From contig NC_052149.1 in the NCBI RefSeq assembly GCF_902713615.1, forward strand, positions 127,103,256 to 127,167,255: DNA of 64,000 nt, written 5' to 3'. Under the pieces are notes generated by a model, which was not told where the DNA came from, did not search any database, and saw only the letters and a program-made list of their open reading frames with translations. The stretch's first letter is position 1; each line of letters begins with the position of its first letter. The stretch comes from Scyliorhinus canicula. Its lineage: Eukaryota. Below are positions 1-64,000 of the stretch, in pieces. The position numbers and the translations under genes were made by a program.

Positions 1-585
1 CCTGTGCTGCATTATAGTGCAGCCTAACCACTTGCTGTGTGTACCCTGGTTAATACCATCTCGTGCTCCCTGTCTTTCAGCCTCTCTTAAACCACACCAA
101 TACTTCTTCCCTGTCGGGAATGGGATTGAAGCAGGAACACAGAGGGACTGAGTTCAAATCCCAGGATGGAAATTATGAAATGGAATTGAATAATCTGACC
201 ATTTGTGGTTTGTCTGTAGGAATTGGCCATAAATGTGGCTGGGTTGTTTTAAAGTACACAGGGAAACTGCTGGTTTACCCTGTGACTCTCTACCCTGTCA
301 CTCACTTTAATCATTTCATATGTTTAATGTGATCAACTCTCATTCGACTAAACTGCAGGAATAATGTCCCAGTCTCCTCAATCTCTCCCTATTGAACAAC
401 ACCTCGTCCCGGGAATCAGTCTCAGGAATCTTTCCTTCCAAGGCCAGGAGATCCTTCCTCAGGTAAGGAGACAAACACGGTTCACAATGATCCCGGTCTG
501 GATTCAACAAGCTCCCATATAATTGTAGTAAAACTTCTTCACTCTGACAATGTACAGGGGGTGACACAGTCTCTCTCTCTCAATC

Positions 586-738
586 TCTCTCTCCCTCTCC
601 CTCTTTCTCCCTCTCTCTACTTCACTCTCTCCTGCTCTCTCCCTCTCCGTCTTTCTCACATTTCCTCCCTCCCTCTTTCTCCCTCTATTTCAATTTCTCA
701 CTCTCTCTCTCTTTCTCTCCCATCCCTCTTGTCCCTCT
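586..738. repeat. CT-rich microsatellite running into an assembly gap
   Basis: Imperfect (CT)n tract immediately left of the N run. Confidence 0.9.
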
Positions 739-892
739 NNNNNNNNNNNNNNNNNNNNNNNNNNNNNNNNNNNNNNNNNNNNNNNNNNNNNNNNNNNNNN
801 NNNNNNNNNNNNNNNNNNNNNNNNNNNNNNNNNNNNNNNNNNNNNNNNNNNNNNNNNNNNNNNNNNNNNNNNNNNNNNNNNNNNNNNNNNNN
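739..892. other. Assembly gap (154 N)
   Basis: Run of N. Confidence 1.
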
Positions 893-1299
893 AAGCTGTT
901 CTCTGGGTGTGAGGTGGTGTTTGTCAGTATATTTTCCATGCTGTATGGTTTCTCAGCATGGTGGGAGGGGATTAGTGCTCTGTTCTTTGAGGTGAGGCAG
1001 TGATGTGTGTCCCAGTATCTCAGACAGTGAGGCTGTTGTTTTCTGTGACTGACGCTATCATATCCATTCTCATTTCACTCACTGTGACAGGAGGTTAACG
1101 GTTTGATCAGTGGGGAGGGAGGAACAGACAGAACAAGGAGCTGCAATCATCAGTCACTGCCCAAACCCTTCACACAGCCCACACAGTCCGGAAACTTCTT
1201 CACTAAATATTCTTTCAGCTCCTGAATGAGAGCCCTGGAGCTGGAAAGGGAAACAGAGAAAGACAACTTTTCAAGAAGCTCATGTACACAATGTCCATT

Positions 1300-1648
1300 A
1301 GAACATAGAACATAGAACAGTACAGCACAGAACAGGCCCTTCGGCCCTCGATGTTGTGCCGAGCCATGATCACCCTACTCAAACCCACGTATCCACCCTA
1401 TACCCGTAACCGAACAACTCCCCCTTAACCTTACTTTTATTAGGACACAACGGGCAATTTAGCATGGCCAATCCACCTAACCCGCACATCTTTGGACTGT
1501 GGGAGGAAACCGGAGCACCCGGAGGAAACCCACGCACACAGGGGGAGGACGTGCAGACTCCACACAGACAGTGACCCAGCCGGGAATCGAACCTGGGACC
1601 CTGGAGCTGTGAAGCATTTATGCTAACCACCATGCTACCCTGCTGCCC
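1300..1648 (-). mobile_element. tRNA-derived V-SINE (HE1-like) with CR1-type 3' tail
   Basis: Minus strand: GGGCAGCAGGGTAGCATGGTGGTTAGC head, GGTTCGATTCCC B box, V-domain GGGTTTCCTCCGGGTGCTCCGGTTTCCTCCCACAGTCCAAAGA, and tail ...CTGTTCTATGTTCTATGTTCT shared with the CR1 3' end at 52560-52603. Confidence 0.9.
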
Positions 1649-1656
1649 ATTGTACA

Positions 1657-4600
1657 TGATGTACCATCAATTGGATTCAAGACACGATTAGGATCCAAAC
1701 TGTGGCTTTAATCAGCTCGTTGTTAGCCCGGTGGTCGACTACAGAGTAAGGCCGACCGCCGGGAACTCTGGGTACTTATACCCCGCCTCGGAGGCGGGGT
1801 CTACTTGCCTCTCGACCAATTGGTGAGCAGTCACATGACTAGTCCCAGCCAATCGGACGAGAGGCACATGACCAGCCAGTGCCAATGGGAAACCCATGCT
1901 CTGCACCAATGGCAGTGCTCACATTCATACCACCACATTCACCCCTTGTGGAGAAAGAAGGCGGGGGGGTGTAAGTGGAAGAGAGAGAGAGGGGGGGGAG
2001 GGAGTCCGAGGACTGGTGGTATGGACAGCGAAAATCGAGAAAGGTGGGCTGCCCACTGGCTCGTGGCAAAAAAAAAGAATACTACTACTACTACTTAAGG
2101 TGCAACGGAATAACAACAAAGTCCAAAATGTGCAACGGAATAACAACAAAGTCTAAAACGTCCCATGGTGGCATCAGATGGACACAATCAGCCTGTCGGG
2201 TGCCCGTGGTGTTCTGGTGGACCGTCGCAGTGGAGCTGGTGACGTCGGGCCGATGGTCGTCCTTGCCTCCGGGAGCGTCGGTCGTAGATGTGTCTCCGTA
2301 CCCCGGGCCGGTGGTGGAGACGCTGTAATCGGGGGAGAGGGGGCATGTGCGCTGGGTCGTGGGGGGCGCTGGGGGAATTGGGGTTGGGGGGGAGGTGTTG
2401 ATGTAGGGGGAGAGGGCAGCACGCCGGCGTGTGCCAGGTCCCGAAGCGAGACCATATCCTGCCGACCGTCGGGGTACTCCACGTACACATACTGCGGGTT
2501 GGCGTGGAGTAACTGGACTTGTTCAACCAACGGGTCGGACTTGTGCACCCGCACATGCTTCCGGAGCAAGATGGGCCCGAGCGTGGCCAGCCAGGTCGGG
2601 AGAGGGGATCCTGAGGACAACTTCCTGGGGAAAACAAGAAGCCGTTCATGAGGTGTTTGATTAGTGGTGGTACAGAGGAGAGACCGGATTGAATGCAGGG
2701 CGTCGGGAATGACTTCTTGCCAACGGGGAATAGGGAGATCTCTGGACCGTAGGGCCAGCAGGATGGTCTTCCAAATGGTGCCATTCTCCCGCTCGATCTG
2801 ACCGTTACCCCGGGGGTTATAACTGGTCGTCCTGCTAGAGGCTATGCCCCTGCTGAGCAGGAACTGACGCAGTTCGTCACTCGGTCGCTGTGGATGTACG
2901 CGCGGTAACCGAACAGGGAGAAGATGGAAAGGAGGGCCTTTATGACGGTTGTTGTGGTCATGTCGGGACAGGGAATGGCGAAATGGAAGCGGGAGTATTC
3001 GTCGATAACACTCAAGAAATATGTGTTACGGTTGTTGGAGGGGAGGGGACCCTTGAAGTCTATACTGAGACGTTCAAAGGGGCGGGATGCCTTGATCAGA
3101 TGCGCTCGTTCGGGGCGGTAGAAGTGCGGTTTGCACTCGGCACAGACGTGGCAGTCCCTGGTGACGGCCCTGACCTCCTCAACGGAGTAGGGCAGGTTGC
3201 GGGTCTTAATCAAATGGTAGAAACGGGTGACCCCTGGATGGCAGAGGTCCGTGTGGATGGAGCGGAGGCGGTCAATCTGTGCGCTGGCGCAGGTACCGCA
3301 GGATAGGGCATCAGGAGGCTCGTTGAGCTTCCCAGGACGATACAAGATATCGTAGTTGTACGTGGACAACTCGATCCGCCACCGCAAGATCTTGTGTTCT
3401 TGATCTTACCCCTCTGTGCATTGTCGAACATGAAAGCTACTGACCGTTGGTCTGTGAGGAGGGTAAACCTCCTGCCGGCCAGATAGTGCCTCCAATGTCG
3501 CACAGTTTCAACTATGGCCTGTGCTTCCTTTTCCACCGAGAAATGGCGGATTTCGGAAGCGTGGCGGGTTCGTGAAAAGAAGGCCACGGGTCTGCCCGCT
3601 TGGTTCAGGGTGGCCGCCAGAGCTACGTCAGACGCGTCGCTCTCAACCTGGCATGGGAGGGACTCGTCGACAGCATGCATCGTAGCCTTTGCGATATCCG
3701 CTTTGATGCGGCTAAAGGCCCGGCGGGCCTCCATCGACAGGGGAAAGGAGGTGGACTGGATGAGGGGGCGGGCTTTGTCGGCGTAGTTGGGGACCCACTG
3801 GGCATAATATGAGAAGAAGCCCAGGCAGCGTTTGAGGGAGTTGGGGAGGGGGAGTTCCATCAGGGAGCGCATGCGTTCGGGATCGGGGCCTATTACTCCG
3901 TTACGCACTATGTAGCCAAGGATGGCTGGATGGTCGGTGCTAAACACGGACTTATCCTTACTGTAAGTTAAATTAAGGAGTTTTGCGGTTTGGAGGAATT
4001 TTTGGAGGTTGATGTCGTGGTCCTGCTGGTCGTGGCCGCAGATGGTGACGGTATCGAGATACGGGAAGGTGGCCCGTAAACCGTGCTTGTCGACCATTCG
4101 GTCCATCTCCCGTTGGAAGACCGAGACCCCATTTGTGACACCGAATGGAACCCTGAGGAAGTGGTAGAGGCGCCCATCAGCCTCAAACGCGGTGTACTTT
4201 CGGTCACTCGCGCGGATGGGCAGCTGGTCATAGGCGGACTTAAGGTCCACCGTGGAGAAGACTTTGTACTTCGCGATCCTGTTAACCAGGTCGGAAATAC
4301 GGGGGAAAGGATACGTGCACAGCTGCGTAAACCTGTTGATGGTCTGACTGTAATCGATGACCAATTGGTTTTTCTCCCCAGTCCGAACTACCAGCATTTG
4401 GGCTCGCCAGGCACTGTTGCTGGCCTCGATAACTCCTTCCTTAAGGAGCCTCTGGACCTCGGATCCGATGAAGGTCCGGTCCTGGGCACTGTGTCGTCTG
4501 CTCCTAGTGACGACAGGTTTACAATCTGGGGTGAGATTAGCAAACAAGGAAGGGGGGTCCACTTTGAGGGACGCGAGGCTGCAGACAGTAAGAGGAGGAA

Positions 4601-4812
4601 TAGGGACCGCCGAATTGAAAGGTCAAGCTCTGCAGGTTACACTGGAAATCCAGGCCCAAGAGTGCCGGAGCGCATAGACGGGGGAGGATGAGGAGTTTGA
4701 AGATTTTGAAGACCCCCCCCCGGACCGTGAGGTCCGCTATGCAGCACCCGGTGATTTGGACGGAGTGAGAACCCGAGGCCAATTCAATCTTATGCTTAAC
4801 TGGGTGGATGGT
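1657..4812 (-). mobile_element. 5'-truncated Gypsy-type LTR retrotransposon (copy 1): part of PR, RT, RNase H, integrase, PPT and 3' LTR (1657-1937)
   Basis: Minus-strand ORFs with VFSTVDLKSAY, VPFGVTNG, ESDASD, HHCC zinc finger, SIDFKGP, IHSD and QIERENG motifs; 281-bp LTR TGTGGTGG...GTACATCA preceded by PPT AAGGGGTGAA; frameshifts and stops present. Confidence 0.95.
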
Positions 4813-5011
4813 GAGAAATATGAACTGATCCGGGCGAGTCAGCATGGATTCAAAAAGGGTCAGACATCGTCCACTAACCTGGATACATTTGTTAATGAGG
4901 TCATCAATGTGGTAGATAAGGGAATGTCTGTGGATGTTATTCATATGGATTTCCAGAAGATATTTGAGAAGGTTCCACAGGAGAGGCTGTTAATAACATT
5001 GGAAGCATATG

Positions 5012-5180
5012 GGGCTGGATTCTCCGCCCCACCGGGCCACATTTCTGTCCTGACCCACCGGTGGGATTCTCCGTTATGCCGGCTGGTCAATGGGGTTTCC
5101 CATTGTGGGCAGCCCCACGCCGTCGGGAAAACCCCGTGTGCCGGTAAAACGGAGCATCCCGCTGGTGGAGAATCCCGCCC
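5012..5180. mobile_element. PIF/Harbinger-type MITE (169 bp) inserted in a CR1 RT fragment
   Basis: TIRs GGGCTGGATTCTCC / GGAGAATCCCGCCC; 3-bp TSD ATG on both sides; removing it restores the CR1 reading LEAYGI. Confidence 0.85.
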
Positions 5181-5409
5181 ATGGAATTTGAGGAAATGTT
5201 TTGCCATGGTTAAGGAATTAGTTAGGAGGTAGGAGACAGGGACGAGGGATAATGTGTGTGACTCCAATCAGCAAGATGTGAATAGTGATGTCCCCAGGGA
5301 TCTGAGCTGGAGCCTAAGCTTTTCACTGTATTTCTCAATGACTTGGATGAAGGAATAGAGAGACATATATCCAAGTTACTGACCACACTAAGTTAGACAG
5401 CTTGGAGGA

Positions 5410-5880
5410 GGTTACAGAGATAGGGAGGGTGGAGGACAGGGAGGGGTTTGAGAACAAGGATGAGAATTTAAAATCGAGGCATTGCTGGACCGGGAGTCAG
5501 TGTAGGTCAGTGAGCAGAGGGGGTGATGGGTGAACGGGATTTGGTGTGAGTTCAGATCCAGGCAGCAGAGTTTTGGATCAGCTGATGTTTACGGAGGGTG
5601 GTAGGTGTGAGGCCGGCCAGGACACATTGGAATAGTCACGTTTAGAGGGAACAAAGACATGGAGGAGATTCTCAGGAGCAGATGATGTGAGGCAGGAACG
5701 ACTTGGGCGATGTTACCGAGGGGGAAATAGGCCGTGTTAGTGATGGAGCGGATGATGTGGTGGGAAGGTCATCTCAGGGTCAAATAGGACACCATGGCTG
5801 TGAACTGTGTGGTTCAGAGTCAGACAGGCCCAGGGAGAGTGATGGAATCAGTGTCTGGGGAACAGAGATTGTGATGGGGA
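5410..5880 (-). mobile_element. L2-clade LINE fragment
   Basis: Same sequence family as the L2 fragment at about 56060-56300. Confidence 0.65.
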
Positions 5881-7227
5881 CTGAAGACAATGGCAGATGG
5901 AGATCAATGTGGGGCTGTGAAATCATCCACTTTGGACCAAAGAAAGAGAAATCAGAGTCATTTCTAAATGGTGGGAAGCTGGGAATTGTGGAGGAACAGA
6001 GAGATGAGGCCAATGTTGTAAAGAGTCTGGTTGAGCAGCAGACAGTGCTCAGGGAGAGGGATGGAGTTTGTATCGGGAGCTGATGACGATGGCTTTGATC
6101 TTCCCAATGTGTTTCCCAGTGAGCCTGGCTCCTCAGTCCTGACTGCTCTTAGCTGCTGTTCTTGTCACTGATTGGACAGTTATTGTTAGAGATTCAGACC
6201 ACAGCAGAAACCCCCAGTGTAAAAAATAACAGCAAAGACTGTCAGATCGGAAGATTGAAACGTAACCAACAGAGGAAGTGAAAGAAGGGGCTCAGAGCAG
6301 CTGGATGTTTGTTACTGACACGGGAGAAAACTGTGAACCGTGTCCATTACCTGTTCTGGCGTACATGTGACTCCAGACCCACAGCAATGTGGTTGACTCT
6401 GAAATGGCCACTCAGTTGTATCAAACCGCTGCAAATCCCAAAAGGAATGAAATCGGGCGGACCACCCGGCATCAACCTGGACCCCGGAAACAACAACAGC
6501 GAATCCAGCCCTGCAAAGTCCTCCTCACTGACATACATAGAACGTAGAAAACAGAACAGGAGGAGCCCATTCGGCCCTTCGACACTGCTCTAGCATTCAT
6601 TATGATCGTGGCTGATCATCAAGTTCAATATCCTGATCCCGCCTTCTCCCCATATCCCTTGATTCGCTTAACCCCAAGAGCTATATCTAATTCCTTCTTG
6701 AAATTATGCAACATTTTGTCTTCAACTACTTTCTGTGGTTGTGAATTCCACAGATACCCTACTCTCTGGGTGAAGAAATTTCTCCTCAACTCAGTACTAG
6801 GTTTACCCCTCATCCTCAAACTATGACCCCTAGACCTGGACTCCCCACTATCGTGAAAACTCTTTCTGAATCTACCGTGTCTAATCCTGTTCAAATTTTA
6901 TACGTTTCTCTGAGGTCCCCTCTCACACTTCTAAACTCCAATGAAATATAATCCTAACAGATATAGTCTCTCCTCAAATGACAGTCCCGCCATCTCAGCA
7001 ATCAGCCTTGTAAACCTTTTGCTGCCCTCCCTCCACAGCAAGAACATCCTTCCTCAAATGAGGACACCAAAATTGCACACAATACTCCAGGTTCAGCCTC
7101 ACCAATGCCCTATAAAATTGCAGTAAAGCATCTCTCTTCCTAACCTCCCGCTATGAAGGCCAACATATCATTTGCCTTCTTTGCTGCCTGCTGTACCTGC
7201 ACGCTTACTTTCCGCGACTGATGCATG

Positions 7228-8818
7228 ATTGGGGTATGTGGGGATTCAGGTAGCGAGGGAATGGACGGCATTCCATAAGTGGAACATAAGAAAGCTGGTG
7301 GAGGAGGCTAGGGAGCATCTGAAGAGGTGCGAACACTGCGCTTAACGTTGGCGGGGAGGGTCCAAGTGGTGAAAATGAATATTCTGCCGAGGTTCTTGTT
7401 TATCTTTCAAGCTCTCGCGATCTTTATACCAAAGGCCCTTTTTCGGAAAGTGGACATGATCATTTCTGACTTTGTATGGCCGGGGAAGGTGCCGAGGGTG
7501 GGGAGGACTCTGCCACAGAGGCAGCAGGGTGGTTGGCGTTGCCAAACCTGCTTCATTATTATTGGGCAGCAAATGTGGACAAGGCGCGGCGGTGGTGGGA
7601 AGGAGAAGGGGTAGAGTGGGTTAGGATGGAGCAAGAATCTTGTAAGGGGTCTAGTTTGATGGCTATGGTGATGGCAGCATTGCCAATGGCTCCGAGTAGG
7701 TATTCAGGGAGTCCGGTGGTGCAGTCCACGGTGAAGATATGGAATCAGTTGAGGAGGATTTTTAGGGTTGAGCGGATGTCGGTGCTAACGCCGCTGTGTG
7801 AGAATCATGGGTTTGAGTAGGGGGGGATGGAAAGTGTATACAGGAGGTGGAAGGAAGTGGGGCTGGTCAAGGTGAGGGATCTGTATCTGGAAGAAGGGTT
7901 TGTCAGTCAGGAGGAGCTAAGGGAGGGGGTAGAGCTGCCGAGGGGGAGTGAGTTCAGGTATCTGCAGGTTGTCAACTTTGCGCGAAAGGTCTGGAGGTGT
8001 TTCCCTAGGTTGCCGGGATACACCTTGCTGGAGCGACTGCTGCTTCTGGATGTGGAAGGGAGGGAAGAATTGGGGATATGTACAAGTGGCTGGGGGAGCA
8101 GGGAGGCGAGCGGATGGTGAAGATCAAGGAAAAATAGGAAGCGGAGTTGGGAATGGGGATCAATTGGGGAGTATGGAGTGAGGCACTGTGTAGGGTAAAT
8201 GGGACCTCTTCTTGTGCAAGGATGAGCCTGATACAGTTTAAAATGGTGCGGTGCATATGACTTGGGCGAGAATCAGTGGGTTCTTTCAGGGGGGAGCAGA
8301 TGAGTGTGAGAGGTGTGGACGGGGGCCAGCAAATCACGTACACATGTTTTGGAGTTGTGAAAAATTGGGAAGATTCTGGGCGGGGTGTTCGCGGTCTTAG
8401 CCAGTATAGTGGAGGAGGAGGTGGACCCATACCTTTTGGTGGCGATATTTGGGGTTTCAGAGAAGCCGGAGCTCATAGAGTGGAGGAAGGCCGATGTCTT
8501 GGCCTTCGCCTCTCTGATTGTTTGCCGGCGAATTTTGCTGGAGTGGCGATCGGCATTGCCACCGGGGGTTGTGGCTTGGTTGGGTGATCTGTACGACTTC
8601 CTGTGATTAGAGAAGATAAAGTATGAGTTGAGGGACTCCGCAGAGGGGTGTAAGGAAAAGTGGGGGGGGGGGGGGTGTTTGAGGAGCTGTTTGTCGTGGG
8701 GTGGGGTTAAAAAGGGGAATAATCTGTACAGGCTGTAAAGTTGATTGTTGGGAAGCATGTTTCCTGGAGTGTAACTTGTTTTGATACATGTTTGTAATAA
8801 AACACCTTTTTTTTTTAA
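7228..8818 (+). mobile_element. 5'-truncated L1/Tx1-clade LINE (ORF2 C-terminus), degenerate
   Basis: Peptides LTLAGRVQVVKMNILPRFLF and LALPNLLHYYWAAN; AATAAA near the 3' end; 7-bp TSD ATGCATG at 7221-7227 and 8819-8825. Confidence 0.85.
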
Positions 8819-9078
8819 ATGCATGTGCCCACTTACTCAGCCTGTCCAAATCCCATTGAAAAATCTCTGCATCCTCCTCACAGCTCACCCTCACACCCAA
8901 CTTTCGAACATCTGCAAATTTAGAGATCACACATTTAGTTCCCTCGTCCAATTCGCTGATATATAATGTGAACAGTTGGGATCCTGGCACAGATTGCTGC
9001 GGTACCCCACTAGTCATTGCCTGGCAGGCAGAAAAAAATGGATGTCACTGGACGAGTAATCCAGAGACCCAGGCTCGG

Positions 9079-9925
9079 ACATAGATAGAGTGAAGACTTG
9101 GGTAGAGAAATGGCAAATAGAGTTTAACCCGGACAAATGTGAGGTAATGCATTTTAGTAGGACTAACATATAGGGAAATATACCGTAAATGGCAAAACTC
9201 TGAGAATATAGAAAGTCAGAGAGATCAGGGCGTGCAGCTCCACAGATCTTTGAAAGTGGCAACACAAGTGGACAAGGTAGTCAAGAAAGCATACGGAATG
9301 CTTGCCTTCATTGGACGGGGCATTGCGTATAAAAGCTGGCAAGTCATGCTACAGTTGTATAGAATCTTAGGAAGACTGCACTTGGAATATTGCGCACAAT
9401 TCTTGTCGCCACACTACCAGAAGGATGTGGAGTCTTTGGAGAGGGTGCAGAGGAGGTTTACCAGGATGTTGCCTGGTCTGGAGGGTGTTAGCTATGCAGA
9501 GAGGCTGTATAGACTCTGGCTGTTTTCAGTAGAATGACGGAGGTTGAGGGATGACCTGATAGAGGTCTACAAGATTATGAGGGACATGGATAGAGTGGAT
9601 GGGCAGACAATCTTTCCCAGGGTGGAGAGGTGAGTCACTAGGGGTCATAGATTTAAGGTCCGTGGGCAAAGTTTAGAGGAGATGTGCAAGGCAGATTATT
9701 CACACAGAGGGTGCTGAGTGCCTAGAATGCGCTGCCAGTGGATGATGTGGAAGCAGATACATTAATGGCATTCAAAAGGTATCTTGAGAAATAGATGGAT
9801 AGGATGGGTAGAGGGATTCGGCTCGAGGAAGCGCTGAGGGATTTTGCCAAGACTGGTATCATGACCGGCGCAGGGCTGGAGGGCCAAATGGCCTGTGCCT
9901 GAGCTGTATTGTTCTTTGATCTTTG
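9079..9925 (+). mobile_element. CR1-clade LINE 3' fragment
   Basis: KVATQVDKVVKKAYGMLAFI, HLEYCAQF and LERVQRRFTRMLPGL motifs followed by a CR1-type 3' UTR. Confidence 0.9.
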
Positions 9926-9974
9926 TACTTGAGGCCTAATAGGAAGGTTTCCCATTTTTACTGTATCTTGTTGA

Positions 9975-12900
9975 GGGTTCAGTGGGAAGGAGGCCCAGGT
10001 ATGGTGGGCCCTATTCAAGGGTCCAGTGGGAATTAGGCCAATGTTTACTGGCCCCGATTGGAGGGTCCAGTGGGAAGGAGGCCCATGTTTACTGGTCCCT
10101 ATTGGAGGGCCCAGTGGGAAGGAGGCCCATGTTTACTGCTCCCTATTGGAGGGTCCAGTAGGAAGGAGACCCATGTTTACTGGTCCCTATTGGAGGGTCC
10201 AGTGGGAAGGAGGCCCATGTTTACTGGTCCCTATAGGAGGGTCCAGTGGTGTGGTGGTATGATTTGCATAGCTGGCTGCCATTGGTGCAGAACACCGGCT
10301 TACCATTGGCTCTGGTCGGTTATGTGCCTCTCGACCGATTGGTTGAGACCAGTCAAGTGATGGCTCTCCGATTTGGCGAGAGGCTGAGTTAACCACGCCT
10401 CCAAATCGTGGTATAAATAGCCAGAACGCCCGGCGGTTGTCTATTTACTGTAGTCGACCACAGGGCTGACTTCTAGCTTATTAAAGCCTAACTTTTGTAC
10501 AGCAACTCGTCTCGTGACCTTAAGTCCGCTTCCCACCAGCTCCCCCTCCGCGCGAGTGACCGCAAATACACCGCCTCTACCACTTCCTTAGGGTTCCATT
10601 TGGTGTCACAAATGGGGTCTCGGTCTTCCAACGGGAGATGGATCGAATGGTCGACAAGTACGGATTACGGGCTACCTTCCCGCATCTTGATAATGTCACC
10701 ATCTGCGGCCACGATCAGCAGGACCATGACACCAACCTCCGCAAATTCCTCCAAACCGCAAAACTCCTTAACCTCACATACAATAAGGATAAGTGCGTGT
10801 TTAGCACCGACCGTCTAGCCATCCTCGGCTACGTAGTGCGTAACGGAGTGATAGGCCCCGACCCCGAACGCATGCGCCCCCTGATGGAACTCCCTCTCCC
10901 CAATTCCCTCAAATCCCTCACCTGCCTGGGTTTCTTCGCTTACTACGCCCAATGGGTTCCTAATTACGCTGACAAGGCCCGTCCCCTCATTCAAACCACG
11001 ACCTTCCCGCCGTCGACAGAGGCCTGCCAGGCCGTTAGCCGCATCAAAGCGGACATCGCAAAGGCCACGATGTGCGCCATCGACGAGTCCCTCCCCTTCC
11101 TGGTCGAGAACAACGCATCAGAAGTAGCTCTGGCGGCCACCCTGAACCAAGCGGGCAGACTCGTGGCCTTCTTCTCCAGAACTCTCCAGGCTTCCGAACT
11201 CCGCCACCCCGCTGTGGAAAAGGAAGCCCAGGCCATAGTCAAAGCGGTGCAACATTGGAGGCACTATTTGGCCGGCAGGAGGTTTACCCTCCTCACAGAC
11301 CAACGGTCAGTAGCCTTCATGTTTGATAATGCGCAAAGGGGCAAGATCAAGAATGACAAGATCTTACGGTGGCGGATCGAGTTGCCCACGTACAACTATG
11401 AGATCTTGTATCGTCCTGGGAAGCTCAATGAGCCTCCTGATGCCCTGTCCCGCGGTACCTGCGCCAGCACGCAGATAGACCGCCTCCTCTCCCTCCACGC
11501 AGACTTCTGCCATCCGGGGGTGACCCACCTCTACCATTTCATTAAGGCCCACAACCTGCCTTTCTCCATCGCGGAAGTCAGGACAGTAACCCGTGACTGC
11601 CACATCTGCGCCGAGTGCAAACCGCACTTCTACCGCCCCGAGCGCGCACATCTGATCAAAGCATCCCGCCCCTTTGAACGTCTCAGCATTGACTTCAAGG
11701 GGCCCCTTCCCTCTACCAACCGCAACATTTACTTCCTGATGGTAATCGACGAATACTCCCACTTCCCCTTCGCCATTCCCTGCCCCGACATGACCACATC
11801 GACCGTCATTAAGGCCCTCCTCTCCATCTTCTCACTGTTCGGCTACCCCGCGTACATACACAGTGAGCAGGGGTCCTCATTTATGAGCGACGAGCTGCGT
11901 CAATTCCTGCTCAACAGGGGCATTGCCTCTAGCAGAACGACCAGCTATAACCCCCGGGGTAACGGACAGGTCGAGCGGGAGAATGGTACCATCTGGAAGA
12001 CCATACTACTGGCCCTCCGGTCCAGAGATCTCCCTATTTCCCGATGGCAAGAGGTTATCTCCGATGCCCTACACTCTATCCGCTCACTCCTCTGTACTGC
12101 AACTAATCAGACACCTCATGAACGTCTTCTTGTTTTCCCCAGGAAGTCGTCCTCCGGATCCTCTCTCGCGACGTGGCTGGCCGCCCCCGGACCCATCTTG
12201 CTCCGGAAGCATGTGCGGGTGCACAAGTCCGACCCGTTGGTGGAACAAGTCCAGTTACTCCACGCTAACCCGCAGTATGCATATGTGGAGTACCCCGACG
12301 GTCGGCAGGACACGGTCTCCCTCCTGGACCTGGCACCCGCCGGCGTGCGCCCTTCCCCCCCCTTCACCACAGACCCCCCCCCCCTGTTTTTTTTCCCCCA
12401 GCGCCCCACCCTGGCCATCCCTTCCCCATCCGCGGCGTATCCACCGCCAGCTCGGGTGACGGAAACTGTTCAAGGCCCATCGCTCCCGGACTCCAGGACG
12501 TCAGCGGAACCACCACCATCGGCTGAACCGACGTCACCTACTCCACTGCGGCGGTCTGCTAGAACGTCATGGGCCATGAAAAGACTGATCGAATCAATTT
12601 AATTAACAACAACTCCATGGACCTTGTTGAGACATTTTGTACTATTGCTAATTGTCTGGGCCAGTGGGAAGCCAAAATAAGAAAAAGAAATTTCTCCCTG
12701 CTCTGGCTGCTACTCATACCACCAGTTCTCTCCCCCCCCCCCCCCCCCCCCCCCCGGCTTCTTTCTCCGCAAGGGGTGAATGTGGTGGTATGATTTGCAT
12801 AGCTGTCTGCCATTGGTGCAGAACACCATTGGCCCTGGTCGGTCATGTGCCTCTCGACCGATTGGTTGAGACCAGTCATGTGACGGCTCTCCGATTGGTC

Positions 12901-13190
12901 GAGAGGCTGAGTTAACCACGCCTCCAGATCGAGGTATAAATAGACAGAACGCCCGGCGGTCGTCCATTTACTGTAGTCGACCACAGGACTAACTTCTACC
13001 TTATTAAACCTAACTTTTGTACAGCAACACGTCTCGCGTTCGATTGATGGCTCATCAAGTGGGAAGGAGGTCCATGTTTATTGGTCCCTATTGGAAGGTC
13101 CAGTGGGAAGGAGGCCCATGTTTACTGATCCCTATTGAAGGGTCCAGTGGGAAGGAGGCCCATGTTTACTGGTCCCTATTGGAGAGTCAG
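9975..13190 (+). repeat. 44-bp minisatellite split by an LTR insertion (units at about 9975-10249 and 13058-13190)
   Basis: Unit GGGTCCAGTGGGAAGGAGGCCCATGTTTACTGGTCCCTATTGGA; 44-bp period measured between 10063 and 10107. Confidence 0.9.
10250..13057 (+). mobile_element. Internally deleted Gypsy LTR retrotransposon (copy 2, sister subfamily): truncated 5' LTR fused to RT, open RT-C/RNase H/integrase ORF (10638-12602), 3' LTR 12781-13057
   Basis: TG...CA ends, 5-bp TSD AGTGG (10245-10249, 13058-13062), PPT AAGGGGTGAA and pol motifs; U5 end, PBS, gag and PR are deleted at about 10514. Confidence 0.95.
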
Positions 13191-13630
13191 TTAGGACATG
13201 GACACCATGGTCGATAAGGAGGATGGTTTCTTTATGTTGTAAAAGTGTGGTTATCCACCCCTCATCCCAGTTAAACACCAGGACCCCAGAGACTGACCAT
13301 GGAAGGGGAAGGAGGGGGGAAGGGATCTGAATGTGTTCGGAATGGACAGGATGTATCAGTGGCTCAGTCTCTGTCCCTCCAGCTCACACTGATGGGGTGA
13401 GGATCTCCTCTCTCTGCTGGGACTTCATGAAATGAGGTTTGTGTTCAAACCAGTGCCCAGTGAGAATAGACCAACAGCACAGAACTACCCTTAATCTGAC
13501 AATAATCTGTCAATTTTACTGAGCGAGGCCACAGCACGGTCAATGTGGGGAATGGGGCCTTACTTAAGGAAATGACAAGCTCCTGGGGTCAATTAGTGGG
13601 ACAGAGCAGAGGGGGATTTATCCTTTAAAT

Positions 13631-14220
13631 AACTGTGATCCACTTGGGAGAGTGTGGGAAAGAGAGAGCGAGGGGCAGACTGTGACAGAGAGAGAGAGAG
13701 GGGGAAGCATTTAACTGTGATCCACCTGGGAGAGTGTGGGAAAGAGAGAGTGAGGAGCAGTCTGTGACAGAGAGAGAGAGAGAGAGGGAAGCATTTAACT
13801 GTGATCCACCTGGGAGAGTGTGGGAAAGAGAGAGCGAGGAACAGACTGTGACAGAGAGAGAGAGAGAGGGGGGGAACCATTTACTGTGATCCACCTGGGA
13901 GAGTGTGGGAAAGAGAGAGCGAGGAGCAGTCTGTGACAGAGAGAGAGAGAGAGAGGGAAGCATTTAACTGTGATCCACCTGGGAGAGTGTGGGAAAGAGA
14001 GAGCGAGGAACAGACTGTGACAGAGAGAGAGAGAGAGGGGGGGAACCATTTACTGTGATCCACCTGGGAGAGTGTGGGAAAGAGAGAGCGAGGGACAGAC
14101 TGTGACTGAGAGAGAGAGAGAGGGAAGCATTTAACTGTGATCCACCTGGGAGAGTGTGGGATAGAGAGAGCGAGGAACAGACTGTGACAGAGAGGGAGAG
14201 AGAGGGAAGCATTTAACTGT
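13631..14220 (+). repeat. Tandem repeat, 7 units of 82-85 bp with a variable (GA)n tract, upstream of the V promoter
   Basis: Unit starts at 13631, 13713, 13797, 13882, 13966, 14051, 14133; core ACTGTGATCCACCTGGGAGAGTGTGGGAAAG. Confidence 0.95.
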
Positions 14221-14504
14221 TGCACCAGCACTCAAAGTCAACCTCCAGTAATAGTAACTCCTGTTACAGAGATCAGTTAGAGAATTACAGAACGATGGAG
14301 AGTGAGAGAGAGAGAGGGAGAAAGAGAGAGATAGAGACAGGAAGGAGAACACATGGAGACAGTCAGAGAGGGAAATAGAATGGGAGAGAGTGCAAGGCAG
14401 AGACTGAGAAACTGATACAGGAAAGAGAAAATAGAGTGGAAGAGAGAGCAGACACTGAGGGACAGGTACTGAGGGAGTGAGTGAGCAGGGTGAGAGAGAG
14501 AGAA

Positions 14505-14599
14505 GAGGAAGTGAAGGTGCTGACGTGGTGTCTCTGCCTCATACCATTTACATACTGAGGAACGGGCAGTCAGACTCTCACAGGCTGCAGCTTTATAAA
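14505..14599 (+). promoter_or_regulatory. Ig kappa V promoter: PU.1/Ets box, CRE-like TGACGT, variant octamer ATTTACAT, TATAAA
   Basis: GAGGAAGTGAA 14505-14515; TGACGT 14521-14526; ATTTACAT 14546-14553 (1 mismatch to ATTTGCAT); TATAAA 14594-14599, about 60 bp before the ATG. Confidence 0.7.
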
Positions 14600-14659
14600 G
14601 CAGAGCCCAGTGAAGGGAGAGTTTATCAGTAACCAGGCACAGGGACAGGAGCAGACACC

Positions 14660-14708
14660 ATGATTTCAGCCATCCAGCTGATCTTGCCTCTGGCATTCTG
14701 CACCGCAG
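14660..14708 (+). CDS. IGKV: Ig kappa leader exon (MISAIQLILPLAFCTA-G)
   Basis: ATG, hydrophobic signal peptide, phase-1 GT donor at 14709 matching the AG acceptor at 14893-14894. Confidence 0.93.
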
Positions 14709-14894
14709 GTACAAATCTCTCTCCTTCCACCTTGAATATTTTCCTGCTCTCCATTTCAATCCAATTCTACTGACTTGTGATTGAAGGGAAAATGCTGAAA
14801 GCAGAGGAACAGTCAGTGTCTCCAACAATATCTCATTGTACAGGCTCTTTCTGTGACAGTTCTTACTTCACTCTGTTTCTCTATTACCCCTCAG

Positions 14895-15193
14895 GTATCA
14901 GTGGAGACATCATCATGACCCAGTCTCCCCCGGTGCTGTCATTGAGCCTGGGCCAGACCGCAACCATCACCTGTACGGCCAGTCAAGGCATTGGTGATAA
15001 TTGTGCTTGGTTTCAACAGCGAGAAGGTCAGAAACCGGTTCTACTGATACATGATGGAAGAACTCGACACACAGGAATATCTGACCGATTCACCGGCAGT
15101 CAACAGTCCAACACATTCACTCTAACACTCAGCAACGTACAAAATGAGGATGTTGCTAATTATTACTGTCTGCAAGATGAAGCCTACCCCCTA
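14895..15193 (+). CDS. IGKV: Ig kappa (shark type III/NS4-like) V exon, unrearranged, open frame
   Basis: GISG-DIIMTQSPPVLSLSLGQTATITC...W(F)QQ...LLIH...DRF.G...EDVANYYC-LQDEAYPL; canonical Cys23, Trp35, Cys88 and kappa-type Pro95; ends at an RSS. Confidence 0.97.
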
Positions 15194-15221
15194 CACAGTG
15201 ATACAGAGCCTTACAAAAACC
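15194..15221 (+). other. V recombination signal sequence, 12-bp spacer
   Basis: CACAGTG-atacagagcctt-ACAAAAACC, with consensus heptamer and nonamer. Confidence 0.98.
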
Positions 15222-15626
15222 TCAATACACACAGTCCCATCTCCTGTACTGACACATCCCACAGTTTTATAGAATATATAATAATGAACACACAGTCCCA
15301 CCTCCTCTACTAACACATTCCACAGGTTTATATAATATATAATAAACACAAGATAGGAAACTGTACAAATGATTCTCACCGTCCACTACACACTCCAGTC
15401 CCTGTGGTGTCCACAGCTCACTGAAGGCCTCAAGTTTCCATCTTACTCTCCATATCCACGTATGAAGAGCAGCGGAAAGATTTATCATCTAAAATTAGAA
15501 TTCTCTACTCTCCCAACAAACACAGAGACATTGAGAGAAACAGAGAGAGAAAGAGTTCGAGAGAAAGACATGAGTGAGTGAGAGACAGAGAGAGGGTGAG
15601 AGTGAGTGAGTGAAGCAGAGAGCAGA

Positions 15627-15665
15627 GGTTTTTGTACAGCCCCTGCACTGGAAGCTGTCAGTGTG
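15627..15665 (-). other. J recombination signal sequence, 23-bp spacer
   Basis: GGTTTTTGT-23 bp-CAGTGTG (heptamer reads CACACTG on the minus strand, 1 mismatch). Confidence 0.95.
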
Positions 15666-15700
15666 GCTTACGTTCGGTAAAGGAACCAAGCTCAGACTGA
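15666..15700 (+). CDS. IGKJ: Ig kappa J segment (LTFGKGTKLRL-S)
   Basis: FGxG motif; GTAAGT donor at 15701; phase-1 A joins GC of the C exon to give Ser. Confidence 0.96.
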
Positions 15701-16329
15701 GTAAGTAAACCCCAATCCTCCGTTATTAACCCTTTCAATACTGAAACTTTCTCAAACACAAATGCTGAATAGTTGAAGGTGTTAGTGGGGAGCTGCAGTG
15801 AATGAAATGGTTCATTGAAGAACACTGTGTAGAACAGGGTGCCCAGCTGTATTTCTTTAGTTCCATTCCCCCCCTTTAAGCAGCAAGATATAAGTAAGCA
15901 GCTTTTACCCACCGTGTGGAGGAGATCTGGACGTTTGCAGACTGTGTTCACATTCCTGGACCATGGAGTGAAATCACTCACTAGACTCCTGTCAGTCTGT
16001 GTGTGACAGACACGGGCAGAGTTTGATGTGAGCTCTGGCTCCCTGTCACACTCTCTGATATAACTGATCACAGCAGCAGCAGCAGCACAGAGAGACACCG
16101 AGGTCCCACTTCCCCCAGCTTTAACTCTGCTCTCTCCACTCCCTGCTTATCTCTTAGCAAAGTTCTGATGACAAACAGGTCCAGCAGGGCTCACAATCCA
16201 GTGGCTTCAGTGTTCCAGGCTTTTGGGGAGACTCTCAGTTACTTTCTCTTTGGGTCGAGTTCAGTCTGATATTTATCCCTGATCCAATATTCCTGAAAAT
16301 CCCTGGAGATATTTGTATTGTTTGATGTG

Positions 16330-19300
16330 ATGTGTGATCTCTGGCTGGGCCAGCATTTATTGCCCATCCCTAATTGCCCTTGAACTGAGTGTCTTGCTCG
16401 GCCATTCCAGAGGGCATTTCAGAGTCAACACATTACTGGAGTCACTTGTAGGCCGGACAAGGTCAGGATGGCAGATTCCCACTTCAGACCCACACATCCC
16501 ATAAATTAACTTTTAAAAATGGCCCAAACTCCACTTTCCTGTCGGTCCCCATAACCCTTGACCCCCGTCAATCAAAAATCTGTCTAACTCAGCCTGGAAT
16601 ATATTCAACGTCCCAGCATGCACTGCTCTCTGGGAAAGAGAATTCCAAAAACAAACGACCCTCTGGGAGAAGAAATTCCTCCTCATCTCCGCCTTAAATG
16701 GAGATCCCTTATTTTTAAACTGTATCCACTAATTCTAGATTCCCCACAAGGGGAAACATTCTCTCAGCATCCACCCTGTCAAGCTCCCTCGGAATCTTAT
16801 ATGTTTCAATAAGATCACCTCTCATTCTGCAATGAGTGCAGACCCAACCAGCTCAACCTTTCCTCATCAAACATTCCATTCCTCAGTGGAATCAGCCCAG
16901 TGAATCTTCTCTGAACTGCTTCCAATGTCGGAACATCCGTCCTTAAGTAAGGAGACCAACACTGTGCCCAGTACTCACGGTGTAGTCTCCCCAATGTGCT
17001 GTATAGATGGAGCAAGACTTCCCTACTTTTATACTCCATCCCCCTTGTAATAAAGGACAACATTCCATTGACCTTCCTCATCACTTGCTGTACCTGCAGG
17101 TTAACGTTCTGTGATTCATACACAAGGACACCCAGATCCCTCTGTAACACAGCTTTCTGCAGTCTCTCTCCATGTCAATAATATTCTGATTTTCTATTCT
17201 CCCTAACAAAGTGGACAAGCTCACATTTCCCCACATTATACTCCATCTGTCAAATGTTCTCCCCACTCACTGAACCTATCAATACCCCTTTTCAGACTCT
17301 GTATCCTCCTCACAACTTGCTTTCCTACCTATCATTTTATCATCAGCAAATTTAGCTACAATACTCTCATTGCCTTCATCCAGCTCATTAATATAGATTG
17401 GAGAGTTAAAACCCCAAACAACAGCCATCTTCCTTTGTGCTGGGTATGACTCCAACCAGCGGGTTTCACAGCGGTGTAGGGTGGTTGCAATGGGAAATCC
17501 CATTAACAATCGGTGGGAAGACAGAATCCCGCTGACAGCGAATGCCTCACAGCCGGGAAACACACAGCTGAGGAGCCGGAGAGTCCCACACAGGAGCAGG
17601 AGTAGACCATACAGCCCATCAAAACTGGTCCACCATTCAATACGATCATGACTGATCTCTGGCTTCAACTCCATTTCCCATCCACTCCCCGTATTCCTAA
17701 ATTTCTGAAAGACCAAAAATGTATTTTTTTACTTCAATTTCTCTGGGATGTGGGCTTCACCGGGTAAGCCAGCATTTGTTTCCTATCCACCATTGCCCTT
17801 GAGGAGGTGGTGTTGTGCTGCCTTCTTGAATCGCTGCAGTCCATCTGGTGTAGGTACACCCTCAGTGCTGTTTGGAAAGGAGTCCCAGGATTTTGACCCA
17901 GTGACAGTGCAGGAATGATGATATATTTCCAAGTAAGGATGGTGAGTGACTTGGAGGGCAACCTCCAGGTGGTGGTGTTCCCATGTATCTGCTGCCCTTG
18001 TCCTTCTAGTTGGTAGAATTTGTGGGTTTGGAAGGTGCTGCCTAAGGAACCTTGTCAGATCCTGCATTGCAGCTTGTAGATGGTACACATGGCTGCCAAT
18101 GTGCGTCGGTGGTGGAGGGAGTGAATGTTTGTGGAAGGGATACCAATCAAGCAGGCTGCTTTATCCTATCCCATACAATTGCAGAAATACGTCTCTACTT
18201 TTATACTCCAGTCCTTTTGCAATAAACGCTAACATTCCATTTGCTTTTTCGAATTACATGCTGTACCTGCAGCCAGACTTTCTGCATTTCATGAACAAAG
18301 ACACCCAGATCCCTCTGCCCAGACACATTTTGAATCTGCTTTCCATTGAGATAATAATTTGCCTGACTAGTTTATCAGCCAAAATGGATAACCTCATGCT
18401 TCTCCACATGAATCTCCATCTGCCAAATTTTGGCCCAACCTCCTCGCCGATCTATAGCCGTCTGTCAGAGAATCATAGAATTTACAGTGCAGAAGGAGGC
18501 AATTCGGCCCATCGAATCAGCACCGGCCCTTTGAAAGAGCACCCTACTTAAGCCCACACCTCCAACTTATTCCCATAACCCAATAACCCCACCTAACATT
18601 TTTGGTATTAAGGTCAATCTTGCATGGCCAATTCACCGAGCCTGCACATCTTGGACTGGGGGAAGAAATTGGATCACCCGGAGGAAACACACGCAGACAC
18701 AAGGAGGAAGTACAAACTCCACACAGACAGTGACCCAAACCAGGAATCGAACCTGGCACCCTGGAGCTGTGAAGCAACGGTGCTAACCACTGTGCTACTG
18801 TGCCGCCCATAAAACCTTGTCTCCCCTTCACTGCCTGCTTTCCCACCTATTTTAGTATCGTCCACAAATTTTTCTATATTGCACTCTGTAATATAGATTT
18901 TAAACAGTTGAGGTCCGAGGACTGACCCTTGCGGCACCCCACCAGTTACAGTTCACCAGCCAGAGAAGGACCCATTTATTCCAGCCATCTGCTTTCTGTC
19001 AGTCAGCCAATCCTCAATCCAATCTAGTACTCTGCACCCCCAGTCCCCCGTGATCTCACCTTCTGGATCAGTCTTTTATGCAGCATCTTGTCAAATGTCT
19101 TCTGGAAGTCTAGGTATACAACATCCACAGGTTCCCCATTATCCACCTTGTTGGTTCTGTCCTCAAAGAACTCAAGCAAGTTTGCCAAGCATGACGTACT
19201 CTTCAGAAAACCATGCTGACAATGGTGGATTGAGCTTTGCCTTTCCAACTGTTCAGTTATCTCCTCCTTAATGATTGATTCCAGCGACTTCCCCACCACA

Positions 19301-20950
19301 GAGGTCAAGCTAACCGGTCTATAGTTTCCTACATTTTGCCTCTCTCCCTTTTTAATTGCGAGCATCACATTAGCCTGTTTCCAATCCAGCGGGATCCTTC
19401 CAGAATGCAGGGAATTCTGAAATATCACAACCAATGCATCCATTATCTCTTCTGCCACCTCCTATCATATCCTAGGCTGCAGGCCATCAGGTCCCAGAGA
19501 CTTATCTGCCTTTTGTCCGATTAGTTTATTCAATACCGACCTACTAGTGATGGTTATTGCACCAGGTTCCTCTGCATTAAATGTAGTTTTTCACAAAGTT
19601 ATAATCTTCTCCTGAGAAGACAGAGGCAAAATATTGGTTCAGTGCCTCCGCCATCTCCGTGTTCCCCATTATTACCTCACTAGTATTGTCCTCTAAAGGG
19701 CCAACATTTACTTTAGCTATTCTCTTCCTCTTTATAAACTTATAGAAGCGTTTGGTATCAGTGATTATGTTTTCTGCTGGTTTCCTTTCGTAGATCATCT
19801 TGGTTTTTTGATTTTCTTCTTAGTAACCTTTTACTGAACCCTAAAGTTCTCCCAATCCTCCAGCTGACCACCAGCTTTTGCAGTGAGGTATGCCTTAGTT
19901 TTTGCCATTATGTCTTCTTTGACTTCCTTGTTTAGCCATGGAATATTTTTCTCCCTTTTACACTTCCTCTGCCTCTCTTATTGAAGGTGGTCATTGCCTG
20001 GAACGTGTGTGGTGCGAATGTTAAATCTGTCAAACACAGCCTGAAATATATTTAACGATATTTGTCATCGGAACCTGTCAAAATCCTTGGAAAATCCATG
20101 TTGTCAACATCAAACTCACTCCCTTCATCAGCCCTCCTCGTTCCCTCCTCAACATATTCAATCAAGTTAGTCAGACACGACCTTCCCTTAACAAATCCAT
20201 GTTGACTGTCATTGATCGAACTGTGTCTCTCTCAATGATGATTATAATTTCTCTCAGAATTATTTCCAAATATTTCCCCACCACTGAGGTTAGACTGACT
20301 GGTCAGTAATGACTCAGTCTGTCCCTTCCTCCCTTTTTAAACAACGGCACAACATTATCATCCTCCAGTCCTCCGACACCACGCCTGTAGTCAGAGAGGA
20401 TTGGAAAATAATGGTCAGGGCCTCCGCTATTTCTTCCCTTAGCAGCCTGGGATACATTTCACCCAGGCCTGGGGGTATCTCCATTTTCAAAGATGATGAA
20501 CACATTAATATCTCCTCTCTCACTATCTTTATCACATCCAATATTTCACAATTCTCCTCCTCCTGAACACCAATGACTATTTTTTGTCTCATTTGTGAAA
20601 ACTGATGTAAATTATTCATTAAGAACCATCTCCATGTCTTCCACCTCCACACACAAGTCACATTTTGCTCTCTAATTGGTCCCACTCATTCATTAGTTAT
20701 CCTGTCACAATGTCCCTCACTATTGCTTTGTGTGAACATATTTGTTCTGAACTCTCTCTATCTCCAGCTTGAATATCCTCCCCCTGCTCTGACACTGTTT
20801 TACCATCAAGTCGCTGTTTCCTGTCCAATTTGGCAAATCCCAGTTTAGTAAAATTGGCCTTTCCCCAATTAAAAACTTTTATCTTGGTCTGTCTTTACCC
20901 TTTTCAATAACTACTCGAAATCTAACTGAATTATGATCACTATTACCCAA
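16330..20950 (-). mobile_element. Patchwork of CR1-like LINE fragments, MITE remnants and a V-SINE (about 18468-18808) filling the J-C intron of cluster 1
   Basis: Peptides such as GNYRPVSLTSVVGKSLESII and GEPVDVVYLDFQK on the minus strand; SINE V-domain present. Internal boundaries are approximate. Confidence 0.8.
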
Positions 20951-21181
20951 TACTCTCCCACTGATACCCCTTCACCTGCCCAGATTCAATCGCTATAACT
21001 GTCCAAAACTGCTCCTTCTCTTGTTGGGATTGTTCTGTACTGGTTAGAAAGGTTGCTCAGAATGGATTGTCAGAATTCCAGACCACCTATATATTGATAC
21101 ATGTCTTGATTCCAGTTAATATATTGGAAGTTGAAATCCTTTATAATAGCAGCGATTAAAATTCCTTCTTTTCTCTTTCAG

Positions 21182-21510
21182 GCCGTGAGAATTCACAACC
21201 CACACTGACCCTGCTGCCCCCCTCCCTGGAGGAGGTCAAGACCAAGGGCACTGCCACCCTGGTGTGCCTTGCCAATCACTTCTATCCCGATGAGCTGGTG
21301 GTGGAGTGGAAGAAGGATGGTGCAGCCATTTCGGACGGGGTTCAGACCAGCAACTACCTGCGAGCTTCGGACAACACCTACAGTGTCAGCAGCCTGCTGA
21401 CCCTCTCTGGCTCTGCCTGGGAATCCAACGCCCGCTTCTCCTGTGCCCTCACCCACGTGAGCCTCTCCTCTGCCCTCAGCAAGAGCATCAGGAGATCAGA
21501 ATGTGCGTAG
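21182..21510 (+). CDS. IGKC: Ig kappa constant exon, cluster 1
   Basis: TTCAG acceptor; (S)RENSQPTLTLLPPSLEEVKTKGTATLVC...VEWKKDG...YSVSSLLTL...FSCALTH...RSECA-stop; C1-set domain with penultimate Cys for heavy-chain linkage. Confidence 0.97.
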
Positions 21511-22102
21511 AGGGTTAGAGACAGTCCACAGAGGAGACACAACTTTAAATAGAACAGGGGTGAGCTGGGAGGGCAAAGGTCATTGTCAGCAGTGAATTAC
21601 AACTCTCTTCCTTCTTGGAACTGGGTCTGAGGCACTTCTGAGGGTCAGGGGTTAAGGCAGGTTTTGGGATAGTGTAGAGGGATCATCGCCCCATATCTAA
21701 CCCCGTGCTGCACCTGTCCTGGGAGTATTTGATGGGGACAGTGTGGAGGGAGCTTTGCTCTGTATCTAACACCGTGCTGCACCTGTCCTGGGAGTGTTTG
21801 ATGGGACAGTGTAGACTCGTGATGCCAAGTAAAACCTCTCTAAGATGCTGAAGATTGTCAGCTGTACCAAAATAATGTGACCCTCTGAAGTCTCTACTTC
21901 AGGAAAGCAGACCTCCTTCCTGCTCACCCTGCAGTTACAATTTAAGGTTTAATCACTGTTTAAAGGGACAGGATTCTGATGATATTGAGAAAATCTCCAC
22001 AAGTGTTTTAATAAACCTCCAATTTCCGTGAATTTCTCCAGCTTCCTCTGGCTGGGTTGTCTATTCAAGTCTTTTCTCTGACAATGTAAATCTGTAAAAG
22101 GT

Positions 22103-22108
22103 AATAAA
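22103..22108 (+). terminator. Polyadenylation signal of cluster 1 (a second, copy-specific AATAAA lies at 22010-22015)
   Basis: AATAAA followed by a GT-rich tract; conserved in cluster 2 (TTTATT at 57358-57363). Confidence 0.7.
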
Positions 22109-22561
22109 CATTAAGAATATTCAGTCTGTGTCTCATGTGTGCTTTGGAAATGTCCCTCCTCCCCATCAGCTGATTGGTTGTATTTCAGCAAGTGATTGTC
22201 ATGATTGGCTGGTTGGCCTGTCAATCAATGACACATCAGCAGAAGATTGGATTCAAAGACATTTATCAATCATTTTAAAATGATCAGTTTTATCTGGAAT
22301 CTCTGAGTTTACAAGATTCAAATCAGAAAAGAGACTGAAAGTTGCTGGGATTAAATCATCACAATCACAATTCTCCAACCCATATTCCCCACCTCCCCCT
22401 TGACCTGACCATCTCACGTTGTCTCACTACTCCCATAGTTTCAATCACAGATAAGACCATCTCTGATCACTTCCTTGTATCACTCCCCACCCACATCCCC
22501 CTTCCACACCCCAACCCTACCCCCTTCTGTATCCATCCCTGGAAAAACCTCTTCCCAAATT

Positions 22562-22860
22562 CACTGTAGCACAGTGGTTAGCACTGTTGCTTCACAGTTG
22601 CTTCAGGGTCCCAGATTCTATTCCCGGCTTGGGTCACTGTGCGGAGTCTGCACGTTCTCCCTGTGTCTACGTGGATTTCCTCTGGGTGCTCCGGTTTCCT
22701 CCCACAAGTCCCAAAAGATGTGCTTGTTTGGTGAATTGGACATTCTGAATTCTCCCTCAGTACACCGAACACACCTAGTGTGGTGACTAGGAGATTTTTT
22801 ACAGTAACTTCATTGCAGTGTTAATGTAAGCCTACTTGTGACATTAAAGAAGATTATAGT
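22562..22860 (+). mobile_element. V-SINE with the alternative ...GTAAGCCTACTTGTGACA tail
   Basis: tRNA-like head, V-domain, tail GTAACTTCATTGCAGTGTTAATGTAAGCCTACTTGTGAC. Confidence 0.85.
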
Positions 22861-23934
22861 TATAACTTACAACGGCACTTTCAAAATCCCAACTATCTCT
22901 GGCCCTCCGATCACCACAACATTTCAGCAGGGACTGATTTACCCAACCTCACCCTCACCTCCACCTTTGATATCCTCGTCCCCAATAAAACCATTCCTCT
23001 CTCTCACCCTGACCATTCCCCCTGCTACGGCCTCATCTCCACTCACTTAATCCAAGTGACGCAGACTTGAAAGGATATGGTGGAGAACTGGTTTATCCAT
23101 TAAAATGATCCCAGACCTGACCCCAACAGTGGCTCTGAAACTGGATCCAATATTTAAGTTTATTTGTCAGACTCTGTGGAAAGAATGAATACAATATTAG
23201 CTATTAAATTTCACATCCAAAAATAACAGCTCACACTTACCCCTTAAACAACTCAATTCCCTTTGAACAAGAAAAGAGACACACAGCGCTCAATCCATCT
23301 GAATATGGGAGAATTGTGGACTCTGCGCCAGGCAGATCAGAATTCAACTCCTCTCTGCAAAGTTTCTCCAAATAAACATTGCTTCTCCGCAGCTCTTCAA
23401 AATGACTCTCTGTCAATTACAATGACAATTATAATTGCAGGCTATACCACATTTCTATTTCAGCGTGCTGGCAGGATGCTTCATTACGCCGGCTGGTCAA
23501 TGGGGTTTCCCATAGTGCGGCAGCACAACGCAGTCGGGAAACCCCCGCAACTTTCCCAATTGAACCACAGTCCATTAGTCCAGACTGAAAAACACATTCC
23601 TTTGTAAATGTCACTTTCTGGCTGCTACGAGCACCCAGGCCCAGCAAAACAGAATGCTTTAAAAAAAAATATGACCAGTGCAAACACACTCTGACCCTAA
23701 TCTTTTAACCCTTAAATTGCCCAATACTTAGAATCCAATATTCCTAAAATCTTCCAGTCGTCACTCCATCCACTGTCAGATCCGGCTGGACCACTTCAAA
23801 CACTCCCGGCTCCTACTCCCATCTGCTAAAACTGCTCACTATTCCAGGATCATCCTGGAATGTAAAGATAATCCCCGGCTTCTTTTCTCCACTGCAGACC
23901 ATCTTCTTAAACCCCTCTCTCCTGTCCCTTGTTT

Positions 23935-25418
23935 TCCAGTGCCCCCACCCACACACCCGCAACCCAGCCCCTCCCTTCCCGGGGGATGGCCGAACACCCA
24001 CCGTGCCCCACATGCCAGCACCCATGCCAGCCGCCATGGACGGGTGCTCTGACCACTGAGGCCACCATCTCCCAACCCCTGGGCTGCTTGCATCGGAACG
24101 TCTAACGGTTGTGCTGTTTGTGTCCCCCCCTCCCCCCCCCCACCACAGGAGAAGGCCGCGCACAACCGCCGGGAGCGGGGGAAGACCGGGGTGGGGGGGG
24201 GGGGGGTGGTCCACAGGACTGCAGCCTCACATCATGCCTGAGCAGAGGGCACTGGACGTGGTTGGTTGCCCGCCAGAAGGGGAGGTCACCGAGGCGGAAT
24301 TCAGCTGCGGGCGAGCATGTGGGACCCTGTGCTTAGTTGCGGATCCCCATGGAACATGTGTGAACACCCCACCCACTCCCCTCACTCCCCTCACCCACAC
24401 CCCCTCATCCCAAAACTGCACCCCCAGCCCCCTCAGCCCCCGCAACACCTCACCCCCCTCAACCCTGCCGCTGCCCCCCACCCCGCTGTCTAAACTTACA
24501 TGCCGTCTTGTGTCTTACTGGACCTCCTGAAGATGGGGCCGGACCATCCAGAGTGCAGGCCCTGTTCGAGGACCATGCCCCCCTCCCCCAGTGCCCAGAC
24601 CATCCCCATCACCCCCGCCTTAGGGATTCAACGAGACCCTGTGATGGACTGGCGCTTGCATGCAGGGATCAATCAGGTGGAAGGTGCTGCCGTGGGCATG
24701 AGTCAGACATTGTCATACGATGTGGAGCATCGAGGCTCATCACAGAGCAGATTGCCAGCATCCTCCATCCTATGGGCCAGACCCGCTGTCACTGCCAACC
24801 CCGTACCCCCAGGGACCAGACCCGCTGTCACTGCCAACCCCGCGCCCCCAGGGACCAGACCCGCTGTCACTGCCAACCCCGTGCCCCCAGGGACCAGACC
24901 CGCTGTCACTGCCAACCCCGTGCCCCCAGGGACCAGACACGCTGTCACTGCCAACCCCGTGCCCCCAGGGACCAGACCCGCTGTCACTGCCAACCCCGTG
25001 CCCCCAGGGACCAGACCCGCTGTCACTGCCAACCCCGTGCCCCCAGGGACCAGACCCGCTGTCACTGCCAACCCCGTGCCCCCAGGGACCAGACCCGCTG
25101 TCACTGCCAACCCCGTGCCCCCAGGGACCAGACCCGCTGTCACTGCCAACCCCGCGCCCCCAGGGACCAGACCCGCTGTCACTGCCAACCCCGCGCCCCC
25201 AGGGACCAGACCCGCTGTCACTGCCAACCCCGTGCCCCCAGGGACCAGACCCGCTGTCACTGCCAACCCCGTGCCCCCAGGGACCAGACCCGCTGTCACT
25301 GCCAACCCCGTGCCCCCAGGGACCAGACCCGCTGTCACTGCCAACCCCGTGCCCCCAGGTTGTAGCGCTTTCGCGAAGCTTTCGCGATTTCAGCATCAGC
25401 AAACGGAGAATCGCGCTC
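23935..25418. mobile_element. PIF/Harbinger remnant with a terminal inverted repeat at its right end
   Basis: Similar to the inter-ORF region of the element at about 29600-29750 (opposite strand); ends in CAAACGGAGAATCGCGCTC. Confidence 0.6.
24776..25358 (+). repeat. 39-bp minisatellite, about 15 near-perfect copies
   Basis: Unit CCAGACCCGCTGTCACTGCCAACCCCGTGCCCCCAGGGA. Confidence 0.97.
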
Positions 25419-25494
25419 CATATCTTTCCCTCATTTATCTAGTTTCATTCCGATCTCACCTTAGTCCCTCTCTGAGCTCATTCTGTCCATGAGA

Positions 25495-25710
25495 GGGGTG
25501 TCATCGTTGTACAGTGGTTAGCATTGCTGCCTCATGGCGCCAAGGACCAGGTTTCGATCCCGGCCCTGGGCAACTGTCCATGTGGAGTTTGCACATTCTC
25601 CCCGTGTCTGCGTGGGTCTCACCCCCACAACCCAAAGATGTTCAGGGTAGGTGGATTGGCCATGCTAAATTGCTCCTTAATTGGAAAAAGTTTTTTAAAT
25701 ATTAAAAAAT
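25495..25710 (+). mobile_element. V-SINE, internally shortened
   Basis: tRNA-like head GTACAGTGGTTAGCATTGCTGCCTCA, B box and partial V-domain. Confidence 0.75.
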
Positions 25711-25819
25711 AATTTCCCCGGATCCACCTCCTGTTTTCTCGATCGCATTCCCACTAAACTGCTGATCACCCAACATTCCCTCCTGGTCGCCCTGTTAGTC
25801 CATATTGGAAACTCCTCTC

Positions 25820-26165
25820 TCTCTGCAGATGTTCCCTTTCAGGTGAAGCAATGTTTCATTTACACCTGTTTCAATTGGACGATTGTAATCACTGCTCCCA
25901 GTTCGGTCTCCTCTGCATTGGGGAGGCTCAGCGCAGACTGTGTCACCACTTTGAGGAACACCTTCACTCAGTCTGCAAGAATGACCCCAGCCTTCCAGTA
26001 CTTTGCCATTTTAACCCAGCATTTTTCTCTCAGGCCCACATGTCCGTCCTTGGCCTGCTGCAGTGCTCCAGTGAAGCCGAATGCAAACTGGAGGAGCAGC
26101 GGCTCATCTTCTCATCAGGCTGGCTACAGCCTCCTGGAATGAAGATTGAGTTCAACAACAGTAAA
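25820..26165 (+). mobile_element. Penelope-like element GIY-YIG endonuclease fragment
   Basis: LLCIGEAQRRLCHHFEEHLHSVCKNDPSLPVLCHFN...LEEQRLIF...LQPPGMKIEFNN. Confidence 0.85.
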
Positions 26166-26996
26166 GAGAGATGCTGGGCTGGATTGTCCGTCGGCTAACG
26201 CAGAAATCACAAAATGTAATTGGGCGGAGAATTGGTTTTGACACCCAGCCTTGCTGGCCGCAGTCATAGCGGTCTGTACCTAGTCACCGAGATCCCGTGG
26301 GGGTGACCAGTTTCACGCCAAATCGCAATTCTCCATTGCCTGGACAGCGGCATCAATGCATTCCTTTCCACATGTGGAGTAAACTCCGTTGGTATATCAT
26401 TAGCGGGCCTGACCCAGTATTCTCCGGGACCCCCACGATTCTCTGCCTCCATCGGGGGGAGTCCCTGACGGCGAGGTTCACTTGTGCTTTTAAAAATCGT
26501 GAAACTGTCGCAGTGGCTGATGAGGGAGAGAGAGGAGTTCGGACACGGTGAGGTGTGACCGTGGGCTGCCGGTCCCGACACTGGCCGTGCTGGCTGGGGG
26601 GCTGGGGGTGGAAGGGCCGTGGGGCTGGGGTCACCCCCTCAGGACCATTATTCCTCACCCCATCAGACCGTTATTACCGCAGCCCGCAAGGCAGCCATCT
26701 TGCTGCACATCTCACTGACCACCCACCCTGGCCCATGGTTCTGCAGAGTGACACCGGCAGTATGGCTGCCCCCACCCCACCGTCGCTCCATTCCACCCCA
26801 ACACCCCCAAATCCACCTTCCTCCATACCACCCCACCTTCACCCAACCGGCTGGAACCGGCCAGTGGGGCTGCACGCGGCCCACCCAAGCCCACAGTAGC
26901 CGCTGCAGAGGGGGGGCCGGACAGGGGGCGTGGAGCATATCGGCTGGCAAGGGCATTTCCAGCCTCTGGTACCCCTGGCAGCAAAGATGGGCACCA

Positions 26997-27785
26997 ATCT
27001 CTCCCTCATTGTCAACAAAACTAATGAGCTGGTCATTGACTTCAGGAAGCAAAGTATTGTACACGCCCCTGTCTGAATCAATGGTGCCGAGTTGGAGATG
27101 GTTGACAACTTCAAATTCCTCGGTGTGAACTTCACCAACAATCTATCCTGGTCCAACCACGTCGACGCTACCACCAAGAAAGCACAACAGAGTCGATACT
27201 TCCTCAGGAAACTAAGGAAATTTGGCATGTCCACATTGACTCTTACCAACTTTTACAGATGCACCATAGAAAGCATCCTATCGGGCTGCATCACAGCCTG
27301 ATAGGGCAACTGCTTGGCCCAAGACCGTAAGAATCTATAGAGAGTCGTAAACACAGCTCAGTTCATCACACAAACCTGCCGCCCATCCATTGACTCTGTC
27401 TACACCTCCCGCTACCTGGGGAAAGCGGCAGCATAATGTAAGAGCCCGCCCACCCGGGTTATTCACTCTTCCCACTTCTTCCATCGGCAGAAGATACAAA
27501 AGTCTGAGAACACACATGGATAGATTCAGAAACAGCTACTTCCCCGCTGTTACCCGACTCCTGAATGACCCTCTTATGGACTGATCTGATCTCTTCACAC
27601 ATCTTCTCTACTGATTAGTACTACACTCCAGTATGCTTCACTCGATGCTTGTGGCTATGTATTTACATTGTCTATTTATGTATGCCTTATGTGTTTTTTT
27701 CATGTATGGAATGATCTGTCTGGACTGTGCGCAGAACAATACGTTTCACTGTACCTCGGTACACGTGACAATAAAACAAATCCAA
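26997..27785 (+). mobile_element. Rex1/Babar-clade LINE 3' fragment
   Basis: ELVIDFRK, VDNFKFLGV, TKKAQQSRYFLRKLRKF and FYRCTIESILSGCIT motifs. Confidence 0.88.
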
Positions 27786-28284
27786 ACCCAAGGATGGAGT
27801 GCTGGCCACACAACAGGCCGAGGAGGAGGAGGAGGAGGAGGTGCAAAGGAGGCGCCACATGAGGCCTCATGTGTACCGGCAGCACCTGACATTCGAGGAT
27901 CTGCCGGACCGGGCATGCTGTCGAAGGCTCCGGCTGATCAGGGGAGAGTGCGGCATTTATGCCAGATCATGGCACAGCTGGCACCCAGGGGGAATTGGGG
28001 TGAACACCTGCTCCCAGTGGCTGTCAAGTGATGGTCGCCCTGAACCTTTACGCCATGGGGTCCTTCCAGGCGCCGAGTGGGAACCTGTCTGGGATCTCAC
28101 AGAGCTCGGTGCACAGGTGTATCCGTGCCTCATGGAGGTCCTATGTACCCAGGTGGTTCAATACGTCCACTTCAATGTGGACCGAGTCCACCAACATGCC
28201 CGGGTAGCGGGGTTCACCATCATCTCCGAGCTGCCCCAGGTTCAGGCGATGATCGACGGGATGCACGTTGACAGGCCGCTCTAC

Positions 28285-28877
28285 TGTTATGGGCCAGGGT
28301 TTAGAGAACCCCAAAGTGTATCATGGAGTTCACCTGACCCACAACTTTTACTAGATTGTAGTATGGGGAGCACACGGCCCACTCTACAGATGTGGTACAG
28401 CAGAAATGGAAAAGTATTTTTTCCAGCAAACAATGTTTACTCTATGAATCAAGTTAACATTTTTTAAAACATACAGTGAACATCTTAGCAACCATGAATT
28501 CAAATACAACTCCGTAAGAAAACAACATTAAGTCATCCTTAAGCTTTCCTTTTAACATCCGTAAGACTTAAAAAAAACCTTTTCACAGAAGCACATCAGG
28601 TTTAAATTCACTACTGAGAAAAGTTATCCCTCTGAATTCACCAAATGATCAAGAGATAGTCTTTACATGGCAGAGAGAACAACATTACACCTCCTGCGGC
28701 TGACTGCAGCTTCAACACCCACAGTGTTTCAACAAAACCAAAAAACCCACAGACACACCCAAGCGTTTTCTCAAAGCAAAACTAAAAAGCAGAGCCAGAG
28801 CTAAGCTCCACCCACACTCTGACATCACTGCAGTAATAGACACCCATTCCTTAAAGGTAATCTCACATGACATGACA
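28285..28877 (-). mobile_element. Probable solo LTR (about 590 bp) interrupting the Harbinger A transposase
   Basis: TG...CA termini (TGTTATG...CATGACA); transposase homology resumes on both sides; no clean TSD found. Confidence 0.6.
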
Positions 28878-30609
28878 CAAACCAAAAGTGGTTCCACTCA
28901 ATGTAAGTGCAGCTGGGATCTGTGCCCGATACCCGGGCAGTGTACACGACGCCTTCACCCTGGCACACACAATGATTCCCGGCCTCCTTGAGGTGCACCC
29001 CCGGCTGGGGGGTTGGATCCTGTACGACAGGGGTTATCCACTTTGGTCGTGGTGGATGATGCCTATCTGCAGTGCGCAGACTGTTACGGAAACCCGCTAC
29101 AATGCCGCTCACGCAACGACCAGGGGCGTGAAGGACCGGTGCTTCAACATCCTGAAGATGCTGCTCAGGTGTCTGGACCACTCTGGAGAGCCCTGTGGGC
29201 GGAGTGGGATGGCCGCCCACATTGTGGTGGTCTGCTGTGTCCTCCACAACATCGTGCAGCATATGGGAGACGTGCTGGAGGAGCAGGATGAACGTTAGTC
29301 CTTGTCCAATGAGGAGGATGGGGAGGAGGGCCAGGATGGACAGGACATAGGGCCCAGGCAGGCATGGAAAGCCACACAACGTGTGAGCCAGGGTCAAGGT
29401 GCATGCAACGCTCTGATCGCTTCCACGTTCACCGACTAGGTGGGGGACAGGCCTGGGGCACTCCCCCCCCCCCACCTCCCCACCCCCCCCCACCCCCCCC
29501 ACCCCCATCCACCCACCTCCCCACCCCCATCCACCCAACCCCCCCCCCCCCCCCCCCCCAGTGATCCGCACATCTGCAACCCCCTCCGTGATACCCACCT
29601 GCCGCACTGCGGGGGTGTGGGCCCTGTGTTGGCAGTAATAGCGGGTCTGGTCCATGGGTTGGAGAATGATGACAACTCGCTCTGCGATGAGATCTGGGTA
29701 GCCCGCATCGTTTGACAAGCCCTGACTCCGGCCCATTGTGACAAATAAATTATTATTATCATTCAACTGTGCCCTGCACCCGTGCCAACGTAACTGGTAT
29801 CTAATTTTCTGGCCTTACAGATCCTAAGGCTATGTCTAGGTGGATCCCCAGATGGTACATCATGATTGGAGGTGGCCTGCTGTGACTCCTGCCCTGACCT
29901 GGATCCCCATTGGCGGCATCTTCTGGGGCGACCGGACCTGGATGGGATCGGCTGCTGCTCGAGTGTCGCAGGTGGCGTGGTGCCACCCTGTACTTCCCAA
30001 TCCCCATATGATGCGCCAAGGACAGGAATATGGTGTTGGCCTGGGTGGCACCATGGTCGGCACGACCTCCTCATTCTGCACGCGGTTGAACTTCTCCACT
30101 TGCACCTGTAGGTGCTGGATTCTCGCCGATATCTCCTCATGTGGTCCCTGGCTCTGTGACGGCATCTCCGCAATCAATGGGACTGCCTGTTCCAGAAACC
30201 TGAAACCTGTCTGGACAGCAGCTAGTCCCCGGGGTCGGACCTACGACTATCCATCCCCTTGGGAGTTCCTACCTCCACCTGCTGTACCGGAGCATCTCTG
30301 AGGTGCGCATCAGAGAGCGTCCCAGGAGCTTCTTCACTAAAGTGCCCAATTGAGGTGAGTGTCTCTGGGTTGGTGGAGGGTGTTGGAGACAGCTGTGACG
30401 GGAAATCACTGACATCCTCCCACCCGAGCTCCGGGTTGTCCTGGGTCTTGGGCTTATGGGTCCCCTCCGTGTCGGTGTTCCGCTCACCGCTCGGCTCACA
30501 GAGGGGTCTGGCTGTTGTTGGGTTGGGGACAGGGGACTCCAGAAGGTCCCATCCCATCACCAGCGGGTCCTGCAAAATACAAGACAAGATGCATGATTAG
30601 ACTGCGGGC

Positions 30610-33600
30610 CGGGGGGGTAGTGGGTGTGCGGGGGTGATGGGCGTGTAGCGGTGGTGTGAGGGTGAGGGTTTGGGGCTGAGGGTGGTGTGAGGATGGTGTG
30701 GGGGTTAGGGTGGTGTGGGGGTGAGGGTGGTGTGGGGGTGAGGGTGGTGTGGGGGTGGTGTGGGGGTGAGGGTGGTGTGAGGGTGGTGTTGGGGTGAGGG
30801 TGGTGTGGGGGCGGTGTGGGGGTGAGGGTGGTGTTGGGGTGAGGGTGGTGTGGGGGTGGTGTGGGGGTGAGGGTGGTGTGGGGGTGAGGGTGGTGTGGGG
30901 GTGAGGGTGGTGTGGGTGTGATGGTGGTGAAGGTGGTGTGGGGGTGGTGTGGGGGTGGGGGAGGGTGTGGGGGGGGTGAGGGTGGTGTTGGGTGGGGGTA
31001 AGGGTGGTGTGGGGGTGAGGGCGGTGTTGGGGTGAGGATGGTGTGGGGGTGAGGGTGGTGTGGGGGTGAGGGCAGTGAGGGGGTGGTGAGGGGGTGGTGT
31101 GGGGGTGGTGTGGGGGTGAGGGCGGTGTTGGGGTGAGGATGGGGTGGGGGTGATGTGAGGGTGGGGTGGGTGTGAGGGTGGGGTGGGGTGGGTGTGAGGG
31201 TGGGGTGGGGTGAGGATGGGGTGGGGTTGAGGATGGTGTGGGGTGAGGATGGTGTGGGGGTGAGGATGGTGTGGGGATGAGGATGGTGTGGGGGTGAGGA
31301 TGGTGTGGGGGTGAGGATGGTGTCGGGGTGAGGGTGGTGTGGGGGTGAGGGCAGTGAGGGGGTGGTGTGGGGGTGAGGGTGGTGAGGGGGTGGTGAGGGG
31401 GTGAGAGTGGGGTGGAGGTGAGGGTGGGGTGGGGTGAGAGTGGTGTGGGGTTGAGGGTGGTGTGGGGGTGAGGGTGGTGTTGGGGTGAGAGGGTGTGGGG
31501 GTGAGGGTGGGGTGGGGTGAGGGTGGGGTGGGGTGAGGGTGGTGTGGGGGTGAGGGTGGTGTGGGGGTGAGGGTGGTGTTGGGGTGAGAGTGGTGTGGGG
31601 GTGAGAGTGGTGTGAGGGTGGGGTGGGGGGTGAGGGTGGTGTGGGGTGGGGGTGGTGTGGGGGTGAGGGTGGTGTTGGGGTGAGAGTGGTGTGGGGGTGA
31701 GGGTGGGGTGGGGGTGAGGGTGGGGTGGGGTGAGGGTGGTGTGGGGGTGGGGGTGCTGTGGGGGTGGTGTGGGGGTGAGGGTGGTGAGGGTGGTGTGGGG
31801 GTGGTGTGGGGGTGAGGGTGGTGTGGGGGTGTGGGGGTGGTGTGGGGGTGAGGGTGGTGTGGGTGTGAGGGGTGGTGTGAGGGTGAGGGTGGTGAGGGTG
31901 GTGTGGGTGTGAGGGTGGTGTGAGGGTGAGGGTGGTGTGGGGGTGGTGTGGGGGTGAGGGTGGTGTGGGTGTGAGGGTGGTGTGAGGGTGAGGGTGGTGA
32001 GGGTGGTCTGGGTGTGAGGGTGGTGTGAGGGTGAGGGTGGTGTGGGGGTGGTGTGGGGGTGAGGGTGGTGTGGGTGTGAGGGTGGTGTGAGGGTGAGGGT
32101 GGTGAGGGTGGTGTGGTTGTGAGGGTGGTGTGAGGGTGAGGGTGGTGAGGGTGGTGTGAGGGTGAGGGTGGTGTGGGGGTCAGGGTGGTGAGGGTGGTGT
32201 GGGGGTGGTGTGGGTGTGAGGGTGGTGTGAGGGTGAGGGTGGTGAGGGTGGTGTGGGGGTGAGGGTGGTGTGGGGGTGAGGGTGGGGTGGGGTGAGGGTG
32301 GGGTGGGGGTGGTGTGTGGGTGAGGGTGGCGTGGTGGTGAGGGTGGTGTTGGGGTGAGGGTGGTGTGGGGGTGGTGTGGGGGTGAGTGTGGTGTGGGGGT
32401 GAGGGTGGTGTGGGGGTGAGGGCGGTGTGGGGGTGAGGGCGGTGTTGGGGTGAGGGTGGGGTGGGGGTGCGGGCGGTGTTGGGGTGAGGATGGGGTGGGG
32501 GTGAGGATGGTGTGGGGGTGAGGGTGGTGTGGGGGTGGTGTGAGGGTGGGGTGGGTGTGAGGGTGGGGTGGGGGTGAAGGTGGGGTGGGGGTGAGGGTGG
32601 TGTGGGGGTGTGGGTGGGGTGGGGGTGAGGGCGGTGTTGGGGTGAGGATGGGGTGGGGTTGAAGATGGCATGGGGGTGAGGATGGTGTGGGGGTGAGGGT
32701 GGTGTTGGGGTGAGGATGGTGTGGGGGTAAGGGTGGTGTGGGGGTGAGGGCGGTGTTGGGGTGAGGATGGTGTGGGGGTGAGGGTGGTGTGGGGGTGAGG
32801 GCAGTGAGGGGGTGGTGAGGGGGTGGTGTGGGGGTGGTGTGGGGGTGAGGGCGGTGTTGGGGTGAGGATGGGGTGGGGGTGATGTGAGGGTGGGGTGGGT
32901 GTGAGGGTGGGGTGGGGTGGGTGTGAGGGTGGGGTGGGGTGAGGATGGGGTGGGGTTGAGGATGGTGTGGGGTGAGGATGGTGTGGGGGTGAGGATGGTG
33001 TGGGGATGAGGATGGTGTGGGGGTGAGGATGGTGTGGGGGTGAGGATGGTGTGGGGGTGAGGGTGGTGTGGGGGTGAGGGCAGTGAGGGGGTGGTGTGGG
33101 GGTGAGGGTGGTGAGGGGGTGGTGAGGGGGTGAGAGTGGGGTGGAGGTGAGGGTGGGGTGGGGTGAGAGTGGTGTGGGGTTGAGGGTGGTGTGGGGGTGA
33201 GGGTGGTGTTGGGGTGAGAAGGGTGTGGGGGGTGAGGGTGGTGTGGGGGTGAGGGTGGGGTGGGGGTTGAGGGTGGGGGGTGGGGTGGGGTGTGTGGGGT
33301 GAGGGTGGTGTGGGGGTGAGGGTGGTGTTGGGTGAGAAGTGGTTTGGGGGTGAGAGTGGTGTGAGGGTGGGGTGGGGAGGTGAGGGTGGTGTGGGGTGTG
33401 GGGTGGTGTGGTGGAGTTGAGGGTGGTGTGTGGGGTGAGAGTGGTGTGCGGGGGTGGGGGGCTCTGTGGGGGGTGGTGTGGGGAGTGAGGTGGCTGACTG
33501 ACGGGTGGTGTGGGGGTGGTGTGGGGGTGAGGGTGGTGTGTGGGTGTGAGGGCGTGGTGTGGGGGTGAGGGTGGTGTGAGGGTGTGTGAGGGTGGTGTGA

Positions 33601-35795
33601 GGGTGAGGGTGGTGAGGGTTGGTGTGGGTGTGTGAGGGTGTGGGGTGTGAGGGTGGTGTGAGGGTGAGGGTGGTGAGGGTGGTGTGGGGGTGGTGTGGGG
33701 GTGAGGGTGGTGTGGGTGTGAGGGTGGTGTGAGGGTGAGGGTGGTGAGGGTGGTCTGGGTGTGAGGGTGGTGTGAGGGTGAGGGTGGTGTGGGGGTGGTG
33801 TGGGGGTGAGGGTGGTGTGGGTGTGAGGGTGGTGTGAGGGTGAGGGTGGTGAGGGTGGTGTGGTTGTGAGGGTGGTGTGAGGGTGAGGGTGGTGTGGGGG
33901 TCAGGGTGGTGAGGGTGGTGTGGGGGTGGTGTGGGTGTGAGGGTGGTGTGAGGGTGAGGGTGGTGAGGGTGGTGTGGGGGTGAGGGTGGGTGTGGGGGTG
34001 AGGGTGGGGTGGGGTGAGGGTGGTGTGGGGGTGGTGTGTGGGTGAGGGTGGCGTGGTGGTGAGGGTGGTGTTGGGGTGAGGGTGGTGTGGGGGTGGTGTG
34101 GGGGTGAGTGTGGTGTGGGGGTGAGGGTGGTGTGGGGGTGAGGGCGGTGTGGGGGTGAGGGCGGTGTTAGGGTGAGGGTGGGGTGGGGGTGCGGGCGGTG
34201 TTGGGGTGAGGATGGGGTGGGGGTGAGGATGGTGTGGGGGTGAGGGTGGTGTGGGGGTGGTGTGAGGGTGGGGTGGGTGTGAGGGTGGGGTGGGGGTGAG
34301 GGCGATGTTGGGGTGAGGATGGGGTGGGGTTGAAGATGGCATGGGGGTGAGGATGGTGTGGGGGTGAGGGTGGTGTGGGGGTGGTGTGAGGGTGGGGTGG
34401 GTGTGAGGGTGGGGTGGGGGTGAAGGTGGGGTGGGGGTGAGGGTGGTGTGGGGGTGTGGGTGGGGTGGGGGTGAGGGCGGTGTTGGGGTGAGGATGGGGT
34501 GGGGTTGAAGATGGCATGGGGGTGAGGATGGCGTGGGTGTGGTGTGGGTGGTGTCGGGGTGATGTGAGGGTGGTGTGGTGTGAGGGTGGTGTGAGGGTGG
34601 TGTGGAGTGAGGGTGAGGATGGGGGTGAGGATGGCGTGGGTGTGGTGTGGGGGTGAGGGTGGTGTGGGGGTGAGGGTGGTGTGAGGGTGGTGTGGAGTGA
34701 GGGGTGAGGATGGGGGTGAGGATGGCGTGGGTGTGGTGTGGGTGGTGTCGGGGTGATGTGAGGGTGGTGTGGTGTGAGGGTCGTGTGAGGGTGGTGTGGG
34801 GGTGAGGGGTGGTGTGGGGGTGATGTGAGGGTGGTTTGGTGTGAGGGTGGTGTGAGGGTGGTGTGGGGGTGAGGGTGGTGTGGGGGTGGTGTGGGGGTGG
34901 TGTGAGGGTGGTGTGAGGGTGGTGTGGTGTGAGGGTGGTGTGAGGGTGGTGTGGGGGTGGTGTGAGGGTGGTGTGGGGGTGGTGTGAGGGTGGTGTGAGG
35001 GTGGTGTGGTGTGAGGGTGGTGTGGGGGTGGTGTGAGGGTGGTGTGAGGGTGGTGTGAGGGTGGTGTGAGGGTGGTGTGGGGGTGGTGTGAGGGTGGTGT
35101 GAGGGTGGTGTGGTGTGAGGGTGGTGTGGGGGTGGTGTGAGGGTGGTGTGAGGGTGGTGTGAGGGTGGTGTGAGGGTGGTGTGGGGGTGGTGTGAGGGTG
35201 GTGTGAGGGTGGTGTGAGGGTGGTGTGGGGTTGATGTGCGTGGTGTGAGGGTGATGTGGGTGGTGTGGGGTGATGTGAGGGTGGTGTGGTGTGAGGGTGG
35301 TGTGGGGGTGAGGGTGGTGTGAGGGTGGTATGCGGGTGAGGGTGGTGTGGGGGTGGTATGCGGGTGAGGGTGGTGTGGGGGTGGTGTGAGGGTGGTGTGA
35401 GGGTGGTGTGAGGGTGGTGTGGGGGTGGTGTGGGGTTGAGGGTGGTGTGAGGGTGGTGTGGGGTTGATGTGCGTGGTGTGAGGGTGATGTGGGTGGTGTG
35501 GGGGTGGTGTGAGGGTGGTGTGGGGGTGAGGGTGGTGTGAGGGTGGTATGCGGGTGAGGGTGGTGTGGGAGTGGTGTGAGGGTGGTGTGAGGGTGGTGTG
35601 AGGGTGGTGTGAGGGTGGTGTGGGGGTGGTGTGGGGTTGAGGGTGGTGTGAGGGTGGTGTGGGGTTGATGTGCGTGGTGTGAGGGTGATGTGGGTGGTGT
35701 GGGGGTGGTGTGAGGGTGGTGTGGGGGTGAGGGTGGTGTGAGGGTGGTATGCGGGTGAGGGTGGTGTGGGAGTGGTGTGGGTGTGAGGGTGGTGT
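30610..35795 (+). repeat. About 5.2-kb G/T-rich low-complexity tandem repeat inside an intron of the Harbinger A Myb ORF
   Basis: Units such as TGAGGGTGGTG and GGGGTGAGGGTGGTGTG; very few C on the + strand. Confidence 0.97.
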
Positions 35796-36806
35796 GGGAC
35801 CAGAAAGCGCACAGTGTTCGACAGTCAACACATGCAGCCCATGGGGTGGGTAGCTGCTGGCCTCAGTGGCCAGGGCACCCAGCCATAGCGGATGGTATTG
35901 GTGCCAGCCTGTGGTGCAGGGTGGGGGATTGGCACCCTCTGGCTGGAGGGGATAGAGTAACGTGTGTATGGGATGGATGTTGGTGCCTGGGGAATAATGC
36001 TGCTGACTAACCCTCTCCGCACTGTGGAGGTTATGCAGTTTTTTATGGCACTGCAGGCCGCTCCAAATGGTGTTGCTGGTATAGCCTGTACCACCTGCGC
36101 TGGCATGGTGAACGGTGGCGGCTGGCAACCTCCTTCCTGGGCCGGAGTACAGGGTTTCCTGCCTCTCCTCCATGGCGTCCAGGAGGGTCTCAAACTTGCT
36201 GTTGGTGAATCATGATGCTGCTCTCCTCACTGCCATCTTGTTGGCTGGGATGGTGGGTGTGGGGGTGAAGTGTGAATTTACAGCTGCAGCTTGTCAGCCT
36301 CCTGAGTGTCAATCCCAAATCCAGTGAATCCAGCACCACTTCTCAATGGAATCGATTGTGTTCCCATGCAGCCGGTGTTCGCTCCTCAATGTTTGTTCAA
36401 TCGATCCAGGTGCAGCGCCAGTTTTGTTGTTATAGAAGTCCACGAATCCCGACCCAGCGTCAACGCTGAGGGAGCCAATCACCAGAAAGATTTCGAAGTG
36501 TGGTAGTGAGCGGGAACCGCCGCGAGCTTCCCCGTGCACAGCCCAGTGAGGCCGGCAACGCTAATCAACATTAATTAGTCCACGTAACGAGGCCCCAAAG
36601 GGCTTCTCGCCACAAAAGTAGGCTCGCCAGCTGATTCTCCAGCAACGCACTCGCCAGACCCCGCTAACAAGAGACACTTAAACAGCACTCGCTCAGCCAA
36701 CCCCAGTCAGCTCACAACAATGGCACTGAGGAGGCCGGGCCCAAGATTCGGGGACGCAGATCTGGAGAGGCTCCTAGATACAGTGTAGGCCAGGAGAGCT
36801 GTCCTG

Positions 36807-39800
36807 TGTGGTGGTATGAATGTGAGCACTGCCATTGGTTCAGAGCATGGGTTTCCCATTGGCTCTAGCTGGTCATGTGCCTCTCGTCCGATTGGCTGGG
36901 ACTAGTCATGTGACTGCTCACCAATTGGTCGAGAGGCAAGTAGACCCCTCCTCTGAGGCGGGGTATAAGTACCCAGAGTTCCCGGTGGTCGGCATTACTC
37001 TATAGTCGACCACCAGGCAAACAACTAGCTGATTAAAGCCACAGTTTGGATCTTAATCGTGTCTCGAGTCCAATTGATGGTACATCAATTTAATCAGCTA
37101 GAATTTTGGAATGGAGCTACGCATCAAGCCTGACTGCCTCCGTACCAGCCCGCATGCTTCAAATGCGCCTGCAATCTTTAAACACTGGCAGGCATGTATT
37201 AATAGTTACCTGATAATTGCAGCCAGCAAGCCAACCAAGGAGCAGAAACTCCACATCCTCCACTCATGCGTGGGCATGGTGGTATATTCAATGATTGAGG
37301 GCGAAAGCAATTGTGATGCGGCCATGGAGATTCTCAAAGGACACTTTCTCCGGCTGGTCAATGAAGTTTACGCACGGCATCTCCTGACGACTAGACAACA
37401 TTTCCCTGGTGAGTCACTCGATGAGTTTTACCAGGCCCTCGCAGCTCTAGGGAGAACGTGCGCATGTCTCCAAGTTTCGGCGACTGAGCACATGGAACTT
37501 CTAATCAGAGACGCTTACGTGCTGGCTTGCAATCCTCCTCTATCCGCCAACGATTGCTAGAGAAGAACACCCTCAGCCTAGCTGAGGCACGGACTCTGGC
37601 AAGCCTCCCTGGAGGTTGCTGACCTGAATGCCCGCGCATATGCCCCCGGCCGAGCAGCAACCCCCTGGACTTCATGGCACGCGCCACCCCCGTCCTCCGT
37701 GGACCCCGACCCCCCCCCCCCCCCCCCCCCCCAGCCTGCACTGCGGGTCGCTCCGACAAACTAGCGGGGCCCCGCTCAGCTCTGTGCAAGAGCTGCGGGA
37801 AGAAGGGCCACTACGCGGTGGTCTGCCAGACCAAATCGGTCGCTGCTGTTCTGCGCAGCGACCGCGGATCGCCCCCCCCGGGTCCCCCTAGGGCCCAGCG
37901 CTGCGCACCAACCTCTCCGGCCCACCTCCCGGCCCCCGCAACGGCCCCACGGTCCTCCCAACCCTCGCTCCCAGCTGCCCCGACCAGCCCGCAGACGCAG
38001 CTGACACTGCCCTCAGCCGCAACGAGGTTCCCGTGGGCGCCGCCATCTTGGGGCCCCGGCTCCACGTCCGGGTCCTGGGCGCCGCCATCTTGGGCCAACA
38101 CGGAAGGCCCTGCAAGCGATTTCTCTGCCACTGAGGAGGATCTGGAACTCTCAATACGACTTGCTTCCATCAAACTCGACCAGTCGTGACCACGCTCGCT
38201 CGCCAAGACTACGACAACGATCCAGCTCAACGGACACAAAACGAGATGCCTGCTGGACTCCGGGAGCACGGAATGTTTCGTCCACCCTGACACAGTAAGA
38301 CGCTGCGCGCTCCCCATCCATCCAGTTAAGCATAAGATTGAATTGGCCTCGGGTTCGCACTCCGTCTAAATCACCGGGTGCTGCATAGCGGACCTCACGG
38401 TCCAGGGGAGGAATTTCAAAAACTTCAAACTCCTCATCCTCGCCCGTTTATGCGCTCCGGCACTCTTGGGCCTGGATTTCCAGTGCAACCTGCAGAGCTT
38501 CCAATTCGGCGGCCCTATTCCCCCTCTTTGCAGCCTCGCATCCCTCAAAGTGGACCCCCCTTCCTTGTTTGCTAATCTCACCCCAGATAGTAAACCTGTC
38601 GCCACTAGGAGCAGACGATACAGTGCCCAGGACCAGACCTTCATCGGGTCCGAGGTCCAGAGGCTCCTTAAGGAAGGAGTTATCGAGGCCAGCAACCATC
38701 CCTGGCGAGCCCAGTGTTGGTAGTTCGGACTGGGGAGAAAAACCGGATGGTCATTGATTACAGTCAGACCATCAACAGGTTTACGCAGCTGGACGCGTAT
38801 CCTCTCCCCCGTATTTCCGACCTGGTTGAAAGGATCGCGAAGTACAAAGTCTTCTCCACGGTGGACCTTAAGTCCGCCTACCACCAGCTCCCCCTCCGCG
38901 CGAGTGACCGAAAGTACACCGCGTTTGAGGCAGATGGGCGCCTCTACCACTTCCTCAGGGTTCCATTCGGTGTCACAAATGGAGTCTCTGTCTTCCAACG
39001 GGAGATGGACCGAATGGTCGACAAGCACGGTTTACGGGCCACCTTCCCGTATCTCGATAACGTCACCATCTGCGGCCACGACCAGCAGGACCACGACATC
39101 AACCTCCAAAAATTCACCGTACCGCAAAACCCCTTAACCTCACTTACAATAAGGATAAGTGCATGTTTAGCACCGACTGTCTAGCCATCCTTGGCTACGT
39201 AGTGCGTAACGGAGTGATAGGCCCCGATCCCGAACGCATGCGCTCCCTGATGGAGCTCCCCCTCCCCAACTCCCTCAAACGCTGCCTGGGCTTCTTCTCA
39301 TATTATGCCCAGTGGGTCCCCAACTACGCCGACAAAGCCCGCCCCCTCATCTAGTTCACCTCCTTTCCCCTGTCGATGGAGGCCCGCCGGGCCTTTAGCC
39401 GCATCAAAGCGGATATCGCAAAGGCCACGATGCATGCTATCGACGAGTCCCTCCCATTCCAGGTCGAGAGCGACGCATCAGACGTAGCTCTGGCGGCCAC
39501 CCTGAACCAAGCGGGCAGACCCGTGGCCTTCTTTTCACGAACCCGCCACGCTTTTGAAATCCGCCATTCCTCGGTGGAAAAGGAGGCACAGGCCATAGTC
39601 GAAGCTGTGCAACATTGGAGGCACTATCTGGCCAGCAGGAGGTTTACCCTCCTCACAGACCAACGGTCAGTAGCTTTCATGTTCGACAATGCACAGAGGG
39701 GCAAGATCAAGAACGACAAGATCTTGCGGTGGCGGATCGAGTTGTCCACGTACAACTACGACATCTTGTATCGTCCTGGGAGGCTCAACGAGCCTTCCGA

Positions 39801-41429
39801 TGCCCTATCCCACGGTACCTGCGCCAGCGCGCAGATCGACTGCCTCCGCTCCCTCCACACGGAGGTTTTTACCATTTTATTAAGACCCACAACCTGCCCT
39901 ACTCCGTTGAGGAAGTCAGGACCGTCACCAGGGACTGCCACGTCTGCGCCGAGTGCAAACCGCACTTCTACCGCCCCGAACGAGCGCATCTGATCAAGGC
40001 ATCCCGCCCCTTTGAACGTCTCAGTATAGACTTCAAGGGTCCCCTCCCCTCCAACAACCGTAACACATATTTCTTGAGTGTCATCGACGAATACTCCCGC
40101 TTCCATTTCGCCATTCCCTGTCCCGACATGACCACAACAACCGTCATAAAGTCCCTCCTATCCATCTTCTCCCTGTTCGGTTACCCCACGTCCATCCACA
40201 GCGACCGGGGGTCCTCCTTTATGAGTGACAAACTGCGTCAGTTCCTGCTCAGCAGGGGCATAGCCTCTAGCAGGACAATCAGTTATAACCCCCGGGGTAA
40301 CGGTCAGGACGAGCGGGAGAATGGCACCATTTGGAAGATCATCCTGCTGGCCCTACGGTCCAGAGATCTCCCTATTCCCCGTTGTCAAGAGGTCATCCCC
40401 GACGCCCTGCATTCAATTCGGTCTCTCCTCTGTACCACCACTAATCAAACACCTCATGAACGTCTTCTTGTTTTCCCTAGGAAGTCGTCCTCAGGATCCC
40501 CTCTCCCGACCTGGCTGGCCACCCCCGGGTCCATATTGCTCCAGAAGCATGTGCGGGTGCACAAGTCCGACCCGTTGGTTGAGCAAGTCCAGTTACTCCA
40601 CGCCAACCTGCAGTACGCGTACGTGGAGTATCCCGACGGTCGGCAGGATATGGTCTCGCTTCGGGACCTGGCACCCGCCAGCGTGCGGCCTTCTCCCCCT
40701 ACATCAACACCTCCCCCCCAACCCCAATTCCCCCCAGCACCTCCTACGCCCCCACGATCCAGTGCACAGACCCCACCTTCCCCGATCACAGCGTCTCCAC
40801 CACCGGCCCGGGGTACGGAGACACATCTACGACCAACGTTCCCGGAGGCAAGGACGACCATCGGCCCAACGTCACCAGCTCCACTGCGATGGTCCACCAG
40901 AACACCACGGGCACCCGACAGGCTGATCGTGTCCATCTGATGCAACCATGGGACGTTTTGGACTTTGTTGTTATTCTGTTGCACCTTAAGTAGTAGTAGT
41001 ATTGGTTTGTTTTGCCACGAGCCAGTGGGCATCCCACCTTTCTCGATTTTCGATGCTCATACCACCAGTCCTCGGAGCCCCCCACCCACCCACCCTCTCT
41101 CTTCCACTTACACCCCCCCCCCCGCCTTCTTTCTCCACAAGGGGTGAATGTGGTGGTATAAATGTGAGCACTGCCATTGGTGCAGAGCATGGGTTTCCCA
41201 TTGTCTCTAGCTGGTCATGTGCCTCTCGTGCGATTGGCTGGGACTAGTCATGTGACTGCTCACCAATTGGTCGAGAGGCAAGTAGACCCCGCCTCCGAGG
41301 CGGGGTATAAGTACCCAGAGCTCCCGGAGGTCGGCCTTACTCAGTCGTCGACCACCGGGCTAACAACTAGCCACAAAAAGCCACAGTCTGGATCTTAATC
41401 GTGTCTCGAGTCAAATTGATGGTACATCA
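36807..41429 (+). mobile_element. Full-length (4623 bp) Gypsy-type LTR retrotransposon (copy 3), decayed
   Basis: 281-bp LTRs 36807-37087 and 41149-41429 (about 21 differences); 5-bp TSD TCCTG; gag from ATG 37111 with a CCHC knuckle (CKSCGKKGHYAVVC), PR LLDSGS, RT, RNase H and integrase, with frameshifts and stops. Confidence 0.97.
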
Positions 41430-41809
41430 TCCTGTTCCCCCGAGGGTCCTGGAGGAAGAGCCACAGCCGGTGCTGCCTGGGATGAGGTGCGGTGACTATG
41501 AGCGGCGGGAGTGTGACCAGGAGGACTGGCTTCCAGTGCCGTAAATAGGTCAACGATCTACACCGGACAGCAGGAGTGAGTAGACAACAACCCCGCCCCC
41601 TCTCCCCCGCCCACCCATGAGAACCTGTGGCACCCAACCTGTTGAGGGGAGTTGGGGGCTTCACCCCCAACTCCCCTCAAGCTCCCAACACTTCCTTCAC
41701 AACCCCGCCCACCATTGTGAACCACGCGTGTGGCAAATGTTATCCTCTCTGTGTGGGGCAACACGGCAGCACCGTGGGTTAGCACTGTTGCATCACAGCG
41801 CTAGGGTTC

Positions 41810-42563
41810 TGTCATAATATACATCTATGCATATAATGGAGTGCAGACAGGCAGTGATTGACACACAGGATGACCAGTAAGCACACAGAACACAGCAGCC
41901 AATCACCAGACAGGGCACTACCACTATAAGGGCAGCACAGTAGCCCTGTGGATAGCACAATTGCTTTACAGCTCCAGGGTCCCAGGTTCGATTCCGGCTT
42001 GGGTCACTGTCTGTGTGGAGTCTGCACATCCTCCCCGTGTGTGCGAGGGTTTTCTCCGGGTGCTCCGGATTCCTCCCACAGTCCTAAGATGTGCGGGTTC
42101 GGTGGATTGGCCTTTAGTGTCCTTAATGTCCAAAATTGCCCTTAGTGTTGGGTGGGGTTACTGGGTTATGGGGATAAAGTGGAGGTGTTGACCTTGGGTA
42201 GGGTGCTCTTTCCAAGAGCCGGTGCAGACTCGATGGGCTAAATGGCCTCCTTCTGCACTGTAAATTCTATCTATAATAAAGCCACAGAGCACCAGTATTC
42301 CCGCTCTCTCGGGATCCAGCCTCTGAGACAGTCAGAGTTCGTGAGCAGCAGCCAGTGTAAACACCATGTGGTAGTCAGTAAGTCTGGTCAGGCTAGCATC
42401 AGGTCTGCAGTCAAGTCAGCATCGTGTCAACCCACAGTTGAACATGTATAATAGTTTAGATGTTAAATAAAATTGTGTTGCATCTCATCAAGTGTTGGAA
42501 GTCTGTCTCTTGCCACACTGCATCAAGTGCAGTCCACATTGACCGAGCCTGCCCAGCACATCA
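41810..42563 (+). mobile_element. Solo LTR inserted in a SINE and itself carrying a V-SINE (about 41931-42262)
   Basis: TGTCATAAT...CACATCA; TSD GGTTC/GGTCC; TATA-like CTATAA split by the SINE; AATAAA at about 42467. Confidence 0.75.
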
Positions 42564-45500
42564 GGTCCCAGGTTCGATTCCTGGCTTGGGTCACTGTGCG
42601 GATTCTGCACATTCTCCCCGTGTCTGCATGGGTTTCCTCCGGGTGCTCCGGTTTCCTCCCACAAGTCCCGAAAGACGTGCTGTTAGGTAATTTGGATATT
42701 CTGAAATCCCCTTCTGTGACCCAAACAGGTGTCAGAGTGTGGTGACTTGGGGGTTTTCACAGTAACTTCATTGCAGTGTTAATGTAAGCCTACTTGTGAC
42801 AATAAAGATTAATATTTGTTGTTATTTTGTTATTTGTCTCCTCAGGAGAAGCTCTCCCACAATCGTCGGGAGAGGGCCCAGACTGGCGATGGAGTGCCGG
42901 ACATTAGAATCCTCAACTCCTTCGAGGAGCGAGCCCTGGAGGTGACTGGGGTGGCCGTGGACAGACCGATCACCTACGTGGAGGCTGGCTGACGCTGCAG
43001 AGGTGAGGATCCACTGGGCTCCACCCTGGGGACCTGTTACAAGTGAGTTGTTATTATTTTACTGACTGACCCATCCTTCCCACTGACCACATGTCCATTC
43101 TCCCGTAGGTCCTCCAGCCGACAGTGCCGGCCCATCCCAGGCGGGCTCTGTTCCAGCCTCCCAGTAGAACATCTCGGAGAAGACCTCCGAGGATGCCACG
43201 ATCTGGGTGTCACAGCTGTCATCCCCACCCTCCATCAGCACAGATACACACACCTCGCTGGGAAATGTCAGAGGTCAGGCTTCTGGGGCCCAATCTGGTG
43301 AGAACCGCACTGCTGCTGATGGACATCAGGTGGAGGCAGGAACCCCCCAGGCCAGACAGCAGTCGGAGGGCTGCTGGATCCCAGGACCCAGCTGGGCCCC
43401 AGCCTGATGCTGAGCCTGTGGAAGAGGTATTCCCGGAGCTGACGGAGACAATAGGAAGCGGTCAATACAATCTGAGGGAGATGTCAGTGGCATTCCAGCA
43501 GACCCATAGCCACTTGGAGGAGTCCCAGAGGCTACGGGCACAGGAGATGTCGGCAGCAATGCATGGCACCGAGACCAACTCTGCTAGGGTGGCGTCCGCA
43601 GTGGAGAGCTTGGTGTATGACATCAGCACCATGAGTGAAGGTGTCCAATGCATCGCACAGTCAGTGACGGCCATGACTGAGTGTCTTGGCAGAATGTCCG
43701 ACTCGTTGGGAGATGTCACCCAGCACCAGGCCGACTTGATGGGGTGCTGAGGGGCATGTCCCGCTCTCAGATGGGAATGGCCAAGGCGCTGCGGAGCTTG
43801 TACCAGTCAGGGGTGGGCATGGCTGAGACACTGCAGAGCACGGCCTGGTTAATCAGGAGCATCGCCAAGGGCATCAACACGATGGTACAGACATTGGGAA
43901 CTGCCAGGCTGGCAGAGCCAGATGAAGCAGGGGCAGCCGGGGTCTGAACCAGCTGCCCCTCCATTCCAAGGTGAACCCCAGGTCCTATGGGCACCGACCG
44001 GGAGGAGGGAGCGCTGGGTGCCAACCCACACCTGTCCCATGGTGTGGGGATGGCAGCAACCAGCTCCCCCAAGTTTCACTCCGCATCTCACAGTGAGCAC
44101 CCAGGACAGGCTGGCATGGCCGTGCCATGGACAGGTGAGCTGGGACCCTCCCGCCCCAGAGCCTACAGAGGATTCCCGCCAGGGGCATTGAATGCCGCGG
44201 GAAGTGGGAAGCAGCTGGCTGCCTTCAGCTGTGATGTACATCCTGTGGAGACACCTAGACATAGCAGCAGAGCTTGGAAGGTTAAACACATCGAAAATCA
44301 TAGAGGGCACTGGGGGAGGTGGGGGGGGGGGGGTGGTTGGTAAGTAGGGGGTGAGGGAGGGGGTGGGGGGTGAGGGGGTGGTGCAATTGGGAGATTGGGG
44401 AATTGTGCAACACATTAAATATCCTTGAGCAGAACCAGTATTACGCCTCTGTCACTTTCTTCCGCAATGCGGGCCGACCTTGTCCCATTTCACCAAGCAT
44501 CTCTCCCCGCCCCCGGGCACACCGCGTGCAGGTGCTGGGTGTGAGCAGGAACTCAGCAGACAGGCAGGGGTCAGACTGGCATAGATTGAGGAACACTGGC
44601 ACTCAGCTCTCTGCGGGTTATCACCACCACCCCCTGCCCTCGGCAGTGACCCGCTGACAGTGCCAATACAGTCCCAGCACCCTGGAATGATGTGACACAT
44701 ACCCTGGGAGGGTGGGAAATGGGGAGTTGGTAAGGTTTCGACAACAGACCAGGCCACGTCTGATGTGAATTGGGCCAGTATGAGGGCCTCCCTGGCTCCC
44801 CGGGCTTGCCAGGCCCTCACCACTGCCACCTGTCATCCAGCCTCCAGCTGGGCCTTAGGTTAACCATGGCCTTGTCCTCCAGCCCCTGCTGCTCCGCTAC
44901 TTTCTCATCATTCCCATCCCCATCCCCCTCCTCCTCGGAGGTGGCCACATGTTCCTCATCACCAACCTCCAGTTCGTCGCCCCACCGCTGTGCCAGGTTG
45001 TGAAGGACACAGTAGACCACCACAAAGCGGGTGACCCTCCAGGCGGTGTACTGGAGTGCACCTCCCGAGCAATCGAGGCATTGGAACTGCGTCTTGAAGA
45101 GTCCGCTGCACCGCTCAATGACAGCCTGGGTGGCTGCAGGGCCTCATTGTACCGGGTCTCCGTTTCGGTCTCCGGCCTCCACACTGGCATCATTAGCCAG
45201 GTCCTCAGCAGATATCCCTTATCCCCCAATAGCCAGCCGTCCATCCTGGGCTGCTCCTCGAAGAGGTCGGTGATGTCCCCCTGCCCCAGGACACTCCCTG
45301 GGAAGCGGGCACACACGTGTATGATCTTCATGTGGTGGTGGCACACAAGCTGGATGTTGAGGGAGTGGAAACCTTTCTATGAACGTAGGGCACTCCCAGA
45401 TGGCCCGGTGAGCTCAGGGCAACACGCGTACATTCCCCTACCCCTGGACCTTTGGCATCTCGGACATGGCGGTGAATCCTGCTGCACAAGCGTCCTGATT

Positions 45501-46969
45501 GCCGAAGTTCATGTCGAAGTTGATGTAGTTTTCTGCCCGGGCAAACAGGGCATCCATGTCGGATCCAGCTTTGAGCTGTGAGATGCCACACAGGTTCCCA
45601 CTCGAGACCTGGAATGATCCCGTGACATAAACGCTCAGAGCTGCAGTGACCTTGACGGCCACCGGGAATGGATGTCCTCCTTCTCCACGTGATGCCAAGT
45701 CCGCAAGGGCATGGTACAAGTGCCACACCATCTCCTTGATGAGGCGGAGCCTCCTGCAGCACGCCTGTACACCCTGGACCGTCACGGGACTACCCTCTGG
45801 GTCCTTCCCTTGCCTGATGGGCAGGTGGATCCTCAGGGTGTGGGGTGGGTTCCAGTACATGGTCCCCTCCCCATTGCACTCACCCACCCTCCAGCCATGG
45901 ACATGTCTTGGGAGCTGTATCCCATCTCCTGGGTGTTCGGATCTTGGTTGCTGCATGTGTGGTTTTTGAACCGGCAATGTACAGGCACAGTGTCCAGGCA
46001 TCAAGGTATGGTTGGGATGCTGGCAATGACTCCCACCTGCGACATGGCCGCCCACTCACGCAAATCTACTTGGGATGTGTGAAATGGTCACTTAACCACG
46101 ATTGCCATTTCCCGATTAGCAATAGCCACAGCCGCACGGCCAGAGGCCTTGGCAGTCGGTGGGGGTTGTGGGTGGTCGGTGAGGCAGACGGGCAGGAGCT
46201 AGGGTTGTCCCCAGAATGGACACACATGATCCAGGGATTGGCAAGGTGGTGCCCCGCATGGTTGCCTCCTGGTTGCCCCCAACACTTCCCTCCCAACCTC
46301 CCATGGCTGCCCACCCCTGCAGAGGGTCCCCCACCCCCAGCGAGAGTCGCCCCCCCCCACCCTCTTCAGCTGATGGTCCCCCTCCCCCCATCGAGCATTG
46401 GGTTGCCAAACCCTGTACCCCCGGGCTCTTTGCCTGTGAGTAAAGATGGCTACTCCCCTCCTCAGCTCCCCACAGAAGCCCTTCCGCCAGTTTCACCATT
46501 TTTAAAAAGGAACACTAATCGGCGTCAGCGTGGCCACTTGCTGGGGAGTCCAATGAATCACGGGAGGTGGTTGGATATGGGGTGGCTCCCATCTGCAAAT
46601 AGGATTTAAGTGGTGATAATTGGTTTCTCGCCATGCTACGGCGAATTCCCGATTTTGGCAATGGGAGCAGGCCGGTTACATCGCAAACTGTTTGCCGCCT
46701 GGCGCGGTTCTCATTCTCAGCCTCTCCCATTATTTACCGGCTTGGTTTCGCTTGAGCGAGAGTGTGGCAAGGCCGGAGAATCGCGCCCTCAGTCTCAGGA
46801 ACGGAGAATCAAGCCCCATATCTGGGAGGGAGCATCGGGTGAAGCTTCGTGGGTAGACCTTAGGAATAGAAAAGGGGCAGCCACATTGCCCAGTGTTTTT
46901 TTATAGATTCACAGATAATAAATGGGAGATTGAGGAGCAAATATGAACACAATTCACGGAGGTGTGTAA

Positions 46970-47290
46970 AATGGGCAGCCAGGTAGCACAGTAGTTAGCA
47001 CTGTTGCTTCACAGTGCCAGGGTCCCAGGTTCGATTCCAACCTGGTTCATTGTCTGTGTGGAGTCTGCACCTTGTCCCCATGTCTGCGTGGGTTTCCTTC
47101 GGGTGCTCCGGTTTCCTCCCACAAGTCCCGAAAGACGTGCTGTTTGGTAAATTGGACATTCTGAATTCTCCCTCTGACCCGAACAGGTGTCAGAATGTGG
47201 CAACTCGGGGATTTTCACAGTAACTTCATTACAGTGTTAATGTAAGCCTACTTGTGACAATAAAGATTATTAAAAAATAATAATAGGGTA
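46970..47290 (+). mobile_element. V-SINE
   Basis: Head GGGCAGCCAGGTAGCACAGTAGTTAGC, V-domain, tail GTAAGCCTACTTGTGACAATAAAG. Confidence 0.88.
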
Positions 47291-48749
47291 ATTATATTGA
47301 TGATTTGAACTTTGCCAACGTTAATTGGGATGGTGACAGTGTTAAGGGCTCAGATGGAGTGGATTTCTGAAAATGTATACAGGAGAAATTTTTTGGTCAA
47401 TATGTGGAGGGTCCAACAAGGGACAGTGCAGTGCTGGACCTAATTCTGGGGAATGGAGATGGGCAGGTGGTTGAGGTGCTGTTGAGGGAGCATTTTAATG
47501 ATAGCGACCACAACATGGTACAATTTAAGCTTGTTATGAACAAAGATATAGACAAGTTGCAAAAAAAAGGTTTTAGATGGTGAGAGAGGATTTGAGTAAA
47601 ATAAGACAGGATCTGGCCAAGTGAGACTGGGAAGAATTACTTGTGGGGGAATTTACTGAGCAGCAATGGGTGGCATTCAAATAGGAAATGGGGAGGGTAC
47701 AGACCCAACATGTTCCCTCTTGGGTGACAGGAAGGAGTAATACGCCCAGAGAACCATAGGTGAGCAGAGATATTCAGGATATGATCAGAAAGAACAGAGA
47801 GGCGTTTGGCAGGTACAGAGGAGCATAACAGCGCTGGCATTAGTGGGGTACAGAAAGTGTAGGGTGACATTATACAAATGTACAGCATATGAAGAGTCAA
47901 TGTTATGTTAAGCCTAGCCACTATAGGGAGCTAAGGGACAGTACAATAAATGGCATTGGCTTTTAGGTTCAAGAGGAGACTAGATTTGGAGCTGACAAAG
48001 ATAAGGGGCTGGATTCTCCGCAAGATTCATAGAATCATACAGTGCAGAAGGAGGCCATTCGGCCCATCGAGTCTGCACCGGCATTGGAAAGAGCACCCCA
48101 CTTAAGCCCACACCACCACCCTATCCCCGTAACCCAGTGACCCCACCCAAACATTTTGGTCACTAAGGGCAATTTATCATGGCCAATCCACCTAACCTGC
48201 ACATCTTTGAACTGTGGGAGGAAACTGGAGCACCCGGAGGAAACCCACGCAGACATAATGTATTGCAGAGTTAGTTCTCGTTAATTGTTCTCGTTAGTAG
48301 ATAGAGATAGTGTTAGTGAGTGTAGTTTAATTCTTCCATGTATGTTTGCTATTTAGAATAAATGTCAAACTCAAATTTAGTAGTGTTAATAAAATTAGCT
48401 TAGTTCTTCAAAAGAGCTTTGTGTGTCATTGTGATCATTACGCCTTCCATCCTGGAAACACCTCACAAAGATCACCACATGTAGGATGGAGAATCAGAAA
48501 TCAATCAGGACAGCAAAGAGGGGATATGAAAAAGCTCTGGCTGATAAGGTTAGGGAACATCCCAAGATATTCGTCTATTGCCGGAAATGGAGACAGAAAG
48601 GTCAAGGACGGGAAGGGAAGTGTCTGAGATGGACCAAGAACAAACAAAGAAAATTACAGCACAGGAACAGGCCCTTCGGCCCTCCTAGCCTGTGCCGATC
48701 CAGATCCTTTATCTAAACCTGTTGCCTATTTTCCAAGGATCTACTTCCC

Positions 48750-50270
48750 TCTGTCTCTCTGTGAAAGTGATGGAGGGGTGGAAACTGGAAGCGAAGTTGA
48801 TAAATGTTTCCAGGTCCGGACGAGAGCACGATGCGGCACCAAAATAGTCATCAATGTATGGGTAAAGGAGTTGTGGCAGGGGGCCCGGATAGGCCTGGAA
48901 CAAGGAATGTTCCACATACCCCAAGAAAAGGCAAGGGTAGCTAGGAGCCATGCGGGTACCCATTGCTACACCTTTGATTTGGAGAAAGTGAGATGAGTTA
49001 AAGGAGAAGTTGTTGAGAGATAGAACGAGTTCAGCCAGGCGGAGGAGAGTGGTGGTGGATGGGAATTGTTCGGGTCTCTTTTCGAGAGGAAGCAAAGAGC
49101 TCTCAGGCCATCCTGGTGTGGGATGGAGGTGTAGAGGGATTGCACATCCATGGTGAATAGAATGTGGTTAGGGCCCACGAACTGGAAGCTGTCAAGATGA
49201 CGCAGAGCATCAGAGGAATCCCGGATGTAGGTGGGGTGGGAATGGACCAGAGGAGTGAGGATGGAGTCGAGATAAGAGGAATTAAGTTTGGTGGGGCAGT
49301 TCTTTTTGTGGATTTTGGGAAGTAGGTAAAAGCGGGCTGTCCGGGGTTGGGGGACTATGAGGTTGGAAGCCATAGAGGGAAGGCATCCGGAGGAAATTAG
49401 GTCACTAACGGTGTTGGAGATAATGGCTTGATGTTCAGTGGTCTGGTCATGGTCCAGGGGGAGGAAGGGGCTGTTTAGCACACTGGACTAAATCGCTGGC
49501 TTTGAAAGCAGACCAAGACAGGCCAGAAGCACGGTTCGATTCCCGTAACAGCCTCCCCGAACAGGTGCCGGAATGTGGCAACTAGGGGCTTTTCACTGTA
49601 ACTTCATTGAAGCCTACTTGTGACAATAAGCGATTTTCATTTTCATATCTGAGAGTTGGCGCTCAGCCTCTGCGAGGCAGAGGTTAGTGCGCCAAACGAC
49701 AACAGGCAGGTTTGTCGGCAGGTTTGATGACAAAGTTGGACCTGATGGAGTGAAGAGCGGAAAGTTTGGAAGGAGAGTGGTTGGAATAGGTGAGGGGGGC
49801 AGAAAAATTAAGACGGCCAATGTCCCATCGACAGTTCTCAATGAAAAGGTCAAGAACGGGTAATTCTCCCAGCGGGAGGCAGAGTGTTGGAGGCACATGA
49901 CAGGATCTGTAGAACGGGGGGAGGATTCTTGCCCAAAGTAGTGGGCACGGAGAGGAAGGCGACGAAAGAAGAGTTCAACACCATGTCGAGCCTGGAATTA
50001 ATTGAGGTGGGAATGTAAGGGTACAAAGCTGAGTCCTTTGCTGAGAACAGCACGCTCAGCCTCAGAGAGGGGAAGGTCAGAGGGTATGGTGGACACGCGG
50101 CAAGGGCTGAAATGGGGTACGAGGGATTGGGACTGGTGGAGGGCCTGGGATGGGCAGCGGTGTTGATACTGGGAGAAATGGGGTACGAGGGATTGGGACT
50201 GGTGGAGGGTCTGGGATTGGCAGCGGTGTTGATGAGTTGTTGAATTTCTTGTTGATGCGTCGAATGATGA
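48750..50270 (-). mobile_element. Penelope-like element reverse transcriptase fragment, interrupted by a short SINE (about 49480-49645)
   Basis: GVAMGTRMAPSY, YIDDYF, TMDVQSLYTSIPH and FYLLPKIHK motifs. Confidence 0.9.
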
Positions 50271-50455
50271 AATGAAATGAAATGAAAATCGCTTATTGTC
50301 ACGAGTAGGCTTCAATGAAGTTACTGTGAAAAGCCCCTAGTCGCCACATTCCGGCCCCTGTCCGGGGAGGCTGGTACGGGAATCGAACCATGCTGCTGGC
50401 CTGCTTGGTCTGCTTTAAAAGCCAGCGATTTAGCTGAGTGAGCTAAACCAGCCCC
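50270..50455 (-). mobile_element. Short tRNA-derived SINE lacking the V-domain
   Basis: Head AGGGGCTGGTTTAGCTCACTCAGCTAAATCGCTGG, B box GGTTCGATTCCCG, tail TGAAGCCTACTCGTGACAATAAGCG plus (TTTCA)n; a second copy lies at about 49480-49645. Confidence 0.75.
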
Positions 50456-50459
50456 TCAG

Positions 50460-52603
50460 GGCGAAGGATGAAATGAAACTGGGATTTAGGATGTATAGGA
50501 TGGGGAAAGAAACTGCAGGGGATGGGTACAATAGAAATGTGGAGCTTTTTCAAGGAACAGCTACTGCGTGTCCTTGATAAGTATGTACCTGTCAGGCAGG
50601 GAGGAAATTGTCGAGCAAGGGAACCGTGGTTTACTAAGGAAGTTGAAGCACTTGTCAAGAGGAAGAAGAAGGCTTATGTTAGGATGAGACATGAAGGCTC
50701 AGTTAGGGCACTTGAGAATTACAAGTTAGCCAGGAAGGACCTAAAGGGAGAGTTAAGAAGAGCGAGGAGAGGACACGAAAAGTCATTGGCGGATAGGATC
50801 AAGGAAAACCCTAAGGCTTTCTATAGTTATATCAGGAACAAAAGAATGACTAGAGTAAGATTAGGGCCAATCAAGGATAGTAGTGGAAGGTTGTGTGTGG
50901 AATCAGAGGAGATAGGGGAAGCGTTAAATGGATATTTTTCGTCAGTGTTTACACTGGAGAAAGACAATGTTGTCGAGGAGAATACTCGGGTTCAGTCGAC
51001 CAGGCTAGGTGGAATTGAGGTTTACAAGGAGGAGGTGTTAGCAATTTTGGAAAATGTAAAAATAGATAAATCCCCTGGGCCAGATGGGATTTATCCTAGG
51101 ATTCTCTGGGAAGCCAGGGAGCAGATTGCAGAGCCTTTGTCCTTGATCTTTACGTCGTCTTTGTCGACAGGAATAGTGCCGGAAGACTGGAGGATAGCAA
51201 ATGTTGTCCCCTTGTTCAAGAAGGGGAGTAGAGACAACCCTGGTAATTATAGACCTGTGAGCCTTACTTCGGTTGTGGGTAAAATGTTGGAAAAGATAGG
51301 GTTTATAATCATCTTCAAAAGAACAAGTTGATTAGCGATAGTCAACACGGTTTTGTGAAGGGTAGGTCATGCCTCACAAACCTTATTGAGTTTTTTGAGA
51401 AGGTGACCAAACAGGTGGATCAGGGTAAAGCGGTTGATGTGGTGTATATGGATTTCAGTAAGGCGTTTGATAAGGTTCCCCACGGTAGGCTATTGCAGAA
51501 AATAAGGAAGTATGGGATTGAAGGTGATTTAGCGGTTTGGATCAGCAATTGGCTAGCTGAAAGAAGACAGAGGGTGGTGGTTGATGGCAAATGTTCATCC
51601 TGGAGTTCAGTTACTAGTGGTGTACCGCAAGGATCTGTTTTGGGGCCACTGCTGTTTGTCATTTTTATAAATGACCTGGAAGAGGGTGTAGAAGGATGGG
51701 TTAGTAAATTTGCAGATGACACGAAGGTCGGTGGAGTTGTGGATAGTGCTGAAGGATGTTACAGGATACAGAGGGCCATAGATAAGCTGCAGAGCTGGGC
51801 TGAGAGGTGGCAGATGGAGTTTAATGCGGAAAAGTGTGAGGTGGTTCACTTTGGAAGGAGTAACAGGAATGCAGAATACTGGGCTAATGGCAAGATTCTT
51901 GGTCGTGTAGATGAAGAGAGAGATCTCGGCATCCAGGTACATAAATCCCTGAAAGTTGCCACCCAGGTTAATAGGGCTGTTAAGAAGGCATATGGTGTGC
52001 TAGCCTTTATCAGTAGGGGGATTGAGTTTCGGAGCCACAAGGTCATGCTGCAGCTGTACATAACTCTGGTGCGGCCGCTCCTGGAGTACTGCGTGCAGTT
52101 CTGGTCACCACATTATAGGAAGGATGTGGAAGCTTTGGAAAGGGTTCAGAGGAGATTTACTAGGATGTTGCCTAGTATGGAGGGAAGGTCTTATGAGGAA
52201 AGGCTCAGGGACTTGAGGTTGTTTTCGTTAGAGAGGAGAAGGCTGAGAGGTGACTTAATAGAGACATATAAGATAGTCAGAGGGTTAGATAGGGTGGACA
52301 GTGAGAGTCTCTTTCCTCGGATGGTGATGACCAACACGAGGGAACATAGCTTTAAATTGAGGGGTGGTGGATATAGGACAGATGTCAGAGGCAGTTTCTT
52401 TACTCAGAGAGTAGTAGGGGTGTGGAACGCCCTGCCTGCAACAGTAGTAGACTCGCCAACTTTAAGGGCATTTAAGTGGTCACTGGATAGAAGTATGGAT
52501 GAAAATGGAATAGTGTAGGTCAGATAGGCTTTAGATGGTTTCACAGGTCGGCGCAACATCGAGGGCCGAAGGGCCCGTACTGCGCTGTAATGCTCTATGT
52601 TCT
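50460..52603 (+). mobile_element. 5'-truncated CR1-clade LINE (HER1-like) with nearly intact ORF2 RT region
   Basis: ORFs 50522-51331 and 51328-52518 (one frameshift): NYRPVSLTSVVGK, GVPQGSVLGP, KFADDTK; 3' tail ...CTGTAATGCTCTATGTTCTA. Confidence 0.95.
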
Positions 52604-52744
52604 AGAAGTGGCAGTGAGTTAAACACTGGATAAAAGCAAATTACTGCGGATGCTGGAATCTGAAACCATAGAGAAAATGCTGGAAAATCTCAGCAGGTCT
52701 GGCAGCATCTGTAGGGAGAGAAAAGAGTGAATATTTCGAGTCCA

Positions 52745-54810
52745 GATGACCCATCTCCCATCATGACGCAACGGGGTCCTTCCAGGTGCCCGGGCAGGAC
52801 CTGTCCAGGATTCCACAGAGCTCGATGCAAAGGTGCATCCACTCCATCATGGAGGCCCTATTTGCCCAGTTGGCACAATACATCTATCATAATATACACC
52901 AGTATATCATGGTGCAGACACACACTGATGGACACACACAGGGACCAATCAACATGTACAAACACCGCAGCCAATCACCAGCTAGAATACACACACTATA
53001 AAGGCAGAGGGCACCACGGTTCCCGCTCATTCTGGGTGCTGCCTCTCAGTGTAACAAGAACTCATCCAGCCCAGCACGGACTCCCACCACGTGCTGAGAG
53101 AATCAACTGGTTCGGACAAGGCTTAGGTCTCTAGTTTAAGTTAGCATCATTTAGACCCACAGTCATCGTGTGTTAGTTAGTTAGAAATAGTTAATAAAAT
53201 TGAGTTGAAGCTTCATCAGTGTTGGAAGTGTCTGTTCATCTCTAAAGTCTACACTAGCCAATACTTCAACATCCACTTCAATGTGGACCGAGCCCAGCAG
53301 GATGTCCCCCTACTGCCCGATCTTCACACTCAGTGAACATGCAGCTGATATGTGACCATCAGCTGCACATCATGCATGTCTTCACCCAATACGTGGGCAG
53401 TGTGCATGACGCCTTCATCTGGCACACTCGATGATTCCCAGCCTCTTCGACACGTCCCCCCGGGTGAGGGGTTGGCTCCTGGGTGACAGGGGTTATCCAC
53501 TGCAGTCGTGGCTGATGACGCATATCCGGAGGCCACAGAGCAACGCAGAGACCTGCTACAACGACGCCCATGTAGCGACCAGGGACGTCATTGAGCAGTG
53601 CTTCGGCATTCTTTTGATATGGTTCAGATGCCTGGACCACTCTGGAGAGGCCCTCCAGTAAGATGCTGAGAGGGTCGCCCACATCAAGGCGGGCCTGCTG
53701 CGTCCTCCACAACATCACCCTGCAAGGGGGCCAAGTGCTGAGGATGAACACCAGGCCTCCTCCGACGAGAAGGAGGATGTGAGGGAGAGTGAGATCGGCA
53801 GGACATTGGGCCCGGGGAGGCACAGGAGGCCGCACGACATATGCACAAGGACCAACATACACCCATTGACTGTGCCACAACCTTGTGGGCCTGTGTCACA
53901 TAATAGTAATGTTGTCACAAGTGGGCTTACATCAACACTGCAATGAAGTTACTGTGAAAAGCCCCGAGTCGCCACATTTCAGCACCTGTTCGGGTACACA
54001 GAGGGAGAATTCAGAATTCAGAATGTCCAAATTACCTAACAGCACGTCTTTCAGGACAAGTGGGAGGAAACCGGAGCACCCGGAGGAAACCCACTCAGAC
54101 ACAGGGAGAACATGCAGTCTCCGCATAGGCAATGACCCAAGCAGGAATCAAACCTGGGACCCTGGTGCCTTGAACCCACAGTGCTAACCACTGTGCTACC
54201 ATGCTGCCATACAGTCACATCAGCCAGCAACTTTGCCATCTCCCTCTATGTCTGGGCCATGTCGGCCAGTGCCTGGGCAATGCCGTCGACACTCCGAGCC
54301 ATGGCCTGCTGTAACTGGGCCACGCTCAGGAGCATCGCTGTAATGTCCAGCTGTGTCAAACGCATTGCTGCCTGTGAGGGGGAAGCCCTGTCCTGAGCCT
54401 TGGCCAGCACCCGCACAGAGTGCCCCAGGTCTTGGACATGCTGATCCAGGGCCGAAACCCTCACCCCCAAGGCTTCCACTACAGACGCCACCAGTGCAGT
54501 GTTGTCCTGGGTGGCCCCATGGTTGGCACCACCTCCTCATCTTGCTCATGGTTAGACTCCTCCTGCACCTGCAGGTAATGGATGCTCGCCGACAACTCCT
54601 CATGTAATCCCTGGCTCTGCGACTGCATCTCCACTTTCGATGGAACTGTCCATTCCAGAAGGCCGAAACCCGTCTGGACAGAAGCTAATCCCTGGGGCCG
54701 GCCTGCCATCTGACCATTCGCCCCCTCGGGAGTTCTTACCTCCACCTGCTGTGTCGGAGCATGTGAATGGTGCGCACCAGAGAGTGTCCCAGAAGCTTCT
54801 TCACTTAAGT
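52745..54810. mobile_element. PIF/Harbinger remnant C (transposase fragment on +, Myb ORF fragment on -) containing a solo LTR and a V-SINE (about 53885-54205)
   Basis: GWLLGDRGYPL and ETCYNDAHVATRDVIEQCFG motifs. Confidence 0.75.
52885..53268 (+). mobile_element. Solo LTR (384 bp)
   Basis: T(A)TCATAAT...CTTCA, 5-bp TSD ACATC; related to the solo LTR at 41810. Confidence 0.75.
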
Positions 54811-55789
54811 GCCTGTTGGAGGGAATGAAAGCTCAGAGTCTGTTCTCCACCGCGTGGAGTTGTAAAAGTTGCATTTATTCGGAACTGTTATGTGCACACA
54901 GAGAAACAAGTTCTGCTGATATCCTTAGCTCGCAAAAGTCAGCTCTGGTCATAGTCAGAATTACACGTATATATATTTAAGGTTCTTTCAGATTTTCAAG
55001 TCGGCATTGACTTCATCAATTCATTTCGAACAATACAAGGTGATCAGTATGCATATTTTCTGGTCCCTTTAATGGGACAACAATCAGCTAATACAATGCT
55101 TCTTTACAATCTCCTGGATTCTGTTCAACATATTTCCTTTCCCCTGAACTTTTGGATGGGGTGTTAATGTGTTTTTAGTAAGAAGTCTTACAACAACAGG
55201 TTAAGGTCCAACAGGTTTGTTTCAAATCACTAGCTTTCAGAACACTGCTCCTTCCTCAGGTGAATGAAAGGTATGTTCCAGAAACATATATATTGGCAAA
55301 GTAAAGATGCCAGGCAATGCTTTCAATGCGAGCATTTGCAGGTAATTAAGTCTTTGCGAGTTTGACATAACGGTGATACACACCGTCGGTAAGTCTGCCC
55401 ATCAGGGGCGAAGCATCAGGGGAGGGCCTTCAAGTGCCATCCTGAGGCCGTCCGAACGCCGTGCGGCATACTTACCAATGTCGCCGTTTTGGAGGGGGTG
55501 GAGCATCCGAAATCAGGCGTTGTCCCTGATTTCGGCGTCAAAGGGATTCTTCGAGCAATCACCGAATGCAATTTCGGCATCGGTAATCGGAGAATCCCGC
55601 CCTTATCTCACGGGAACGGAGAATCCGGCCACTGAAGTCTCCAGGTTTCAGTCAGCGAGGTTCCAGATGCAGGGGAATTCCCATCGGAAGTTAAACTTCC
55701 CGGGGAATTCCCATGTAGTTAGTGTGAAGGGAGTTCCGAGGGATCCCACAGAACATCTTGGCAGGTAGCTAGGGGCATGACCACCCAGA

Positions 55790-56700
55790 GAGCGGAGGTC
55801 AATCGCTCAGGCAAAACAAAGATTGGACAAAGGAGTGGACAATAAGGACAGTGTGAGAGGGGGAATGTGAGACAGAGAGATGGAGAGGTTCAGGGAGGGA
55901 ATTCCAGAGCTTGGGGCCCAGGCAGCTGAAGGCACAGCCACCAATGGGGGAGCGATTCTGATCAGGAATGTACAAGAGGCCACAATTAGAGGAGCGCAGA
56001 TATCTCGGAGGGTTGTGGGGCTGGAGGAGATTCCAGAGATAGGGAGGGACGAGGACATGGAGGGATTGGAAAACAAGGATGAGAATTTTAAAATCAAGAC
56101 ATTGCTTGACTTGGAGCCAATGTGGGTCAGTGAGCACAGGGGGTGATAGGGGAACGGGACTTGGTGAGAGTTCAGACTGGGACAGCAGAGTTTTGGATGA
56201 GCTCATGTTTCCGGAGGGTAGGATGTGGGAGGGCAGCCAGGACTTATTGGAATAGTCACGTCCAGAGGTAACGGAGACATAGATGAGGGTTTCGGCAGCA
56301 GATGAGCTGAGAGAAGGAGGTGGGTCTCATGGACAAGTTGAGCTCAGAAAGGACATGAGGGGAGATAGGAGAGAAACTAGAGAAAGATGTGAGTTCAGGG
56401 CCCGGGCAGGGGAGAGAATTGGAGGAAGTTTGTCCAGACGGCCTAGTGGAAGGGAGGGACGTGGCCGAGGCAGCTGATTGGATCGTCTCAATCTTAGTGA
56501 CAAAGACGTCAATGAGCTCCTCCCACTTGTTGTTGGAGGTGAGGGTGGAGGGGACAGGGGAGAGGGGTTTAAGAAGATGGTCTGCAGTTGAGAAAAGAAG
56601 CCGGGATTATCTTTACATTCCAGGATGATCCTGGAATAGTGAACAGTTTTAGCAGATGGGAGTAGGAGCCGGGAATGTTTGAAGTGGTCCAGCCGGATCT
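55790..56700 (-). mobile_element. L2-clade LINE 3' fragment
   Basis: HWLQVKQCLDFKIL...PPYL...RYLRSS...GGCAFSCLGPKLWNSLP motif. Confidence 0.85.
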
Positions 56701-56891
56701 GACAGTGGATGGATAAACCAGTTCTCCACCACATCCTTTCAAGTCTGCGTCACTTGGATTAAGTGAGTGGATATGAGGCCGTAGCAGGGGGAACAGTCAG
56801 GGTGAGAGAGAGGAATGGTTTTATTGGGGACTCGGATATCAAACGTGGAGGCGAGGGTGAGGTTGAGTAAATCAGTCGCTGCAGTAAATCA

Positions 56892-57125
56892 GGGGCAGCA
56901 CGGTAGCATGGTGGTAGCACAGTTGCTTCACAGCTCCAGGGTCCCAGGTTCGATTCCCGGCTTGGTTCACTGTCTGTGCGGAGTCTGCACATTCTCCCCG
57001 TGTGTGCGTGGGTTGCCTCCGTGTGCTCCGGTTTCCTCCCACAGTCCAAAGATGTGCAGGTTAGGTGGATTGGCCATGATAAATTGCCCTTAGTGTTCAA
57101 AATTGCCCTTAGTGTTGGGTTGAGA
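56892..57125 (+). mobile_element. V-SINE
   Basis: GGGGCAGCACGGTAGCATGGTGG head and V-domain. Confidence 0.85.
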
Positions 57126-57691
57126 ATTAGAGGAAGTTTGTCCAGACGGGCTAGTGGAAGGGAGGGATTCCAGATAAAACTGATCATTTTTAAATGATTG
57201 ATAAATATCTTTGAATCCAATCTTCTGCTGATATGTCATTGATTGACAGGCCAACCGCCAATCATGACAATCACTTGCTGAAATGCAGCCAATCAGCTGA
57301 TGGGGAGGAGGGACATTTCCAAAGCACACACAAGACACAGACTGAATATTCTTAATGTTTATTACCTTTTACAGATTTACATTGCCAGAAAAAAGACTTC
57401 AATAAACAGCCCAGCCAGAGGAAGCTGGAGAAATTCACAGGGAGAATGGAGGTTTTTTCTCATGTCTCATTGAAAAGTGACTGAACCTTAAATTGTAACT
57501 GCAGGGTGAGCAGGAAGGAGGTCTGGTTTCCTGAAGCAGAAACTTCAGGGGTCACGTTATTTTGGTACAGCTGGCAGACTTCAGCATCTTAGAGAGGTTT
57601 TACTTGGAATCACGAGTCTGCACTGTCCCATCAAACTCTCCCAGGGCAGGTACAGCACGGGGTTAGTTACAGAGTAAATATCCCTCTACAC

Positions 57692-58056
57692 CAGGGGTGG
57701 GCAATCTTTTCCGTGCAAGGGCCACATTCAGAAATTCACAATTTTAAAGGGCCGCATAGTATATTAAGTAAAATAATTAATATTTAAAATAATATAGTAC
57801 AGCACAGAACAGGCCCTTCGGCCTTCGATGTTGTGCCGAGCAATGATCCCCCTACTCAAGTCAACATATCCACCCTATACCAGTAACCCAACAGCCCCCC
57901 CGCCTCCGCCTCCCACCCCCCCCCCCCTCCTCTCCCCCCACCCCCCCCCCCCCCCCCCCCAATTAACCTTTTTTTTTATGACTTGATCTTGGTGGGCCGC
58001 ATAAAGACCTTTGGCGGGCCGCATGCGGCCCGCGGTCCTTAGTTTGCCCACCCCTG
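57692..58056. mobile_element. hAT (Charlie/Buster-like) MITE in the 3' UTR of cluster 2 C, with a nested SINE tail (about 57794-57895)
   Basis: TIR CAGGGGTGGGCAA at both ends; perfect 8-bp TSD CTCTACAC (57684-57691, 58057-58064). Confidence 0.92.
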
Positions 58057-58225
58057 CTCTACACTATCCCAAAACAGGCCTTAACCCCTGACCCTCAGAC
58101 GTGTCTCAGACCCACTCCCGAGAAGGAAGAGAGTTGTAATTCAGTGCTGACAATGACCTTTGCCCTCCCAGCTCACCCCTGTTCTATTTAAAGTTGTGTC
58201 TCCTCTGTGGACTGTCTCTAACACT

Positions 58226-58554
58226 CTACGCACATTCTGATCTCCTGATGCTCTTGCTGAGGGCAGAGGAGAGGCTCACGTGGGTGAGGGCACAGGAGAA
58301 GCTGGCGTTGGACTCCCAGGCAGAGCCAGAGAGGGTCAGCAGGCTGCTGACACTGTAGGTGTTGTCCGAAGCTCGCAGGTAGTTGCTGGTCTGAACCCCG
58401 TCCGAAATGGCTGCACCATCCTTCTTCCACTCCACCACCAGCTCATCGGGATAGAAGTGATTGGCAAGGCACACCAGGGTGGCAGTGCCCTTGGTCTTGA
58501 CCTCCTCCGGGGAGGGGGGCAGCAGGGTGAGTGTGGGTTGTGAATTCTCATGGC
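58226..58554 (-). CDS. IGKC: Ig kappa constant exon, cluster 2 (inverted)
   Basis: TTTCAG acceptor; (S)HENSQPTLTLLPPSPEEVKTKG...RSECA-stop; 5 nt differences from the cluster 1 C exon. Confidence 0.97.
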
Positions 58555-58614
58555 CTGAAAGAGAAGAGAAGAAATTTTATTTGCTGCCATGGTAAAGGAT
58601 TTAATCTTTCCAAA

Positions 58615-58920
58615 TACGGTAGCACCGTGGTTAGCACTGTTGCTTCACAGCACCAGGTTCTCCGGTTCGATTCCTGGTTTGGGTCACTATCAGGGCAGCG
58701 TCTGTACGTTCTCCCTGTGTGTGCGTGGGTTCCTCCAGGCACTCCAGTTTCCTCCCACACGTCCAGAAAAACATGCTGTTAGGTGAATGCGACATTCTGA
58801 ATTCTCCCTCTGTGTACCCAAACAGGCGCCGGAGTGTGGCAACTAGGGGCTTTTCACAGTGTTTTCATTGTAGTGTTAATGTAAGCCTACTTGTGACACT
58901 AAGAAAGATTATTATTATTA
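58615..58920 (+). mobile_element. V-SINE inserted about 60 bp upstream of the cluster 2 C acceptor
   Basis: Absent at the equivalent position of cluster 1; has head, V-domain and (ATT)n tail. Confidence 0.85.
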
Positions 58921-60159
58921 TTAACAGGGATCAAGTCAGTGTCTAGATGTTGCAGAATTCAGACAATCCATTTTGAGCAACCTTTCTCACCAGTACGAAA
59001 CAATACCAACAAGTGAACGGACAGTTTTGGACAGTTTTGTGGATTGAATCTGGGCAGGTGGAAGGTGTATCAATGAGAGAGTATTTGGGTAATAGTGATC
59101 ATAATTCAATTAGATTTAGATTAGTTATGGAAAAGGGTAAAGATAGACCAAGAGTAAAAGTTTCAAATTGGGGAAACGCCAGTTTTACTAAACTGAGACT
59201 TGCCAAGATGGTCAGGAAACAGCGACTTGATGGTAAAACAGTGTCAGAGCAGGGGGAGGATATTCAAGCTGGAGACAGAGCGAGTTCAGAACAAATATGT
59301 TCACACAAAGCAATAGTGAGGGACATTGTGACAGGATAACTAATGAATCTTTGAAAGTGGAGATACCCCCAGGCCCGGGTGAAATGTGTCCCAGGCTGCT
59401 TAGGGAAGAAATAGCGGAGGCTCTGACCATTATTTTCCAATAGTTTCTGAATATAGGCGCGGTGTCATTGGACTGGAAGACTGATCATGTTGTACCATTG
59501 TTTACCAAGGGGTGAAGGGAGAGGCTGAGGGAGTGATTTACTGGCTGCGCTGGAATCGGGATGGGACAGGGCATGGCTGGTAGATCCCAGGAGAGGCCTC
59601 TTCCAGGATCCTCACTTCACTTTGCTGATACCGGATCGAACCGGCACCCGACACCTACTGGCCTCGCGAGGGTACCCTAGCCGGGTGCCGTTTAGCACTG
59701 CTCCCACAAATGAGGACCAGGCCCAAAGGCACTTGAGGCGGTCTCCAAGGCGATCGGAGACCTCCGGGTGGTCAGCCTCTGGGCAGGGTGGCACCCTGGC
59801 ACTGATGATGTCACCCAGGCACCTTGGCACTGCCAGTCTGTTACCCGGGCTCTGCAAAGATGCCCAGATGGCACTGCCAGGCTGGCAGGGAAACAGCCAG
59901 AATGTCGGCTGGCAGCACCACGGCGTCAAACTGGAGTTTTCGTGTACTAGCCTGGGGTCTTCCCTGCCCATATAAGGTGGGTTATGGGCAGAGCTAAAGG
60001 ACCCCACAACAGGTGATTTGGGGCATGGCGGGGGGGTCCAGACGTTGGGGGGGGGGGGGGGTGTCAGTATATTGGGGTGCCATTTTTCTCTTTGTGCTGT
60101 GAATCTCCTCAGTGCAGGAAATGCCGGGGCACAAAAACAGAGTGCGTTCGATAGGGGGG

Positions 60160-62005
60160 GGGGTTCCTGCCGATACAGGCGGGGGGGGGGGGGTTCCCGC
60201 CGATACAGGCGGGGGGGGGTTCCCGCCGATACAGGCGGGGGGGGGGTTCCCGCCGATACAGGCGGGGGGGGGTTCCCACCAATACAGGCGGGGGGGGGGG
60301 TTCCCACCAATACAGGCGGGGGGGGTTCCCGCCGATACAGGCGGGGGGGGTTCCCGCCGATACAGGCGGGGGGGGGAGGTTCCCGCCAATACAGGCGGGG
60401 GGGTTCCCACCAATACAGGCGGGGGGGGAGGTTCCCACCAATACAGGCGGGGGGGGGGGGGTTCCCACCAATACAGGCGGGGGGGGGGGGTTCCCACCAA
60501 TACAGGCGGGGGGGGGGGGTTCCCACCAATACAGGCGGGGGGGGGGGGTTCCCGCCGATACAGGCGGGGGGGGGGAGGGTCCCGCCAATACAGGCGGGGG
60601 GGGGAGGTTCCCGCCAATACAGGCGGGGGGGTTCCCACCAATACAGGCGGGGGGGGGTTCCCGCCGATACAGGCGGGGGGGGGGAGGTTCCCGCCAATAC
60701 AGGCGGGGGGGGGGGTTCCCGCCGAAACAGGCGGGGGGAAGGTTCCCGTCGATACAGGCGGTGGGGGGGGGGGGGGGGTTCCCGTCGATACAGGCGGGGG
60801 GGGGGGGGTTCCCGCCGATACAAGCGGGGGGGGGGGGGTTTCCGCCGATACAGGCGGGGGGGGGGTTCCCGCCGATACAGGCGGGGGGGGGCTTCCCGCC
60901 GATACAGGCGGGGGGGGGCTTCCCGCCGATACAGGCGGGGGGGGGTTCCGCCGATACAGGCGGGGGGGGTTTCTGCCGATACAGGCGGGGGGGGGGGGAG
61001 GTTCCCGTCGATACAGGCGGGGGGGGGGAGGTTCCCGCCGATACAGGCGGGGGGGGGAGTTTCCCACCGATACAGGCGGGGGGGGTTTCCGCCGATACAG
61101 GCGGGGGGGGGGGGGGGTTTCCGCCGATACAGGCGGGGGAGGGAGGTTCCCGTCGATACAGGCGGGGGGAGGGGGAGGTTCCCGCCGATACAGGCAGGGT
61201 GGGAGGTTCCCGCCGATACAGGCGGGGGGGAGGTTCCCGCCGATACAGGCGGGGGGGGGGTTTCCCCCGATACAGGCGGGGGGGGGAGGTTCCCGCCGAT
61301 ACAGGCGGGGGGGAGGTTCCCGTCGATACAGGCGGGGGGGGGAGGTTCCCGTCGATACAGGCGGGGGGGGGTTCCCGCCGATACAGGCGGGGGGGAGGTT
61401 CCCATCGATACAGGCGGGGGGGAGGTTCCCGCCGATACAGGCGGGGGGGGGGGTTTCCCCCGATACAGGCGGGGGGGAGGTTCCCATCGATACAGGCGGG
61501 GGGGGGTTCCCGTCGATACAGGCGGGGGGGGGGGAGGTTCCCGTCGATACAGGCGGGGGGGGGGGTTCCCGCCGATACAGGCGGGGGGGAGGTTCCCATC
61601 GATACAGGCGGGGGGGGGTTCCCGTCGATACAGGCGGGGGGGAGGTTCCCATCGATACAGGCGGGGGGGAGGTTCCCGTCGATACAGGCGGGGGGGGGGA
61701 GGTTCCCATCGATACAGGCGGGGGGGGTTCCCGCCGATACAGGCGGGGGGGAGGTTCCCATCGATACAGGCGGGGGGGGGTTCCCGTCGATACAGGCGGG
61801 GGTGGGGTTCCGCCGATACAGGCGGGGGGGGGTTCCCGCCAATAAAGGCGGGGGGGGGGGGAGGTTCCCGCCGATACAGGCGGGGGGGTGGTTCCCGCCA
61901 ATACAGGCGGGGGGGGCGGGGGGGAGGTTCCCGCCGGTACAGGCGGGGGGGGGGGGGTCCCGCCAATACAGGCGGGGGGGGAGGTTCCCGTCGATACAGG
62001 CGGCT
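60160..62005 (+). repeat. About 1.85-kb minisatellite with 25-30-bp units (GTTCCCGCCGATACAGGC plus G-tract) inside a Harbinger-like insertion (about 59530-62020)
   Basis: Direct reading; variable-length G runs; absent from the cluster 1 intron. Confidence 0.95.
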
Positions 62006-64000
62006 GTACAAACCCACTGAGAACTGACTCTGTTTTTACAAATGTAATCTGTTGAGGAGGGAACGAGGAGGGTTGATGACGGGAGTGAGTTTGATGTTGA
62101 CAACATGGGTTTTCCAAGGATTTTGACAAGTTTCCAATGACAGACATGTGTGAAAATGAAAAGCTGATGGAATCCAAGGGAAAGTGACAAATTGGGCTGG
62201 ATTCTCCGTGTTCCAGCCGAGTGTTCCTTCGCAGCTCACTATTCATCGGCACAGGGATTAATGACTCCTGCCGCTTGTCAATGGAATTTCCTATGGAAGC
62301 CACCCCACATGGCCGTGAATCCCACGGGCAGGGGAGGCACTGCTGTCGATTAAAGTGAATCACAGAGACTGGAGATTTCAAATTGTTTCAGTGTAAGGAG
62401 GTAAAGGTTTGATGTTAAACTGGTTGAATCATTTTGGAATGTTGATTAAACATTTGTGAATGGTGGAGTAGGCGGGAACGTCCTGTGCGGGAACGTCCAG
62501 TTCACCAGCCGCATGATTCCTGGCCATGTTCCATTCACTGGCGGCTGGATTCTATCTTCCCACCTATTGTCAATGGGATTTGCCATAGCAACCACCCCAC
62601 ACCGCTGTGAAACCCACTGGCTGTGCTGCTGGCGGGAAAATTCAATCGCAACAACAGGACAAATCCGGCCCCTATTTCTGGCGGTCTTGTGTCCAGCTCA
62701 CACCCCCAGCCAAGCTGCCCCAGTTTAGATACAAAACTGGCATCGACCCAACAATGGGGAAAATTACCCAGGGATCTCCAGTCCACAAGAAGCTGGACAA
62801 ATCCAATCCGGACAATTACTGTCCCATCAGTCAACTCTCAATCATCAGCAAAATGATGGGTGTTGTTTCAACAGTGCTCTCAACACTTACTCAGCAATGA
62901 CCTGCTCATTGACACTCAGTTAAGGATCTGCCAGGGTCACTCAGCTCCTGACCTCATTATCGCCTTGGTTCAAACATGGACAAAAGAGCAGAACTCCAGC
63001 GGTGAGGCCAGAGTAACTTCCCTTGACATCGAGGCAGCATTTGACCGAGTTGGTCATCAACAAGCCCGAGCAAAATTGGAGTTGATGGGAATCAGAAGGG
63101 AAACTCTCCGCTGGTTGGAGTCATACCCAGCACAAAGGAAGATGGCTGTTGTTTGGGGTTTTAACTCTCCAATCTATATTAATGAGCTGGATGAAGGCAA
63201 TGAGAGTATTGTGGCTAAATTTGCTGATGATAAAATGATAGGTCGGAAAGCAAGTTGTGAGGAGGATACAGAGTCTGAAAAGGGAAATCTAGAATTAGTG
63301 GACACAGTTTAAAAATAAGGGATCTCCGTTTAAGGTGGAGATGAGGAGGAATTTCTTCTCTGAGAGGGTCGTTAGTTTTTGGATTTCTCTTTCCCAGAGA
63401 GCAGTGCATGCTGGGGCATTGAATATATTCCAGGCTGAGTTCGACAGATTTCTGATTGACGAGGGTCAAGGGTTATGGGGACCGACAGGAAAGTGGAGAT
63501 TGGGCCATTTTTAAAAGTTAATTTATGGGATGTGTGGGTCTGAAGTGGGAACCTGCCATCGTGACCTTGTCCAGCCTACAAGTGACTCCAGATCCGCAGT
63601 AATGTTTTGACTCTGAAATGTCCTCTGGAATGGCCGAGCAAGACACTCAGTTCAAGGGCAATTAGGGATGGGCAATAAATGCTGGCCCAGCCAGAGATCA
63701 CACATCACATCAAACAATAAAAATATCTCCAGGGATTTTCAGGAATATTGCATCAGGAATATCGGACTGAACTCGACCCAAAGAGAAAGTAACTGAGAGT
63801 CTCCCCAAAAGCCTGGAACACTGAAGCCACTGGATTGTGAGCCCTGCTGGACCTGTTTGTCATCAGAACTTTGCTAAGAGATAAGCAGGGAGTGGAGAGA
63901 GCAGAGTTAAAGCTGGGGGAAGTGGGACCTCGGTGTCTCACTGTGCTGCTGCTGCTGCTGTGATCAGTTATATCAGAGAGTGTGACAGGGAGCCAGAGCT

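Follow-up and report, generated by a model that had tools for sequence, protein, structure and literature searches.

Two kappa light-chain miniclusters in opposite orientation in the catshark Scyliorhinus canicula: a layout that would allow V-J joining between clusters by inversion

The stretch of DNA analysed here (the window) comprises 64 kb of the Scyliorhinus canicula genome and contains one whole immunoglobulin kappa cluster on the + strand, designated cluster 1, together with the constant exon and part of the J-C intron of a second one, cluster 2, on the - strand. The features of both are collected in the table below. In cluster 1, the V1 exon carries Cys23, Trp and the YYC motif in an uninterrupted frame, and is matched by the Pfam V-set profile with an E-value of 1.3e-13. 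In a protein database search V1 is 70-77% identical to shark kappa chains, and its best matches among solved structures are light-chain variable domains from antibody Fab and scFv chains. V1 and J1 stand 472 bp apart in deletional orientation, with a single J of the same polarity (RSS scan). The A that precedes the donor of J1 (A/GTAAGT) and the first bases of C1, GC, make up a Ser codon which matches shark cDNA-derived chains, and the phase of the acceptor fits. Upstream of the leader, two putative promoter elements can be read directly in the sequence; a perfect octamer was absent near V1 in a motif search. With its split leader and V, its 12/23 pair of RSSs and its single C1-set exon, cluster 1 has the makeup of a shark kappa (type III/NS4-like) minicluster, and it looks complete and apparently functional.

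Table. Coordinates of the features in the window, with the evidence for each (positions count from the first letter of the window).
Feature	Position	Strand	Evidence and remarks
V1 promoter, octamer-like, ATTTACAT	14546-14553	+	1 mismatch to ATTTGCAT; read directly; function inferred
V1 promoter, TATA-like, TTTATAAA	14592-14599	+	about 60 bp 5' of the ATG; read directly; function inferred
V1 leader exon (MISAIQLILPLAFCTA, donor GT)	14660-14708	+	matches residues 1-17 of shark kappa chains P0012 and P0015 (tblastn)
V1 exon, kappa-type V domain, open frame	14895-15193	+	frame; tblastn; Pfam V-set
V1 12-RSS, CACAGTG-12-ACAAAAACC	15194-15221	+	perfect consensus, 0 mismatches
J1 23-RSS	15627-15665	-	nonamer perfect; 23-bp spacer; heptamer CACACTG, 1 mismatch (position 5)
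J1 coding segment LTFGKGTKLRL	15666-15700	+	donor GTAAGT at 15701; tblastn
Left arm (J1-C1 intron, C1, 2.4 kb of 3' flank)	16031-23928	+	blastn; interrupted by arm-specific transposon insertions
C1 exon, kappa constant domain	21182-21510	+	108 codons and stop; tblastn; Pfam C1-set
AATAAA poly(A) signal, common to both clusters	22103-22108	+	alignment; cluster 2 counterpart within the 57163-57455 block
Spacer between the arms, 32.6 kb	23929-56550		Pfam, TRF, tblastn, self-blast
Right arm (3' flank, C2, J2-C2 intron to the window end)	56551-64000	-	blastn
C2 exon	58226-58554	-	intact frame, splice acceptor; Pfam C1-set; tblastn
27-bp G-rich tandem array, 66 copies	60154-62003		TRF; inside the J2-C2 intron

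This organization is that of the kappa (type III, NS4-like) miniclusters of nurse and horn sharks, in which a leader and a V with a 12-RSS are followed at a few hundred base pairs by a J with a 23-RSS, and several kilobases downstream by the C exon. The catshark V, J and C are 70-86% identical to the kappa chains of these species. The catshark pair differs from those miniclusters by the opposite orientation of its two members, 37 kb apart on one gap-free sequence. Searches of the protein database with the V and C regions brought up only chains from sharks of other species, at 77% identity at most for V, and C1 differs from the kappa constant region of Scyliorhinus torazame by two residues. In the latter species, kappa genes were located on one 323-Mb contig and one 21-kb contig.

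Cluster 2 shows an intact C exon and a J-C intron homologous to that of cluster 1. The stop codons of C1 and C2 are separated by 36.7 kb, in agreement with the original prediction, which had placed cluster 1 on the + strand and C2 on the - strand with their C exons about 37 kb apart. The two exons differ at five of 329 nucleotides. Three of these differences alter the protein from C1 to C2, namely R1H (CGT/CAT), L15P (CTG/CCG) and R84S (CGC/AGC), that is 3 of 108 residues, and they are exactly the diagnostic polymorphisms that had been proposed beforehand; one of them falls at the second codon of the C exon. The homology of the J-C introns, on which the earlier proposal of a J2 was based, extends as far as the window does (16031-16745 against 64000-63282, 95% identity, E=0, blastn). 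On account of this collinearity J2 is predicted at about 64331-64365, beyond the window end, and its heptamer at 49,172 bp (49.2 kb) from that of V1. The existence and the state of J2 and of V2 are presumed, and J1 and J2 are probably alike. Besides cluster 1 and C2, tblastn detected no further V, J or C in the 64-kb window. An additional 12-RSS-like match found at position 28720 by the RSS scan of the window carries two mismatches and was rejected as being at chance level.

The comparison of the two arms places both clusters within an old inverted duplication. The arms are about 94% identical overall, with 89-99% identity per block and an E-value of 0, and each contains transposon and satellite insertions of its own. 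The G-rich array of the J2-C2 intron, for instance, is absent from the J1-C1 intron, where the region 59529-62046 matches only 20158-20313. The 32.6-kb spacer between the arms contains Gypsy, LINE and Harbinger remnants and satellites, and no Ig segment was detected in it by tblastn. No N run separates the clusters (the single one present in the window is located at 739-892), so that the opposite orientation cannot be attributed to scaffolding. An assembly artefact was rejected given the divergence of about 6% between the arms, their private insertions and the absence of any gap between them. V1 on the + strand and C2 with its intron on the - strand are read with opposite polarity on a single gap-free sequence.

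To follow the consequences of this layout for V-J joining, the mirror image of cluster 1 was appended to the window as a stand-in for the unseen cluster 2, and the resulting sequence was cut at both heptamers, that of V1 and that of J2, and the part between them inverted. In this model V1 directly adjoins J2, C2 follows on the same strand after 5.8 kb, and the reciprocal product is a head-to-head signal joint. The J1 23-RSS and the V2 12-RSS are left convergent, about 0.9 kb apart, and positioned for a deletional join. V1 and the predicted J2 would stand in an inversional 12/23 configuration if cluster 2 is a mirror image of cluster 1; the 12-RSS of V1 is read in the sequence and the 23-RSS of J2 is modelled. 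Under this condition, the layout would permit inversional joining of a V from one cluster with the J-C of its partner. The earlier proposal, in which V1 and J2 were in inversional configuration at about 49 kb and a V1-J2-C2 join left J1 facing V2 for a later deletional join, is reproduced by the model and remains tied to the mirrored stand-in.

It had also been proposed that this layout could provide combinatorial diversity and receptor editing, and neither function follows from the model. The two clusters yield two V-J joins, whether these take place in cis or crosswise. With no more than 3 of 108 residues separating C1 from C2, the combinatorial gain would be small and a V1-J2-C2 chain would hardly differ from V1-J1-C1 as a protein. 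With regard to editing, the J1/V2 pair that remains after the model inversion spans about 0.9 kb containing the signal joint, and not the V1-J2-C2 gene; after cis joins, the RSS pair of the other cluster is at least 40 kb from the first VJ. In both situations the remaining pair does not enclose the first VJ, which can thus be neither replaced nor silenced, and no unused V and J were found to flank the primary join in the model inversion. The kappa loci of mouse and human are instructive in this respect. They share with the catshark pair the kappa-type arrangement of RSSs (12 on V, 23 on J), and their inversional joins retain the intervening DNA and turn the remaining segments to deletional orientation (PMC13190342). 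Editing in these loci, in contrast, requires a spare upstream V and a spare downstream J flanking the primary VJ. In the catshark pair, where a cluster comprises a single V and a single J, nothing can replace the first join; cross-joining would add no extra attempt and remove no first VJ, and does not amount to editing.

The reading that accounts best for these observations, and which is probably correct, is that of two ordinary kappa miniclusters arranged as an inverted duplication, each rearranging on its own, any cross-join being expected to be rare and to give a nearly identical product. An inverted segmental duplication would have created the two cartilaginous-fish kappa (type III/NS4-like) light-chain miniclusters, which would later have diverged by about 6% and acquired different transposon and satellite insertions. 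Each cluster would most likely perform its own deletional V-to-J join over about 0.47 kb, followed by splicing to its own C exon, and the back-to-back orientation would be a by-product of the expansion of the kappa locus. The cis-only use of each cluster and the rarity of V1-J2 joins, expected to give nearly the same product as a cis join, are presumed. The mouse lambda V-J-C units are a related system of duplicated units. As cited in PMC3014032, joining is kept within these units and cross-unit joins are extremely rare even if geometrically possible; the lambda units, however, share the same polarity, which makes their cross-joins deletional, whereas those of the catshark pair would be inversional. 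A separate observation that stands against the cis-only explanation is the perfect consensus of the V1 RSS, of the kind that supports diffusional capture.

The published rule confining the rearrangement of shark Ig genes to single clusters is based mostly on the heavy chains of nurse and horn sharks and on a few light-chain clusters, and not on catshark kappa genes. Reviews describe the joining as taking place within clusters and not between them (PMC5192425, PMC4279169, PMC3014032), with the qualification "usually" in PMC12227049. In the shark clusters described in PMC3014032 and PMC5192425, orientation is given only within clusters and the clusters are presented as far apart; a literature search found no description of how shark IgL clusters are oriented towards one another, nor of catshark kappa loci. 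It is in this context that occasional, neutral cross-joining has to be weighed: in a few B-cell precursors in which both clusters are open, V1 would join J2 by inversion, followed perhaps by a V2-J1 join, and the V1-J2-C2 chains would be functionally equal to the cis products. This reading is unlikely. The model inversion agrees with its geometry and 12/23 compatibility, the V1 RSS is perfect, and no CTCF-like barrier motif was seen between the clusters by a crude motif scan, whose counts, near chance, are uninformative (no exact match, and two one-mismatch matches against 2.5 expected). Precedents exist as well. In zebrafish, IgL segments of different clusters do join by inversion (Zimmerman et al. 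2008, PMC3014032); in mouse, inversional V-kappa joining across megabases is routine (PMC13190342); and in sharks, trans-rearrangements between linked loci unite Ig-V with TCR-delta (PMC12227049), indicating that RAG joins outside a cluster do occur.

The zebrafish IgL clusters provide the closest comparison. Like the catshark pair, they comprise V-J-C clusters on one chromosome in which a V and the J-C of another cluster have opposite polarity, with 12-RSSs on V and 23-RSSs on J, and inversion would retain the intervening DNA (PMC3014032). They differ by having several V per cluster, often inverted within their own cluster, whereas the V of catshark cluster 1 is deletional and 472 bp from its J. 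Moreover, the zebrafish cross-joins were demonstrated with cDNAs fitted to BAC sequences, while those of the catshark pair are hypothetical. Several other elements weigh against cross-joining in the catshark. J1 competes for V1 at a distance about 100 times shorter than that of J2 (472 bp against 49,172 bp). Linear RAG scanning at mouse Igk captures V mainly in deletional orientation, and disfavours inversional joins, which are less frequent (PMC13190342). Finally, the within-cluster joining reported by the reviews cited above argues in the same direction, and the RSS of J2 is a predicted one, located beyond the window. It is regarded as unlikely that kappa clusters forming inverted pairs in the catshark undergo inversional joining with each other at a measurable frequency in B-cell precursors.

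Cluster 2 could alternatively be non-standard: it might be germline-joined, be a pseudogene in the part 5' of C2, or be built as an array of two V-J units, and a V1-to-J2 join would then be impossible or one option among several. Germline-joined light-chain clusters are known in sharks (PMC2193156, PMC5192425), but the J2-C2 intron remains collinear with its cluster 1 counterpart as far as the window extends, and C2 is intact. This situation is quite improbable. As for the inverted pair being a working device for combinatorial diversity and receptor editing, through inversion and a subsequent deletional join, it is highly improbable in spite of the permissive geometry of the model, with two joins obtained by either route, a second join that deletes no more than some 0.9 kb surrounding the signal joint and does not touch the first VJ-C, and two C exons that differ at three residues.

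Independently of cross-joining, a smaller but useful result is the presence of catshark kappa clusters in both orientations, 35-50 kb apart, on gap-free sequence. If cross-joining were true, cartilaginous fish would have their first demonstrated case of inversional V-J joining between clusters, and the working rule of within-cluster-only rearrangement of shark Ig genes would be overturned. Inverted pairs would then represent a transitional stage, still in existence, between loci laid out as miniclusters and the kappa loci of bony fish and mammals, in which orientations are mixed. Lewis and Wu (PMC2193153) raised as unexplained both the opposite orientation of V and J-C and the change from clusters to extended loci, and cross-joining, if shown, would supply a concrete step for the origin of this orientation in that transition. 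The three C-exon polymorphisms make the question of cross-joining testable with ordinary repertoire data.

The back-to-back immunoglobulin clusters of this region are most likely the product of an inverted segmental duplication, which would have left two kappa clusters, each rearranging independently. Both the anatomy and the geometry of the clusters hold up; cross-joining, in which the V of one cluster is joined to the J-C of the other, is a possible mechanism with a small functional payoff. The original prediction placed kappa C exons on opposite strands about 37 kb apart, and both were indeed found intact, C1 on + and C2 on -. Cluster 1 is a complete kappa light-chain minicluster on the + strand (14546-22108). 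According to Pfam, the V1 exon is a V-set domain and the C1 and C2 exons are C1-set domains. V1 shares 70-77% identity with annotated shark kappa chains, and the kappa C of Scyliorhinus torazame differs from C1 at two residues. A TATA-like box is also present upstream of the V1 ATG. The promoter octamer of V1 reads ATTTACAT and not ATTTGCAT, and its CDR1 contains an additional unpaired Cys (GDNCAW, 14990-15005); these two changes could lower the expression or the use of V1. Further upstream, an AG-rich tandem repeat of 82-84 bp (~7 copies, 13630-14220) ends ~330 bp before the V1 promoter.

Coordinates of the kappa cluster features and of the intronic tandem array
Feature	Position	Strand	Remarks
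Octamer-like ATTTACAT	14546-14553	+	before V1 ATG
Leader exon	14660-14708	+	
V1 exon	14895-15193	+	frame open; canonical Cys, Trp, YYC
12-RSS	15194-15221	+	consensus; directly 3' of V exon
J1 23-RSS	15627-15665		nonamer perfect; heptamer 1 mismatch
J1	15666-15700	+	LTFGKGTKLRL; donor GTAAGT
C1 exon	21182-21510	+	
C2 exon	58226-58554	-	intact; acceptor conserved
27-bp G-rich tandem array	60154-62003		66 copies, 72% GC, 1.85 kb; within J2-C2 intron

By blastn, 16031-23928 (+) aligns collinearly with 64000-56551 (-) as an inverted copy, with an identity of 89-99% by block and ~94% overall. The collinearity is broken by insertions private to one arm. The 27-mer array, C-rich on the sense strand of cluster 2, has no equivalent in the J1-C1 intron, and the 3'UTR of C2 carries a private insert of ~365 bp. 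The divergence between the arms rules out a duplicated haplotype. A scaffolding choice was rejected as the source of the opposite orientation, since the only N run of the window is located at 739-892.

The block immediately after the shared AATAAA (22109-22304 and 57163-57360 on -) is ~96% identical between the arms, well above the 3'UTR. Given this conservation and its four ATTGG motifs and CAGCTG E-box, the block may be a 3' regulatory element for kappa clusters. In a LINE reverse-transcriptase fragment found in both J-C introns (17286-17462 and 63108-63284 on -), an identity of 98.9%, versus ~94% for the arms overall, could reflect a gene-conversion tract or chance.

Since the homology between the arms extends to the last base of the window (the counterpart of 16031 in cluster 1), the expected place of J2 is past the window end, at ~64331-64365; its predicted heptamer is 49.2 kb from that of V1. 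To model the inversion, cluster 1 was mirrored and appended in place of the unseen part of cluster 2; the DNA was then cut at the V1 and J2 heptamers and the stretch between them inverted. In this model, V1 adjoins J2 with C2 on the same strand 5.8 kb downstream, and the V1 and J2 heptamers meet head to head as a signal joint. The reversal of C1 and J1 brings the J1 23-RSS opposite the V2 12-RSS with ~0.9 kb between them. The predicted succession of an inversion and a deletional join is thus geometrically sound in the model, provided that cluster 2 has the standard, open layout; the case for a function in diversity and receptor editing is weak. Joined flush, V1 and J would be off frame by one base, which is normal because the V-J frame is determined by junctional processing.

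Rare and neutral cross-joins are a plausible but less likely alternative to two independently rearranging clusters. That the inverted pair works as a device for diversity or editing is highly improbable: V1 has its own J1 at a distance of 472 bp in deletional orientation, whereas J2 is predicted far away and inversional. With one V and one J per cluster, two clusters provide two joins, in cis or crosswise alike. No editing would result, as the first VJ does not lie between the two RSSs that are left after any first join; in the model, joining these only deletes the ~0.9 kb around the signal joint. This join could simply add another light chain, which is already possible with any two genomic clusters. 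There is no real combinatorial gain either, given that the C1 and C2 domains differ in only three residues; judging from the ~95% identity of the adjoining intron, the J1 and J2 segments are probably alike. Five of the 329 C exon bases differ, and the three that change an amino acid (R1H, CGT/CAT; L15P, CTG/CCG; R84S, CGC/AGC) correspond to the diagnostic SNPs previously proposed. The question of cross-joining is cheaply testable, because the first of these SNPs affects the second C-exon codon, ~40 nt from the V-J junction.

According to reviews, V(D)J joining in sharks occurs inside clusters and not across them, and the single polarity of the segments forces deletion (PMC5192425; PMC4279169). 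Inversional inter-cluster IgL joining was first demonstrated in zebrafish, in a paper that put its presumed absence in sharks down to distance and common polarity (PMC3014032). In mouse Igk, recombination-centre scanning takes mostly V segments in deletional orientation, with inversional joins at a lower level (PMC13190342). No description of how neighbouring shark IgL clusters are oriented towards each other was found in the literature searched, within which kappa clusters back to back at this distance therefore seem unreported; the layout is evident to any annotator of the assembly.

The 32.6-kb spacer between the arms consists of Gypsy, LINE, Harbinger and satellite DNA, and no Ig segments were found in it. 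Just beyond the left arm, on its inner side, a 39-bp tandem repeat (24777-25359) comprises 15 copies that are 98% identical, with all frames open. A G-rich satellite of the 17-mer GTGGGGGTGAGGGTGGT occupies 5.2 kb (30620-35798, ~305 copies), with a GC skew of up to +0.97. A Gypsy element at 36807-41429 is bounded by LTRs (36807-37087 and 41149-41429) that are 92.5% identical, and decayed relatives of it are present at 1656-4815 (inverted) and 10572-12383.
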